Below, one piece after another: positions 1 through 55,594 of a stretch of DNA of 55,594 nucleotides; positions within the stretch are counted from its first letter, which is position 1, and each line of letters opens with the position of its first letter. The notes beneath the pieces are model-generated. The model made no database searches, was not told the origin of the DNA, and saw only the letters and a list, made by a program, of their open reading frames with translations. The position numbers and the translations under genes were made by a program. The DNA is taken from the IMG/VR virus record IMGVR_UViG_3300007770_000016, positions 1-55,594 of that record. One strand, given 5' to 3'. This stretch comes from a virus. Lineage: Duplodnaviria; Caudoviricetes.

Positions 1-119
1 GATAATGGATAGTACGGGTTCAATATTAATGACGACTATTACGAGGATTCGTACCTATTTGGACGACCCCTCGCTAGATGCTAAATATGATAATGATTTT
101 CTGGTGAGACAAATCATTG
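1..119. repeat. Terminal direct repeat, copy 1 (identical to 55476-55594); circular-assembly overlap
   Basis: The first and last 119 nt are identical. The ORF ending at 55480 joins the ORF starting at 5 by a TAATG overlap across the junction. Confidence 0.97.
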
Positions 120-2698
120 AACCTGAAATGGTTAATGTCATCACTTCTCTAAATGCTACTAGAGAAGAACCCATACTATGTAAATTTTTATTAGATTCTC
201 TTATTACAAATAATGAACGTATAGAACTACCTCCTAACGTAGGAGTAATAGCACGAATTGCGAAGTTGAATACAGATGGAACTGTAGCAAACGATGTTGC
301 TCGTCGTGATGAGACCGACCCTCGGGGTCCCGGATGGCACCTCGACGGTCGGGATCTCAACATTCGACCCGATTGGGATGAATCAGGAACAGATGATGGT
401 TCAAGTTACAATGTTTGGTATATTCCATCTGGAGACTTTAACCCCCACTACTCTGCTGGTGGAGGGACATTAGCCACACTTAACACTGTAACGGTGGATA
501 CTACACCCGATGTTGGTGGTGTAGATAAAAGACAAAGTGCTTATATCGGTGGGGTTCTTAGGGTATGGAGCACAGACGATTCTATTGTAGAAGAACGAGT
601 CATAACCTCTTATGATGTTAGTGCTGGAACAGTGGGGGTTAGGACAGATTTCTCAAGTGATTTAACTAACGGTTCGGTTAGGTATGAAATAGTCCCCGAG
701 TTTATGGGTCATTTGTGGCAAGCAGTTGCTTTAGCTTCCTGTATGAATCTAGGAATTGCTAGAAACATTACCGAAAAACAAATGGTTTACTTAAAAGAGC
801 AATTTGGACTTGCACTACAAACCGCCACAAGACTAGCATCTACAAAAGTATCTGATAAAAGTATTGCTCCTGAAAACTCTGTGCTCTATACAATCCTAGA
901 AAGAATCCGTTGGGGGTTGCCCGATAAAATAGAAGGAGAAATGTCCAACGATTACATTATGAGATCGGTAGTAAACCCCAAACTAGCGGAAGTAATGTCT
1001 CTAGTAAACGGAAGAAGCGACTCTCCCATAATTATTAGTCAAGATATCACCTTCACTGCAGCTCAAGAGCACTACGTCTTACCTCCTTGTGTTTCTAAGT
1101 TATTAAGGATTTCACTGGTCAATTCTACTACAGGATTAATAACAAGCGAAGTTAGACAAAGAGACGAAAACGATCCGAACGGGAACGGTTGGATGGTTCA
1201 GGGTAATAGACTCTCTGTCCGACCAATACCTTCCACAGCATCCAACACTTATGGAGACACCACCACATCTGGTGGGTTAACAGGTTATAAAATCTGGTTC
1301 ATTCCTAGCGGAGACTTTATGCCTCACTACGCTAACGATGGAACAATAAACAACGCGGGGAAAACAGAACTTAAACTAACGAGTGGGGGGTTATTCTCTA
1401 GACAGTTAGGTATCGTAGATAAGAGATCTAATTCTTATGTTGGTGCTCAAATCAGAGTATTCGAGAGTGATGGTTCAATTTCAGAGAGAGTTATTACAGC
1501 ACATGATCCTACAGCAGAATCCTCACAAGGAACGATTACAGTTTCGGAAGCGTTTACATCGGCCAATACTACGGTTGTTTCTTATGAAATTGTTGCACCT
1601 TGGATGCACACAATAATGAGTTCGGTTGTGACTAGAAGTATATTGGAACTTGTTACTTTGAAAGCACAACTTCCCGAGTCTGATCTTGCGATTCTTTCTG
1701 AATCGGCTAAATCTTCTCTTACTTCTGCTATTGCTATGGTTAGGGAAAAGAACGCCCAGGAAATTGTTCCAAATAAAGATTCCGTGTTGCACATGATTCT
1801 TGAAAAAACCAAGACCATAATTGGAGATGTTGCAAGGGAATTGGATTATTCGGACGATTATATTTTTAGGCACGGTATCGTACCTGAGTATAGCAGAGTC
1901 ATGTCTAGGATTCAAAATACCTCAAGTGATTATATCATTTCAAAACATAATTTTACTCTTGTAAAAGACCAACAGTATTACCAGTTACCTGCATCCATCG
2001 GAGAAATTGTGAGGATAGTCTCTATGTATGATGACGGGAGGATTAAAAAAGAAATGCTTCCTCGTAGTCAGTATAGTGATAGAGGTCCAAATTGGTCTCT
2101 TGAGGGTAGCAGACTAGCAATACGACCTTATCCAACAGGAGTAGATACTGATACCTATGAAATTTGGTATATACCAACACACGACGCTAAACCTCATTAT
2201 GCAGAAGACGGTCTCTTAGCTGTATCAGGTAAAACTATTACTTTGTCTAAAACATCGGGTGGGTGGGCTTCTCAAATTTTAGGAGACATAGATAGGAGAG
2301 ATCAAATCTATGTGGGCTCTACAGTTAGAGTATTAGAGGCTGCTGGTATTATTGAAGAAAGAGTAATTACTGCTCATTCTCCAGAAGCCGAGACTGTAAC
2401 AGTTGATTTACAATTTAATGATGAGGAGTCTGTGGGTAAAGACATTATCTATGAAATTGTACCTACTCATTACGGTGCAGTAACAGAAGCAGTTGCTCAA
2501 GGTGCAGCAATGAATCTTCTTGTAGGGGCTAGAAAAGTAACAAAGGCACAACATGTAATGTTGTTGTCTAATTTTAAGTCTGCAATGAAAACCGCTATGG
2601 ATCATTTCACGTTCATGCAAAATCGTATTCCCAAAAAGTATGATAGAGACACAGTAGATAATAAAAACAGGCACGGTGGTCTGTATGGCATTAGGTAG
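5..2698 (+). CDS. Putative head-tail adaptor / tail ring protein built from three tandem ~295-aa repeats
   Basis: Three copies of W(Y/F)IP..D..PHY, D(K/R)R...Y(I/V)G...RV and ERVIT. Lies between the capsid and nozzle genes. Confidence 0.6.
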
Positions 2699-3314
2699 TA
2701 CACTTCCTGATTTAGGTTCACAACTTAAAGATTTCTTAGCATCAATCGGAGTAGATCACACGTGGTCTTCTCGTATGCAGGGAGACTACTTTCGGGGGTT
2801 TGCTGGAGAAACAATCTGGCCGGGTTGGATAGAGTTAAAAACTTCTGATCCTCCAATTGGGATCAGTTACCCCAACCACGCCTTCCCCTCACAAATAAAT
2901 AATGTAGTCACAAATGAATTTGCAGGTGCCATTACTAATATATTTAATCTTCCTCCTATTCCCAATCAACCGGGTCCAATTGGACCAAAGGGAGACACGG
3001 GTGAAACGGGTCCAGTTGGACCCATTGGCACCGTAGGTCCAGCCGGTGATACGGGTCCAACTGGATCAACGGGTCCCGCAGGTTCAAGAGGCTCTGCTGG
3101 TAAGCGTGGCCCGGTCGGTCCTACGGGTTCTACTGGTCCAATAGGTCCTGTAGGAAGCACCGGACCAACAGGTTCGACTGGTCCTACAGGCTCGACCGGT
3201 CCGACTGGAAGTACTGGTCCTACAGGAAGTACAGGTCCTCAAGGTTCGACCGGTCCACGAGGATCAACCGGTCCCGCTGGAACTCCCCCCTATTGTTCTG
3301 GAATTATTTCATGA
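2685..3314 (+). CDS. Collagen-like (Gly-X-Y) fibre protein A
   Basis: Long [10 protein letters not shown] repeats; the ATG at 2685 overlaps the end of the upstream gene. Confidence 0.8.
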
Positions 3315-5743
3315 CCTCATTATGGTCTAGAGCAGCATATAATATCTCCTTATCTCCAGATGAATTAGAAAGGAGAGAACGAGGATTTTTAATAGGTAAA
3401 GAAACCTCTCTTTCTCCTATGATTGGCATGGCAGGAATTCCATTCTATAGATCCCAACAACCAGCAGCGATAGCAACTCCAATTATGGAAACGAGGATAG
3501 AGAACCTATTTCCTTCAGATGAAGATATGCCTCCTCCCAACATCTACGGTGATCCCAATAAAATTTCTCCTACGGGTTTCACAGGACCAACCGGACCTAA
3601 AGGTTATGATGGGCCTATAGGACCTCAAGGTGGAATTCTCGGTGTAGGATCGACCGGCCCAGTCGGACCAAGAGGAGACATAGGAGATTCTGGTGTAGAG
3701 GTTGGTCCGGATGGTATTACAGGACAAATAGGCCCCACAGGTAACATCGGACCTGTTGGATCAACAGGAAATACAGGCCCAAGACGTACTGGTCCTAAGG
3801 GGGATACAGGACCAAGAGAAACGGGTCCAAGGAGAACAGGCCCGGTAGGATCAACAGGTCCCCGAGGCGATATAGGAACTTCCGGTCCCCCAGAAGATGC
3901 CACATGTAATTGTTGTATAGAGGCCAGCGATTCACCCGGATCAGATGTGTGGGTTTCTTTCCCAGACCCTACATATCCAACAGCACCCGGATTTCATGTA
4001 TCGGGTAAGAGTTGGGGTTATATGCTCTACTATACCCACACAGACGGAAAAAATTATTATCTAGATGGTGGTTATATTCCAGACAATGGGAGTGGGGGTG
4101 GAATGCTGGCAGACAATATAGCCACAGATTTTACTACGTCAGAGTGTGAGACAATGGGTGCCTACCAAAAAGGTATTGGACTCTGGCTAACATCTAACCG
4201 ACTAGACGGGTTTGGGATTTGTGGGTGTACCACATGTGATACTAATAGAATCTCAGCACTTGCACTTTTAAATCCTACCGACCACACTCAAGCCCACACA
4301 GCACTTACAAAAACAGAAAATTCTCAGGGTAGATTTATAGTTGGAGAATCTAGGGGTTGGGCAGGATGGGACTCAGACGGATACACTAACTATTGCAGTT
4401 GTGAAGAATGTAGTGGTGGTGATTGTTATTGGAGTTGTGTAGGACAACCCGCTTGTGAAACAGACTTTGTACATGATTGTGATTGTAATTGTATCCCGAA
4501 AGATATGATTGTTCCTTTACTAGGTGACGGAACTTGCCACGACGGAACAATACCCGTCGTTTATGGAGGAGAAACATATACTCCAAACCTCAAATGTTCT
4601 AACTGGAATTGTGATTCTCCCTACGACAACATAAACTCCTCCGATTTTGATTGTCCTGATTGTTATGGTGGATGTTGTGATGACGAAGAAGGAAATCACG
4701 TATGGCCCATATTCATGCGTGGTGGAGCCGGGAAGGAAAAAGATGGAACAATAATGGTAAGACCGGGAAGTACTTTTTGCTCCTGTAATAATAATTGGTG
4801 TTGGAGCAGAGGTAAACGGCAATCAGAAGCAAAGAGTGAGGGGTATTGGGAATCCGAAAATTATAGATATATGGACAACCTAGATCATTACTTTTCACCT
4901 CTTGAAGGTGACACAATCGTACTTCCCGCAAACGTTGGTTGGTTAAAAAGAACCGACAACGACATACTAGGTGTACTAACAGAAGGAGAATACACTTCAG
5001 AGGATTATGGAGTGGGAGGTGCATTCATCTTTGACGACTTCTCATTCTCAGGTGCCGGTTGTCCTGGCACTTCTAGGGATGCTTCTTCGGGGACAAGTAG
5101 AAAACCCTTCCCTCACTTAGTCATGAACGGAAACAAAATTTGTAAAAAAGCAAAGGACGCATTAAACACATTAGGAATTACTCCTCCAGTAGATTCAAAA
5201 ATTAAAGTGATGGTGTTAAGTTTATGGACAGTTATTAAACCCATTAGTGACGGTGCTTGGTGGGAAGTACCCGCAGGTTGGGAGACTGAAGCATTGGGTA
5301 CTGGGGGAGGCTCAGACGCAGCGTGGCACACTAGAACAGAACACGTTAACTCTCAATTACAGATGGAAGTAGACATGTCATTAGATAACGCAGGAGATAA
5401 CTCTGCACCTTGGAATGCCGTTGCGGGTGGTGATCGGGGTGTAGGTGAAACCGAGATATTTAATATTTGGCATTGGTTAGATGGAAGAAACTTAATTTCC
5501 GCTCCGATTGGTTATACCGATGGGGATTGGCATCCTCACTATTGCTATGGTGTCAGTGATGCAGGAGGTCTACCCACCAGACTTTGTTCCTCTCGTATGG
5601 AAGATAGATTCGAAGCCTTTTTCGAAGGCTACAAAGGCCCAAACGATAGTGTTCAAGTTTGGGATTTGAAATCAAATGCTGAGTCAAACTTCCAATACGT
5701 TACTGTTACGGACTATACTATAGATTCATGCTGTATAGAATAA
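3311..5743 (+). CDS. Collagen-like fibre protein B with Cys-rich C-terminal region (probable fibre/receptor-binding protein)
   Basis: Gly-X-Y run of about 100 aa followed by many CxC/CC/CxxC motifs; ATGA coupling at 3311-3314. Confidence 0.75.
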
Positions 5744-5752
5744 GGAAATAAT

Positions 5753-6823
5753 ATGTCAATACATCAAGCACAGAAGAACGAGTTTCCCATTAAAAGGGAT
5801 CCTTCCCTACCACCACCCCCACAGAACCCGTACGAAACCGTAGCAATCCAAAGAGTTGTAGATTTAGAATTAAAATTCGAAGAACGCCTAAGAGAGATTA
5901 ACGGCACTCTTTTAGCTCTCGCCACCCACATCGAAAGTTTATCAACCCCCACTCAATCTAAGGTTTCACGGGAAGTAAGGAGGGTGTGGACCCCCGAGAA
6001 ATCCGATATGTTGTTGTGGAAGACAGATAAAGTGGGGGTTTCTTGGGATAACCACTATAAGGGAAGCAAGATATTTCTCGTGTGCGGAGGCCCCTCACTT
6101 AGCGACACTGATTTGTCGCTAATGGATAACCGTGGTGTAATGAGTATGTGTATGAATAATTCATGGTGTATGGTTAAGCCCGATATATGGATAGGATTTG
6201 ATTCTCCGGGAAGATTCCATAATGGGGGGTGGGAAGATCCTTCTATTATGAAAATAGTTCCGTGGCAAAGAAGAGAGGAAAAACTAACTCATAGAGTAAA
6301 CGGGGAATTACAACCTTCAGATTTGACCCCTTTAGATATGCCTAACTGTTGGATGCTCTCAAATAATACGACCTTTAATCCGGATACGTGGTTCACCGAA
6401 AAGTCTGCGAATTGGGGGGGTCCTATAGAAGGGGTAGAACCCGAGGGGGGATTCCGTGTAACTATGTTTGGGGCGTTAAGAACTCTTTATTATTTAGGGT
6501 TCCAAGAGGTTTACCTTTTAGGGTGTGACTGGGAGATGCCTACAGATATGAGTAAAGAAGCTTATGCGTGGGAAGAAAACAGAGCCCAGTCTGTAAGAGA
6601 AAAGAATAATGATATGTATCGGTGGTTAGAGGGAGGACTTAAAAAACTTCTACCGGGATTTGAGAGAGCAAATTTCCAAATCTACAACTGCAATCGAAAC
6701 TCTAAACTTTCTCTGTTCCCTTTTATTCAATACGAGGATGCAATAGAAAGATGTTCTATTCCTACACCTACTAACACTCGTGGTTGGTATGATATTCCTA
6801 ACAATAGGGACACTGAAAAATGA
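5753..6823 (+). CDS. Glycosyltransferase-like protein (Maf/DUF115, CstII-like fold) with N-terminal coiled coil
   Basis: Motifs IFLVCGGPSL and GFQEVYLLGCDW resemble GNGPSL and GYKEIYLSGIDF of CstII/Maf proteins; SD AAGGA. Confidence 0.65.
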   Translation: MSIHQAQKNEFPIKRDPSLPPPPQNPYETVAIQRVVDLELKFEERLREINGTLLALATHIESLSTPTQSKVSREVRRVWTPEKSDMLLWKTDKVGVSWDNHYKGSKIFLVCGGPSLSDTDLSLMDNRGVMSMCMNNSWCMVKPDIWIGFDSPGRFHNGGWEDPSIMKIVPWQRREEKLTHRVNGELQPSDLTPLDMPNCWMLSNNTTFNPDTWFTEKSANWGGPIEGVEPEGGFRVTMFGALRTLYYLGFQEVYLLGCDWEMPTDMSKEAYAWEENRAQSVREKNNDMYRWLEGGLKKLLPGFERANFQIYNCNRNSKLSLFPFIQYEDAIERCSIPTPTNTRGWYDIPNNRDTEK

Positions 6824-7410
6824 AACCTTTAATAGTTTCATTTCATACAGGAGAGGATCGGTACGTAAAGGGGGCAGAAAGAATGCGTTCTTCAGCAGAA
6901 AAGTTTGGGTATGAAGTGCACATAGAAGAGATTGAAAGTGAACTTAACTGGACTAGGGCGTGTTGCCTTAAACCCTCCTTTATGTTATCCGTAATGGACA
7001 AATTAGGACCTCGACCCTATCTATGGGTAGATTGTGATGGGGAGATTATTTCACCCCTAAGTCACCTTGAAAACCCCCGCTTTAATTTTGCTGTTCCTTG
7101 GGATCCTCACCTTCGATTTACCTCCTTTTCTTCTGGTACCACCTATTTCGATCTGCGGGATGAAAGAGCATTAAACCTTATGAGAGAGTGGGGGGTTGAA
7201 TGTGATAAGGTGATTAGAGGAGATGCACCTGAAGAATGGGATCAAAGGGTTTTATTTAGGGTTTGGAATAACATGGAAAGAATTCCTATAACAAAAGTAT
7301 TGGGGCAGGGTTATGTTAAAATCTTTGATAGAGGTTGGAGAGAAGGGGCTACTAGAGTAGAATATGTAAGACATCATCAATTTTCTAGGCAAATTAGGAA
7401 AATTAAATAA
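6820..7410 (+). CDS. GT-A fold nucleotide-diphospho-sugar transferase
   Basis: LKPSF, DxD motif (LWVDCD), SSGT and WDQ motifs. Confidence 0.7.
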   Translation: MKPLIVSFHTGEDRYVKGAERMRSSAEKFGYEVHIEEIESELNWTRACCLKPSFMLSVMDKLGPRPYLWVDCDGEIISPLSHLENPRFNFAVPWDPHLRFTSFSSGTTYFDLRDERALNLMREWGVECDKVIRGDAPEEWDQRVLFRVWNNMERIPITKVLGQGYVKIFDRGWREGATRVEYVRHHQFSRQIRKIK

Positions 7411-10400
7411 TGAACGAACGAAAGATTAAGTGGAATTATAACCTTGTAGGGACTTCCGAAGATAAATCAGGTACACGTACCTCTACACCTAGCAAGTCTT
7501 CCTACGAGGTGGTGGGTGTAGATATGTCTGTTAGGGGAGGCATTAGACCTTTTCCGGGATTTAAAAAAGTACATACTTTTACTTCTTTAAGAACGGAAAC
7601 TAACCATTCTTCTGCGTCCGAGGTTATAGATGTCTTCCCAATATCTTTTAGGGTAGGAACGGATCAATTTGGATATGGATTTGTTTATAGAGCAAAAAGA
7701 CCTGGGGATACTTCTGTATCAGATATTTATATGGACTATCGTATAGAAGGTAAAGATTCTGGTGCTTGGACCACAGGAGAAGATATTAAATTGGGGGTTG
7801 CTACCTCTGCACCCATGGATGTAGTTGTCTTTGGTAGATATGTCTACGTACTTGTAAAGGGAGAAGAACCTATTTTATTCTATGTGGGATATGGAGTATC
7901 TGCTGCTGCTGCTGGTTCTGTAACGATAGAGGCTTTTGGGAGTATCACAAAAGGTACACCCTCGACAGCTGATTTGGTAGTTGTTGATTACACTGCAATT
8001 GATACCGCAACACCAGATAATTTTAAGTTGAATCCTACAGATGGATCTGGGGTAATGACTTTTGAGGCTTCCGCTACAACTACAGACGCTACACATTTTA
8101 AAGTAGAACTCTCTAACGCCCAAACCGTAACAAACATTAGAACTATGCTACAACTAGCGGGGAATGAAAAATTTAATGCTGGACTACCCTCAGGATCAAC
8201 TATAACTATTTCCCAAAATGTTGGGGGTACTGCGGGAGATAAAGCAAATTCGACCACCTGTGCAGCGGGAATACTTACAATTGCAAACTTCACAGGGGGA
8301 GCCGGTACTGCAGATAGTATAGTACTTAAAAATACTGTTGGGCAATCTCGTATTATTCACGCGGGAACTGAAAATGAAAATTTCTCAACGAATAGTGTCA
8401 CGGATTATGCTGCCTTCAAACCCGAAACCGATAATCCCACAACCGCTACTAATCTCGCAACTGTTGTAAATGCACACACTAACTTTACAGCTTCAGAGGG
8501 ACAAAACTCTGTAAATATTAGTCAAGCCACAACTTCTATAAACGGTAATCAAGTTATAGGTTTAAATCTCACAGTTTCTACGTGTATAACCAAAGTAGAT
8601 TTTGAGGGAGGGGCAGGTGCGGGGTACGGAACTGATTACTTAAGAGTCATAGAAACCGATACTGGTCCCGGTTTACAACCCCCACTAATATCCCCTAATG
8701 ATACGGATGTAACCACTGTTGGTGCTTTAGATGTGTCCTCTGCTAGTTACCCATCAAATGCACAGGTGTTTACTGCTCAAACCGTAGGAAGTCACTGGTA
8801 TGCAACACCTGAAGATATGGACAATGTTGCGGATTTAGATAGTGGTGGTTATGGTGTTGCCTATTATCTAGAGGATCCCGATACAGGTAGAAAGACTAGT
8901 CTGTCTAAAGTTGCTATGGTTAAACCAGAAAATCTTGTGGAGAAAGCAACGGGCTCTATTACTTGTTTAGATAATGCCGAACAAAACTATGATGGGAAAA
9001 CTATCACTATTAAAGACCATGTGGATTATCCAGATAAAGGTAAACAGGTTGTATTTACTATAGATAGTGACACCTCGGGCACTGCTGTTAAAGTTTCTGA
9101 TACTTCATACACGATTAAGATTGATGGTGCTGCGGATAAAGAAGCAGTTGCTGCTCTTGTGCACGCAGGTATTGATCTTGCACACACCAATAACGATTTA
9201 AATATAACCCCCACTTATACAGCATCTACCGATGTTATTAACTTAACACACGATAAAGGTACTTTAGATGGTAATGCGACCATAAGTACGAGTGGGGGTG
9301 CTGTGTTTACAGTTGTAGGTATGACGGGTGCTGAAAATTTCGATCCGGGATATATTGGCCTTGAAATTGTTTATGACTCTACTAAATTTACAAAGGCTCG
9401 TATATTTAGATCGGTTAAACTTGAAGACGCTGGGGGTTCTTATGTAGCATCTGTAGTTCAACTAGATAAAATTATTACCCTTCAAGATTATTGGACTACA
9501 AATCAAGACGACCCAAGTACCGGGCTTCCTTTTGAAGATACAGCGGATGCCTTCGAAGATTATCGAAGGGCTATTTATTACTTTAGACTTTCGGATCTTG
9601 CTTTAATTTATCAAGATCCTTATGTAGATAGATCTATCTTTGATGAAAACATGTCAAAGGCTGGAACCGGAATTGAATTTGACGGAATACTTATTACTTC
9701 AAATTCATCTGGGGATTCAGGTTCTTCTCAATCAGATGGAGATAGTTCTACCGATAGGTTTAGGGGGGTAGGAGAGTTTCGTTGGTCTTCAATGGCTGAG
9801 TCTTCCCCAGAATTATTTCCACCCGAGAATTACTTTGTCCCTTCTAAAGTCTCTAATCATGTAGTTACATTTGAACGAAGTGCCGGAGCAGTTTTAGGAT
9901 TTGCAGAAAATATTATTATGCATATCTCCCGAGAGTTTACAGGTAATATCTCTTACATGAAAATCCTTCCTGTTCATGAAGGATATGGGATTGTAAATAA
10001 GAGAGCAACCGAGAGCGTTGGGCCCTTTACTTACTATATTAATAATAAAGGAATGAAATCTATAGATGCTCAGGGCAGACTAGATAGTTTACATGCTATA
10101 GATAAATTAGTGGAAGAGTGGGGGTCTGAGTATGGTTCACTTAGTATGGGGTACGACTCAGAATCTTCGGTGTTGTTTATTTTAAATTCGGCTCAGAAGA
10201 AAGCTGCGTGTATGTGGTTCAGTACTTCTTCGGTGTCTGAATTACATGATCTTCCTTTTGATTTAGTTAAGACAGGGGAGTGGCCTTCGGATTTAAATGA
10301 CCAAAATAGCGATTTAACGCAGAGAGCATTCTTCTTACAAAACGCTCCTAACCTTTCAGATACTCCTGCCCACTGGAGCCCTTGTGTTTGGATAGCAGAC

Positions 10401-11183
10401 TCTAAAAGGGAGGACACCATTACAGGGTCAGCTGTGGGATCGTGGAACGGGAAAACCAGAACAACACTTTTACATTTTGATAAAGACACGAGGTTTAGAA
10501 TCTCCGCAGTAGCAGGCTCTACTTTCACGATTGATCCCTCTACTTCAGGTCATGAATCAGTTGCTCCTGTATTTGATACGGGAGCTCTTTCTTGGATTGG
10601 GGCTTATGTTTATTGTATCTCCTCAACTAAAGAAAGTAATATAGGAAAGAAATGTCAAATCGTTAATCATTCAGGTACCCCCGTTGTTGTTACTTACCAA
10701 AACTTAGATTCGGGTTGGACTCCCGCAGTAGGAGATAGAATTGCAATTTCTCCTGTATATGTGAAGTGGGGAGGCTCGTTGCTTGGATATAATGATCCAA
10801 TGGATCCACAAAACCCCACTCCTAGTGGGATGCATATAGTAAGAAAGGCATCTGCATTCTCTTGTTATTTTAGTGATGTATCTGGTGCTCCCACTACTGA
10901 TACTGTAAATGAAGAGGATTTGTTTTATAAAGCATCTGTATACGAAGGGGATTCTACAACAGCACTATCTACTGGTATCCCTAAGAATTTAAGTGGGAAT
11001 ATTGTTACTTCTATTCTTGAGGGAGAATCTACTAATTGGGCATCTATGGATACTCATGGGGTCAGGGGTATAGCACTCGCTCCTGCTCTAGAAGTATTTT
11101 GCCCCGACCTTGATTTTAGACTTTTGTCGGTTATCATTGAAGGAATGATTCTACCTACTCTTAGAACTGAAAGGGCTACTTAA
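7410..11183 (+). CDS. Putative tail nozzle / tubular protein B-like with inserted beta-rich repeat domains
   Basis: 1257 aa, propeller-like segments (FRWSS...PELFP, GYGIVN), position just before the internal virion proteins. Confidence 0.55.
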   Translation: MNERKIKWNYNLVGTSEDKSGTRTSTPSKSSYEVVGVDMSVRGGIRPFPGFKKVHTFTSLRTETNHSSASEVIDVFPISFRVGTDQFGYGFVYRAKRPGDTSVSDIYMDYRIEGKDSGAWTTGEDIKLGVATSAPMDVVVFGRYVYVLVKGEEPILFYVGYGVSAAAAGSVTIEAFGSITKGTPSTADLVVVDYTAIDTATPDNFKLNPTDGSGVMTFEASATTTDATHFKVELSNAQTVTNIRTMLQLAGNEKFNAGLPSGSTITISQNVGGTAGDKANSTTCAAGILTIANFTGGAGTADSIVLKNTVGQSRIIHAGTENENFSTNSVTDYAAFKPETDNPTTATNLATVVNAHTNFTASEGQNSVNISQATTSINGNQVIGLNLTVSTCITKVDFEGGAGAGYGTDYLRVIETDTGPGLQPPLISPNDTDVTTVGALDVSSASYPSNAQVFTAQTVGSHWYATPEDMDNVADLDSGGYGVAYYLEDPDTGRKTSLSKVAMVKPENLVEKATGSITCLDNAEQNYDGKTITIKDHVDYPDKGKQVVFTIDSDTSGTAVKVSDTSYTIKIDGAADKEAVAALVHAGIDLAHTNNDLNITPTYTASTDVINLTHDKGTLDGNATISTSGGAVFTVVGMTGAENFDPGYIGLEIVYDSTKFTKARIFRSVKLEDAGGSYVASVVQLDKIITLQDYWTTNQDDPSTGLPFEDTADAFEDYRRAIYYFRLSDLALIYQDPYVDRSIFDENMSKAGTGIEFDGILITSNSSGDSGSSQSDGDSSTDRFRGVGEFRWSSMAESSPELFPPENYFVPSKVSNHVVTFERSAGAVLGFAENIIMHISREFTGNISYMKILPVHEGYGIVNKRATESVGPFTYYINNKGMKSIDAQGRLDSLHAIDKLVEEWGSEYGSLSMGYDSESSVLFILNSAQKKAACMWFSTSSVSELHDLPFDLVKTGEWPSDLNDQNSDLTQRAFFLQNAPNLSDTPAHWSPCVWIADSKREDTITGSAVGSWNGKTRTTLLHFDKDTRFRISAVAGSTFTIDPSTSGHESVAPVFDTGALSWIGAYVYCISSTKESNIGKKCQIVNHSGTPVVVTYQNLDSGWTPAVGDRIAISPVYVKWGGSLLGYNDPMDPQNPTPSGMHIVRKASAFSCYFSDVSGAPTTDTVNEEDLFYKASVYEGDSTTALSTGIPKNLSGNIVTSILEGESTNWASMDTHGVRGIALAPALEVFCPDLDFRLLSVIIEGMILPTLRTERAT

Positions 11184-12547
11184 TGGCTTTATACAAAAAT
11201 TGGGGAAAGAATTCTGGAGACTCCGAGTTTTTTGGTAGTTGGTATGGACCGGGAGGTACTCCTGCTTATAAGGGAAGTCAGCCATTCCACAAAGAAGGTT
11301 ATCCTTCTCAAAAAGGAAACTTCCAAGAAAACCCGTGGCAAACAGGTTATGATTGGAATAAATATTCTGAGGCCGTTCGTAAGGATGTTTATGGTAGGGG
11401 AAACTATAGCTTAATGGGTGCTATGGGTCAGGCTGGATTATACGACTACACTAGACTACAAGCAGCAGGTGAAAAACAAGTAGGCCTAGCACAAGAAAAT
11501 ATTGATCATCTTCTTGCCGGAAAAAATGAATCTATGGCAAGATCGCAGGGAATGTTAGATGCTTCTTCAGCAAGAGAAATGGAAATGGATGCTCTTTATG
11601 AAGACTATATGGCAGACCGTAAAGGAGAAGAATCTGCTTACTTTGATCAACTATTTGGGAGAACCGGAACGGGTGGAGTAATGGGAGGCATAAGAGGTAA
11701 AGTTGAAGATGCTCAAAAACAATCTAGACGCGCATCGGACCAAGCCGTAGGTTATGGGAAACAAGCCCTAGAAGACATTAAAGAATATGGTGTCGAAATG
11801 GGACAAGGGGCCCAAGCGGGATATGCTGCTAGAGCAGAAGCAGAAATTGAAAGTTTAAATAGTAATCCAAACATTCCTGAGGGGATTCGAAGTAGGATAG
11901 AATCGGACGTTAGAAAAAGAATAATGGGAGAAGGTAGACAAGTAGCAGCGCAGTTGGCCAGTAAAGCACAAGATGCCACTACTGCACAATCAAATGTGGT
12001 GGCTGGTCTTCTAACCCAAAAATCTAATTTGTTATCATCACAAGCCGAGACTGAGATGAACCTCGGAACCCTTGAAATGGGAACTAGAACATCTGCAGAA
12101 CAATGGAAAGCCCAAAGAGATGATCAATTACTCAAAAATAGAACGGCCATGAAACAGGCATTTTCCCAATTAAATAATCAAATTAGACAACAAACAGATG
12201 CTACTTTAACAGATTGGGATGCTAGAATTTCGGGTGGGATAATGGCAAAACAAGAAATAGTAGGTAAATCAATCGCTTCCTTAATGGATCAAGTAACAGC
12301 ACAGTTTGCTGCGGTTTCATCTTTAGGTAAAGATGCGGTAGCTGCAGCTAGATTACCCGGTGCTGATCAAGAGCTTATGGATAAATTTGCATCTGAATAC
12401 AATATTGATTTCAGTAGAACTTCATTAGCCGCTGCTCAAAGGTGGGTATCCAGTAGGTATGGAGATTCAAAATATAGAAACGCCTCGCTAAGGGCTTATG
12501 GGCAAATGCCTCGTGGTCAAAATGTTTACTTCAAAGATAGAGCTTAA
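11183..12547 (+). CDS. Putative internal virion / ejection protein
   Basis: Ala/Gln/Gly-rich helical protein directly after the nozzle; TAATG coupling. Confidence 0.5.
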   Translation: MALYKNWGKNSGDSEFFGSWYGPGGTPAYKGSQPFHKEGYPSQKGNFQENPWQTGYDWNKYSEAVRKDVYGRGNYSLMGAMGQAGLYDYTRLQAAGEKQVGLAQENIDHLLAGKNESMARSQGMLDASSAREMEMDALYEDYMADRKGEESAYFDQLFGRTGTGGVMGGIRGKVEDAQKQSRRASDQAVGYGKQALEDIKEYGVEMGQGAQAGYAARAEAEIESLNSNPNIPEGIRSRIESDVRKRIMGEGRQVAAQLASKAQDATTAQSNVVAGLLTQKSNLLSSQAETEMNLGTLEMGTRTSAEQWKAQRDDQLLKNRTAMKQAFSQLNNQIRQQTDATLTDWDARISGGIMAKQEIVGKSIASLMDQVTAQFAAVSSLGKDAVAAARLPGADQELMDKFASEYNIDFSRTSLAAAQRWVSSRYGDSKYRNASLRAYGQMPRGQNVYFKDRA

Positions 12548-12549
12548 TC

Positions 12550-14946
12550 ATGGCAGAATTACAACCTTCAGTTACATCCCAATCAACACAAAATATTGCT
12601 ACAGGATCCGCAAACCTTAGGGCTGAAGCGGATCGTCAGGCTAGGCTTGATACTGAAGCCAAAAGGCTTAAGGCACAGGCTATTGAAGCAGAAAATAAAA
12701 GAAAACATCAAACCTGGGAGCGACAAGAAAAACAAGAGTGGGATAGGCAACAAGCAGAAGAGGGTTATGATCGTTTAAGGGAAGAGAACGACAGGATATT
12801 AAAAGAGAAACGAAAACAACAATTACTAGATCAGCTAGATGCTGAACAAGATCGTCTAAACGCGGCACAAGCATCAGCCCAAAATCATGCCACAACTACG
12901 GCTGTGACCCATATAGACAACGCAACAAAAAATGCTTATAAAAACTATCTTACCGCAAAGAACCAACCCCAAGAAGAGAGTGGGGGGTATACTCCTACGT
13001 TTGGAGGAGTACCGGGCATGTTAGCGGGAGCTCTGTTAGGTACTACGCCAGAATCAGAAGAAGATCCTAGTTTTTTAGATCAAGTAATGGAAGGGGATCT
13101 TTACCAAAAATATGGTTCAGATGAAGCGTGGGCCCCATATACAGATCTTAATAGGCCCATGCAAATAGACAAACAAACAGGTATCGCATCATCAATTCTT
13201 GCGGATATGGACGCTGAACAAACAGACGCATTGGCAGAACTAATTAAAGAATTTGGTCCTATTAAGAAAAATTTATATAACGAAAAGGGAGACCTTGACG
13301 ATGAAATTAGTACTTTCATCGGAAATATCGGACAACAACTTGTTAATATTTCGACACTGGAAGCGGAAACCTTTCGTAAAATCCAACAACTATTTGACCC
13401 TAGTGGGGGGTCTATAGATTGGACAAAGGTTGTAGGCGGGTTAGACTCTTCCACTGGTAATGTAAGAGCAGCAGAACTTTCGACTGGTATCCCATGGGGT
13501 CTTGGGGGTTTAAATCTTCCTCTTGGGATGATAGCTAATGCAGATCAACTTCCCTTCTATGATGAAGTTGTTGGCAAGGGAGAAAGCGAATGGTTCAATA
13601 ACTATTTTCAGGAAGATTGGGCAAACCATCTTAGTAGCGTAGTTGGAAATGCTAGAGGTAACTCTAAAGCAGCAGTAAGAGAACTTATAGGTAATAGGAT
13701 GACCGACGATGAGTTTAACGGTGTATGGGGAGCAGACGGCTCCGGACTAAATACTCCCAATAATTATGTTGCTTTTGGTGAGTCTCTTGTGGGAACCCAA
13801 TTAGATATGAAAGAGAAAAAGTACAATGCAGGTTTAGCTTTGCACGTAAGAAATGCAGCTGGAAAAAGTCTCACGGCAAAAGAGCAAGCTTCCTTAGAAG
13901 CATGGCAACGACAGGTGGGTGCCTCAGATCAGAATCCTGTTTTGAATCCTAATCTCTACAATCCAGATACCCCGGGTGGGTTAGAACAATTCGCATATAG
14001 CCCTAGAAGTGTTTCTAGTGGAGTAACAATTTTAACTCGTCAAATAGCAAACGGACTTCGAGATTGGGACGAGGGAGCAGCAAATGCACTAGAAAGAATT
14101 ATGCCCATTTTACAAGACTTCGATAATGCGGAATCAACAAATGACGATGATTACAATAGAGCCTCTAGTCGAATTCAGGCTGTATTAGAAGAAGAGGGAG
14201 TGGGTTCTTCTTATCTTATAATTAGAACTATTGCTAAAGAATTAAGTGGTGCACGAGAACTAGCGGGTGGTGAACAAGGCGAAGGCACCATTGGATTACC
14301 TAAAAATGCAGGACAAATATTCGATAAAAATTTAGGATTACATGACGATGAACTGCATACCGCAACAGGTGTTTATCATGATGTTTTAGATAAGGTGAGT
14401 AATCTTGGAATGACATTCTTAAACTTAACGAATAAAAATAATACACAAGCAAATTCCGATATTCTGAGTAAGGGACTTGAGAAATCTCTACAAGAATTAG
14501 ATATCTATTCTGGTGAAACCCGGACAGTAACTATAGGAGAGGGGGCTGAAGCTGTAGAGTATGAAGTTCCTGAATTAGACACCGACTTCGTAGACAAATT
14601 TACTGGATGGGTAGAGAAAAATTTAGGGGACAAATACGGTCCAGAATACACAGATAAGATTAGTGAGTCTGTTATACGATCAGCTATGGGTGGAAACTTT
14701 GGACCGGGAATGAGTCCTATCGAAAAAGAATATAGTCAATATCAAGATGTGTTTGATCAAATGCTCGAGTTTGATTTTAAGGAAGATGAAGTAATGTCAG
14801 GGCTTAAAGATAAAGAATCTGAAGCATTAAAACAAACCGAAGATGTTGTAACTCTACGACGGAAACTAGCAAAAGCAATAGCTGCTGATGCTTCAACGGC
14901 CAATATAAAAAGAATAGAAAAACAAATTAAGGAACTTGAGGATTAA
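12550..14946 (+). CDS. Putative internal virion / ejection protein
   Basis: 798 aa, N-terminal coiled coil, Gly-zipper GGVPGMLAGALLG, acidic. Confidence 0.5.
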   Translation: MAELQPSVTSQSTQNIATGSANLRAEADRQARLDTEAKRLKAQAIEAENKRKHQTWERQEKQEWDRQQAEEGYDRLREENDRILKEKRKQQLLDQLDAEQDRLNAAQASAQNHATTTAVTHIDNATKNAYKNYLTAKNQPQEESGGYTPTFGGVPGMLAGALLGTTPESEEDPSFLDQVMEGDLYQKYGSDEAWAPYTDLNRPMQIDKQTGIASSILADMDAEQTDALAELIKEFGPIKKNLYNEKGDLDDEISTFIGNIGQQLVNISTLEAETFRKIQQLFDPSGGSIDWTKVVGGLDSSTGNVRAAELSTGIPWGLGGLNLPLGMIANADQLPFYDEVVGKGESEWFNNYFQEDWANHLSSVVGNARGNSKAAVRELIGNRMTDDEFNGVWGADGSGLNTPNNYVAFGESLVGTQLDMKEKKYNAGLALHVRNAAGKSLTAKEQASLEAWQRQVGASDQNPVLNPNLYNPDTPGGLEQFAYSPRSVSSGVTILTRQIANGLRDWDEGAANALERIMPILQDFDNAESTNDDDYNRASSRIQAVLEEEGVGSSYLIIRTIAKELSGARELAGGEQGEGTIGLPKNAGQIFDKNLGLHDDELHTATGVYHDVLDKVSNLGMTFLNLTNKNNTQANSDILSKGLEKSLQELDIYSGETRTVTIGEGAEAVEYEVPELDTDFVDKFTGWVEKNLGDKYGPEYTDKISESVIRSAMGGNFGPGMSPIEKEYSQYQDVFDQMLEFDFKEDEVMSGLKDKESEALKQTEDVVTLRRKLAKAIAADASTANIKRIEKQIKELED

Positions 14947-15263
14947 TGGATTGGAAAAAGATTTCTCGAAAGTTAGTAGAAGACCATAAAGATAAAGGTT
15001 CTTCTATTATAAATTTAACCCCCCACTCTAAAGGGGGTGAGGTTGTTAATTTATCTACAGATGACTTTTGTTTAGAACTTACCGGGAAAGAACTATCTAC
15101 TAAAAAGGTTAGAAGGTTTTTGTGGGAGAATCGAAAGAAGAGGGCCCTCAACAGAAAACACGGAATCATCTGGTCAGCATACCTTGAAGATGAAGATAAG
15201 TCCTATGTTGGAGTGGGGGCTATTACAGACCCAAAAGTTGCAGCACGCATGGAAGGTAACTAA
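14946..15263 (+). CDS. Hypothetical protein
   Basis: TAATG-coupled at both ends. Confidence 0.6.
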   Translation: MDWKKISRKLVEDHKDKGSSIINLTPHSKGGEVVNLSTDDFCLELTGKELSTKKVRRFLWENRKKRALNRKHGIIWSAYLEDEDKSYVGVGAITDPKVAARMEGN

Positions 15264-17191
15264 TGCCTTCCGAAGATCAAATTTTAAGGCAGAAGATAGC
15301 AGATGCTATGGCTAATATTCAGAATGCCTTTACGGATCAATCATCTACATATAAAGGCAAAACCACGGTTAAGATGGACATGGATCTTAATTGGAAGGTA
15401 AAGACTTTTGATGGAAGAGTTATCCATAAAAAGGGACCTCGTAAGTTTACACAGAAAATGATTGTGTCTTTGTTAAGGGACAGACCCGATTTAATCGAGG
15501 ATATTAATTTATTAACTAACGGGTTACGAGGAGAAATGAGTAAGGGTGTAAGAAATCCATCCGGATTAAATATATCTCACGCCTCAAAGTTTTTAACAGG
15601 TTATCTTCCTGACGGAGGTACCTATCCAAAACCAAATCCTAACGCGGGTAGAGGTGTACATTTTCTGTTACCCCAAGCATGGATAGATCCGAAGAGGGGA
15701 TTGTTAACAAAACTTCGATCTGCTCTATTAAATAAGAATACGGTTAGAAAAATCTTAGAGATTCCCGGAGGGGAGACAAAGTTATCCCATCTAATTGTTA
15801 ACTTAGACAGGTTACTAGATACAACAGGTTCGGCTACTGTACAACCAGAAGGAATCGATCCCCTTAAAGCGGCTAAAGAAGAAAGAAACTACTTACGACA
15901 AGGACAACAAAGAGGAGCCTTCGCTCCTATTCCATCTGCTGATCCCACACCAACGAGACCTGTAGAATTAAGCAAAAAAGATTATGTAAAGCGTTTAATG
16001 CAGAGGAATTACTTTCAAATACAAAATGCAGATCGAGTAATTGCTGCTGCTCCTATAATCATTAATAATACTGCTGTTCAAGGCGGTACAAATGCTGCTG
16101 TTCAAATGGGAATTAATAAAGGTATTCCTGTTAACGTATTTAATTTAACTGATAATCTTTGGTACGAATGGCATGGGGATTCTGAGAAGTTTATAAAGTC
16201 ACAACCTCCTTCTCTCTCCCATACAAAACGGTTCGCGGGGATAGGTAGTCGCAGATTAACAAAGCAAGGTGAAAATGCAATAAGAGAATTGTTTAAAGGA
16301 CCTATACCTAAAGGATTAATAATAGATTCAGGAGGGGCTCGGGGTGCTGATACGTTGTTTGAAAATCTAGGGAAGAAAGCTGGTTATGAAGTAAAAGCTC
16401 ATTCCTTTGAAGGACACAGTACCACATCTAAAAATAGAGTGATTCATTCTGCAACAGAATTAAAAAAAGCCAATCCGTTTCTTAGACGAGGTGCTTCTTT
16501 ACTTGATTTCTATACTCCCGGAATAACACAGGTTGGAGATCGAGCATCTAGTGCCATGATACAAGAGTTGATGCGTAGGGGTTTATTGGAAGAAGGTAGA
16601 AGTGGAAAGTATTTAACTAGTGCCGAGGCTGGGTTATTGATTGATGCGGATATAGAAAAGGGTATATCAGAGGCTAGATCGAAAAGGGTAAGTACAAAAG
16701 ATCCCGTCTCAAGTTTGATTAAAACCGAACTTCCTAGTGGTAAAGTGACAGAGATAGGAGATATTGTAGAGGGGAGTAAAAAAGGAAAACCCATACCTTT
16801 TGGTTATGGCCCAAGCAAATATTTCGGTACTCCGGGAATTTCCCATCAATTAGATAAGACACCCACAAGTAATAAACAGTTTGAACACATTAAGAATATT
16901 TCTCGATTTAAATCTACTCTTCCAGGAACCAAGGTTAGTCCCATGATTAACCTTACGAACTGGATACAACAGTCTACCCAAGGTGGAGTGGGGGCTATTA
17001 ACGCTGCAGAGGCAACCGAATCTTTTGTTAAAGCAAAAACCTTCCCTGCAACATCGGAGTTTTTTACTAAGATACGTAAGCCAATACATTTATCTAGAGC
17101 TGCTAGGGGGTTACCATTAATTGCAATCCCCCTACTATTAGCAGGATTTTTTGGTACTATGAACGAAGATAGGGAATTACCCGTAAGTTAA
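15263..17191 (+). CDS. Basic multidomain protein with SLOG (YpsA/DprA-like) domain and C-terminal hydrophobic tail
   Basis: RNYFQI, GGTNAAVQMG..KGIPVNVF, FAGIGSR and SGGARGAD motifs; ends GLPLIAIPLLLAGFFG. Confidence 0.65.
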   Translation: MPSEDQILRQKIADAMANIQNAFTDQSSTYKGKTTVKMDMDLNWKVKTFDGRVIHKKGPRKFTQKMIVSLLRDRPDLIEDINLLTNGLRGEMSKGVRNPSGLNISHASKFLTGYLPDGGTYPKPNPNAGRGVHFLLPQAWIDPKRGLLTKLRSALLNKNTVRKILEIPGGETKLSHLIVNLDRLLDTTGSATVQPEGIDPLKAAKEERNYLRQGQQRGAFAPIPSADPTPTRPVELSKKDYVKRLMQRNYFQIQNADRVIAAAPIIINNTAVQGGTNAAVQMGINKGIPVNVFNLTDNLWYEWHGDSEKFIKSQPPSLSHTKRFAGIGSRRLTKQGENAIRELFKGPIPKGLIIDSGGARGADTLFENLGKKAGYEVKAHSFEGHSTTSKNRVIHSATELKKANPFLRRGASLLDFYTPGITQVGDRASSAMIQELMRRGLLEEGRSGKYLTSAEAGLLIDADIEKGISEARSKRVSTKDPVSSLIKTELPSGKVTEIGDIVEGSKKGKPIPFGYGPSKYFGTPGISHQLDKTPTSNKQFEHIKNISRFKSTLPGTKVSPMINLTNWIQQSTQGGVGAINAAEATESFVKAKTFPATSEFFTKIRKPIHLSRAARGLPLIAIPLLLAGFFGTMNEDRELPVS

Positions 17192-17201
17192 GGAAACTAT
17201 T

Positions 17202-17603
17202 ATGCCACTACCAGCACTAATACCCGCAGCAGTTCCTGTCGCAATGAAGGGTCTCAATGCCCTCATGATTTATATGTTTGCTAAAGAGATGGGGATGTTT
17301 GATAAATATACAGAGGAAGGTTCTCGGATGATGTCGGGGATGGAAACGATGAAACCCGCGATGAATGCTCCCTTCTCCTCTTCTGCTGAGATGAAGGGTA
17401 TGGAAGCCGAGGCAGATACAATGGAAAGAATGGGGGATTGGGCAAACCAAATGGGGAAAGTAAAACAGAATTATCAATCTATAGATAAGCAAAATCTCGA
17501 TAATCTTCTAACGGGGAAGCAAGCACTACTTACTAGGGCTTCCAGTTTAAGGCCTAGTATGCAACAATCAATTGCTTCACTCGTATCATCAGGAGCTATT
17601 TAG
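17202..17603 (+). CDS. Hypothetical Met-rich, probably virion-associated protein
   Basis: SD AAGGA; hydrophobic N-terminus. Confidence 0.55.
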   Translation: MPLPALIPAAVPVAMKGLNALMIYMFAKEMGMFDKYTEEGSRMMSGMETMKPAMNAPFSSSAEMKGMEAEADTMERMGDWANQMGKVKQNYQSIDKQNLDNLLTGKQALLTRASSLRPSMQQSIASLVSSGAI

Positions 17604-18178
17604 TGGTAGCCCCTGGTTTAAGAGCATTTCTTCGTACTGATTCCTTACGTAAAGCGTGGGATTTAGCAAAAGGTACTAAGGCAGGACAGGCCCTTAGGGG
17701 TGCTGGGATGTATGCTGGATCTGCAAGTAATGTGATTACGGGTGTTCCGGGTGCTAAGTGGGCTATGAAACACCCGTTTATAGCAGGTCCCGCACTCTAT
17801 TTGGGGGGTAAACATATAGGTGCAGACATGATTGCTAAACCTATGTATGAGTCCTTTACAGATGTTAATAGTCCTTATCGACAGATGATAATGGATAGTA
17901 AGCAGAGGAGAGCAGAACAAAAGTTAGCTTTGAGGACGAGAGTACAATATGAAGATGTACAAAGAAGAGCTGCCCAAGCAGCTATGCGACTTGCAGCATT
18001 AGACCCTCATCTATACAATGAAGTGATGGCGGGGCGAAGCCTTCCTAAAGACGCTGTTGTCTTTGGGGGTCAGCCTCGTACAGATTTAATGGAAGAACTC
18101 GCTATGGGAATGGCCCAAGGGCAGTTCAAAGAACCCCCATCAGCTCATGAAGAGTTGATGCAAGAGCTAGGAGCTTAA
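17603..18178 (+). CDS. Hypothetical, probably virion-associated protein
   Basis: GTG start coupled to the upstream TAG; 191 aa. Confidence 0.55.
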   Translation: MVAPGLRAFLRTDSLRKAWDLAKGTKAGQALRGAGMYAGSASNVITGVPGAKWAMKHPFIAGPALYLGGKHIGADMIAKPMYESFTDVNSPYRQMIMDSKQRRAEQKLALRTRVQYEDVQRRAAQAAMRLAALDPHLYNEVMAGRSLPKDAVVFGGQPRTDLMEELAMGMAQGQFKEPPSAHEELMQELGA

Positions 18179-18179
18179 T

Positions 18180-18581
18180 ATGGCTGGTGAAGTAGCCCTA
18201 CCAATTACTGAATGTCCTGACACTATTGCCCATACTATTTGTGTACCCTTAGGGTCTACAGGTGGTGTAACAGTAGACAATCAATACATTTTTTATGCAG
18301 AACGAGATACTATTGTAGACGATGCTCGTTTAATTTGTGGTGTAGCCGATGCTGATGCTACTATGAAATTAACCACTGCTGCTACCGGAACTGTTGCTGA
18401 TGGCACAGATTTAACGTCTGCCTTAGCAATGAGCGGCACAGCGGGTACTCCCGTACAATTCACACTAACCACTACAGCGAATCTTATTCCTGCGGGTAAT
18501 TGGATTGGCGTAGAGATTACAGGTACTAGTACTGCATCTGAATGTATGGTTCAATTAAGACTTCGAACACGAATACGCTAA
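18180..18581 (+). CDS. Small beta-rich structural protein (capsid decoration-like)
   Basis: Thr/Ala/Gly-rich beta pattern, SD AGGAG, followed by its own terminator. Confidence 0.5.
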   Translation: MAGEVALPITECPDTIAHTICVPLGSTGGVTVDNQYIFYAERDTIVDDARLICGVADADATMKLTTAATGTVADGTDLTSALAMSGTAGTPVQFTLTTTANLIPAGNWIGVEITGTSTASECMVQLRLRTRIR

Positions 18582-18602
18582 TCCTTCTTGAGTCGAGGAT
18601 AC

Positions 18603-18653
18603 AAACCGGGCAGACGGCATGTAAGTAAACGCCCTCCGCTCTGCCCGGTTTTT
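18603..18653 (+). terminator. Intrinsic terminator-like hairpin
   Basis: AAACCGGGCAGA (18603-18614) pairs with TCTGCCCGGTTT (18640-18651), ending in a T-run. Confidence 0.7.
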
Positions 18654-18655
18654 CG

Positions 18656-18670
18656 TATAATAAAATAATG
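18656..18670 (+). promoter_or_regulatory. -10 box for a leaderless transcript
   Basis: TATAAT, 6 nt, then ATG at 18668; no SD. Confidence 0.55.
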
Positions 18671-21600
18671 GAATATCAATCTTCTCCGTTTGAACCCATC
18701 CGCTCCTTTGATGCTCCGGGAGTTGCATTACAACAGATACTTAGTGACAATGTTTCAGTAGGTTCTATACGAGATTTACTTACACCCAGTAGAAGAGCAT
18801 TTTTAACTCCAGAAGAACAAGCATCCATAGCAGAAAATTTCAAGGATAAATATGGTGGTGATAATAGGGTTCTAAGGACCATGTTAGGTATCGCCACCAA
18901 TCCCTGGATATGGATGGGTGCAATGCTTACCCCAGCCGGTGTAACTGCATTAAAGGAAACGGGTTCGATATTTCTAGGTAGGGGACTATCTACGGCTAAA
19001 GGCATTAAAGGTGGCAGTGCGTGGCTGGATGCGTTAGGTGTATCTACTAGTCACCAAGCACTTAACGGTACACTATTTGGATCTTTAGCAGAAGTAGACG
19101 ATCTACTAAGGAAGAAAACTTATGCCATTGATGCTATAGAGTTCCAAAAAAGTTTAGCCCGATACTACAAATCTAATCCTTCCATGCTTAGAAAGCACGG
19201 GATAAAGGAAGTACCAACAAATATAGATGAATGGATGCAGGTAGTAGCCAAAGAGTTAAAACTAGAAAAGCCACATAAGTTTACAAGTAAAATCTTTAAC
19301 CCAGATTACCAAGGAGTCCATAAGGAGTGGGGGGGTACTATTAATAGATCGCTTTATGCCGAGTTGTCTGGTATGTCGAAGAGTACTTCGATACAAACTC
19401 CTAGTGTTCAACCGACGTTCTCAGTTTCTGCTGCGAGTTTAAAAGAAGCAAAGAGATATGGAGTCTCAGCAGATTATATAAGTGGGGGGAGTAAACCGGG
19501 AAGATTTGAAATAGATATGGATATGTACATAGGACTTAAGAGAGAGAATGACTCGGCTTTACGGGCAGGAGCTATAGACCAACCTCATGGTGTACATCAA
19601 GACGTAAATAGTATGAAGGTAGTTAAAAAGGGAGACCCGACAGAACAAATGATGCTCGAAGAAACATCTAATGTTCTTAGAGAAACATTGCATCTGGATC
19701 CTATAATAAATGCATACCGTGCTTCTTATGATAAGAGAGCAATCATGTTGTTTGCAAATCAACGAAAGTGGGACGACCATGGAATTTTCGAATTAGATCC
19801 TGACAAGATAAAAACTCTTTCTGCATCTATGGATCCCGCAGGTCACAACTCAAAGTTTTTTAAGACAACTTCTGGAGAAGTATTATCTAAGGACGAACTT
19901 AGTTCTAAGGGTGTAGATTTCTTGAGGAGCATTTTTGACATTGATCATTTTGGTGCGTTAGCAATGAGTTCTACAAAAAGAGAAAGAATTCTTACTGAAT
20001 TGATGGAAGCAACTGTGGTTGATATGTTCAAGAACAAAACATATATACCTCGTAATACATATAGATTAACTCATGATGTAATGGAAAAATTACCCGATGG
20101 TTCCTTCAAGTCTATTGGCATTGAGAAGTCAGCTTTACACAGTTCTTCTGTGGCTAATGCAGAAACACTTTCGGAGGTGAATCGTTTGGCTCCTCGTACA
20201 ACAGGAAGTAGATTCTTTCACCCCCATGATTATCAATGGTTAAGGGAAATGAATGCTCAACATGGAGGTTCCTCTTCACGTTTATCAGTACGAAATCAAG
20301 CCGATGATATAGACAAAGTATTGAAAGATAAAATCAGAGCTTCACGGGGACAGATAAAAGAAAATACGAGTAAGTCTCTACAGACCAGTATGCTTACTAT
20401 GGATGCCGTGACAGGTCATCGTAGGTATATGAAAGATACAAGTGAGATTTGGTCTCGACATATTCCACATAAGACTGTAACCGAAACAGGTCTAGAAATG
20501 CCTGACATGGAAGTATATGGACCTCTTATAGTAATAGATGAAGCGATTAGAAAGCAAGGACTTCCCGCAGGTGGCTATACAAATTTAGATGACCTCTTCT
20601 TACGCAGTACGGCTTGGAGAAGCGGAAACAAAAGATACACTAAGGAAAGTGGAAAAGCTGGGGATATGCCAGCCGAGACTTGGGATACAACTTTAGAAGA
20701 TCTTATAGTAGGTGCAAGGGATGATCTTGGAGATCTTACGGGTGCTCCTCTAGCAGCAAATGCACCAGATGGAGGCGTAACTATTGGTGACATCATGGCA
20801 CATACTTACGCTTCTATGAAGAATACTTATGCTGCAGACATAGCGAAGGATGTTTTGCTTCCTTATATTTCTAGTCGTGTTACGGCTAAACATAGTGCTA
20901 TGAGATCTGTTCAATTGGCAACGCAAGAGAATCTAGCCTCGTTTGCTAACAGTTGGTTAGGTAAGAAAATAGAAACCTTTGGTCAACCAGGAAAAGACTT
21001 CATAAATTCTATGAAGACCATGTCTACATACGAAAACATAACAAGCAATATGGCTAAGGGTTTGTATGTAGGATTTCTAGGTTTAAATATGTCTAGTGTT
21101 ATGCTTAACATGATGCAACCGCTTCTCCATGCTGCAATGTGGGGCGGCTTAGGTAATGTTATGCCAGCATATCTAAAGGCCTTTTCAGAAATAGCGGGGT
21201 ATGCTGCGGATAGGGCTAAGTTGGGATGGAAAATATCAAGTGGTAAACGTGCAGAACTAAACCAAAAACATTTTAAACATATTGGTGAGGGTCTTGACAA
21301 TGACTTACTTGGGGTTCAACCCGATGTCTTTGCAAATATTGAGGGTGCTTCATACGCAGGAGTTCAAGGATATGCAACGGAGGGCAATCTTCATTACTTA
21401 ACAATGACCCTTCCCATGAAGTTGTTTGAAAAAGCAGAGCTTATGAACCGTCTTACAACTGCACACATGGTAGATGGGTTATATAAAAGGGCAGGAATTG
21501 TAACTCCCAAGATGCATACACGGGGAGTGTGGAATGAAGAACAAAAGAATCTATACCGTAAGATGATCGATACTAAGAGGATGGTTCAGGAGGCACAGTT

Positions 21601-22750
21601 TGGTGGTACTGTTACTAATATGCCCACTGCATTTATTGGCCATGGTCCTGCGGGTGGTGTCATGTCTAATGCATTATCTAGACAATTTCTTAGTTTTCTT
21701 GCTCGTGCTGCTACATCATTTGGAATAACAGGTAGACAAATTTCTCCGTATCGTCGCATCAAAGAAGGAGTTCCTTTTGTTGGTGGTAAGAAATTCCTTG
21801 GAGATTTCAAGTATGGTTATGCAGCAGCCGACTTCCTTCGTGTAATGGGTACAGGTGCTCTCGTTTATGAGATAGGTAAAGAGATGACAGGTATGGATAT
21901 GTCGAGGGGTTTAGGATTTTCACCGATGATAGAAGTTATGGGTGGTGGTTGGAAACCACCAATTGTTAGTATTCCCTATGATTTTATGGAAGTAATTTCT
22001 GGCGACTTAGAGTTTGCTAAGTCTTCTATACCGGGTGTAGTTCCGGGTGGTATAGGCATCGTTCGTGCTATGGGGATGTTACCTAAAATGGGAGATTCCT
22101 TCTTACCTGATTGGACTAATGATTTACAGAAGACCTATGTAGACTGGAACACTACTACTCCCGATGGTGCTCACCCTATATATAAACCAGATGGCAGTTT
22201 AATCAACTACGAAAAACCTTTTACAATTGTCACCAGAGGGTTAGGAATAAATATGGAAGATCATCCTAAGGCAGGAGAGGTAGATGGATATCTTGTCAAG
22301 CAACGAGAGATGATCATACAAATGGAGAGTGACTATATAAACGCGGTGCTTAGTAACAACATACCTAAGGCTAAAAGTATAGAAGCAGAATTCCAAAAAC
22401 GATTTAATCTTCCTATGAAGATTTCTAAGAGACAATGGAAAGCACGACTCAAGAACTTGCAAGTAGCAAGACTCGAACGTATAGCAGACACCATACCAGC
22501 AGAATACAAACATCTATATCAAGGAACGCTACAAGATGAGCACAGTAGATTAGGATTACAATCTCCTGAAGATGTAATGCTTGGTACTACTTCTGGTAAG
22601 AGAACTACAGCGGGAGCAGTAAGACCTCAAACTGTTAACATTGATTCGAAGTCTGTTGAAGAAATTAGACAACATCTACGTAGAATAGAACAAGAGGAAA
22701 AACCAATAGAGGACCAAGGATTTAATCCGTTTCAAGCATGGAACCAATAA
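18668..22750 (+). CDS. Large internal virion / DNA ejection protein
   Basis: 1360 aa; amphipathic Gly-rich C-terminal half typical of large podovirus ejection proteins. Confidence 0.55.
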   Translation: MEYQSSPFEPIRSFDAPGVALQQILSDNVSVGSIRDLLTPSRRAFLTPEEQASIAENFKDKYGGDNRVLRTMLGIATNPWIWMGAMLTPAGVTALKETGSIFLGRGLSTAKGIKGGSAWLDALGVSTSHQALNGTLFGSLAEVDDLLRKKTYAIDAIEFQKSLARYYKSNPSMLRKHGIKEVPTNIDEWMQVVAKELKLEKPHKFTSKIFNPDYQGVHKEWGGTINRSLYAELSGMSKSTSIQTPSVQPTFSVSAASLKEAKRYGVSADYISGGSKPGRFEIDMDMYIGLKRENDSALRAGAIDQPHGVHQDVNSMKVVKKGDPTEQMMLEETSNVLRETLHLDPIINAYRASYDKRAIMLFANQRKWDDHGIFELDPDKIKTLSASMDPAGHNSKFFKTTSGEVLSKDELSSKGVDFLRSIFDIDHFGALAMSSTKRERILTELMEATVVDMFKNKTYIPRNTYRLTHDVMEKLPDGSFKSIGIEKSALHSSSVANAETLSEVNRLAPRTTGSRFFHPHDYQWLREMNAQHGGSSSRLSVRNQADDIDKVLKDKIRASRGQIKENTSKSLQTSMLTMDAVTGHRRYMKDTSEIWSRHIPHKTVTETGLEMPDMEVYGPLIVIDEAIRKQGLPAGGYTNLDDLFLRSTAWRSGNKRYTKESGKAGDMPAETWDTTLEDLIVGARDDLGDLTGAPLAANAPDGGVTIGDIMAHTYASMKNTYAADIAKDVLLPYISSRVTAKHSAMRSVQLATQENLASFANSWLGKKIETFGQPGKDFINSMKTMSTYENITSNMAKGLYVGFLGLNMSSVMLNMMQPLLHAAMWGGLGNVMPAYLKAFSEIAGYAADRAKLGWKISSGKRAELNQKHFKHIGEGLDNDLLGVQPDVFANIEGASYAGVQGYATEGNLHYLTMTLPMKLFEKAELMNRLTTAHMVDGLYKRAGIVTPKMHTRGVWNEEQKNLYRKMIDTKRMVQEAQFGGTVTNMPTAFIGHGPAGGVMSNALSRQFLSFLARAATSFGITGRQISPYRRIKEGVPFVGGKKFLGDFKYGYAAADFLRVMGTGALVYEIGKEMTGMDMSRGLGFSPMIEVMGGGWKPPIVSIPYDFMEVISGDLEFAKSSIPGVVPGGIGIVRAMGMLPKMGDSFLPDWTNDLQKTYVDWNTTTPDGAHPIYKPDGSLINYEKPFTIVTRGLGINMEDHPKAGEVDGYLVKQREMIIQMESDYINAVLSNNIPKAKSIEAEFQKRFNLPMKISKRQWKARLKNLQVARLERIADTIPAEYKHLYQGTLQDEHSRLGLQSPEDVMLGTTSGKRTTAGAVRPQTVNIDSKSVEEIRQHLRRIEQEEKPIEDQGFNPFQAWNQ

Positions 22751-23514
22751 AAGCAACATTCGCAGCGATATCATGTATACATACACCATTTGAAAATCTT
22801 GAGGCTAAGGAACGGATGCTCGCATCCCTCTCGGACTCTTCCCCCACTCATTTCGTTCTCCTCGGAGATCTCTTCGATGCGGGTTCGGTCTCGGTTCACC
22901 CTCACGAATTCGAGCATGCTCTCGAAGATGAGTACGAACGGGGGCATCGGTACCTCTCGGATATTATGGCTGTGTTACCCCCGGAAGTTGAGTTGGTTTG
23001 GGTTCATGGGAATCATGATGATAATATTTTAGCCAAAGATCCGAGGCGTTCTCCTAGAGGATTACGTTCCTTGCTGTCATGGAATAAGCATTATGAATTT
23101 GGTGAACTGTTTAGGAAGTGGAAGCAGATACCCTATACAAAATCTAAGAAGGGTATGTATAAATTAGGACAGGTATATTTCTATCACGGCTTTGATGCAG
23201 GAGTTAATAGTGATGAACTAGAAACTATCCAGATGGCACAGATGGCAGGGGGTCACGCTCATAGATTATTTATAAGAGGTCATACTCATAGACCTACAGT
23301 GGGGGTTGAACAATGTAGGAGAACCCTTAAAATAAAACTGCCGTGGTACTACGCTAATGCGGGTACGATGGGACCTCTCAATCCTGACTATATGAATCGT
23401 AAGGATTCATCGGGATGGGGTGCTGCAATGGTTAGAGGTGAGGCTTCCTTGTCGGAACCTAGAAGACCCTCTACTTCAGATTGGGACGCTCACGTAGAAT
23501 TATTCGATGGCTAA
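22738..23514 (+). CDS. Calcineurin-like metallophosphoesterase
   Basis: SCIH (DxH variant), GDLFD, GNHD, HG and GHTH motifs. Confidence 0.85.
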   Translation: MEPIKATFAAISCIHTPFENLEAKERMLASLSDSSPTHFVLLGDLFDAGSVSVHPHEFEHALEDEYERGHRYLSDIMAVLPPEVELVWVHGNHDDNILAKDPRRSPRGLRSLLSWNKHYEFGELFRKWKQIPYTKSKKGMYKLGQVYFYHGFDAGVNSDELETIQMAQMAGGHAHRLFIRGHTHRPTVGVEQCRRTLKIKLPWYYANAGTMGPLNPDYMNRKDSSGWGAAMVRGEASLSEPRRPSTSDWDAHVELFDG

Positions 23515-24352
23515 ATCAACCGCTAGACTTGCTGCTGAACAAAGAGTTATTCGAGAACGAATGGTTCCTCGTATTCTTAAGGATATGGGTGCTTCAAATA
23601 AAGAAATAGATAGGTTATTAGTTTTAATGGGGAAAAGTGGGACACCTGGTGGGTTCTTTGCATCCCCCCTTCGAGGTCAAATTAGAAAGGCTAGAAAAGA
23701 ATTGAGAAGAAGCAGCGATGCTCCCAGCAAGTATTTGAAAATGTCGAGAAAAGAACTGGCGCGAGAATTTCAGAGGGCACTTATTGGGGAAGCAAGGGGA
23801 GAAAAGGGATTAAAAAAGGTTTCAACTAAACGCCCTTTAATGATGATTCAACCAACGAATTATAAAGATCTTCGGGGTGTCATTGCTCACGAGGGAGGGC
23901 ACTATTTAGATTGGTTAAAAAACAAACAAAAATTTCATTCAATGGCACCATTACAACATGAATTTAGAGCGGATAAATCAGCTGCTGCATATCTAAAACA
24001 ATTTGGTAAAAAAGGTATGGGTGCTCACTATATACAAGATCGATTGAGAGCAGAAGCATTACAAATTACAAAACAAGGAAGTATCTTAGGCACTTGGGAC
24101 CCTATAAAACAAGAAGTTAGGAGACACTCAACGGCAACTGGTACACCTTCTCATCCTAGATATACTGGTGTTCCGCATACAATTGATTGGAAGCATACCG
24201 GTGGTATGACGGAAGCAACTCCTAAAGCTTTCGTTGGAGCTGGTAAGACTCCATATAAATATGGGGTTCATGTACTTAAAAAAGCAGGACTTATGGGACT
24301 ACTCTTGGCACTAATGCTCCCGATGTTTATGAGCGAGAAGAAGAATGCATGA
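23507..24352 (+). CDS. Basic HExxH Zn-metallopeptidase (gluzincin, ImmA/IrrE-like) with C-terminal hydrophobic tail
   Basis: VIAHEGGHYLD ... HEFRAD; tail AGLMGLLLALMLPMFMSEKKNA. Confidence 0.7.
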   Translation: MAKSTARLAAEQRVIRERMVPRILKDMGASNKEIDRLLVLMGKSGTPGGFFASPLRGQIRKARKELRRSSDAPSKYLKMSRKELAREFQRALIGEARGEKGLKKVSTKRPLMMIQPTNYKDLRGVIAHEGGHYLDWLKNKQKFHSMAPLQHEFRADKSAAAYLKQFGKKGMGAHYIQDRLRAEALQITKQGSILGTWDPIKQEVRRHSTATGTPSHPRYTGVPHTIDWKHTGGMTEATPKAFVGAGKTPYKYGVHVLKKAGLMGLLLALMLPMFMSEKKNA

Positions 24353-25068
24353 TGGCTGAAATACAAAATGAATTATATGATCAGTTGTTTAAACTTATGT
24401 TTGAGGGAGAATCGGTAGAAAAGGTTCCTTTATTTAAATCTAAAGGACACAACAGATATGCTCCCTTTCAACGCCCGTATTTTCAATCTGTTCGCCCTAT
24501 TTCTAATACCGCTTTAGATCCTTGGATTGAAATTGACAAGAAGCTTTTTGAGACAAAAGCTAAACCTTTTAACTTTCTTTACAAAAATCCTAAAGAGTTA
24601 ATATATGCGATGAGTCATGAGTTAGGTCATGCTAAGGACTTTAGCGATATATCTAAAAAGATGACCCCCCGTGAATTTAGAAAATTGTGGACATCTAGAA
24701 GCGGAATAATAGATAAGCTTGGTGCTGAGACTAGAGGGGCAAAAATTCACATGCCTTTTCTAAGAGAACATTTTGGTAAAAATGCTCTCTCTGAATTTCG
24801 TAAAAAAGATTTTCTTTTAAAAGAACAATTAGGTACTTATGGTGACAAAATTTCTAAGAAAGACTTACTGAAAGAGATAAAAAGATTTCATGGTCCTAGT
24901 CATTCTAGTCGTTTTTTATCTCAAGTATTAGGATCGGAGTCTTCAATGTTGACGAATATGGGAGTGAAGTATAAAAACCTTGCTGGGATAGCAAGGTCTG
25001 CAGGTCTCATGGGATTGCTTATGGCGATCATGATTCCGATGATGTCAGGTGAGAAGAAGAGTGCATGA
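24349..25068 (+). CDS. Second basic HExxH Zn-metallopeptidase-like paralogue with the same C-terminal tail
   Basis: AMSHELGHAKD ... AETRG; tail AGLMGLLMAIMIPMMSGEKKSA. Confidence 0.65.
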   Translation: MMAEIQNELYDQLFKLMFEGESVEKVPLFKSKGHNRYAPFQRPYFQSVRPISNTALDPWIEIDKKLFETKAKPFNFLYKNPKELIYAMSHELGHAKDFSDISKKMTPREFRKLWTSRSGIIDKLGAETRGAKIHMPFLREHFGKNALSEFRKKDFLLKEQLGTYGDKISKKDLLKEIKRFHGPSHSSRFLSQVLGSESSMLTNMGVKYKNLAGIARSAGLMGLLMAIMIPMMSGEKKSA

Positions 25069-25116
25069 TGTTATTCTGGTCTAGATATATTGTGATTTGT
25101 AGACCAGCACCTACGG

Positions 25117-25536
25117 TCATTGCAATTTTGTCCATATTTGGATAGCATCCTCACCTTCTACGATAGCCCCAGAGTACCTTCTATTTCTGGTGTTTCCTTC
25201 CGGTAACTCTACATTTATTAGTGAGATCCAATTCTGCTTATTGAGAGCCCGTATACGGACGTTTCCGAACTCATCTGTGCTCGGAGCCATACTTCCCTTA
25301 GAAGCCTCGTACAGGGCAATCTCGGCCTTCTCAGAGATACTTGCTTTCTTATTCCAAATTACTACTAACCAACCCCCCACTCCATAGAGTCGTGCATGGC
25401 TCCTTTTTAGAGTGGGGGTGGCTAGTGTTCGGGGAGGTACAGATACAATTAGCTTCCATTTAGCTTTTGGATCTGTAGAAGAATTAACCTTCCCGCATGT
25501 GATCATGGGAAATACAGGAAACTCTGTGTAGTTCAT
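25117..25536 (-). CDS. Hypothetical protein (likely leaderless)
   Basis: 139-aa ORF preceded by TGgTAAGAT, 7 nt, ATG. Confidence 0.6.
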   Translation of the reverse strand: MNYTEFPVFPMITCGKVNSSTDPKAKWKLIVSVPPRTLATPTLKRSHARLYGVGGWLVVIWNKKASISEKAEIALYEASKGSMAPSTDEFGNVRIRALNKQNWISLINVELPEGNTRNRRYSGAIVEGEDAIQIWTKLQ

Positions 25537-25602
25537 TGGAAGAATCTTACCAAGAACAAGGCTAGAATGATTCCTAAGAGAGCAATTCTCATAGGCATTC
25601 TA
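25534..25602 (-). promoter_or_regulatory. Terminator-like hairpin followed by an extended -10 leaderless promoter
   Basis: Hairpin 25563-25602; TG-n-TAAGAT at 25552-25544. Confidence 0.45.
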
Positions 25603-25643
25603 TCTCGCTCAGGGTTGTTCATACCTAAAGTATACAGTAACAA

Positions 25644-25817
25644 CTACTTATATTCTTCTACTGTATAGATTTTTTCTTTATCTAATCGGAGGTTGTTGAA
25701 ATCGTCGGCATCTTTTTGAGCTTCACGTTTCATATAGTAAGTAGCATCTTCATCTGCAGATTGCACCCACCACTTACCTCGTACTCTAATCCCCCATCTT
25801 TTAATTGTCTTCGTCAT
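25644..25817 (-). CDS. Hypothetical protein
   Basis: SD GAGGAG 7 nt before the ATG at 25817. Confidence 0.55.
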   Translation of the reverse strand: MTKTIKRWGIRVRGKWWVQSADEDATYYMKREAQKDADDFNNLRLDKEKIYTVEEYK

Positions 25818-26025
25818 TGTCATTCTCCTCAAAGTGGGAAGCATATTCTTTACATAACGCATCCACTTGTTCTGGGTCACCTAAGTCATTGATACCACCA
25901 CAGGCGTGATAGAAGGAAGAACATACTTCTTTCCAATTAGGGTCATCCCATTCTATTGGTTTTTTATTTGTCTTCCATAGATCATAAAGGGGATCTATGT
26001 CCCTGTGAAATTTACTCTGTCTCAT
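25801..26025 (-). CDS. Hypothetical protein
   Basis: SD GAGG; tightly packed operon. Confidence 0.55.
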   Translation of the reverse strand: MRQSKFHRDIDPLYDLWKTNKKPIEWDDPNWKEVCSSFYHACGGINDLGDPEQVDALCKEYASHFEENDNDEDN

Positions 26026-26221
26026 CTATTTTTACCTCTTCCATAATTTCGCATTCAGCGTCACAACTATAACATTCTACATAGTCTAGATAGAAATTCC
26101 CATCTAAAAAATCCTCAACTTTTAGATTGTCTATTCCATTAATAGGGAGACTATTTACTTCCCAAGTAGCATAGAGTTCATCGCCACCACATTTCTTACA
26201 TATTGTTTTATATCTACTCAT
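26012..26221 (-). CDS. Small Zn-ribbon protein
   Basis: CKKC ... CYSC; SD GGAGG. Confidence 0.6.
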   Translation of the reverse strand: MSRYKTICKKCGGDELYATWEVNSLPINGIDNLKVEDFLDGNFYLDYVECYSCDAECEIMEEVKIDETE

Positions 26222-26411
26222 CTTTATCCTCCATTATAAATAAGAAGCCACCACCGTTGCCTTCTTCGTCTCGACTAACTTCCACTCTAATTTCAGCACC
26301 ACCTCTAGTGGTCATTGTAAAAGAAGGGAATGGATCAAGAGCATGCTCATCTTCCACTAGTGTATATCCTGTGATAGTAGCTCCTATCAATTGTTCGTAA
26401 TATTCTTTCAT
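26214..26411 (-). CDS. Hypothetical protein
   Basis: SD AAAGGAG before the ATG at 26411; SRDEEGNGGGFLFI motif. Confidence 0.6.
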   Translation of the reverse strand: MKEYYEQLIGATITGYTLVEDEHALDPFPSFTMTTRGGAEIRVEVSRDEEGNGGGFLFIMEDKDE

Positions 26412-26421
26412 GTGTTCTCCT

Positions 26422-26922
26422 TTAATCTGGTAAGTAACCTGCGAATTCCATTCCAGGTTCATCATAGAACCAAGAAATACATAGGTTGGAATATGTTTCC
26501 TTGAGATGATTATAGATTCCTTCGGCTGGACCCCACGCAGTATCGAAGCTTACTTCTATTTCATCTTCTTCATTCTGCTCAAAATCTGTACTACCCGGAT
26601 CCCACTTGGTACCCCAATTATTATTACACCAAGTGTACCAACATTTAGCACCATACTTTTCTGTAAATTCTTCAGACATTTTCTTAGTCATTTTTATAGA
26701 ACCATCATACTCACATGGTTTTTGGTCAGCATATTCTTCTTCAGTACAGAAGCTTCCTGATGAATGATCTCGTAACTCTTGAGGACATGGCAATATGTTT
26801 TGGAAAGAAAATTCTGCATCATCTTCCATACTTATCTTTGTTTCTTCTCGAAACTTTTTGCGTTCTTCATCGGACATGTCGTGAAGACTAATTCTAACTC
26901 TGTTGTAACACCAATTAGGCAT
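26422..26922 (-). CDS. DUF1281/YubB (Api92-like ferredoxin-fold) family protein
   Basis: MPNWCYN start, WYTWCNNNWGTKWD, FDTAWGP, YDEPGMEFAG; SD ACAGGAG. Confidence 0.8.
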   Translation of the reverse strand: MPNWCYNRVRISLHDMSDEERKKFREETKISMEDDAEFSFQNILPCPQELRDHSSGSFCTEEEYADQKPCEYDGSIKMTKKMSEEFTEKYGAKCWYTWCNNNWGTKWDPGSTDFEQNEEDEIEVSFDTAWGPAEGIYNHLKETYSNLCISWFYDEPGMEFAGYLPD

Positions 26923-26944
26923 GACAATTCTCCTGTGTTGGGGG

Positions 26945-27398
26945 TTAAAGGGCGGGGGGTAGTAATGGGTAGTCTCAGCTAACTTACTATCTACCTTCAT
27001 GTACATCTGAGCGTTATACTACCCCCCGTAGATTGTGGGGTGTGTAGGCACAAGGGCGTTGCAATCTAATCTCTCACCGACCCTACCTTACGGTACTAAG
27101 TCCTACCTCACCCCGTAGATTGTGTTACCTCTTCGATTGCGGTCGATTCACAGTGTCGAAGTTAACCAGTATAGAACCCCGTTAAGATAGATGCCCTACT
27201 AAGTGTTATATACATGATAAACCTAGTTACAACGAGCAAATGCTGACCGACTTGGGCTAAAAGGAAAGGTAACAATTAGTAGATACCCTGTACAGGCGTT
27301 GACTTATATTTCATACCGGTTTCGCCTACCAAGGTACCTACTAAATGGGGCTCCCGTCATCGGGAAGAATCGGGGAGCCCTAAGAGTGGGGGTTCTAA
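26945..27398 (-). ncRNA. Candidate large structured ncRNA (family unknown)
   Basis: Intergenic ~450 nt with several 8-12 bp helices, a crossed helix pair, a GUAA tetraloop and a G-U pair that forms only on the minus strand. Confidence 0.5.
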
Positions 27399-27402
27399 TT
27401 AA

Positions 27403-27927
27403 TTATCCACCTAAGAGTGTTTGAAGATACTCTGATTTGTAAGTGGATGTGCCTCGTTCAGTATACTGACATCGAACCATACATGCAACGGTAGAGTCAC
27501 CATTTAGTTTGGATTCTACCTCTTCGAATGCTGCACCTAGGTCTGTTGGCTCATAACCGAGGATGGTTTTGAGGTGACCTTTCAAGCGACTGAGTTCGAT
27601 CTTAGCACGAATTTGAGAACCCTCGTGCGTGAGAACTGATGGATCTGTTGGGATGGTCATAGGTGCACCATTCCAGATTAGTGGCTCTGTTCGATCTGGA
27701 TCTTCACAGAGTTGATAGTGGAATTGTACACTGATAGCAGGAAATTCTTGCTTGTCTGATGTCTGACGGAAGGTTCCATTTTGTACGTTCATTCCGAGTA
27801 CATAACAAGCGTGTTCACCTTTTGCTGGCCACTCTCCTAGTGATCCCATTCCTTGGTCTGCGTTTGCGGTTTCGAAATCCGATTGTAAGTTTGCGAAGAT
27901 TGCCTTCGTCTCATTTGAAATGCTCAT
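27403..27927 (-). CDS. Putative single-stranded DNA-binding protein (DUF669-like)
   Basis: WPAKGEH..YV, RLKGHL motifs; directly downstream of the Sak4-like gene. Confidence 0.55.
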   Translation of the reverse strand: MSISNETKAIFANLQSDFETANADQGMGSLGEWPAKGEHACYVLGMNVQNGTFRQTSDKQEFPAISVQFHYQLCEDPDRTEPLIWNGAPMTIPTDPSVLTHEGSQIRAKIELSRLKGHLKTILGYEPTDLGAAFEEVESKLNGDSTVACMVRCQYTERGTSTYKSEYLQTLLGG

Positions 27928-27934
27928 AGTAATG

Positions 27935-28831
27935 CTAATCCTTTTTCTGAGCGGTTATGTATTGTTCTTCGAATGAAGCCCACGCTGACTCCTGTGGAAG
28001 TTCAATACGGTCGGGTAATTGTACACGACATTTAGTGATTCCTGCAAGGGACTCATCGTTAATTGTCATGTAATATTTCTGTGTTTTTATGGTTTCTGTT
28101 TTCTTTGGTCCGGGTTTTCCTCCGATTCCTGGTAGTTGTACTTGTTTGGATTCTGTTACCCAATCAGATTCGAATGCTGCAACGAGTTCGAACATCGGGA
28201 AAAGTCTTTTATAGAACGAGTCGGTTATTGTGAGTTCGGGTCTGATTGTATATCGGTCATCACCTAGAGGAATCTTTGCGTTTACTAGATGACAAATATA
28301 AAAGAATCCATATCCGTTTCTACGGAGATCTAGAGAGAAGCGTAGGAGTCCATCGTATACGTCATCCCATGCTCTACGACCATCGAGTTGTTTCCAATCC
28401 TCTTTACCCATCTTCTTTGTTACATGATCTTTCATGAGTTGAATAGCGGGTCCTAAACTATCAAGGATAATTGTTTGTGGTCTTGGGCTATTAGATTCTG
28501 CCATCTTAATAAGTTGTTCTTTCTTCTTCTCTATGGCTTCCCAAGTAAGAACCATCTTATTGCCTCCTACATCCATTGGTTCACCTTGTGTGGTCACTCC
28601 GGGCCATATACATGCCTGTGGATTAGGATTAGTTGTTGAAGTTCCATCAGTATTAATGATGAATGCTTCTGGGTTTGATTGTATAAAAGATGATTTACCT
28701 GTTCCCGGCATACCTACTAGTAGTCCTAGTAACTGTCCGGGTGGATGAACCATCCTCTGTCCTGAAAAACCAAGCCCAGAAAATTTCTGAGCTCCAGTTT
28801 TACCTACTGCTATGTCCTGTGTCTGAGTCAT
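27935..28831 (-). CDS. Sak4-like AAA_24 ATPase / recombinase
   Basis: Walker A GMPGTGKS, Walker B IILDSL, FYICH. Confidence 0.8.
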   Translation of the reverse strand: MTQTQDIAVGKTGAQKFSGLGFSGQRMVHPPGQLLGLLVGMPGTGKSSFIQSNPEAFIINTDGTSTTNPNPQACIWPGVTTQGEPMDVGGNKMVLTWEAIEKKKEQLIKMAESNSPRPQTIILDSLGPAIQLMKDHVTKKMGKEDWKQLDGRRAWDDVYDGLLRFSLDLRRNGYGFFYICHLVNAKIPLGDDRYTIRPELTITDSFYKRLFPMFELVAAFESDWVTESKQVQLPGIGGKPGPKKTETIKTQKYYMTINDESLAGITKCRVQLPDRIELPQESAWASFEEQYITAQKKD

Positions 28832-28840
28832 TTGTATCTC

Positions 28841-29200
28841 CTATTCGTTGTCAAATAATACCTCATCGAGATCTTCATCTGTTGGGACGAACTGATTTTT
28901 TTTAAATGCTTCCTCCGTTGAAACAATACTTGGAGTGGGGGTTATATCTTGGAATCTGGTATTGTTAAAGTTTTCTGGGATATTCCATCTAACTACCTGT
29001 TGGGATTCTAATCCCAACTCGTCACACCACTCCTTAAATTCTCTAAGGGAAACAGTACATTCAAACGAATCACGGAATTTCTTCCATAAATCGTTTATAG
29101 ATATGTCCCCCTTATCTGCAGTTAATAAACCATATAGTTTGGGATATATAACTTGTGATAATATTTCATTTTTAAAACTTAATAATGGATTACTTGCCAT
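28841..29200 (-). CDS. Hypothetical protein
   Basis: SD AGGAG; 119 aa. Confidence 0.6.
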   Translation of the reverse strand: MASNPLLSFKNEILSQVIYPKLYGLLTADKGDISINDLWKKFRDSFECTVSLREFKEWCDELGLESQQVVRWNIPENFNNTRFQDITPTPSIVSTEEAFKKNQFVPTDEDLDEVLFDNE

Positions 29201-29242
29201 AATAACTCCTAGTTGATAACTGCGAAGGACCCCGCCCCCGCA

Positions 29243-30523
29243 TCAGCGGGCGGGGTACGGAGCATCAATAATAAACTCTACGTCTTCATCTCTATCGACT
29301 TGCATAAAAGATTCTGCTTGAATAATATCGGGCCATTCTTTTGGTGGTGTCAAATAGAATGGTGTGAACGGTGACATTCTACCAAATTGTCTAAGGTGTG
29401 ATGCACTTCTAGGGAAGTTCTTTGGAATTGCTTTACAGTTTACGTATTTACTAATGAGTCTTACTCTACTGTAGTACTCATCAAGGTAATCTTCATCTTG
29501 TAATAAGGTTCCATAGGTAAGACTGTAGTTGATTGGTGGTGTCATACTCCATCTCTCTGCGAGGTGTTCGTATTCTCCTTGCCCTCTATACCAGTCCTCA
29601 CACCTACGAATATAGTTCTCGAATCGGGGTTCTCCGGAATAGTTTTTTCGAATTTCTATTTGACCTTTGCGGGGTCCTCTAGTCAATTCGTGTTCGTACT
29701 CTTCGCAGTCCCGGTCTTTCATTCCGAACTCTATTGTGGGTTTTTGTACTGCGATGTGAATCATACCCCCCACTCCTACATTTTGTGGAAGGTCGTATAT
29801 GGGTTGTAGTAAATCTGCTTCTAAAGCGAGTTTTAGAACCATCATATAGTGCTGTGTTTGAAATTCTAGTGGGCATGTTATTAGTCTTTCCTCTGGGCTT
29901 CCTGCGGTTGTTTTTGCATCTACTATAAAGATCTTATTTTGTTCTTTATGGTATAGCAGAGTGTCGAACATACCTGTAAGACTTACTTTGCCGGTCTTGC
30001 TAACTAAAGGCATGTGTAATCGGATACCTACCTCACTTCCTAAATGTTGGAAGTGATCTTGAGTTAGAAATTGATTTACGGTAGGTATCTTCTGGGGTAT
30101 TTGAAGATCCATTGCGACATCGTACCAAGCAGATGCACACATAAAATCTTTACGTTCCCTGTCCAATACCTTATCCTTAGATTCACCTTTAATCCCAATT
30201 GATTTGCAGATTTCTTTAAGTTCTTCTAATCGGTCAGATAACTCTTTGTCCATAATTTGAGTTGTGACTTCTGGTGTTTCTCTATATAGTTCCAGTTTCT
30301 TATGAAACCATGAACCACGAGATAACGCCTTTGACCAACGAAGGGCTGGCGAGAGTCCTAGCCTTCGGGATAAATAGTATTGAAAGGGGCAATGTAATAC
30401 CCCCTCATAGTCTGAAGATCGAATGGAAGGAGTCGTATCTACGTACCCGTGATACTCCATCCATCTTTGGGCATCTTGCCCGCGTCCCGTAGGGATCGGT
30501 ACGCTTTCTATTTCTGGGGGCAT
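29243..30523 (-). CDS. PD-(D/E)XK RecB/Cas4-like exonuclease
   Basis: SS....CP.QYY, RGSWFH, GMFD...IVDAKT, Q..HY motifs. Confidence 0.8.
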   Translation of the reverse strand: MPPEIESVPIPTGRGQDAQRWMEYHGYVDTTPSIRSSDYEGVLHCPFQYYLSRRLGLSPALRWSKALSRGSWFHKKLELYRETPEVTTQIMDKELSDRLEELKEICKSIGIKGESKDKVLDRERKDFMCASAWYDVAMDLQIPQKIPTVNQFLTQDHFQHLGSEVGIRLHMPLVSKTGKVSLTGMFDTLLYHKEQNKIFIVDAKTTAGSPEERLITCPLEFQTQHYMMVLKLALEADLLQPIYDLPQNVGVGGMIHIAVQKPTIEFGMKDRDCEEYEHELTRGPRKGQIEIRKNYSGEPRFENYIRRCEDWYRGQGEYEHLAERWSMTPPINYSLTYGTLLQDEDYLDEYYSRVRLISKYVNCKAIPKNFPRSASHLRQFGRMSPFTPFYLTPPKEWPDIIQAESFMQVDRDEDVEFIIDAPYPAR

Positions 30524-30546
30524 AACTTTTCTCCTGTGTTAGTGAA

Positions 30547-30657
30547 CTACCCTCGAGTAATCCAATTCATTATGCGATCCTTAAGCCACATTCCACATAC
30601 AAAACTTACTCCACATGCTACGATTGTGACCCAAAAATCTGTTGATGCTAAAAACAT
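30547..30657 (-). CDS. 36-aa single-TM protein (below the ORF-track cut-off)
   Basis: MFLASTDFWVTIVACGVSFVCGMWLKDRIMNWITRG; SD AAGGA; fills the gap in the operon. Confidence 0.6.
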   Translation of the reverse strand: MFLASTDFWVTIVACGVSFVCGMWLKDRIMNWITRG

Positions 30658-30666
30658 ATCTGTTCC

Positions 30667-30849
30667 TTATACACTTGATACCCAAGACCATAAAGTGCGG
30701 ACTGCACCTGCGATCCAGTTTACACCTTCCCACGCAAATGGGAGTAGTGCTAGGGTAACTAATAAACTTCGGGTGATGCCTACTTTACTTAAAGTAGAAT
30801 CGACAACATCACTACCACTCCAACAACAATTACTTTTACTTTTACTCAT
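30667..30849 (-). CDS. Small membrane protein
   Basis: Hydrophobic/amphipathic C-terminal half; SD AAGGA. Confidence 0.6.
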   Translation of the reverse strand: MSKSKSNCCWSGSDVVDSTLSKVGITRSLLVTLALLPFAWEGVNWIAGAVRTLWSWVSSV

Positions 30850-31243
30850 TATCTAATTCCTTCTTGAGTTTGATTATACGGGCTTGACCAAGTGCCTTGA
30901 TTGCCCACAACGCTGAGATTACTCCAGATGCTACGATGATCGGGAGTGCTATAAAATGAAAGTATTCTTGTAGTAAAGTGTTCATAAAGATGAGACCTAT
31001 CCCACCAAGAATAGGCCACCATCCTTTACGTCCTGTGCTTACTACAAGTAATACTATTCCCCCTAAAATTGAAATCCCCCCTATCCCGCTAAGGATAGAG
31101 AGGTTCTCTGGGATTGCTGCGGATGCAGTATCTTTAATCGTAGACGATATTCCACCCGTCTTGGGTTTAGTACCAAAGATTAGGTCTACTGCACCACATC
31201 CAGAGAGAAGAGAGAGAGAAAGGATTGTTAAAAATTTCTTCAT
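30842..31243 (-). CDS. Lipoprotein with additional TM helices (possible lysis/spanin-like component)
   Basis: Lipobox LLSG-C16, then 2-3 hydrophobic segments. Confidence 0.6.
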   Translation of the reverse strand: MKKFLTILSLSLLSGCGAVDLIFGTKPKTGGISSTIKDTASAAIPENLSILSGIGGISILGGIVLLVVSTGRKGWWPILGGIGLIFMNTLLQEYFHFIALPIIVASGVISALWAIKALGQARIIKLKKELDNE

Positions 31244-31449
31244 GTGAATACTCTGAATAGTGTTGCCACTATAGCAGAGAAAATGATTGAGACGACTCCG
31301 GAAGCCATATAAATTTTGGTTTTATGTTCAACTATATGTTGATCAATTTTATTAAGACGCTTCTCTATACGGAGAAGACGCTTGTTATTTTGTTCTAATT
31401 CATTGAGTACCAGACGTTTATATTCGTCCCACCCATTATTATCACTCAT
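31240..31449 (-). CDS. XhlA-like holin candidate
   Basis: N-terminal coiled coil plus a single C-terminal TM segment. Confidence 0.5.
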   Translation of the reverse strand: MSDNNGWDEYKRLVLNELEQNNKRLLRIEKRLNKIDQHIVEHKTKIYMASGVVSIIFSAIVATLFRVFT

Positions 31450-31559
31450 TACGCAACCGGTTTTTTATTACGACTTCGGCTTTTTCTTCCCATTGCACCA
31501 GCCGTTCGTCTTTTTTTGGGTTGAGCAATCTTTTTATTTTTCTTTTTTTTATATGGCAT
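31449..31559 (-). CDS. 36-aa highly basic peptide (below the ORF-track cut-off)
   Basis: MPYKKKKNKKIAQPKKRRTAGAMGRKSRSRNKKPVA; TAATG-coupled at both ends. Confidence 0.65.
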   Translation of the reverse strand: MPYKKKKNKKIAQPKKRRTAGAMGRKSRSRNKKPVA

Positions 31560-32194
31560 TAACCTACAAACCTTCCGAGCAAGAGCCCATTACTAATTAA
31601 ATTTCCAGCTTTAACCCCCACTATTATTGAGGTACACCCAGATAAATACATTGATGCTCTTTGGCTCATATACCATTCATTTGTTGAGTCATACTTTAAA
31701 GCTGGTCCTTGTGTGTCCGCGTCAAAAACTATTTGACATGAAGCACATTGTTCTGTTTTTGTTTGAGTAGAAGTAGGATCTTCTCTTGCAGCATATACTG
31801 CTTCGAGGTTCTGAAGTGGAATCCACATATCAGTTGGATTATCAAAGTTAGTAGAATCTATATCTCCGGGCCATCTACGGTCTAATCCCGTGATTCCATC
31901 TTTAGTTGGAACCTTACCAAATACGTTAAGTTCTATTGTTTTATCTACTGCAGTATCTGTTATCACATAAAGTTCTAAACTTAATCCTGAAGAAGGTACA
32001 ATTACTTCAATAGAATTAGTGTTAGTGGTAGAAACTGAATTATCATAACTAGATGCTAATACATGGGGTTCATTAGATTTAGTATCATTTGTATCTAAAG
32101 CTTCATGTACCACAAAAATATTTGAGCCCCACGATGAAGCTGATGCTCCAAATGCGGGTTGATCAAAAATAAATGCGTTATTAAAAGTGGTCAT
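31559..32194 (-). CDS. Hypothetical beta-rich protein (structural-like composition)
   Basis: 211 aa, Ser/Thr/Asn-rich; ATGA coupling. Confidence 0.55.
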   Translation of the reverse strand: MTTFNNAFIFDQPAFGASASSWGSNIFVVHEALDTNDTKSNEPHVLASSYDNSVSTTNTNSIEVIVPSSGLSLELYVITDTAVDKTIELNVFGKVPTKDGITGLDRRWPGDIDSTNFDNPTDMWIPLQNLEAVYAAREDPTSTQTKTEQCASCQIVFDADTQGPALKYDSTNEWYMSQRASMYLSGCTSIIVGVKAGNLISNGLLLGRFVG

Positions 32195-32697
32195 TGGATT
32201 GCTCCGTTAATGAGGAGTCGTGCTACCCAGTTAGCACAAGCCCTTCGATGTGAATAAGTTTTTCCGGGTAGTAGGATTAGTTCTATTTTGTACTCTCTTA
32301 GTAGTCTCATAAGACCGTCTATCGCACAGGCAGGATTCGGAACATTCTTGCATGGTTTTTCCATTTCTAGTGGAGTTCCTTCGAGCATCAATATTGGGTG
32401 CTTGCAAGCATCCTTCAGTTTGACTAGTGCTTTGATGAATCTTACACGATCCTTTTCATTGAGACAGTTCTTGGCAATCTCACGCAGACTACCCTTGCGT
32501 TCAATTATAGTGTTGCCTTCGTATCCCCGCAACAAATAGTCACCTGCTTCAAGCTTTTCTTCCACCGTATGAAGTCTTACGGTGACCATTCGTTGCTTGT
32601 GAGGGGGTTTCTTATCATCCAAGACCTTTAGATTGGTAGGGAATCTAAGGGGTTTACGCTCCCGTGTGTCTTGGATAATAGTCCACTCCTTTTTCAT
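32191..32697 (-). CDS. ERCC4/XPF-type nuclease (probable junction resolvase)
   Basis: QDTRE, L.AGDY, IERK..L.E motifs. Confidence 0.85.
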   Translation of the reverse strand: MKKEWTIIQDTRERKPLRFPTNLKVLDDKKPPHKQRMVTVRLHTVEEKLEAGDYLLRGYEGNTIIERKGSLREIAKNCLNEKDRVRFIKALVKLKDACKHPILMLEGTPLEMEKPCKNVPNPACAIDGLMRLLREYKIELILLPGKTYSHRRACANWVARLLINGAIQ

Positions 32698-32963
32698 TTT
32701 TTATTTGATTTCTCGACTATATTTTCTACAATTTTTGGTGAAAGTTTAAAAATAGCACCTATATCTTTAGGAGAGAATCCTGAATTTACCAGTCTTAAAA
32801 TCCTTTTTTCTTTAGGACCCCCACTCTTTATAGGTGCATTGTAAGGAAGATTATTTTTCTTTGCGAAATGGTAGAGATTTTTAGCCTCCATACCTATTTC
32901 ATCTGCTACTTGTTTAACACTATATCCTTCAAGGAGTAGTTCAGTTACTTTCTTTTTATTCAT
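32694..32963 (-). CDS. Tandem HTH DNA-binding protein
   Basis: Two HTH-like units: GYSVKQVADEIG and GFSPKDIGAIFKLS. Confidence 0.7.
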   Translation of the reverse strand: MNKKKVTELLLEGYSVKQVADEIGMEAKNLYHFAKKNNLPYNAPIKSGGPKEKRILRLVNSGFSPKDIGAIFKLSPKIVENIVEKSNKK

Positions 32964-35095
32964 GACCAGTCATATTCCAGAGGAATTTCATTTCCATAAT
33001 ATTCGGATAGAATACTCCAGTACCCTTCGTTTTGTACATAGTTTACAGCATCCTCTACGATTTGTTTGATTTCTTGCTCGGATTCTTTGTTCTTTACATC
33101 AAAATATATTGCATCATATATATTGAGGAACATATATGAGTGGGGGTTTGGTGCATTTTGACTACACATATTCTTATGTATATCAGTTTGTATTTGAATA
33201 AGAGTATTACTTGCAGTAGTTTGAATGGGAAAATTCACGATTTCATTTACCATAAATTTGTCTCCTCCAAGGAAGTATCTAGATTGTCCGGTGAATGGGA
33301 GTTCAATTCGACCCAACTGTTCGGCTTTTCCGATGAGTTCATTTTGGAATTGCCATAGTTTTGGTCGATGAAATCGTCGTTTTGTGACTATATCTCGAAT
33401 AAATTCTATATCGAAAGTTATTCCTGTCATACCAAGCAGTTGCTTCTGCATAGTATCTGCACCTGCTCGAAAGAGGTCTGCAAAGTTTACCATCTTTGCT
33501 GCTTGTCTTTTATCGTTCCATTCCATATTAGAATTAGTATTTTTAAAGATTTGCATAGCCCTTGCTGCGTGCAGGTCTTCACCGTGTTGGTAAGCATCAA
33601 TGAATGCTTGATCTCCTGATAGAAGACCTGCTACACGTAGTTCTATTTGTGATAGATCTATTGAGATAATCTTCCCGTTCGGGAATCTACTACACATACA
33701 GTCTTTAATGGGAGGAGGGAAGGTTTGTGCAGAGGGTTTCTTACAGGTTATTCGTCCTTGTAAGGTGCCTCCACTTCCTCCCTCATTGTTCTTAGCAAAG
33801 GTAGGTGTAGCGTACCATGTCGGGTATGCTATATGTTTACCTTTGCACGGTACAAGAGATGAACTTTTATCTGTAGATTTATTTCGTCTATGCCGTAGTA
33901 ATGGGTATGTGTAACTGCTTATTAGTTTTTGGCTGCTTGCATGCTTCTTTGCTGCATCAAATACTTTTATTAGTTTTCGTGCATTGTTTTCTTCTACAAT
34001 TGAATAAGGACGATGTTCATAGTTTCCTATTCTTTCTACGCTTTTTATGTCTTGTAATGCATTTTGTAGTTTATTTCTGTTTGCTTCTGTAAAACTTACG
34101 AGTCCTTTGGCTGGTGTAAGTTCCATTTCATTTCTTATTCCATTACCTATCAGTTTAATTGCATCATCCATGAGTTCTTGTTTTGCTGTTCCGGATCCTT
34201 CTCCTTCGAGTGGGTATCCTGCTTCGGTTGCGGTTTCGTTTGCTAAAGTGCAAGTTTCTAGTATTTCTTGTTCGAATTCTTCTAGTTGCTTTTTGTTCAT
34301 ACATATTCCTGCTTCACTCATGCGGATGATTATCCATAAGAGGTCGGAATAGAAGTTTAGACAAAATGTCGAAAGTTTATCCCCGCTGGGGAAGTCTTGC
34401 TCTATACGTCGAGCAAGCTCCCTTACAGCGAGGACTGTGTTGTGTGTATCTTGTGCGTTGTAGTTATATAATTTTGGGTCTGTTGAGGATTTAAATCGTT
34501 CTTGTTTTAATGTTTTGTCGTATGAATGGGTTCGGAGAATAGGTCCTAAATTTTTGAGGCTTCTTTCTTGTCGAGTTTCATCATGTAGGTAATTGATTAT
34601 AGATAAATCTATCAGTGTTTGGTTTTCTAGTGCAAATTTAAAATATGGATCTTTTCTGAGGTATTGAATATCAAATGGTAAATTCATTCCGATTATTGTT
34701 GTGCTATGTTGTAACCATTTTCTTAATCGGTTTCTATCTTTAAAGTTTGACAGATTGAATACCATTGTTTTTTGGGGTTTCAAGTTTTTTAAGTTGACAA
34801 ATGATTGCTCCGGCTGTTGCAATGAGGACAAGACATGCGTTTCTTGTGTCATTGTCTTTGATGTTGTGGGAGTTTTGTATTGCTCTCTCCAAAGCGAATT
34901 TTGGTGATTCTGGCACTGATCTTCCTTAACTAGTGTTATCGAGGCTGTTATTATTAAATCGTTTAGATCTACACCATCCGTATGTATAGATCTTGCAGGA
35001 TGAAATACGGTTTGTTTAGGAAGAAGGTTGCCTCGGTGTCCTTCTTCTACTGCACCGTAAGTTTCGATATCGAGACTTATAATTTTTGTATCCAT
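32960..35095 (-). CDS. polA: Family A DNA polymerase with 3'-5' exonuclease
   Basis: ExoI DIET, ExoII NLPFD, ExoIII YNAQD; motif A DLSQIELR, motif B KMVNF, motif C-like IYDA. Confidence 0.92.
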   Translation of the reverse strand: MDTKIISLDIETYGAVEEGHRGNLLPKQTVFHPARSIHTDGVDLNDLIITASITLVKEDQCQNHQNSLWREQYKTPTTSKTMTQETHVLSSLQQPEQSFVNLKNLKPQKTMVFNLSNFKDRNRLRKWLQHSTTIIGMNLPFDIQYLRKDPYFKFALENQTLIDLSIINYLHDETRQERSLKNLGPILRTHSYDKTLKQERFKSSTDPKLYNYNAQDTHNTVLAVRELARRIEQDFPSGDKLSTFCLNFYSDLLWIIIRMSEAGICMNKKQLEEFEQEILETCTLANETATEAGYPLEGEGSGTAKQELMDDAIKLIGNGIRNEMELTPAKGLVSFTEANRNKLQNALQDIKSVERIGNYEHRPYSIVEENNARKLIKVFDAAKKHASSQKLISSYTYPLLRHRRNKSTDKSSSLVPCKGKHIAYPTWYATPTFAKNNEGGSGGTLQGRITCKKPSAQTFPPPIKDCMCSRFPNGKIISIDLSQIELRVAGLLSGDQAFIDAYQHGEDLHAARAMQIFKNTNSNMEWNDKRQAAKMVNFADLFRAGADTMQKQLLGMTGITFDIEFIRDIVTKRRFHRPKLWQFQNELIGKAEQLGRIELPFTGQSRYFLGGDKFMVNEIVNFPIQTTASNTLIQIQTDIHKNMCSQNAPNPHSYMFLNIYDAIYFDVKNKESEQEIKQIVEDAVNYVQNEGYWSILSEYYGNEIPLEYDWS
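34740..34916 (-). CDS. Candidate 58-aa gene nested out of frame inside the polymerase exonuclease domain
   Basis: AAGGAAG, 4 nt, GTG; MPESPKFALERAIQNSHNIKDNDTRNACLVLIATAGAIICQLKKLETPKNNGIQSVKL. Confidence 0.45.
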   Translation of the reverse strand: MPESPKFALERAIQNSHNIKDNDTRNACLVLIATAGAIICQLKKLETPKNNGIQSVKL

Positions 35096-35098
35096 GTG

Positions 35099-35380
35099 TT
35101 ATTCCTCAAATTTTTCAAGATCATCTTCGTATTCCATGAACGCTTCGATGCTTGCTACTGTGTCTGCTATATCCTCCATCCTTAGAGTGGGGGGTTTAAC
35201 TATTATTGGAACATCTTTAAAGTGTTGTATGTAAGTAGACATCCGATTGTAATCAAGTTTTGCTCTTATTATTTGATCGGTTACTTTTTCGATTAATTCA
35301 AGCATTTCTTCTTTTTGCAGTAAAAGATTATCAATTTCAGCTAATAATATTTGTACTTCGGGATGGTCACGGAGATTCAT
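35099..35380 (-). CDS. Hypothetical coiled-coil protein
   Basis: 93-aa ORF between the UDG and polymerase genes. Confidence 0.6.
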   Translation of the reverse strand: MNLRDHPEVQILLAEIDNLLLQKEEMLELIEKVTDQIIRAKLDYNRMSTYIQHFKDVPIIVKPPTLRMEDIADTVASIEAFMEYEDDLEKFEE

Positions 35381-36122
35381 TTGGACTTCTTGTGGGTATA
35401 ATTTCAGGTTTCGAGGGTGATGCCATTGTTCCGTCTACACAGTCGCTTATAAGTTGCATGTGAGAGTGTACACTATTTATGCGATTATTGTTTCGAAGTA
35501 CTGCAGCAGGATGGTATGTTGAGAATACATTGAATCCCCCCACTCCATCTATCTTGTGGTCTTCTTGATCGTAATGGTTTCCGTTTAATGCGAATGATTT
35601 GGTTAGAGTTATTTTTGGGATTCCGAGTATATTTTTGTAGAAAGAGGTTGTCATCGGTGCACCTAATGTGAGTATTATGTTTGGTCTATATCTTTGTAAA
35701 TCGTTTATTAAGTATTGGTTACATTCTATATAGTGTCGGGGTTTAGGTGTTTCGTTGTTTGTAGTGTGACAACGGACTCCATTTCCTAGATAGATGTGAG
35801 TTCTTTCTTGGAGGTTTGTCCCTCCAATGTAAGATTCTTTTAGGATGTTTCCGCTTCTACCCACAAAAGGTTTGCCTTGTCGGTCTTCATGAAAGCCAGG
35901 ATTCTGGCCTAGGATGAGGAGGACAGGACAAAACCTTTCGAGTAAATCTACTGAATTAATATAGTGAATTGTTGGTAAACAAACGGTGTTTGCTTGTTCG
36001 TGTAATTCACACTTTATACAGTGGGGATTATCCCCTTGGCATTGGTGGGTAGAAATCGTCGAGGAGTTCTTCGTAATCTTGTTGTTCTTCCAAAGTTCCG
36101 TCTGTTGGCGGCTCATGGTCAC
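35367..36122 (-). CDS. Family-4 uracil-DNA glycosylase-like protein (SPO1 polymerase N-terminal type, Fe-S)
   Basis: CIKC, GQNPG..ED.QGKPFVGRSG, N.VRC, TYHPAA motifs. Confidence 0.85.
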   Translation of the reverse strand: MTMSRQQTELWKNNKITKNSSTISTHQCQGDNPHCIKCELHEQANTVCLPTIHYINSVDLLERFCPVLLILGQNPGFHEDRQGKPFVGRSGNILKESYIGGTNLQERTHIYLGNGVRCHTTNNETPKPRHYIECNQYLINDLQRYRPNIILTLGAPMTTSFYKNILGIPKITLTKSFALNGNHYDQEDHKIDGVGGFNVFSTYHPAAVLRNNNRINSVHSHMQLISDCVDGTMASPSKPEIIPTRSPNESP

Positions 36123-36399
36123 AATGCTCCTTTGCTATGTTGACTAGTGTGTCTCCTAATATCTTTTCAAGAGCATACCATACTGGAGAAGAACCTGTTG
36201 ATTGTGATCCTGATGTAAAAGACATTGAATCTTTATCTTTACAATACATAAAGATTTCGAATCCTACTACATCTGTTACATCTCCTGTTCGGTGGTTGAA
36301 TACTAGGTCTAGGCTTCCTTCTACCTCTAATTTCCCTAGGTTTCCGGAAAAGACTATAGGTTTTCCATTATTTAGTTTGCAAGTTATTGGTGTGCTCAT
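36028..36399 (-). CDS. Hypothetical protein
   Basis: SD GAGG; within the operon. Confidence 0.55.
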   Translation of the reverse strand: MSTPITCKLNNGKPIVFSGNLGKLEVEGSLDLVFNHRTGDVTDVVGFEIFMYCKDKDSMSFTSGSQSTGSSPVWYALEKILGDTLVNIAKEHCDHEPPTDGTLEEQQDYEELLDDFYPPMPRG

Positions 36400-36616
36400 C
36401 AATTTTTTCCTCTCTTATTTTTAAGTATTCCTCTTTAGTATGAAGAAGTAATTTAATAATATTATTTAACTCTTCTAGAGTTATTAAATATGTGAAGTTT
36501 GCACTTGCCGATCCTATCATGGATCTTAATAAAATTCTTTCATCTTTATCCACAAAAGTGCTTATACTTGCATTTTCTTTATCTAAATACACCATTTTGG
36601 TTTCAAGATTTATCAT
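36368..36616 (-). CDS. Hypothetical protein
   Basis: SD GAGG; within the operon. Confidence 0.5.
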   Translation of the reverse strand: MINLETKMVYLDKENASISTFVDKDERILLRSMIGSASANFTYLITLEELNNIIKLLLHTKEEYLKIREEKIDEHTNNLQTK

Positions 36617-36806
36617 TTTTGGGTTCCTCTCTGTCGTTGTAGTTATTATCTATTACATTAGATAATTTGGTTTCAAGTTCTTTTAAGAACTTGAGGGTTT
36701 CATCGGTTGGTGGTGGTTTTGTTTGACTCCAGATTGTACATCTGGTTGTAGCTACACTAAATATTAATTTAGATAGCTCTTTGTGTGTTAACTCTATTGT
36801 TGCCAT
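36603..36806 (-). CDS. Hypothetical protein
   Basis: Strong SD ACAGGAGG. Confidence 0.6.
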   Translation of the reverse strand: MATIELTHKELSKLIFSVATTRCTIWSQTKPPPTDETLKFLKELETKLSNVIDNNYNDREEPKNDKS

Positions 36807-36824
36807 GTATCCTCCTGTGTTGGT

Positions 36825-37253
36825 TTATAGCAATTCTCGAAGGTGATTTTGCATACGAAGATCTCGTACTCCTTTGTCGAATTTTTCTAATGAGTAGTTT
36901 AAGGTTCTTATTTTTAGTCCTATATGATCTTTGAGATCGTTTAGAGTGATACGGATGGGTACTTCACCTTCTGGTGTATCGGTGAATAAGAATCCTACTC
37001 CTGCATCGAAGAGTGCGTTTAGTCTGTAATGCCATTCAAGTATATTTGAAGGCTTAAGTGTTGATAAATGTACAAAGTCTGAGCAGGTTGCTAGAGCTTC
37101 TGTTACAGGGGATAGTTTACAGAACATATCTTCTGTGGCCTCAAACCATCCATCCTCTTCATTGAGTGGGGGTTCTGTGGTATACTCCCAACAGACACGG
37201 TCTGAATTTCTTATTCGACTAATATCTATATCGTATGATTCATTTTCAAACAT
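36825..37253 (-). CDS. Hypothetical protein (likely leaderless)
   Basis: TATAAT-AAAACT-ATG at 37265-37251. Confidence 0.6.
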   Translation of the reverse strand: MFENESYDIDISRIRNSDRVCWEYTTEPPLNEEDGWFEATEDMFCKLSPVTEALATCSDFVHLSTLKPSNILEWHYRLNALFDAGVGFLFTDTPEGEVPIRITLNDLKDHIGLKIRTLNYSLEKFDKGVRDLRMQNHLRELL

Positions 37254-37267
37254 AGTTTTATTATAGA

Positions 37268-37468
37268 TTGGAGTTCTCCTTTGTGAATAGTGACAAACCT
37301 AAAATTGAAGGTCTTGGAGATATTATCCAAAGACTCACTAAGGCTGTAAAGATTCCTACGTGTCCTAAATGTGAGGAAAGACGTAAGAAATTGAATGAAA
37401 TGTTCCCATTAAAAAAAGGTGAGACTCCTGTTGAGGAATCCCACCCAAATGACACTAATTCAATTTAG
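37268..37468 (+). CDS. Small CxxC protein on the strand opposite its neighbours (start may be GTG 37283)
   Basis: GLGDII..LTKAV.IPTCPKCEERRKKLN; fills the gap between two minus-strand genes. Confidence 0.6.
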   Translation: MEFSFVNSDKPKIEGLGDIIQRLTKAVKIPTCPKCEERRKKLNEMFPLKKGETPVEESHPNDTNSI

Positions 37469-37664
37469 GGTGTACTCCTAACATTAGTGCCGCACCCTCT
37501 ACCGAACCAAGGGGGTCTTTTTTTAATAACTTGATTTTTTCTTCTTGTAAAAGGAAGATTTCGTTGTTAACTCTAGAAAGTTCCTCCACCAAAATCGAAT
37601 GGCGTGATTCTAGGTTCTCTATATCCTTGTTCAATTGGTTCAAGGGTTGGTTGTTTGAACTCAT
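37455..37664 (-). CDS. Small coiled-coil protein
   Basis: SD AAAGGA; heptad pattern. Confidence 0.5.
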   Translation of the reverse strand: MSSNNQPLNQLNKDIENLESRHSILVEELSRVNNEIFLLQEEKIKLLKKDPLGSVEGAALMLGVHPKLN

Positions 37665-38367
37665 TAATGAATTCCTTTATTTTTATAGTTTTACGGGGTA
37701 GAGTGAATTGATTGGAGTTTCTCCAATGTGATGTGTGAGCATTTAGGAGGGAATAACCATTTCGATCTTTGAACTCTTGGTGTTCTGGTTCTTCCCAATG
37801 TTTGAGTATTGGTTTGATATCTGTTGGATTAATGATGTTATTTTTCATTGCTCTGATTAGGAAGTCGTGGACTTCTGTATTTGATGAGAAGTCGTAGTCT
37901 CTTAATTTTTCAATTGAGTGGAACATTTCATTTTTGCGTTCTTCTAGTCCGAATGCGAAATTACGTAGTTCGGAATAGATTGTATCCCACACGTTACGGG
38001 TGTGTTTGTTGCTTACAATGAACTCTCCGGTGTAGAGACCATTTGAACAAACGAATGTGTCTGTGCCTTCTATGAGGGCTACTGGTAGTGTTTTGTCGTG
38101 ACTGTTAAAGACTGCAATCTTGTATTTGTAGTCATCGGTAGAGAATTTCTCGTTTTGTATGTTGAGTTTCCCTACGTATCGTTGACCATCGTGTGAAATG
38201 AGGTGTTCTGCATTTTCTGTTGAGAAGTTGAGTACCTCAAGGGTTTCCGCCAATCTATGGAACAGTTGGTGGTGTTCTACAGGTTGATGGGTTCGTGTTG
38301 CTTCTGGTATGGGAACTTGTTTAAGTTGATCCCACGTTACTAATTCTGTTGCTCCGTGCTTTTTCAT
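37573..38367 (-). CDS. DUF932-family protein
   Basis: NSHDKT ... FVCSNGL ... KHT motifs. Confidence 0.8.
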   Translation of the reverse strand: MKKHGATELVTWDQLKQVPIPEATRTHQPVEHHQLFHRLAETLEVLNFSTENAEHLISHDGQRYVGKLNIQNEKFSTDDYKYKIAVFNSHDKTLPVALIEGTDTFVCSNGLYTGEFIVSNKHTRNVWDTIYSELRNFAFGLEERKNEMFHSIEKLRDYDFSSNTEVHDFLIRAMKNNIINPTDIKPILKHWEEPEHQEFKDRNGYSLLNAHTSHWRNSNQFTLPRKTIKIKEFINEFKQPTLEPIEQGYREPRITPFDFGGGTF

Positions 38368-38684
38368 AGGTTTTCCTTTAGAGTTAATTTTTCGAAGTGT
38401 TCTTCGAGTGAGTTTTCATATTTTGTTTGTTCATGGATACATTCCATGAGATTTTGCATAACTGTTTTTATCATTTCTCTTAACAGTCCCTCTTTAATTT
38501 CAAATGGGATATTTGAAGAAGAACTAGAAGATAAAACATCTACAGTTTCAAAGAAATCTTTAATTATATCTCTTTTTATTTCTTCTATGGGTTTTTCGTT
38601 GTCTAATATGCGCATTAATGCTACGTGTCCTAATGCAGATATTCTTGTGTTTATCGTATTATTTAAGAAGTTTTCAGTGTTCAT
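38364..38684 (-). CDS. Hypothetical early protein
   Basis: SD AAGGA; coupled to neighbours. Confidence 0.55.
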   Translation of the reverse strand: MNTENFLNNTINTRISALGHVALMRILDNEKPIEEIKRDIIKDFFETVDVLSSSSSSNIPFEIKEGLLREMIKTVMQNLMECIHEQTKYENSLEEHFEKLTLKENL

Positions 38685-38949
38685 TGTATTGTTCCTTTTT
38701 AGTTTCGAGGTTTAACATTTCTGGAATTATAAAGATTAATGCTCTTAATCTAAGAGCGGTGATTGTTAGTGATGGGATATCTGTTCCCATCGATTCAAGT
38801 TGGTCTAGTTCTCTTAGAAGAGTGGATGCTTGATTCCACATATCTTCGATGTGACGAGTTGGAATACAAACTAGGTCTGGGTCGGCTAAACTTTCTTTTA
38901 GTTTAGCCATTTCGTATTCGAATGTTTCATCGTGTTGGTCGTAGTTCAT
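38674..38949 (-). CDS. Hypothetical early protein
   Basis: SD AAGGAG before the ATG at 38949. Confidence 0.55.
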   Translation of the reverse strand: MNYDQHDETFEYEMAKLKESLADPDLVCIPTRHIEDMWNQASTLLRELDQLESMGTDIPSLTITALRLRALIFIIPEMLNLETKKEQYNEH

Positions 38950-39245
38950 TTGTTCTCCTTTGGTTTTTGCCAGTCTGCTAGGGTGCATCGTGTGTTATCA
39001 CTCCATGGTTTCGCTCGTTCGAGGTCATCTAATAGAGTGGGGGATGATCTAGCAATTTCGATTGCTATTTTATTTGTTATCTCTTCGAAGTATTCGAAAT
39101 CTACTTCTTCGAGAATCGATATTATTGTGTCTAGACGTTCATCTGTTAGTGTGGAATCATTTAGTGCTTCCCACACTTCGGTTGCGGTTTTTCCTTCTTC
39201 TAACATTGTTTCGATTGTTTCGATTGCTTCTAAGGGGTTTTCCAT
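38946..39245 (-). CDS. Hypothetical acidic early protein
   Basis: SD GGGAG; very Glu-rich. Confidence 0.55.
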   Translation of the reverse strand: MENPLEAIETIETMLEEGKTATEVWEALNDSTLTDERLDTIISILEEVDFEYFEEITNKIAIEIARSSPTLLDDLERAKPWSDNTRCTLADWQKPKENK

Positions 39246-39648
39246 GTTTTTGCTCCCATCTTTCTATATCTGAGGGTTTGTGGTTCGGTAGTGGTTTATT
39301 TGAATAGACAGTGATTTGTTTTTTTCTTATTGCTTGTTCTTCCCAACGTATTACTGTGCGGAGTACTATGCTCCACCCTGTAAAGTTGGGTGTTGTATTT
39401 CTAATACATTTACCTGAGATGACTTCTTTTGCTACATAGAAGTCATCTGTAGTATCGGTGTCGAAATCTCTTAGTATTGAAGGGATTTTTTCACCGAATT
39501 GTTTCCTTTCCCAGTGTTGTTTTGATCTCCACGCTGCTGGGTTTTGGTCTATTTCATAGTGAAATTCGTTGTCCCATTGCATAGGACAATTTGCGAATTG
39601 CATGCTATCTACTTGTTGTACTGCACTCCATTTTCCTGTTTTTCTCAT
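39157..39648 (-). CDS. Hypothetical early protein
   Basis: SD AAGGAG; 3' end overlaps the next gene. Confidence 0.55.
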   Translation of the reverse strand: MRKTGKWSAVQQVDSMQFANCPMQWDNEFHYEIDQNPAAWRSKQHWERKQFGEKIPSILRDFDTDTTDDFYVAKEVISGKCIRNTTPNFTGWSIVLRTVIRWEEQAIRKKQITVYSNKPLPNHKPSDIERWEQKHGKPLRSNRNNRNNVRRRKNRNRSVGSTK

Positions 39649-39677
39649 CCTTGAGTCTCCTTATTAGTGTTTACATA

Positions 39678-39728
39678 GTGAGCCACGCCCCGTTCGGGCA
39701 CAGAGACCGAACGGGGCTAGTGGGTCAC
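39678..39728. other. Long GC-rich intergenic hairpin
   Basis: GCCCCGTTCGG (39687-39697) pairs with CCGAACGGGGC (39707-39717); outer stem GTGAGCCAC/GTGGGTCAC. Confidence 0.7.
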
Positions 39729-39731
39729 GGT

Positions 39732-39971
39732 TTATTCTATTGGCACATCCATTGCTGCTTGATGGATATGTTCTTCTGGAATTAAATCCTGAAGATTCAT
39801 ATCATTTATAGCTTCGATGAGGTCTCCACCTGTTTTAGGTTTGAGTCCTCCTTTATCTTCTGTTGGCATTCCTTCTTCATCAAAGGTTTGCCAAAAGTAT
39901 GTTTGCATCGGAAAGTCGTATCCGTATGCGAATGTTCCTCCGTTTCCTAGATTTATTTCAAATCTACTCAT
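39732..39971 (-). CDS. Hypothetical early protein
   Basis: YGYD.PMQTYFWQ motif; coupled to the upstream gene. Confidence 0.6.
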   Translation of the reverse strand: MSRFEINLGNGGTFAYGYDFPMQTYFWQTFDEEGMPTEDKGGLKPKTGGDLIEAINDMNLQDLIPEEHIHQAAMDVPIE

Positions 39972-40180
39972 TTAAACCATCCTTTATCTCGATTGAGAGG
40001 TAGATTAAGCCATTCTAAATTTTTGTTATAGTTTCCTGAACATACCATGCAGTGTGACCACCAATTGTTCTCGTCATCACATACTTTAAATCCTCTAATG
40101 AGGATTTGATCTGGTTCTGTAGGGTGGTTTTCTGGTGATAAACAGTGAGGACATTGTAAACCGTTTATTAATTCTAACAT
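39968..40180 (-). CDS. Small Zn-finger-like protein
   Basis: CPHC ... HCMVC; SD AAAGGAGG. Confidence 0.6.
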   Translation of the reverse strand: MLELINGLQCPHCLSPENHPTEPDQILIRGFKVCDDENNWWSHCMVCSGNYNKNLEWLNLPLNRDKGWFK

Positions 40181-40202
40181 GTTGCCTCCTTTACGGTGTA
40201 AT

Positions 40203-40598
40203 CTACACCTTCTTTGATTTCTTTCGTAGTAGTTGTATTAAACATCCAATTACCTGAACGCTTGGGTCTTTCCATGATTTTTCTATTGCTGTTGAAATAG
40301 CATTTGTACTCTTGTTGTTCAAATGAAGATTCATGTTGTTAACCCATTTAGGTACTTCCTCTAATGCTTCTTTTAGGGTTGAAATGGTTAGAGGGTTTAT
40401 ATCGTTGGGTGATTCAAAATCATCGTGTTTGTTAGAGGCTAAAGTTATAACCTCCAATGTTATATCTTTATTAGTGGGGGTTACTTCCATCACTAATACA
40501 TACGATTCTATACGTGTTTGTAGGAGTACTTTACCTGAGGAAAGTATACTTATACTTCCTTCTATTTCACCCTTTTCTAGTTCTTCTATGCAGTTCAT
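40203..40598 (-). CDS. Hypothetical early protein
   Basis: SD AAAGGA before the ATG at 40598. Confidence 0.55.
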   Translation of the reverse strand: MNCIEELEKGEIEGSISILSSGKVLLQTRIESYVLVMEVTPTNKDITLEVITLASNKHDDFESPNDINPLTISTLKEALEEVPKWVNNMNLHLNNKSTNAISTAIEKSWKDPSVQVIGCLIQLLRKKSKKV

Positions 40599-40696
40599 TG
40601 CTTTTTTCCTTTCTTGTAGTGTGGTCGTGATGATCCTAAATCTGGATCTTTGAGTGTAGCCCACAACGATTTGATTGCTTTAATGATTGTTTTCAT
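40595..40696 (-). CDS. 33-aa basic peptide (below the ORF-track cut-off)
   Basis: MKTIIKAIKSLWATLKDPDLGSSRPHYKKGKKQ; ATGA-coupled to the next gene. Confidence 0.45.
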   Translation of the reverse strand: MKTIIKAIKSLWATLKDPDLGSSRPHYKKGKKQ

Positions 40697-40826
40697 TGTT
40701 TATGCCTTTCAATAATGAATAGTATTTGTGATAGTCATGCATTGCTTGGGTTCTACTCGTTGAAATCCATGCTCTTCGAGCGAACCTCATTTGTATCCAA
40801 TAGTAGATCTTCTTTATGAGTTTCAT
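40680..40826 (-). CDS. Small early protein
   Basis: SD AAAGGAGG before the ATG at 40826. Confidence 0.55.
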   Translation of the reverse strand: MKLIKKIYYWIQMRFARRAWISTSRTQAMHDYHKYYSLLKGINNENNH

Positions 40827-41058
40827 TGTTGTCCTCCTTTGGACTTGGTTTGGGGTTGATGTTAACTGATTGATTCTTAATGAATTCATAAGAAATTGTA
40901 CTGTTTAATGTGTAAATATACAATTTCTAGTGATCAGCCATTGCGTATCAACAGTCAAAAAAATATCCACATCCACTGCCGACTATACGACAGTGAATGT
41001 AGATTATTACGTTAGGTATCCACTAGTTGTAAGCCTTTGCTTGCGTGGATTTAACACC

Positions 41059-41505
41059 TTACGATTTTGGAATGCCACCGGTTGTTGTTCCTGCACTGCT
41101 AGTTGCCTTTCTAGGAGGAATTTCTTCAAGACCTTGCATTTTGGCTACTTCACGACAAAGTTGGTCACCGTTTACGAAGTACATAACTTGCATCATGCCA
41201 CCATCAGTTACTGGACGATAACCAAATGCTTTTTTATCTACGCCATTTTTATCTTTGTAAGCACCTACTTGTGTGCCTGTGCTCCATAGTGATAAACTAC
41301 CTTGTTCACCAACGGGCTTTGTAGCATCCCATTGGCACTGCATATCACGAAAATCAAGAAGGCTATGTTCACCAATCTGAACACCTTTACCTGTGAGTTT
41401 CGTAATTAATGCTGAAGAACCACTGTTTGCTTGGGCTTCTTTTCGAGCTTCGGCACTTACTTCGACTGTTGCATTCCCTGCAACTGGGGTTGTATCTTTA
41501 CTCAT
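41059..41505 (-). CDS. First gene of the leftward early block, hypothetical
   Basis: SD AGGAG; followed by a hairpin and T-run near 40957-41000. Confidence 0.65.
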   Translation of the reverse strand: MSKDTTPVAGNATVEVSAEARKEAQANSGSSALITKLTGKGVQIGEHSLLDFRDMQCQWDATKPVGEQGSLSLWSTGTQVGAYKDKNGVDKKAFGYRPVTDGGMMQVMYFVNGDQLCREVAKMQGLEEIPPRKATSSAGTTTGGIPKS

Positions 41506-41597
41506 TTTGTTTTACTCCTATGTAAATGTTAATATTGAGTATTGTAATTTGATAACGAATTCAAAAAACGAAAAAGAATACACCCAACAACGATGTT

Positions 41598-41761
41598 TGC
41601 GGAAGCCGCGGTCAAGATTGAACCACCTTCACAAAACACGCGAGTCCGCGAGCGTAGTATGGTGGTTCGCGGGAACCGCCTTTTAACCGAACCAGTAAGG
41701 ACAATGGCCGCGAAGTCCGAACGGTTCGGCTTAAAAGTTGACCGCCTGTATGGCTTCCGCA
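41598..41761. other. Multi-stem structured element (ncRNA or ssDNA structure)
   Basis: Nested helices 41598-41607/41752-41761, 41608-41615/41738-41745, 41620-41627/41661-41668 and 41681-41693/41723-41736. Confidence 0.65.
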
Positions 41762-42025
41762 GTTGAGCCTCTGTGTTGTTCGTGTCTTTCGTATAGTTTC
41801 CATTGTTCTTTAGTTGTCCAGTTTTGTAGCCCGTTCTGCCCGTGTTGTCCCCGCACGTACACCCGTGCCGAGTCGGTGTGTGTACAGCCCTCCAAGTTTA
41901 AAATCGGGGTACCCCCATCGCCCCCTGTGCCGATTCCCAATATGGTGAAGAAACACCGATCCTGTCTAGGAATTTTTCGGTTATATACTTTACAAAACCC
42001 TAACAAGTACGTCCAATAACTATTC

Positions 42026-42282
42026 CGATCCAGTCTTGTACCGGGTATGTACCGGATGGATTTTTTTAAAAGGGCCCTTTTTACCTCTTTAAACCCCTCT
42101 TGAACCGCATGAACCGGGTGATCCAGGTATTTCTTAAAACTTAAAGTGTAAGGATCTATATATAAAGAGTTTTGGAAAATACCCGGATCATGCGGTACAC
42201 CCGGATCAAACCCCAATTCTAGCCTAAAAAGGCGGTTTCACCTAATTCACAAACTGGATCACTACCCGGTTCACCCGGTTCA
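42026..42282. repeat. Putative replication origin: 12 YGGWWCA-type iterons in mirror symmetry around an AT-rich core
   Basis: Left copies at 42026, 42037, 42048, 42101, 42110, 42119; inverted right copies at 42184, 42193, 42202, 42255, 42267, 42276; near the D5/P4 helicase gene. Confidence 0.7.
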
Positions 42283-42552
42283 CCCACCCAAGCTCTTAGG
42301 TTTTGGTATCTCAAGTACTTCTTTAGTCTCTAAGCAATACAAAACAAACCCAAAATCTTTTTTCCAAACATCCCATATCAAACCATCCTCATCTACCAAC
42401 TCATCACCATCTCGGTATTTAATTCGTAAGTGAGCCCACAACTCAGCGGGGTCCGCGTCTCTAGGAGAATGTAGATCTTTATCCATAAGCAATATATTCG
42501 ATATTCTAGTCCTACAACTAAATAAGACATCCATTGGTACTTCCATTATCAA
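42280..42552 (-). CDS. Hypothetical protein
   Basis: SD AAGGAG; downstream of the helicase. Confidence 0.55.
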   Translation of the reverse strand: MIMEVPMDVLFSCRTRISNILLMDKDLHSPRDADPAELWAHLRIKYRDGDELVDEDGLIWDVWKKDFGFVLYCLETKEVLEIPKPKSLGG

Positions 42553-42564
42553 CTCCTTCTGTGT

Positions 42565-43971
42565 TTAACACAAGTCTTCAAACTTTTTACGTAGGCTTAA
42601 ACCTTTTAAGCCCCTCTTACCCCCATGCGGTCTGTGTCTATTTACGGTCCAACTACTTTGCATCTCTATCTTTATCGACAATTGATTCCTTGCGACATGA
42701 ACATTCTTAATCGAATTCGATTTTAACCAGTCTTTCCATTGCATCCACAACAAATCCGTAGCAACAAACCCCCCCTCACTTCTTATAAACCTCTCCTCTA
42801 AAAAATGATCGAACGGATTATTCTGAAGATGATACATCTGCACCGCATCTTCAGATTGTGACAACATAGGGAACCTTCCCCCTACTCCACCTTCTAAATC
42901 AATAGCCCCTTCTACCGCCCACGCTGCGATCCCCTCCAACTCTCCAATCAACGTATCAATCAAATATGGATCTTCCTTCCCCTCAAAACTAACATTAAAT
43001 GGTAACACTAACATCTTAGATGACAGTCCCCTACCCTTATTAGGCAACTGCGGAATCTCATTAGCCTGAACAATCGGTGCAGCATTCAACACGACATTTC
43101 TCATCTGTCTCTTATATTTCACATTAACAGTAACGGGGTCCTGACCAATAATGTTCTTTAACACCCGTGTAGCCTTCTCACCCTCCCTCCCATTCAACTC
43201 ACTAACCTCACTAACACAAAGCACCCTAGAATGCTCCAACCCATCCAACCCAAAACTATCACTTAAATCATCGAGACTAGTATTCATAAACCCATCACCC
43301 CCCAACAATCTCTGCAACACCTTCCCAATAGTGCCCTTACCACTCCTAACCTTCCCATACATAAGTAACCATCTAGCATGTCTCCTATGGTTCATCAAAC
43401 AATAACCCATCCATCTCATCAACAACATACTCCACTCCGGATCGTTGTCCCCCCACTCTTCTAAGCACTTCATCCATCTCGGGCACTCAGCACCCGGATT
43501 ATAGCTTACAGGCAATATTACCGGATCAAACCAATCTTCCGTTCTCTCCATAACTTCACCCGTCTTCGCATCCACAAGTTTATCTTGAAACGCAATTACA
43601 CTTCCCGCATCCTTTCCCGGATTATCCAACCACAACGGTATATTAGAGTGGGGGATTCTTACCCTCGCTGCTAAACCTCTCACGATATTATCTATCTTTT
43701 GTTTGTTAGGTGCGACCCTACGAATACGAGGGATGCCGTCTGTGCCCATGTCTTGGTAATGAGCATCTTCAAGTTCTTTCCAACAAAGATCTTCTACCCA
43801 CTCCTGATCTCGTCTTTCCCAACGATCCCCGTACCATTGGTAAAAGTCTCCGCGGAAAGCCCATAAACCCGTCTTACCGTTAGGTGTACGAAATACACTT
43901 CTTAAAAGTGCGTCTGCTATCTTCATGGGTTCTACGGAAGTTAGTGGTTGGTCTTGAGTTCCAACTGTCAT
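42565..43971 (-). CDS. D5/P4-family SF3 helicase (primase-associated type; no primase domain apparent)
   Basis: Walker A GKVRSGKGT, VSEV, LKNIIGQD.V....KY, ANEIP motifs; probable C-terminal winged helix. Confidence 0.88.
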   Translation of the reverse strand: MTVGTQDQPLTSVEPMKIADALLRSVFRTPNGKTGLWAFRGDFYQWYGDRWERRDQEWVEDLCWKELEDAHYQDMGTDGIPRIRRVAPNKQKIDNIVRGLAARVRIPHSNIPLWLDNPGKDAGSVIAFQDKLVDAKTGEVMERTEDWFDPVILPVSYNPGAECPRWMKCLEEWGDNDPEWSMLLMRWMGYCLMNHRRHARWLLMYGKVRSGKGTIGKVLQRLLGGDGFMNTSLDDLSDSFGLDGLEHSRVLCVSEVSELNGREGEKATRVLKNIIGQDPVTVNVKYKRQMRNVVLNAAPIVQANEIPQLPNKGRGLSSKMLVLPFNVSFEGKEDPYLIDTLIGELEGIAAWAVEGAIDLEGGVGGRFPMLSQSEDAVQMYHLQNNPFDHFLEERFIRSEGGFVATDLLWMQWKDWLKSNSIKNVHVARNQLSIKIEMQSSWTVNRHRPHGGKRGLKGLSLRKKFEDLC

Positions 43972-44061
43972 TGGTGTATCCTTTACATAAGTGACTAATC
44001 AAAAACCCCCAACTATTCAGTTTCGGTTTCGATTTGAAGATTCAATAAAGGATTTACTGTA

Positions 44062-46137
44062 ATGATAACCCCCAGCCCTCAAAATGATACCACAAATATG
44101 AATTCTATGCCGAACGTTTTTGACTTTACAAAGCAAACATTTTCGAATGCTTCTGATGGAGTGAAATCTGCCATTGCCAGAAAACAAGTTTCGGAATCCC
44201 ACAACAGGGTACGTAACATGACAGCACAAACTTACGAGAGCAACACTCCGGCACCAACCCAACCTACATGGAGACCCGAAGCACCAGAGTCTAGTCCTGC
44301 GGGTTGGGTAACAGGAATCGGATCAGCTTTGGGTGGTGGGTATATGGGTTACCGTGTGGTCAAAAATTTAATAGACAAATCAAATATGTCACCACAGGAA
44401 AAGGAAGCAGCTAAAAAAGCAGTCGAAAAAAGACGAGCAGCATACGATGCGGAAAAAGCAGCAAAGAAGAAAGCAGGGAGAAATTGGTTAGGTGGTGCGG
44501 GAACTGGTCGGGCGAGGGATTGGAGACCTTGGCCACAACAACAACCGGTGAATACAGCAAGTGACACAGTAAGTCGACAAGCGGATTATGAAGCAAGAAT
44601 CACGGCACAAGAAGCTCAAGTAGCAGCCAATGAAAAAGGACTGCCCGATGTAGATTTAAAGCCTACTCCTGTCCAACGGCCCATAGACGATCTGCCTCTG
44701 GAGGTACAAAGGACAATTAACAGAGAGGTTCGTGAGAGAATTATAGCCTATAGAAGGGCTACAAATCAAAAGGAAGCACCCGGTACAATAGAAAAACTAA
44801 GAGAACAAATAACCAATAAATACCTTAAAGCATTTGAGTTGGATCCTAACTCAATGCATAAAACCATTGTTATGGAACACAATAGAATGACCCCTCACGA
44901 ATTTGCAGATTTCATTGTCAGGAAAAAGTGGGGATCTGCTGCTGTAAACAACCCCAAAGACCCTAAAGAGTATTTCAAAATTATGCAGGATTTAGTTGCT
45001 CAAATCGAAGGCCGTAGAGCCGAGGTAGCTAAATCTAAAAATGCAGCGGGTGAGAGGGCAAAATTAGGCGTAGAAATGTCGGATTGGTTAGATGCTCAGG
45101 ATTATCTTCTAGAGTCAGAAGAGGTAGTAAAGAAACGCACACTAGGAAGAGAGGGATTGGCTTCTGAGAAAACTGTCGGGATTAATAAAGAAGCCCCTAA
45201 ATGGAGAGTGGGTGCTGGTGGTCAAACTGAATACCTACTAGAGTCGATTAAACCGGGAGACCCTCCTGAATGGGCGAGGTTTGAAGATTTACATATCACT
45301 GATAAGAGGAATATGATTAAAGGGAAATATGGAGATTATCCTGAGTATACGGCTCGAGCCCACAAAGACCTAAATCGTATATGGGCAGACATGAATGCTT
45401 CATTCTCAGACAGCAAACTACCCGAACAGAGAATTATGCTTGAGAATATAGGATACGAAGGGAAGGTAAATTCTAATGCTGCTGCTGTCGAAGCTTGGGA
45501 AGCTGAACATAAAAAACTTAAGAAACAAATGCGTACAGCCGAAGCTAACTATAAAAACAGAACGGGGAAAGATCTCCGAATGGGCACGATCCGAATGGGC
45601 ACGATGGGCGGGGGTATGTCAGACGCAGATATTGCTATGGTTAAAGATTTCTTTGGGGTAAAAACTAACGCGGAGGCACTATCAAAAATCCGAGCAGGTG
45701 TAAACGCAAATCCCGCAGCGGGTATAGGGGGATTCCTGGTAACCTTGGGTGGTCTACAACAAAGGATGGAGGATACGGGTGCTAAGTGGAGCGACATTGC
45801 AAGCTCTGAAGCTTGGGGAAACGAAAATCTAGGCTCGTTCTTAGGAGAAGAAGCAGCCCACGTGGGGAACGCTTTAATCGGTGGTACAGAAAACTACAAT
45901 CTTGACAACCTAATAGGACTCGGTGATCTGGGCACACTCCGAAATCTACCCGGCGAAATTTACAGCGGTCTTGGTGACATAGCAAACCTCGCCCTTAAAC
46001 CTCTTGGGATGGGTCGTGCAGGAATGAAACCATACGACAAGAGAACAGACCCTGCTGGTATGGGACCAGAATTTTATGACAAACTCCAAGCTGATAGAGA
46101 AGCCATGAAAAAAGGGTACAAATGGAACACGAAATAA
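44062..46137 (+). CDS. Large hypothetical protein, possibly internal virion protein (start uncertain, 44062-44107)
   Basis: 691-aa ORF with Gly-zipper segments and charged helices. Confidence 0.55.
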   Translation: MITPSPQNDTTNMNSMPNVFDFTKQTFSNASDGVKSAIARKQVSESHNRVRNMTAQTYESNTPAPTQPTWRPEAPESSPAGWVTGIGSALGGGYMGYRVVKNLIDKSNMSPQEKEAAKKAVEKRRAAYDAEKAAKKKAGRNWLGGAGTGRARDWRPWPQQQPVNTASDTVSRQADYEARITAQEAQVAANEKGLPDVDLKPTPVQRPIDDLPLEVQRTINREVRERIIAYRRATNQKEAPGTIEKLREQITNKYLKAFELDPNSMHKTIVMEHNRMTPHEFADFIVRKKWGSAAVNNPKDPKEYFKIMQDLVAQIEGRRAEVAKSKNAAGERAKLGVEMSDWLDAQDYLLESEEVVKKRTLGREGLASEKTVGINKEAPKWRVGAGGQTEYLLESIKPGDPPEWARFEDLHITDKRNMIKGKYGDYPEYTARAHKDLNRIWADMNASFSDSKLPEQRIMLENIGYEGKVNSNAAAVEAWEAEHKKLKKQMRTAEANYKNRTGKDLRMGTIRMGTMGGGMSDADIAMVKDFFGVKTNAEALSKIRAGVNANPAAGIGGFLVTLGGLQQRMEDTGAKWSDIASSEAWGNENLGSFLGEEAAHVGNALIGGTENYNLDNLIGLGDLGTLRNLPGEIYSGLGDIANLALKPLGMGRAGMKPYDKRTDPAGMGPEFYDKLQADREAMKKGYKWNTK

Positions 46138-46349
46138 ATTTTAAATCTCTAAACCGAGTTGAAACCGAAGAGGACTTTAAGGGTTGGTTAAATCAATTTT
46201 CTACCGGAGATAAACCACTATTTCCCGGTTCAAAGGTCCCATCACCGGGTTGGGGATATCGTAGTCCACAGGAGCAGGAAAAAATTCGGCGAGAAAGGGA
46301 TGAGTCTATGACATACGAAGAACAATGGAACAAGATATATGGGAACTGA
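46122..46349 (+). CDS. Hypothetical protein
   Basis: 75-aa ORF within the operon. Confidence 0.45.
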   Translation: MEHEINFKSLNRVETEEDFKGWLNQFSTGDKPLFPGSKVPSPGWGYRSPQEQEKIRRERDESMTYEEQWNKIYGN

Positions 46350-46911
46350 ACAATTTTACATAGGGTTTGGATCGGGAATTAAACTTCTCTCGGAAGATTG
46401 GTACATCAAAGAGTTCGGAACAGAAATAACAAAGAAATCTTTCCGGTCATTCTGTAGAGCATTAGGAGTCCCGTTAATAGAAATTGGTAAAACTACCTTT
46501 ATCGAAATGCACTCATTCCAACTTGCACTCAAAGCCATTACTAGAGTGGGGGAATCAGATTTCTATGTATCGGGGTGTCAGTCTATAGCAACGGGTAAAA
46601 AAAGAGCTTCGAAGTTAGATCCTGAATATGTATCTAAAAACCTAGAACCTTTACTTTGTGAGTTAATGGCCTGTAAGGCTATGGGCGGTCTCAACATGAC
46701 AGCAGAAACTAAAACTGCAGCAAGGGTTGCTGCAGAACGAATGGCAAGAGCGGGCATAGCAGAACTTGCGGGAGAATTACAGAAGAAACATAGGAAGAGG
46801 TCAATTCGTATTTTCGGAGATGTGACCGCTAGACCTAATAGTATATTGGATATTTATGAACAAGAAGATAACGAAGAAGACACAGGGAACGATACAGAAA
46901 GTAACGGCTGA
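46339..46911 (+). CDS. Hypothetical, possibly DNA-binding protein
   Basis: 190 aa; upstream of the terminase genes. Confidence 0.55.
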   Translation: MGTEQFYIGFGSGIKLLSEDWYIKEFGTEITKKSFRSFCRALGVPLIEIGKTTFIEMHSFQLALKAITRVGESDFYVSGCQSIATGKKRASKLDPEYVSKNLEPLLCELMACKAMGGLNMTAETKTAARVAAERMARAGIAELAGELQKKHRKRSIRIFGDVTARPNSILDIYEQEDNEEDTGNDTESNG

Positions 46912-47281
46912 AGAAGTAATAACTTCTTTTTATGGATTAGACGGTGCTGCTGCTGCCATAAAAGCGTCTACCTTTGATATGATGGAGGAGATGAATACCA
47001 TCATCCAACACGTAAGAGATCCCGATCCTAAGGTTAGCCTTTCTGCACTAAAACAATTTAGATCTGTAATGAAAGAAGTTATAGGTGCTAATGGTATGAT
47101 AGGGATCGTACAACAAACGGAGACATCACCCGATTCGAATGTGAGTAGAACAATGTCTTCAACAACACTATTAACAAACCTGAGGAGTCAAAATGACAAA
47201 ATCGAAGACCAAAACCAAACGGAAGCCCACCACCAAATCATCGAAGCCCAAACCCGAAGTAGTAAAGATAAAGGTTCCTAA
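46856..47281 (+). CDS. Possible terminase small subunit
   Basis: Size, helical pattern and position two genes before terL. Confidence 0.35.
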   Translation: MNKKITKKTQGTIQKVTAEEVITSFYGLDGAAAAIKASTFDMMEEMNTIIQHVRDPDPKVSLSALKQFRSVMKEVIGANGMIGIVQQTETSPDSNVSRTMSSTTLLTNLRSQNDKIEDQNQTEAHHQIIEAQTRSSKDKGS

Positions 47282-47612
47282 ACTAGATAAGACTTCTGAA
47301 AGGGCTGTTCTCACATTAAAATCTTTAGATGTTATGGAGTTCCTACAAATTGCAGCACCTGCTATTAGGGACTTGGGGATTTACAATATAGACGGTTGGG
47401 CGGGAAGTTTCGATTCCTTATATAAAGAAATTTTTAATTCCCTATTTGATAAAGATAGAAATTTATACCCTCACTGGTATCCCGTAGTATTGGAACTTAA
47501 ATCTAATTCTGTTTGTGCTGGGGATCAAAAGATGCTTGCTGCTGCAATTGCTAGGGTTGGTGCAACCTATGCATTTGTAACTATTTCTATGAACAGGAAT
47601 AACACCGAATAA
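47193..47612 (+). CDS. Hypothetical protein
   Basis: SD GAGGAG; TAATG-coupled to terL. Confidence 0.55.
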   Translation: MTKSKTKTKRKPTTKSSKPKPEVVKIKVPKLDKTSERAVLTLKSLDVMEFLQIAAPAIRDLGIYNIDGWAGSFDSLYKEIFNSLFDKDRNLYPHWYPVVLELKSNSVCAGDQKMLAAAIARVGATYAFVTISMNRNNTE

Positions 47613-49549
47613 TGTTATGGGTTCCTAAGAAAGATAACCCTTTTTATCCTCTTCCCGTAGATTATCCTACCTTAAGTTTAGAGGGTCAAAGACAAGCAAG
47701 AGTAAATGCTTGTCGTTTGTGGACCACAAAAGATAAGACCCCCACTCAAATAGCTGAGGCGTTTGCTGCTTCAATGCGTTTCTTTGATATGTGGTATCTT
47801 CATGCAGACAAAGAAGTAAATTTTGATCCTCTTTTTTATGATGACGATCCCCTAGTAACTCCCGAATTTCATTACGATATTTTAAAACAATGGGCCGGCT
47901 CCCCTCGTAATATTTGTATTGCACCACGGGGCTCTGCTAAATCATTCTTAGTTCGCAAGGCATGTCTCTTAAGAATGATATCCCGACCAATGTTTACAAT
48001 TCTTTATGCTACATCTACAAGTGATAACGCTAGGGGTACAGGGCAATGTCTTAAAGATCAACTCCAACACAATCAAAGACTTCACGATGATTGGAATCCG
48101 GAGTTCCCAGATAATCGTCTTGTCCCTAAAAGAGGTGAAGCACCCTTCGGAACTGAGATGATGCAACTAAGAAATGGTAGTTGGCTCAGAGCAATCTCCG
48201 CAGAATCAAGACAACGTGGTGGACGACCTAGACGATACGTATTGGATGACCCCGAATATGACCCAAAAGCATCAACATCAATGTCACTCATCCGACAGTA
48301 TATGGATGATCTTCTTTTCAAAGTGGTTCTACCTATGGTTATGCGTGCAGGTTGTGGTGTGGATTGGTTGGCTACTTTTGTATCTCGTCGTCACTATGCT
48401 TGGCATGCCCTACAAACTGAACCTAATCTCGAAGGAGAACAAGTAGCATCAGATCCTAGATTCAACTTGTGGTCACGAATGATTGTTCGTGCTGCGTACG
48501 AAGGAGATAAGGGAGAGTTGATATCTTGTTGGCCCGATATGTGGCCTCCCACTATTAAGGAAAAAGAGGCAAATCCTCGGTGGAAAGATAGAGTTTCCTT
48601 AGAAGAAATACGTGAGATCATCGGAACAACCAACTTCTTAGCAGAATATATGGCTAGACCCGGTGAGGGGGAAGGTACATACTTCCCCCACCTCACAAAG
48701 GAAAGACACGGTTGGTGGCTAGAAGATGTTGATCCTGTATTGGAACTAAACCCCCGCCTAAGTAATACTTTAGTCTGTTGGTATTCTGGAGAAACCTTAG
48801 TAAAGAAGAGGATGTGTGAGTTTCTACAATTAACTAGAATATTCATGACTGTTGATACCTCCTTTACCGCTACAGCAGATTCCGACTATAAGGTCGCATG
48901 TGTAATGGGGATTAACTCAGACAACGATTTATTTGTATTAGATCTTTGGTCTGCTCAATGCAGAGAAGACGAACTAATCAAACAGGCTATGAAGTTAGGG
49001 GATCACTGGAAAGTTCCAACAATCCACATTGAAGCGATAAAACAAGGATTAGGTATATATAACACCTTGGATTCCCTAGTTAGAACCCGAGCGAAAGATA
49101 TGATGGATGTTCAGCACCTCCCGGGAATTAAGAAATTAAATCCGGGAATGATCGAAAAATCTACGAAGATAGCCAGTCTCTCACTAAGATTCGAACACAA
49201 TAAAATCAAAGTCCCCCTATGGAAAAGTGGGGGTTCTTTTAGAAGACTAAAAGACCAGATAGAACAATTTAACCCCGATGCTAAAGACGGAGGTCTACAG
49301 CACGATGACGAACTAGACTGCGTATGCATGTCCCAATTTGTTATTAAAGGTAGATTGTCTCAGGTGGTTTCCGTAGAATTACCAAATAAAACACCGTTAG
49401 AGAGGTTAAAGGATGGAGAATTAAAGAATGAATCTACGGGTACTTATATAGCCCACTCTATTGATTGGAGTAAAATAGCAGTATCAGATATTCAAGAAAT
49501 TTTAGATAGGAACATCGCTGATGATACCGACAACACCACAAGAATATGA
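47612..49549 (+). CDS. terL: Terminase large subunit
   Basis: APRGSAKS (Walker A variant), RGGRP..YVLDDPE (Walker B), RNase H-type nuclease TVDTSF ... HDDELD. Confidence 0.9.
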   Translation: MLWVPKKDNPFYPLPVDYPTLSLEGQRQARVNACRLWTTKDKTPTQIAEAFAASMRFFDMWYLHADKEVNFDPLFYDDDPLVTPEFHYDILKQWAGSPRNICIAPRGSAKSFLVRKACLLRMISRPMFTILYATSTSDNARGTGQCLKDQLQHNQRLHDDWNPEFPDNRLVPKRGEAPFGTEMMQLRNGSWLRAISAESRQRGGRPRRYVLDDPEYDPKASTSMSLIRQYMDDLLFKVVLPMVMRAGCGVDWLATFVSRRHYAWHALQTEPNLEGEQVASDPRFNLWSRMIVRAAYEGDKGELISCWPDMWPPTIKEKEANPRWKDRVSLEEIREIIGTTNFLAEYMARPGEGEGTYFPHLTKERHGWWLEDVDPVLELNPRLSNTLVCWYSGETLVKKRMCEFLQLTRIFMTVDTSFTATADSDYKVACVMGINSDNDLFVLDLWSAQCREDELIKQAMKLGDHWKVPTIHIEAIKQGLGIYNTLDSLVRTRAKDMMDVQHLPGIKKLNPGMIEKSTKIASLSLRFEHNKIKVPLWKSGGSFRRLKDQIEQFNPDAKDGGLQHDDELDCVCMSQFVIKGRLSQVVSVELPNKTPLERLKDGELKNESTGTYIAHSIDWSKIAVSDIQEILDRNIADDTDNTTRI

Positions 49550-49841
49550 ACATAAGAACTGCGTAGTTGTACCTTTAGCATTTTTCGATAAACTAATGAG
49601 ATGTTACTACGGTAACGGTCCCCGAGATGGCTGGGGTAATGATTTTCAAATGGCTCCCCAAAATCCTTCAACTGAGGTTATTTCAGACATATCAAAATTA
49701 AAAGACACTACAATAGAAACAAACGTACCTTTTGGGTTTGAGCCTAAGGGATATGCAAAAAAGAAAATAAAGGCTGAAGATAGTGGCACTAGACACCATA
49801 CAACTACCAAAAAATCCAAAGGATCTAGCAAGAGTAATTGA
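49521..49841 (+). CDS. Hypothetical protein
   Basis: SD AGGA; between terL and the portal gene. Confidence 0.5.
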   Translation: MIPTTPQEYEHKNCVVVPLAFFDKLMRCYYGNGPRDGWGNDFQMAPQNPSTEVISDISKLKDTTIETNVPFGFEPKGYAKKKIKAEDSGTRHHTTTKKSKGSSKSN

Positions 49842-51795
49842 CGAACACGCAGACCGTGAGGAGTCACGACTCTCCTATCGTCGTATTATGTGGCTTCTTG
49901 CTTGGCACTACTTATGTGGAGCTCGTCGCTTTGATGTTTTCGATCCTCATACTGGAGCATTATCCCCCCACTACTTAGATGAAGAGGGGAACATGGAATA
50001 CCAATCCCAAGAGATGCTTTCCGCAATTGATAAGGTTTCCTCTAGATTATCCTCCCTAGATCTAAGACCTAAGATTATTCGTAAGGGAGTATCTCTTAAT
50101 AGTATACGAGAAAGAGCAATCGGACAGATCGTAATGGATCATGTCATTCCTCAGGATCAACTAGAAAAAGTAAAGACTAAGTTTGCTCACCTATTCACAT
50201 CTTTAGGTTCTTGTGGTTTAGCGGGACATATCACGGACTCCCCCACTATCGGATTAACTGCGGATCTAGAAGTGATTCATCCAAGAGAATTATTTCCCTT
50301 CCCGTCACTAGGTACAGACTATACAAAAGCTCGTGGGATAATGAGACAACGTACGGTTCCTCTACATTTTCTAGAAGAGATGTTTGGTAAGAAGTTAAAA
50401 AGAAATCTGCAGAAGATGGAGTGGTGGGAACAAACCATAGGCGAAGCAGATGATGAACACGGAGGATCGGATAGTGGTCCTTCGTCCCAAAGCGGTCAGG
50501 ACATTAAGTACTGGAGTGACACATCTCAGGGTGGTGCACGACCATCAAAGCAACACGCGTCAGTAGTAAAAATTCGAGAGGTATGGCTATATGGAGTGGG
50601 GGAGACAGTATCAAGATATGTAGTTACTAGTGGAGAACACGTACTTCACGATGAAATATTTGAGGAAGAAGTATATTGTCCTGTCGGATTCGCTAGGTTT
50701 ATGGAGAACGGTACGTTCCACGGTTCTGGGTTATTTGATCTTCTCTTTAGTTTGAATAGAGAAATGGAGAGATTGATGAAGTCTCTCTTTAATAACGTAA
50801 GGGACATTGACAGGTATGGGGTATTAGTTATGCCTCAGGGTCAATTTAATGACCGTGCTATGTTGAGAGACGTAGGGCAGGGACTTAGAGTTTTACCGTT
50901 CGAGCCTGATCCTGTTGTGGAGACATTCCGGCCCTTTAATATTACTCCGCATAATGCTGGGGATATCCCGGGTAAAACGGCTGCCTTTGCTAAAGATTTA
51001 ATGGATAGGATGAATCCGGTACAAGATCTCATTAAAGAGAAGGGTCGTGTAGATTCTGCTGCGGGTCTATCGTTCTTAGATGAGCAAATTAATAAATCTA
51101 TGACTAATCCCAGTAGAGGAATAGAACAAGCATTCGGGAGTTGTTATAAGTCTGTATTAGCGGGAGCAATTAGAACCTTAATGGAGTCACCTGTAGCAGT
51201 TCCCGTTCAGGATCTCTCGTTAGAAATGGCGGGAGCAATTATTGATGTAGAGAAAAGTGAGATTCAATTCCAAGGTTCAAATCCTCTTCCTTCTCTAAAG
51301 AATATTACTTTGACTATTAAAGAGACTAGCCCTCGTTCTATGGTGGCTAGAAAACAAGAAGCCCTAGAAATGTTAAATGCGGGGATTGCGGATCCTGACT
51401 CTTTTAAACTCTTAGTGTTAAAGGAAGGATTGGATTTTGCGGTTTGGTTGGACGAAGAGAAATCTGCTTACGATATGATTGTACGTAATTGTTTGGTTCT
51501 ATACGGTAACGGACAAGATCCGGGACAAGTTGTTTTAACTCCTCATACCGCAAGACCTGAATTTCAATTAAGAGTTTTGATTTCATTCATGAGTGGTCCA
51601 CTTATGAGTATATCTAGTACCGAAGTACAAAATGAGTTTATTAAACTTAAAGAGTTTATGATGCAGTCTATGGGTGTTATGATGCCCGAAGGAGTACCAT
51701 CACCAATGGAGGCTGCTATGATGCAACAACCACAAGAGGGTATGGATATGGGTCAAGGTGGCCCGATGCCGTTCCCACAACAAGGAGCCATGTAA
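49783..51795 (+). CDS. Portal protein (podovirus type)
   Basis: 670 aa after terL, with a Q/M/P-rich C-terminal tail. Confidence 0.75.
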   Translation: MALDTIQLPKNPKDLARVIDEHADREESRLSYRRIMWLLAWHYLCGARRFDVFDPHTGALSPHYLDEEGNMEYQSQEMLSAIDKVSSRLSSLDLRPKIIRKGVSLNSIRERAIGQIVMDHVIPQDQLEKVKTKFAHLFTSLGSCGLAGHITDSPTIGLTADLEVIHPRELFPFPSLGTDYTKARGIMRQRTVPLHFLEEMFGKKLKRNLQKMEWWEQTIGEADDEHGGSDSGPSSQSGQDIKYWSDTSQGGARPSKQHASVVKIREVWLYGVGETVSRYVVTSGEHVLHDEIFEEEVYCPVGFARFMENGTFHGSGLFDLLFSLNREMERLMKSLFNNVRDIDRYGVLVMPQGQFNDRAMLRDVGQGLRVLPFEPDPVVETFRPFNITPHNAGDIPGKTAAFAKDLMDRMNPVQDLIKEKGRVDSAAGLSFLDEQINKSMTNPSRGIEQAFGSCYKSVLAGAIRTLMESPVAVPVQDLSLEMAGAIIDVEKSEIQFQGSNPLPSLKNITLTIKETSPRSMVARKQEALEMLNAGIADPDSFKLLVLKEGLDFAVWLDEEKSAYDMIVRNCLVLYGNGQDPGQVVLTPHTARPEFQLRVLISFMSGPLMSISSTEVQNEFIKLKEFMMQSMGVMMPEGVPSPMEAAMMQQPQEGMDMGQGGPMPFPQQGAM

Positions 51796-52722
51796 ATGTC
51801 TGAAGAAAATACTGAAGTAACACAACCAGAAACAACTGAAACAACACAACCATCAATGGATTTGGATTCGACTATTAAAGTTGACGGTGAAGAAATCTCA
51901 GTTCGAGAATTAATTAATTCTCGGGACGAAGCAGTAAAGCTTAAAGAGTATAATGAAAATGCTAGAAAATTAATTTCTCCTAACGGGGTAAATGATGATA
52001 ATAGAGAACAAGCGGTTCGTTACCTTATGAGTCAAGAGGGTTATGCTCCTGAAGATATAAACGAATATATTGAGTGGACAAAACAAATAGAACAACCCAC
52101 CGCTGAACCCGCTCCCGAATCTACGTATGATCCGGAACTTACCCTTGAAAATGATTACCCAGAAGAACCCCAATTTAACGAGGCCCAATACCAACAGGAA
52201 ATGATGATGCGAGAACAAGAACAAATGAGAATGGCAGAGATTGAAAACCGCCAACAAAAACTCGGTACCGAAATGATGCGTAAGGAAATGACCTCCGCAC
52301 TAGAAAGTGCTTTTACCCAAAGTGAAGAAATTAAGAAATTAATGGGTGTAAATGAGGAGGGTAACAATCGTAAGGATATCCTTCGTGGTGAGGTAGAAAC
52401 CATAATGATGGAAAATCTACGAAAACGTAGAGCTTCTGGAGAAAACTATAATCCAAATTGGTTTGCTGAAGAGGCTGGTAATGCTACAAAATTAGTGTAT
52501 GATAAATTCCGTTCGGTAATCGGTGATCCGGATAAAATCCAGCGTTCACCGGAAACAGCAACAGATAGTGACAATTTGTTTAATAAACCTCCAGTTGATC
52601 CTCCTAAGTATGAGAAGGGTGACGATATGGGTTCTATCAATACGAAAACCCGTGAATGGACACTCGATACATTACTTAGAGGAGCCCGTGAAGACGGGGA
52701 CGGAGGAGAATCGAAAGCTTAA
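51796..52722 (+). CDS. Capsid scaffolding protein
   Basis: Acidic and helical, IKVDGEE motif, between portal and capsid genes. Confidence 0.7.
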   Translation: MSEENTEVTQPETTETTQPSMDLDSTIKVDGEEISVRELINSRDEAVKLKEYNENARKLISPNGVNDDNREQAVRYLMSQEGYAPEDINEYIEWTKQIEQPTAEPAPESTYDPELTLENDYPEEPQFNEAQYQQEMMMREQEQMRMAEIENRQQKLGTEMMRKEMTSALESAFTQSEEIKKLMGVNEEGNNRKDILRGEVETIMMENLRKRRASGENYNPNWFAEEAGNATKLVYDKFRSVIGDPDKIQRSPETATDSDNLFNKPPVDPPKYEKGDDMGSINTKTREWTLDTLLRGAREDGDGGESKA

Positions 52723-52737
52723 TTAAAGGAAATTAAA

Positions 52738-54321
52738 ATGGCTGCTATTTCAGGTTCACTTCACAACCTACATGAAAATAGGATTGAAGAAGTGATTAAT
52801 AAAAACATTGAGATCTTCCTTCCTGGTTTAGACCCTATTTGGCGAGATATTATCTCAACAAGTCAGGGCGTTGGACCCGTCGATGCTCTCGGTCGTGACC
52901 TAAAGATTATTAAAGTCTTTATGGGTTCAATGGCTGGTGTTCTCGAACAGGGCAGACCTCGAAACGATCTCTCTCTTTATGGTGACGACACTGATCAACA
53001 CGGTGTACGTCTTTACACACAAAATCTCGATCAAACTTGGCCTTCACCACTAGATGGTCCTAACGCCATGCCATTCCGTCTCGGTATTGGTATGCGTTCA
53101 ATGATGTCTAACATCATGTTCACTCTTGGTGAAATGCAAGCAGAAGCAACTCCTGCCTTTATTGGCGAGATCATTGCTCCTAAACTCGAAGGTTTTTCAC
53201 GGAATATCTCACACACTTTGTGTAACTATTGGTATTTGAATCAAGCAGATAAATACCAACTCAGTACAATTACAAGTAAAGCTACTACAGCTGACGCAAC
53301 TGGCGGTCATGAAGTTACTTTTACTCCAGGTAATGGTGCAGTAGATCGATACTATGTTGGTCAACGAGTTGATGTTTATGATGCAGATTGCACAGTTCGT
53401 TTTAACGATAGTGCTGCTGAGGGTTCACAGACTCTATCTACGAGACAGTCTGTTTATGTCTCAGCCGTAGATGAACTAAAAGGTACTGTAACTATTTTCT
53501 CCGTAACAGATCCAGATGTTGATGATTCAAGTAACTGGAATGGTGGAGTAGTTGCTAATAACTGTGTCGTTGTTTATGCAAACAGTGACCACGCTCTTGG
53601 TGGAACTAATGCATTTACCGGTTTTGCTGGCGTTAATAGTTGGTTGAAATCAGGTGCTTCAGGCACAAACACTCAATACCTACTTGGTGACGACAAAGAC
53701 GGCACCGATGATATTGATGTTTCGGTTCACTCCGAATTCAAAAGTTTCACAAAAGCTAGTGTTGGTGTTCTTACTGAACACAAACTACGACAATACCTTC
53801 GTCGATTCCACGCAGCCAAAAACAAGTACGGTCAATATATTGACTGCTTGATCGCCTCTGATGGTGTTTGGCTAAACTACGAATCAACGAAAATTGGTCG
53901 TGAAATTTTGGATCGTACTGGTCGCCTATCAAGCGTGACTAACGAAGGTTCAAATGAAGGCTTCAAATTCACCTTTGATGGTCGTTCATATACTGGTTAC
54001 ACTTCAACTTATGTTGAAGACAACACTGTATATGGAATCCGCAAAGGTGGAAATAACTGGAAACGATATGTTCCACCTTCAGTTTCAGGTACAAGCAAAT
54101 TTGCTCAAGCAGATGCGGGTGCTCCATTCGAATTCATTGCTGGTGCTCTCACCGGCACGGGTTCTAATAAGCTCCCAATTTATAACTCCTCGGGTGCCAA
54201 TACATTGGTAACTGAAGGCGTTCAAATGCCCGGTCAAATGCGTATGCAGTTGGTCCCAGATCAACCTGCTGGTTTGAAACTAACCGGTGTAACGCAAGAT
54301 AAACTTTATAGTGATAATTGA
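52738..54321 (+). CDS. Major capsid protein
   Basis: Strong SD, high-expression codon bias, follows the scaffold gene, followed by a terminator. Confidence 0.75.
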   Translation: MAAISGSLHNLHENRIEEVINKNIEIFLPGLDPIWRDIISTSQGVGPVDALGRDLKIIKVFMGSMAGVLEQGRPRNDLSLYGDDTDQHGVRLYTQNLDQTWPSPLDGPNAMPFRLGIGMRSMMSNIMFTLGEMQAEATPAFIGEIIAPKLEGFSRNISHTLCNYWYLNQADKYQLSTITSKATTADATGGHEVTFTPGNGAVDRYYVGQRVDVYDADCTVRFNDSAAEGSQTLSTRQSVYVSAVDELKGTVTIFSVTDPDVDDSSNWNGGVVANNCVVVYANSDHALGGTNAFTGFAGVNSWLKSGASGTNTQYLLGDDKDGTDDIDVSVHSEFKSFTKASVGVLTEHKLRQYLRRFHAAKNKYGQYIDCLIASDGVWLNYESTKIGREILDRTGRLSSVTNEGSNEGFKFTFDGRSYTGYTSTYVEDNTVYGIRKGGNNWKRYVPPSVSGTSKFAQADAGAPFEFIAGALTGTGSNKLPIYNSSGANTLVTEGVQMPGQMRMQLVPDQPAGLKLTGVTQDKLYSDN

Positions 54322-54351
54322 TCCTTAAAGTAAACATATCCTCCTGTGTTG

Positions 54352-54391
54352 GGAAAGGGGTCTACCGAGTATGGTAGACCTCTTTTCTTTT
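54352..54391 (+). terminator. Intrinsic terminator after the capsid gene
   Basis: GAAAGGGGTCTACC-GAGTAT-GGTAGACCTCTTTTC then TTTT. Confidence 0.85.
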
Positions 54392-54408
54392 GGTATACTG
54401 TGGAAATG
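54391..54408 (+). promoter_or_regulatory. Extended -10 leaderless promoter
   Basis: TGgTATACT, 6 nt, ATG at 54406. Confidence 0.55.
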
Positions 54409-54951
54409 AACATAGAAATAGGATACAGCCCGTACGAAGAAGCAATAAACACCGGACTACAAATGGGACCAGAACACGAGGTTCTTCCGGAAAGCGAGTG
54501 GCTACGTCACATAAAACGAGAGACGGGTAGAAAAGACCTATTTGTATATAGACACAAATACACAAAGCGGTTCGTACTTGCTCACTGGATATATCCACCG
54601 TGGGAAGTAACTAGACCCGTATGCCTAGAATTGGATACGATGGATAAACCACCAGATAGGGGGGGTTGGATACCCACTAGATTCATAAAATTACGGTGTG
54701 CTCCTGTAGACCAAGAAGAAGAGAAGTTGAAAAAACAACTTCACCATCAAGCGGAATTACGCGAAAAAGAAAGTTCTCGCCTAGAATCCGTAGAACGCAA
54801 ATACTCTATGGTAGACCACTTAAAGCGTAAGGGTATGGATGATGCTGCCTTGTCCCTAAAAAATTCCAAGGTACACTATAGTGAGGATACCAGTGAACTA
54901 ACTGAAGATCTCATCAATGCTTCAAAAGGAAAGGTAATCACTCATGGCTAA
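54406..54951 (+). CDS. Hypothetical protein
   Basis: The ORF-track start lies at the terminator; ATG 54406 fits the promoter. Confidence 0.6.
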   Translation: MNIEIGYSPYEEAINTGLQMGPEHEVLPESEWLRHIKRETGRKDLFVYRHKYTKRFVLAHWIYPPWEVTRPVCLELDTMDKPPDRGGWIPTRFIKLRCAPVDQEEEKLKKQLHHQAELREKESSRLESVERKYSMVDHLKRKGMDDAALSLKNSKVHYSEDTSELTEDLINASKGKVITHG

Positions 54952-55480
54952 AGATCCCTCATTTAATTGGACAAAAGAACAAAGACGAGCCGCTGCTCGA
55001 AAAGCAGGTGGTGGAGGTAGAGGTGCGGCTGGTTCGTGGACTAATCAACAAACTAAGTCTTATGACAAAATGTCACGGGCAGCAATGAACGCAGCAATGT
55101 CTGAAGCTCGAGTAGCTAACCAACCAAAATCTAGTCTTTCAGGCATGTCAGATAGATATGCGAATAAAATGTATAAAATGAAAGGGCAACTCGCTAGGGG
55201 AGGAGGGCTTGCTCTTGATCAATTAGAAAATCAAATGTTGCAAACGACAGGAGGGAAATTAGGATTCCACAATTATCAACCGGGTCCTGATAAGGCTTAT
55301 CTCCCCGAAGGTCGAGGTCCCGGATATAGTTCTAGTAGAAAAGGACTTACGGATATAGTAAAAAGGATGGGGGGTAAAGGTGGAATGGGGGGTATGATGG
55401 CTATGCTTATGATGATGATGGCAATGGGTATGATGGGTGGAGGTGACGATAACGATTCGCTAGAAGGATTACTAAGATAA
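54944..55480 (+). CDS. Basic Gly/Met-rich protein with C-terminal hydrophobic tail
   Basis: Ends GGMGGMMAMLMMMMAMGMMGGGDDNDSLEGLLR; SD AAGG. Confidence 0.6.
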   Translation: MAKDPSFNWTKEQRRAAARKAGGGGRGAAGSWTNQQTKSYDKMSRAAMNAAMSEARVANQPKSSLSGMSDRYANKMYKMKGQLARGGGLALDQLENQMLQTTGGKLGFHNYQPGPDKAYLPEGRGPGYSSSRKGLTDIVKRMGGKGGMGGMMAMLMMMMAMGMMGGGDDNDSLEGLLR

Positions 55481-55594
55481 TGGATAGTACGGGTTCAATA
55501 TTAATGACGACTATTACGAGGATTCGTACCTATTTGGACGACCCCTCGCTAGATGCTAAATATGATAATGATTTTCTGGTGAGACAAATCATTG
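55476..55594. repeat. Terminal direct repeat, copy 2
   Basis: Identical to positions 1-119. Confidence 0.97.

Follow-up and report, generated by a model that had tools for sequence, protein, structure and literature searches.

A selected G-rich word dispersed through the genomes of an uncultured marine phage family, possibly a Chi-like signal

Why does a single G-rich octamer, AGTGGGGG, recur throughout a phage genome on both strands? The window analysed here, 55,594 nucleotides, is a complete, circular-mapping genome from an uncultured marine phage family and is probably circularly permuted. The data examined are assembled contigs, and the terminase large subunit (TerL) served as the handle for orienting and collecting relatives. 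Exact matching over the whole window gave 41 copies, 26 on the + strand and 15 on the - strand, in full agreement with the positions and strands of the preliminary description. The copies are as follows, where a pair is back-to-back (CCCCCACT...AGTGGGGG) unless stated otherwise.

442..449, -, left of pair with 631 (189 bp)
631..638, +, right of pair with 442
1382..1389, +, exact match
4091..4098, +, exact match
5946..5953, -, left of pair with 6031 (85 bp)
6031..6038, +, right of pair with 5946
7187..7194, +, exact match
8679..8686, -, exact match
9208..9215, -, left of pair with 9291 (83 bp)
9291..9298, +, right of pair with 9208
10117..10124, +, exact match
12979..12986, +, exact match
13402..13409, +, exact match
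15020..15027, -, left of pair with 15212 (192 bp)
15212..15219, +, right of pair with 15020
16987..16994, +, exact match
19326..19333, +, exact match
19481..19488, +, exact match
22841..22848, -, left of pair with 23298 (457 bp)
23298..23305, +, right of pair with 22841
25374..25381, -, left arm of hairpin (9-bp stem) with 25411 (37 bp)
25411..25418, +, right arm of hairpin with 25374
27385..27392, +, intergenic, exact match
28934..28941, +, exact match
29767..29774, -, exact match
31615..31622, -, exact match
32818..32825, -, left of pair with 33139 (321 bp)
33139..33146, +, right of pair with 32818
35186..35193, +, face-to-face with 35537 (351 bp)
35537..35544, -, face-to-face with 35186
37165..37172, +, exact match
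39036..39043, +, intergenic, exact match
40473..40480, +, exact match
43450..43457, -, inside helicase gene, left of pair with 43647 (197 bp)
43647..43654, +, right of pair with 43450
46545..46552, +, exact match
47739..47746, -, exact match
49226..49233, +, exact match
49965..49972, -, 182 nt into the portal gene
50240..50247, -, left of pair with 50595 (355 bp)
50595..50602, +, right of pair with 50240

The octamer is the commonest 8-mer of the genome, at one copy per 1.35 kb. Its expected count on both strands is 0.71, 1.49, 1.67, 2.19 and 4.18 under Markov models of orders 0, 1, 2, 3 and 4, respectively; at orders 5-6 the expectation is inflated by sub-words of AGTGGGGG itself. Dinucleotide shuffles of the window (n=100) contained 1.63 copies on average and 5 at most. 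Synonymous-codon shuffles (n=200), which preserve all protein sequences and the codon usage gene by gene, yielded a mean of 4.76 copies (sd 1.62, maximum 10), and thus the enrichment persists under the null at which the preliminary description had allowed that it might vanish. The word is indeed read in all six frames (sense 8/4/11, antisense 2/9/5, with 2 copies intergenic), and it uses the minor codons GGG (17% of Gly) and GTG (13% of Val). Its specificity is sharp, all 24 one-mismatch variants being at background with 0-5 copies each. GTGGGGG without the leading A, earlier seen only once, occurs twice, at 5816 and 48685 on the - strand.

The octamer count stands, but the octamer is not the whole unit: flank preferences among the 41 copies (G at -1 in 28, T or G at +8 in 33, T at +9 in 26) extend the full site to approximately GAGTGGGGG(T/G)T. 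The 9-mer GAGTGGGGG is present in 28 copies.

Comparison with relatives demonstrated purifying selection on the sites. Among the sites that could be aligned, 18/23, 8/18 and 7/20 were conserved. This is 3-4 times the rate of other aligned 8-mers (13-18%) and exceeds that of the sites' own flanks. The total count is alike in a relative (41 versus 40), which points to site turnover under selection for density. The selected DNA-level signal proposed earlier is therefore upheld by the codon-preserving null, by site conservation above flanks and by presence across the family. Sub-lineages use the variant words GAGTGGGGG, TAGTGGGGAA, AGCGGGGAA and TCTGGGGG, which are 1-2 nt apart; on the Sak4 tree each of them corresponds to a single clade. 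GTG is missing from the AGCG and TCTG variants. Family sites run 9-11 nt, that of G311 being CTAGTGGGGAA. One word persists across phages of 38-55% GC, and the relative at 55% (G007) carries a copy at the same offset in the portal gene as the window does.

The 26:15 strand ratio equals the GC-skew prediction for a word with six Gs (expected 1.55-2.11; binomial P 0.5-0.9), so enrichment is about equal on the two strands (26 versus 0.5-1.3 expected on +, 15 versus 0.24-0.86 on -), and the strand skew noted previously is explained by base composition alone. The reported absence from the capsid region is likewise within chance, since the motif-free stretch, 5,322 bp when the map is closed to a circle, has P=0.58 for 41 random points. 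No end-clustering of sites was found. In all 14 strand rows, gaps between same-strand copies vary less than under random placement, 4 of the rows having P<=0.05; on the + strand of G000 the gap CV is 0.54 versus 0.95 for random placement (P=0.0005). Mean same-strand spacing is ~2.1 kb (+) and ~3.7 kb (-). Back-to-back pairs closer than 500 bp number 9 versus 3.0 expected (P<2e-4), whereas close pairs in other orientations are depleted (4 versus 9.5 expected), 35186/35537 being the only face-to-face pair below 500 bp. The back-to-back excess was not seen in G310 or G311. The hairpin at ~25374-25418, where two convergent gene blocks meet, has a DNA fold of -12.6 kcal/mol (z -3.0), and pairs of similar spacing are present in G001 (37 bp) and in the distant G009 (40 bp).

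The phage genes relevant to reading such a word are as follows.

27935..28831, -, Sak4-like annealing protein / AAA_24 (own recombination module)
29243..30523, -, PD-(D/E)XK (RecB/Cas4-type) nuclease
32191..32697, -, ERCC4-type nuclease
32694..32963, -, tandem HTH protein, 89 aa
32960..35095, -, family A DNA polymerase
42565..43971, -, D5-like SF3 helicase (D5_N + DUF5906 P-loop; Pfam/PHROG scans), without primase domain
47612..49549, +, terminase large subunit

The function that we tentatively favor is a Chi-like one, in which the word would signal a host end-processing helicase-nuclease to stop and recombine. Known Chi sequences are 5-8 nt long, and AGCGG, contained in one family variant, is the Chi of Bacillus subtilis. 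As a short, G-rich, asymmetric word, the motif resembles the Chi sequences listed in PMC8022716, where candidate Chi motifs of Enterobacteriaceae vary as the family variants do. The closest known systems are the Chi-rich phages (LLS of E. coli, MD8 of Pseudomonas and other lambdoid phages without Rec modules; PMC12315714, PMC3784561). Such phages have been described in hosts ranging from Providencia to E. coli and have the host Chi as their commonest octamer, with 23 copies in LLS (one per 1.86 kb) and 32 in MD8 (PMC12315714). They share with the present phages (i) a G-rich asymmetric octamer that is commonest or near-commonest, recurring every 1.4-1.9 kb or so and far more often than chance predicts, (ii) its location within genes, and (iii) its difference between related phages. 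There are also differences. Abundant Chi goes with a missing recombination module in lambdoid phages (PMC3784561, PMC12315714), whereas here a Sak4-like protein and PD-(D/E)XK and ERCC4 nucleases are encoded. Sites in Chi-rich phages run 7:1 to 32:0 one way (20:3 in LLS, 32:0 in MD8) near one end, whereas here they are even, on both strands and without polarity beyond composition. Their word is a known Chi of a known host. The present sites, at 9-11 nt, exceed the usual Chi length. The back-to-back pairs are a further difference and have no obvious Chi rationale. Thus, the Chi-like option of the preliminary description has the best precedent, but the polarity, end-clustering and missing Rec module of that precedent were not found.

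Several further results bear on a host reader. Of the 13 phage proteins that the second GAGT-carrying clade (clade A) also has, none tracks the motif class; the comparison leaves out the helicase, which has no coverage in that clade. This result argues for the Chi-like reading, as do the single-clade variants 1-2 nt apart, the constancy of one word across GC contents, and site conservation with similar totals. Other searches argue against it: across 301 Cyanobacteriota genomes, the density of the 9-mer nowhere came close to that in the phage (0-7 copies, mostly 0-2, in genomes of 1.6-2.3 Mb), the one MAG with a related TerL contig had no enrichment (42 versus 145 for the mirrored control), and two IMG/VR pattern scans (108 loci) revealed dispersed enrichment only in this phage family, these scans being of low power. 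Also against it, the distance from sites to the ends of blastn HSPs with three relatives is no smaller than expected by chance.

A phage-encoded reader is nearly as likely as a Chi-like host reader. In its main form, which we rate as a lesser possibility, each copy would be a directional replication start, either for loading of the D5-like helicase or for a primer- or nick-derived 3' end; same-strand arrays would be lagging-strand starts at Okazaki scale, and back-to-back pairs bidirectional starts. The even same-strand spacing agrees with this, as does the orientation of nearly all close pairs, in which directional events would diverge rather than collide. The inheritance of the trait along the phage tree regardless of GC content and the family-only enrichment in the low-power IMG/VR scans also fit, and, with fewer than one copy per genome expected, the word would be usable only if selection maintained it. 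T7 and pRN1 primases have template recognition sequences. The word resembles these in being short, asymmetric and read on one strand, and it contains GTGG, reported as an efficient recognition sequence of the NrS-1 primase-polymerase, for which PMC8718748 gives GTGG/GTGA and TTTGGTTA. PHROG families of NrS-1-type primase-helicases match the C-terminal part of the D5-like helicase, a helicase of the primase-helicase kind that, having a conserved basic tail at its C terminus, is a candidate for a reader encoded by the phage. However, neither Pfam and PHROG scans of the ORFs covered nor a six-frame Toprim search revealed a primase domain, in line with the preliminary description; the priming option given there thus keeps the fitting spacing, but no enzyme was found for it. 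Nor was there a conserved unknown core protein large enough, in our judgement, for a typical primase. Two family variants lack GTG, G310 and G311 lack the back-to-back excess, and none of the covered proteins tracks motif class. Known primase sites have cores of only 3-4 nt, strong enrichment as 9-mers is not reported for them, and we know of no precedent for ~40 dispersed helicase-loading sites.

An unlikely variant is a phage-private self marker, by which the phage's own PD-(D/E)XK nuclease and helicase would degrade DNA processively until tamed by the word, so that host DNA without it is recycled and phage DNA spared. This would explain dense, even sites on both strands, inheritance along the phage lineage despite changes in GC content, scarcity of the word in the cellular genomes tested, and the RecB/Cas4-type nuclease in every near-complete relative. 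Against it, the whole-protein similarity of the nuclease does not track motif class, the reading presumes that this enzyme is processive and responds to sequence, and no such system is known to us.

We consider it improbable that the copies bind a phage or host protein that recognises this sequence in duplex DNA and would organise, coat or sequester the genome, or that they act as a decoy for a host factor. The 9-11-bp asymmetric site with graded flank preferences resembles a protein site, and orientation neutrality fits duplex binding; simple binding, however, predicts neither even same-strand spacing nor back-to-back orientation. Here belongs the earlier proposal of the tandem HTH protein as binder. 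Within the replication block this protein evolves fastest (29-39% identity versus 42-67% for neighbours), but its putative recognition helices vary widely among phages sharing GAGTGGGGG (e.g. KNLYHFAKKN, RKRVYDIANRD, KRRAYELAQKL), following phage phylogeny rather than motif class, and it is disfavoured.

Targets of sequence-specific modification or nicking, as in phages with site-specific single-strand interruptions, have similarly little probability. The background level of all one-mismatch variants and the two encoded nucleases would suit them. However, T5-type phages are nicked on one strand only, whereas both strands are equally enriched here; Pfam scans revealed no methyltransferase or base-modifying enzyme, and a mere target needs no ~20-fold or greater enrichment.

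Least probable is a host uptake-like word or a by-product of mutation bias. Uptake sequences occur at ~1 per kb on both strands in taxon-specific 'dialects'. Like the polar chromosome words KOPS and SRS, they are G-rich 8-10-mers scattered through coding sequence in every frame, with lineage-specific variants and densities that reach about one per kb, and in this they resemble the phage word. KOPS and SRS, however, are strongly strand-polar, and uptake sequences belong to competent hosts, are not evenly spaced and give no reason for back-to-back pairs; a marine host that is competent and has such a word is not known to us. Mutation bias can neither conserve sites above flanks nor leave one-mismatch variants at background.

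GAGTGGGGG is a selected asymmetric signal, each strand carrying about one copy in every 2-4 kb. Under the favored Chi-like reading, a host enzyme of RecBCD or AddAB type would enter any free double-strand end and degrade the DNA until, at a correctly oriented copy, it switched to producing a recombinogenic 3' tail. Since a circle-mapping genome without fixed ends could acquire ends anywhere and in either direction, it would need copies at even intervals along both strands, unlike the one-sided, end-clustered arrays of cos phages, and the even same-strand gaps are what such a coverage function needs. With ~40 evenly spread copies under selection, and relatives carrying the word or near variants, the word is a real genome-wide signal of this phage family, and its sites may both protect phage DNA from a host nuclease and promote recombination.

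The octamer AGTGGGGG is the commonest 8-mer in the window, a complete IMG/VR virus record, where it occurs in 41 copies, 26 on the + strand and 15 on the - strand (read there as CCCCCACT), every position listed in the preliminary description being exact. A strong excess of a word is a feature of the Chi-rich phage class, and here the 41 copies compare with 0.7-4.8 expected under five null models: (i) dinucleotide shuffles of the window gave 1.63 copies (maximum 5), (ii) Markov models of orders 0-4 gave 0.71-4.18 copies, and (iii) shuffles that kept every protein and the per-gene codon usage gave 4.76 ± 1.62 copies (maximum 10 in 200 shuffles), so that the enrichment stays under a codon-preserving null. 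Each of the 24 single-mismatch variants occurs 0-5 times. A G-run artefact is ruled out by the observation that AGT precedes 41 of the 104 runs of at least five G, the next commonest prefix preceding only 5. As first proposed, no reading frame is spared: the sense frames hold 8/4/11 copies and the antisense frames 2/9/5, with 2 copies intergenic, and minor codons are used where the word overlaps genes. Peptide or codon bias as the cause is excluded by this codon use together with the codon-shuffle null, and a transcription signal by the intragenic position of 39 of the 41 copies, 23 sense and 16 antisense, in six frames. The site extends beyond eight nucleotides, with G at -1 in 28 of 41 copies, T or G at +8 in 33 and T at +9 in 26; its 9-mer form, GAGTGGGGG, has 28 copies in the window. 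The heptamer GTGGGGG without the leading A, initially counted once, occurs twice.

The word is present in 22 of the 24 IMG/VR loci with a related terminase, at 0.25-0.98 copies per kb, and is absent from the two most distant of them (65% and 57% identity of the terminase large subunit, TerL); 40 copies were found in G001, a 95%-complete relative. Where relatives align at the nucleotide level with 72-75% identity, intact copies of the word are retained far more often than other aligned 8-mers.

Conservation of word sites in three related phage genomes (sites conserved; other aligned 8-mers conserved)
G001: 18 of 23; 17.7%
G002: 8 of 18; 13.4%
G003: 7 of 20; 13.1%

The flanks (±30 nt) of the sites have ordinary identity (69-77%), and sites are both gained and lost among the relatives, the total count being roughly constant. 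These alignments show purifying selection at each site together with selection for density. No mosaic boundaries were found near the sites. The original proposal of a selected DNA-level signal is thus supported by the codon null, by conservation of the sites above their flanks and by the family-wide presence of the word.

More distant relatives were gathered by scans with helicase and Sak4 alignments, and every one of them has its own strongly over-represented G-run word. The main words of the family include GAGTGGGGG, TAGTGGGGA, AGCGGGGAA and TCTGGGGG, and the lineage variants, or dialects, fall into the motif classes GAGT, TAGT, AGCG and TCTG; a whole-word literature search for four family 8-mers found no microbial paper.

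Dialects of the word (word; phages; GC content; observed and expected copies)
GAGTGGGGG; clade of the present phage (G000), G007, G009 and others; 38-55%
(C)TAGTGGGGAA; G311 group; 49-52%; TAGTGGGG, 18 versus 0.9
(Y)AGCGGGGAA; G310 group; 47-50%; AGCGGGGA, 24 versus 1.4
TTCTGGGGGA; G008; 37.5%; TTCTGGGGG, 10 versus 0.45
CTCTGGGGT and TTGGGGGGA; G004 group; 37.5-38%; TGGGGGGA, 15 versus 1.9

The core common to the dialects is approximately [A/T][G/C][T/C]GGGG. In the Sak4 tree, whose row L148 was translated through a stop, each derived word corresponds to one clade and GAGTGGGGG is found in both major clades. Thus, the word is inherited along the phage lineage, persists through large GC shifts and differs between phages whose GC content is the same. 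In the 50.6-kb record G004 (L036-L038), two words are enriched. TCTGGGG(T) occurs 12 times, 11 of these on the terminase-sense strand, and TTGGGGGGA is non-polar, TGGGGGG occurring 19 times over the two strands; runs of exactly six G (23) are more numerous there than runs of five (19).

The word was initially described as strand-skewed, but the 26:15 ratio is that predicted by GC skew for a six-G word (expected 1.55-2.11); therefore, both strands are enriched about equally. Functional strand polarity was dropped on this ground, and the apparent agreement with a lambda-type orientation is void. Among ten family genomes, binomial tests for polarity beyond composition gave P of 0.3-1.0 in eight and 0.05-0.33 in G002, the sole departure being TCTGGGG in G004 (11:1, P 0.007-0.04), and no polarity of the KOPS/SRS type beyond base composition was observed. 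The motif-free stretch noted in the capsid region is likewise not significant (P=0.58).

Spacing on one strand is evener than random, the coefficient of variation (CV) of same-strand gaps being below the null mean in all 14 strand-specific rows from eight genomes, with P<=0.05 in four rows; the rows are non-independent, as G000-G003 are related to one another.

Rows with significantly even same-strand gaps
G000, + strand: gap CV 0.54 versus 0.95, P=0.0005
G310, - strand: P=0.0045
G002, + strand: P=0.013
G311, - strand: P=0.02

The copies on each strand thus have the regular, fragment-scale spacing expected of priming sites. Close pairs across strands are nearly all back-to-back (CCCCCACT ... 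AGTGGGGG). The window has 9 such pairs within 500 bp versus 3.0 expected, a number reached in none of 5,000 permutations, and close pairs of other orientation are depleted (4 versus 9.5 expected). Back-to-back close pairs number 9 in G001 (P=2e-4) and 3 in G002 (P=0.035); no excess was found in G310 and G311, and in G007 and G009 the copies alternate -,+ almost perfectly. Several of the pairs are common by descent and some are confined to a single genome. The pair at 25374/25411 (37 bp) forms a hairpin with a 9-bp stem where the two convergent gene blocks meet, and a similar pair is present in G001 (37 bp) and in the distant G009 (40 bp).

The + strand encodes head, adaptor and tail proteins and the terminase, and a - strand block at 25-44 kb contains the replication and recombination genes. 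Features of the window are:

1-119 and 55476-55594, 119-bp terminal repeat, inside the first gene (5-2698)
32694-32963, - strand, 89-aa tandem HTH protein
32960-35095, - strand, family A polymerase
35367-36122, - strand, UDG-superfamily protein
42565-43971, - strand, D5-like SF3 helicase, without a primase domain in domain scans
25-44 kb block, - strand, ERCC4 nuclease, PD-(D/E)XK nuclease and Sak4-like protein
44062-46137, + strand, large ORF of 691 aa, flanked by the helicase and by the small genes that precede the terminase

Since the end repeat sits within the first gene, the map is circular and the repeat is an assembly overlap, which does not indicate physical terminal repeats. The D5-like helicase and UDG-superfamily protein resemble the D5/D4 pairing of poxviruses. 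The first protein of the window (897 aa) has an SU10-type adaptor domain, and two tail-fibre-like proteins (5-2698 and 2676-5743) contain collagen triple-helix repeats. Few non-structural proteins of the family are conserved as well as a calcineurin-like metallophosphoesterase (52-95% identity) encoded at the end of the tail block (22738-23514). No tRNA genes were found in the window, and a literature search on DUF932 returned nothing on its function.

The phage occurs in public runs labelled as marine or seawater metagenomes. A tblastn search with TerL and capsid against 50,697 phage records gave no match, and the polymerase and helicase have at most 30% identity to those of cultured phages, none of which is close. 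The single GTDB hit is a 3.2-kb contig with a related TerL; the Sericytochromatia MAG to which it belongs shows no enrichment of the word. None of 301 genomes of Cyanobacteriota, the sole phylum sampled, has a phage-like density of GAGTGGGGG. Small genomes of this phylum have 0-7 copies, most of them 0-2; the 8.5-Mb genome G292 has 571 versus 57 for the mirrored control, still about one per 15 kb. Two further genomes contain the word in tandem with an 8-nt period (G166:C4:159553-159585 and G011:C2:101093-101109), and the copies in these three genomes seem to belong to unrelated repeat families. An SD-like sequence lies ahead of 31 of the 59 starts, which is not decisive for the host. Two IMG/VR pattern scans of low power (60 and 48 loci) found dispersed enrichment in this phage family only, the other loci being GC-rich hairpins or tandem repeats. 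The unrelated viral contig L095 (14.6 kb, GC 38%) has 11 copies of GCGGAACT versus 0.33 expected.

The closest precedent for the word is the Chi-rich phages. A Chi site is read by a RecBCD/AddAB-type enzyme of the host, whose nuclease activity alters there, and the word is in excess in the host genome. According to PMC12315714, phage LLS carries 23 Chi sites (on average 1.86 kb apart), 20 of them in one orientation, and phage MD8 has 32, all in one orientation, Chi being its commonest octamer; the class is described there, and in PMC3784561, as being without Rec modules. Chi is known in few species, and candidate Chi words differ by 1-2 nt among related bacteria, according to PMC8022716. In line with the early suggestion of a Chi-like site, the present family resembles this class in the excess of the word, in its asymmetric, G-rich sequence and in its dialects. 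Against it, the family has a Rec module (Sak4-like protein, PD-(D/E)XK and ERCC4 nucleases) and lacks polarity and end-clustering: instead of one orientation concentrated at one end, the copies are two-stranded, evenly distributed, unclustered and back-to-back. By analogy, we tentatively favor a Chi-like signal for a host end-processing nuclease. If genome ends occur anywhere, as circular permutation is assumed to allow, both orientations would be needed everywhere, which may explain the two-stranded layout.

It is possible, though rather doubtful, that the phage itself reads the word as a lineage "self code". The word would then either stop the phage's nuclease in the manner of a private Chi or serve, in dispersed copies, as a directional start of replication by a D5-helicase/PolA replisome that has no primase; the dialects GAGT, TAGT, AGCG and TCTG would evolve together with the phage lineage, whatever the base composition of the host. 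A phage-encoded replication start or loading signal, a somewhat unlikely reading related to the initial idea of priming, fits the spacing and the back-to-back geometry, and the word includes GTGG, a recognition sequence of the NrS-1 primase-polymerase reported in PMC8718748. Unlike the NrS-1 case, no primase was found in the window: Pfam and PHROG scans of its ORFs gave no primase domain, the matches of the helicase to primase-helicase PHROGs are confined to their helicase part, and a six-frame search gave no Toprim domain.

The 691-aa ORF was rejected as a reader or primase: Pfam, PHROG and PDB sequence searches gave no match for it, its Atlas hits were all below threshold, and phages with the same motif bear unrelated ORFs at this place. 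ORFs at the same place comprise 794 (G001), 786 (G002), 1011 (G003), 250 (G004), 643 (G007) and 419 aa (G008); none has a Pfam match, and they resemble one another little or not at all. C-terminal similarity (100-390 aa) was observed only among G000, G002 and G003, and the locus is a hypervariable cassette. The tandem HTH, first proposed as a binder, is a poor candidate because phages sharing GAGTGGGGG (the GAGT class) differ widely in its putative recognition helices, which follow phylogeny; it evolves fastest among the phage proteins compared. As a reader it is disfavored on these sequence comparisons. A site for another duplex-binding protein is improbable. No motif-class tracking was found for 13 proteins of the second GAGT clade, its helicase not being covered: none is closer to its G000 counterpart than those of the AGCG/TAGT phages are. 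A marker for a phage-private nuclease is just as improbable, and so is a nick or modification target; T5-like nick sites lie on one strand, and the word is borne equally by both. An uptake-like word or a mutational by-product is very improbable.

The word is a real, family-wide, evolving, evenly spaced and two-stranded DNA signal under selection, stronger than first noted. If the words mirror host Chi, the Chi dialects of the hosts would be readable from the genomes of this uncultured marine phage family, which would offer a new way of assigning hosts. If the phage encodes the reader, the words would form an evenly spaced DNA code across the genome, co-evolving and serving replication or self-recognition; to our knowledge, no such code has been described for phages. 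Under either reading, the layout sets this family apart from the Chi-rich phages described so far and leads to clear, testable predictions.

Follow-up and report, generated by a model that had tools for sequence, protein, structure and literature searches.

A candidate array of structured RNA modules in the largest intergenic gap of an uncultured phage genome

RESULTS

Overall organization of the locus

The window analyzed here, the 55,594-bp sequence IMGVR_UViG_3300007770_000016 in its full length, is a complete viral genome with direct terminal repeats. Its minus-strand gene block extends from approximately 43971 down to 25117, and inside this block a gap of 480 nt (26923 to 27402) separates a gene for a protein of 174 amino acids (aa) from a DUF1281-like gene, the minus strand being the sense strand. 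The initial annotation counted this gap among the largest of the genome, and it is in fact the largest: its 480 nt are counted to the ATG at 26922 (a spurious start farther upstream would leave 396 nt), and the next-largest gap has 330 nt. The latter, an open reading frame (ORF)-free stretch at 47282 to 47611 that immediately precedes the large terminase gene, does not resemble the array modules described below, and no second copy of the array was found elsewhere in this genome.

The gap is noncoding and structured on its minus (sense) strand. It contains many stop codons in all six frames (8 to 18 in each sense frame), the longest open stretch is 37 codons, and the GC content is 44 to 49%, compared with 41% for the genome. 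Folded as a whole, the minus strand gives a z score of –2.9, with 0 of 100 shuffled sequences as good, versus –0.96 for the plus strand. Taken part by part on the minus strand, the z scores are –6.0 for the P domain (–29.6 kcal/mol; plus strand, –22.0 kcal/mol and –3.9), –4.0 for M10, –2.8 for H0, –1.6 for M9, and –1.2 for M5, the last two being not significant by folding energy alone. These parts form a chain in the order H0, P, M5, M9, and M10, in which each of the three M modules is closed by its own terminal helix and two ACAAUCUA linkers lie between them (Table 1). A promoter scan found no promoter-like –35/–10 hexamer pair inside the gap on either strand.

Table 1. Positions of the features at the locus, and of hotspot genes in related loci
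Feature	Position	Strand	Description
Sak4-like annealing protein gene	27935-28831		Adjoins the SSB-like gene
Upstream SSB-like gene	27403-27927	–	ORF, 174 aa
H0 hairpin	27348-27395	–	C-rich flank ACCCCCACUC and hairpin with apical loop UUCCC
P domain	27276-27344	–	Variable insert closed by a conserved 15-bp helix UUAGUAGGUACC.../...GGUAUCUACUAA
Module M5	27124-27273	–	110-nt conserved core with five helices and a variable apical hairpin (P4 tip)
Linker 1, ACAAUCUA	27116-27123	–	Core of the first 14-nt repeat
Module M9	27037-27114	–	Three-way junction with a GUAA hairpin, from the fold
Linker 2, ACAAUCUA	27029-27036	–	Core of the second 14-nt repeat
Module M10	26953-27027	–	Variable interior closed by an 11- to 12-bp stem GGGGGGUAGUA/UACUACCCCCC
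Shine-Dalgarno sequence AGGAG	26930-26934	–	From the sequence; precedes the DUF1281-like gene
DUF1281-like gene with Shine-Dalgarno sequence	26422-26934	–	Gene 26422-26922; ATG at 26920-26922
Hotspot genes in relatives	L008:4253-4852, L018:3605-4644, L017:4063-4773, L002:4046-5260		Downstream of the SSB-like gene

The label "SSB" given earlier to the upstream gene stands in part. The 174-aa protein matches no Pfam or PHROG family, and it is the AlphaFold model (pLDDT, 73) that points to such a function: the best Foldseek matches of the model are OB-fold single-stranded DNA (ssDNA) binders (PrgE, RPA, and SSBs), all of them weak and none at an E value of ≤0.001, the top match being PrgE (E value, 3.9e-3; TM, 0.36 to 0.44). 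We therefore call the protein SSB-like; it is probably an OB-fold ssDNA-binding protein. The "DUF1281" label is similarly a near miss, with a match to Pfam DUF1281_C (E value, 1.9e-4; 21.7 bits) that falls just below the cutoff of 22.8 bits; the same protein matches phrog_20518 (E value, 3.6e-23). The genome's own DUF932 protein (37573 to 38367, minus strand; 26.4 bits, above the cutoff) is encoded approximately 10 kb from the array.

A search of sequencing runs found five RNA-type libraries (two are on record as RNA) that contain 4% of the sampled words. Four of them yielded one contig each, 151 to 258 nt long and approximately 91% alike, spanning only the SSB-like gene (27384 to 27582) and none of the array. 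These contigs, two of which are the same 258-nt record, end 11 to 19 nt past the SSB-like stop codon (27384 to 27392) and before H0, and they are too few and too short to mark a transcript end.

All the individual pairings read from the sequence by the initial annotation are present at the stated places. A repeat finder returned the 9-bp pair 27172-27180/27389-27397 and the 12-bp pair 26953-26964/27017-27028 at 100%, and the helix 27276-27287/27333-27344 lies inside 18-nt arms (27273-27290/27330-27347) that match at 83%. Single-module folds give the 8-bp helix 27267-27274/27123-27130 as 7 bp with one additional U-A pair and the hairpin 27348-27356/27371-27380 as 27348-27355/27373-27380, and they reproduce both the stem 27109-27114/27037-27042 and the UACC-GUAA-GGUA GNRA hairpin. 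The 14-nt direct repeat was likewise recovered, as an exact 14-mer found twice in the genome and contained in a direct repeat 27017-27037/27104-27124; with up to three mismatches, the 14-mer has 8 matches in the genome versus 3.3 expected, and 4 of 100 shuffles reach 8 or more.

The H0 hairpin follows the SSB-like gene

H0 is 95 to 100% identical across 19 related loci. Throughout the lineage, the conserved parts are the flank CCCCCAC and the loop (U/C)(U/G)CCC, and an inner U-A pair becomes C-G in relatives. In three array-less relatives (L017, 3526-3616; L018, 3526-3604; L021, 1746-1805; L numbers denote related loci), flank and loop are kept and the stem sequences differ. Because H0 follows the SSB-like gene even in these, it belongs to that gene and not to the array, for which gene it could serve as an operator or as a 3'-end element. 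A 10-nt exact direct repeat, CCTAAGAGTG on the plus strand, occurs at 27379 to 27388 and 27410 to 27419, 31 nt apart, and takes in the H0 flank and the last part of the SSB-like reading frame.

Constant cores and variable tips in the P domain and M5

All 11 arrays of this lineage contain both strands of the P helix, separated by 42 to 135 nt of unrelated sequence. For M5, searches gave 18 genuine stretches in IMG/VR and a further 11 in JGI metagenomes, from which 13 distinct copies were aligned. Since all module copies were found with exact patterns of 14 to 29 specified bases, the sample is biased toward conserved copies. The M5 cores are 88 to 99% identical to the copy of this genome, and 91 of 110 columns are invariant, many of them unpaired. 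The P4 tip is instead one of five unrelated hairpins (28 to 39 nt) or a UUCG, UACG, or UCCG tetraloop, depending on the copy, and the total length is 113, 141, 147, 150, or 152 nt.

The five helices of M5 are the same in the RNAalifold consensus and the single-sequence minimum-energy fold. In addition, GUCGGU (27246 to 27251; GUCGRU across copies) probably pairs with the loop AUCGAC (27142 to 27147) as an internal pseudoknot, which we propose here rather than regard as proven; the only variation in this helix is G-U to A-U, in 2 of the 13 copies. With the pseudoknot added, 98.9% of the cells in the 13 copies are paired, versus 25 to 44% for slid partners. Four pairs (12 cells) are changed on both sides, and the covariation score is reached by 0 of 500 shuffles in a control made without correction for relatedness on a small sample. 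There is little covariation in M5, since the cores are nearly constant (26 of 35 pairs are the same in every copy), and recent transfer, rather than selection, could account in part for their near-identity between phages.

M9 and M10

Only one homologue of M9 was found (in L301), and the comparison therefore involves two sequences. The core is kept, the GUAA hairpin is replaced in L301 by a hairpin approximately 39 nt longer, and three pairs are changed on both sides, two from G-C to A-U in the closing stem and one from A-U to G-C. As far as alignments of this size can tell, the compensatory changes in homologues (four pairs in M5 and three in M9) support the predicted structures of both modules; such changes and the sense-strand bias, which together characterize structured RNA, are both found at this locus, and the H0 stems, which differ between relatives around a kept loop, point the same way. 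M10 is closed by a stem that is a 12-nt perfect inverted repeat and belongs to a "GGGGNGUAGUAG" stem group found in other arrays; its closing stem GGGGNGUAGUA/UACUACNCCCC encloses different interiors in L005, L013, L234, L298, L300, L301, and L303.

An 8-nt linker separates the units

The 14-nt repeat CACAAUCUACGGGG consists of the two linker copies, each extended on one side by the final base of a stem and on the other by the initial bases of the stem that follows. In the gaps of relatives, ACAATCTA or a one-letter variant of it separates hairpin-closed units, and the motif, with one mismatch allowed, is five times denser in gaps than in flanking sequence. The 21 curated arrays contain 63 linkers, 42 of them exact copies of ACAATCTA. 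In 24 of the 42 segments between linkers (39 to 192 nt), the two ends pair in a closing helix of 6 bp or more, compared with 4.6% of shuffled segments and 5.5% of random genomic pieces; the other 18 have no clean terminal helix of this length and are mostly two-unit composites or have bulged closing stems.

The linkers are flanked by C-rich sequence upstream and G-rich sequence downstream, with a G directly after the linker in only 1 of 62. The flanks could enclose the linker in a helix of 6 bp or more in only 2 of 62 cases, against 3% in the control; because the enclosure rate equals the control rate, the linker is a single-stranded joint rather than the loop of a repeat hairpin, and a CRISPR-like repeat hairpin around it was rejected. 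A role of ACAATCTA as a promoter was also rejected, the six exact copies outside the gap all lying in coding sequence, five of them on the minus strand. Clusters of one-mismatch linkers proved too noisy as an array finder (308 clusters versus 214 to 249 for control motifs).

The modules form a pool distributed among unrelated phages

Relatives of the SSB-like protein were found on 21 uncultured viral contigs at 67 to 93% identity. Across 19 loci, only the first approximately 72 nt of the gap are kept (93 to 100% identical), and in close relatives, whose SSB-like proteins are 81 to 93% identical, the rest is replaced by other modules; L024 is the only one of the 19 that also shares gap nucleotides 130 to 287. 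Most related phages have their own ORF-poor gap of 300 to 830 nt at the same place, and all-against-all blastn resolves these gaps into mosaics of common pieces in different orders. Approximately 37 further contigs of uncultured viruses bear arrays of 280 to 940 nt, each at a single locus; this number comes from the contig names of the 54 loci that show module similarity. Scans of viral contigs with 15-mers and 14-mers returned mostly chance matches, the true ones being picked by blastn; the apparent module matches in L314 and L326 to L328 were chance.

Judged by sequence comparison, the modules constitute a pool of at least 12 types common to unrelated uncultured phages, in which the cores are constant and the peripheral hairpins are exchanged. 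Their order and number vary between arrays; of 22 arrays, 13 have M1 plus linker, 9 have M5, 9 have M4, 6 have M8, and 2 have M9, and the M1 hairpin as a rule stands before the first linker. A second group of phages, with genomes of 58 to 66 kb, bears M5, M4, M6, M8, the M1 hairpin, and other modules; here, the arrays directly follow a DUF932 gene (E value, 2.9e-37), reach 940 nt, and comprise five to nine units, and several of them continue into a U-rich tract and then a near-consensus TTGACA/TATAAT (sigma-70-like) promoter. One module type, present in L234, L303, L312, L024, and L022 and absent from this genome, has a 31-nt invariant loop, CGUAUGGUUACUCAUAAGAACAACAGCAUUU, surrounded by stems that differ completely between phages. 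This loop contains CUCAUAA, which we take to be the anticodon-loop sequence of methionine tRNAs.

Arrays are always flanked by co-oriented genes; they follow a stop codon directly, often stand immediately before a Shine-Dalgarno sequence, and precede at least six different downstream genes. Together with the absence of modules from all 75 more distant DUF1281 loci, and with the terminator and sigma-70-like promoter that separate the array from the next gene in several phages, this diversity leaves the earlier suggestion of a leader specific to a DUF1281 operon unsupported. The result for the 75 loci also led us to reject DUF1281 as a partner of the array. The place downstream of the SSB-like gene is a variable hotspot of accessory genes where, in relatives, C5 DNA methylases, DUF932, a GT2 glycosyltransferase, or cpYpsA-SLOG are encoded, with or without an array. 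The SSB-like protein itself was rejected as an array partner, since three genomes of the second lineage lack it. In a blastp comparison of this genome with that of a 65-kb phage bearing an array (96% complete), two ORF pairs match at an E value of ≤1e-5; both ORFs are small, with no informative family for either. One of the two, a 133-aa predicted lipoprotein with membrane segments (30842 to 31243, minus strand), is shared with the otherwise unrelated array-bearing phages at 32 to 38% identity; it was rejected as an array partner, being absent from a 95%-complete array-bearing relative.

Searches for known families and elements

The arrangement matches no RNA family on record. Rfam 15, whose families include RNase P, tmRNA, group I and II introns, GOLLD, ROOL, HEARO, self-cleaving ribozymes, and STAXI, gave no match at the gathering threshold over the whole 55.6-kb genome. 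At an E value of ≤10, the region 26700 to 27600 gave three chance-level matches (two snoRNAs and Ysr251; 10 to 18 bits versus thresholds of 43 to 100), and at an E value of ≤1, 10 related loci gave none; the L252 array had only two chance matches, to miRNAs. ARAGORN detected no tRNA or tmRNA in this genome or in 36 related loci. The initial annotation, which did not recognize the region as a tRNA, tmRNA, RNase P, or intron, was right on this point, and no other Rfam family takes their place.

The gap and a 940-nt array had no blastn match among 50,697 GenBank phage records, and exact-pattern scans of 185,579 prokaryotic genomes (one per species) found nothing. CRISPR arrays are characterized by repeats of approximately 23 nt or more and unique spacers; only 8 nt repeat between units here (14 to 21 nt in this genome), and no Cas family occurs among the scanned proteins. 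The near-identical tandem 34- to 45-nt repeats and adjacent endoribonuclease toxin gene of a type III toxin-antitoxin antitoxin array were not found either, Tandem Repeats Finder returning no rows and the flanking genes being the SSB-like and DUF1281-like ones. A scan for intrinsic terminators (a GC-rich hairpin and then a U tract) gave terminator-like sites only on the plus (antisense) strand (27374 to 27396). Our literature search found no description of such arrays; among the >10,000 candidate viral RNAs that Fremin et al. (2023; PMC10690425) report from the same kind of data, the supplementary lists may already include some of the modules.

DISCUSSION

A proposed route from array to free RNAs

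We propose, with about an even chance of being right (roughly 0.5), that the gap is an array of independently folding RNA modules that are exchanged among phages, transcribed with their neighbors, cut at the linkers, and bound by host factors. The sense strand folds better, the conserved helices include G-U pairs, and the tips are of the UUCG, UACG, UCCG, and GUAA types, all of which favors RNA rather than DNA as the acting form. Since the array sits between co-oriented genes and has no promoter-like site inside, it would be cotranscribed with the flanking genes of an early or replication operon. RNase E prefers single-stranded A/U-rich sites, and the invariant, single-stranded, A/U-rich joint between stable stems suggests that a host single-strand-specific endonuclease of this kind may cut at the linkers. 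The freed RNAs, 60 to 150 nt long, might then each bind a host factor and act as decoys or sponges in host takeover or counter-defense, a role to which the invariant unpaired positions, the spread across phages without shared proteins, and the hotspot location point.

Alternative explanations

A purely cis-acting role, which we consider rather unlikely, would make the modules 3' untranslated or intercistronic hairpins that protect the upstream mRNA from 3' exonucleases, set processing sites, and decouple neighboring genes, none of them working in trans. The position of the arrays after stop codons, between co-oriented genes and often next to a Shine-Dalgarno sequence, suits such a role, as do the last module, which can act as a terminator in several phages where a U-rich tract and then a promoter follow, and H0, which stays behind the SSB-like gene even without an array. 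Stabilizing hairpins, however, need no conserved loops, yet most M5 columns are invariant and many of these are unpaired; nor would five to nine different modules in a row be needed, and the downstream gene differs between phages. Selfish mobile hairpins of the REP or MITE type, inserting and accumulating at a ACAATCTA target and functionless for the phage, would account for the same cassettes in unrelated phages, their varying order and number, and the 8-nt sequence that bounds every unit like a duplicated target site. We regard this as improbable: the module ends differ by type, so that one transposase could not recognize them all, and no transposase lies beside the arrays, which occur exactly once per genome and always in sense orientation, with unpaired core positions conserved while the stems covary, a pattern indicating selection on RNA. 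DUF932 and DUF1281 genes are typical of plasmid leading regions, in which ssb genes also occur, and the SSB-like, Sak4-like, and DUF932 genes that adjoin the arrays bring to mind an element acting as ssDNA, whether a replication origin, a primosome assembly site, or Frpo-like ssDNA promoters, for which folding of a single strand would also be expected. Although Frpo elements are described as hairpins upstream of ssb (PMC11541004), we judge such a function quite improbable here, given the lack of promoter hexamers in the gap, a GC content above the genome mean, the absence of AT-rich stretches and of any cumulative GC skew turn at the site, and repeats that are 87 nt apart and neither tandem nor phased like iterons. 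UNCG tetraloops, moreover, stabilize RNA and not DNA, an argument of the kind put forward for STAXI (PMC2864571).

The initial annotation had pointed to a candidate pseudoknotted noncoding RNA of approximately 450 nt; as one large globular molecule, it would be held together by the crossing helices 27389-27397/27172-27180 and 27267-27274/27123-27130. Both helices exist and cross on paper, the 9-bp helix appears in the full-length minimum-energy fold, and L024, the only other array with both strands, keeps 7 of its 9 pairs. The long-range helix is nevertheless not conserved in relatives: those with the 5' strand have no M5 and hence no 3' strand, and in the other phage group, where the 5' strand is missing, the M5 copies keep GGGGUYCURUA within the hairpin of M5 itself. 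The strand at 27172 to 27180, GGGGUUCUA, which had been paired with the H0 flank, is one arm of this hairpin (UUAAC-GG...YU-GUUAA), 100% paired in the 13 copies, and the other crossing helix is the conserved closing stem of M5. Because the M5 arm is kept without H0, and H0 has nothing to pair with in relatives that lack M5, the crossing is most probably a coincidence, or else no more than an alternative conformer restricted to this phage. M5 alone folds into its own hairpin, the module order and content differ in every array, and close relatives keep only about 72 nt of the gap, the rest being swapped for other modules; one large RNA is accordingly very improbable. Hardly credible, finally, is a remnant of decayed protein-coding genes. 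Some relatives do have ORFs at the same place, for example, of 404 to 471 aa after the arrays; the stops in all six frames, insert-length differences that are not multiples of three (M5, 113 to 152 nt), compensatory changes, and cores more conserved than any protein common to the phages speak against it.

Significance and comparison with known systems

Beyond the array reading itself, we put forward only tentatively the idea that "RNA cassette islands" are a new class of phage element: polycistronic strings of at least 12 distinct, highly conserved RNAs, some pseudoknotted and possibly catalytic or ligand or protein binding, in which ACAAUCUA would serve as both processing site and exchange junction and each RNA would target a different host factor. 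If this were true, the island would be the RNA counterpart of the protein anti-defense islands that occupy the same kind of hotspot. Phage noncoding RNAs are known mostly as single regulators or tRNAs, and at least 12 conserved RNAs that are exchanged between phages with almost no common proteins and are nearly invariant at their unpaired positions point to specific molecular partners in an uncultured, apparently marine host. M5 has the profile of a ribozyme, an aptamer, or a specific protein-binding RNA, and the module is small enough for biochemical and structural work, while the fixed linker offers a simple handle for finding such arrays in metagenomes.

Several known systems resemble the array in part. 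The tRNA cluster of T4, with its two small stable RNAs, places structured RNAs in one transcript from which host nucleases release them, and the present arrays likewise would contain several different RNAs, each closed by a terminal helix; they differ in having no tRNA, in closing stems of 6 to 14 bp that do not form cloverleaves, and in a conserved linker that has no counterpart there. ToxI and CRISPR arrays have long repeats of 28 to 45 nt and a nuclease gene beside them, the units being identical in ToxI and the spacers variable in CRISPR. Like them, the present array would be an RNA cut at a repeated site into singly acting units, whereas only 8 nt repeat here, the linker lies outside the hairpins, and the "spacers" are the conserved part. 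In the CsrB and RsmZ sponges, one motif (GGA) is repeated in loops; many stem-loops with short single-stranded motifs between them are a common trait that suggests, by analogy, titration of a partner, although here it is ACAAUCUA that is repeated between the hairpins, which are themselves diverse and conserved.

The Frpo and ssi ssDNA promoters of plasmid leading regions are described as long hairpins near ssb that rebuild –35 and –10 boxes (PMC11541004). Long hairpins near ssb-type genes are found at the present locus as well, but within a double-stranded DNA phage, with RNA-type loops and without such boxes. The nearest described thing in context is STAXI (RF01728), for which the account of Weinberg et al. 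(2010; PMC2864571) gives one pseudoknot repeated two or three times in Enterobacteriales, of unknown function, located near ssb, antirestriction, and DNA-handling genes of mobile elements, with UUCG loops that argue for RNA over ssDNA. Both consist of structured tandem units near ssb-type genes. The gap has no RF01728 match, with no Rfam match beyond chance level at an E value of ≤10, and where STAXI repeats a single unit, the arrays of these uncultured phages string together many unit types that differ from one another and are joined by a fixed 8-nt linker.
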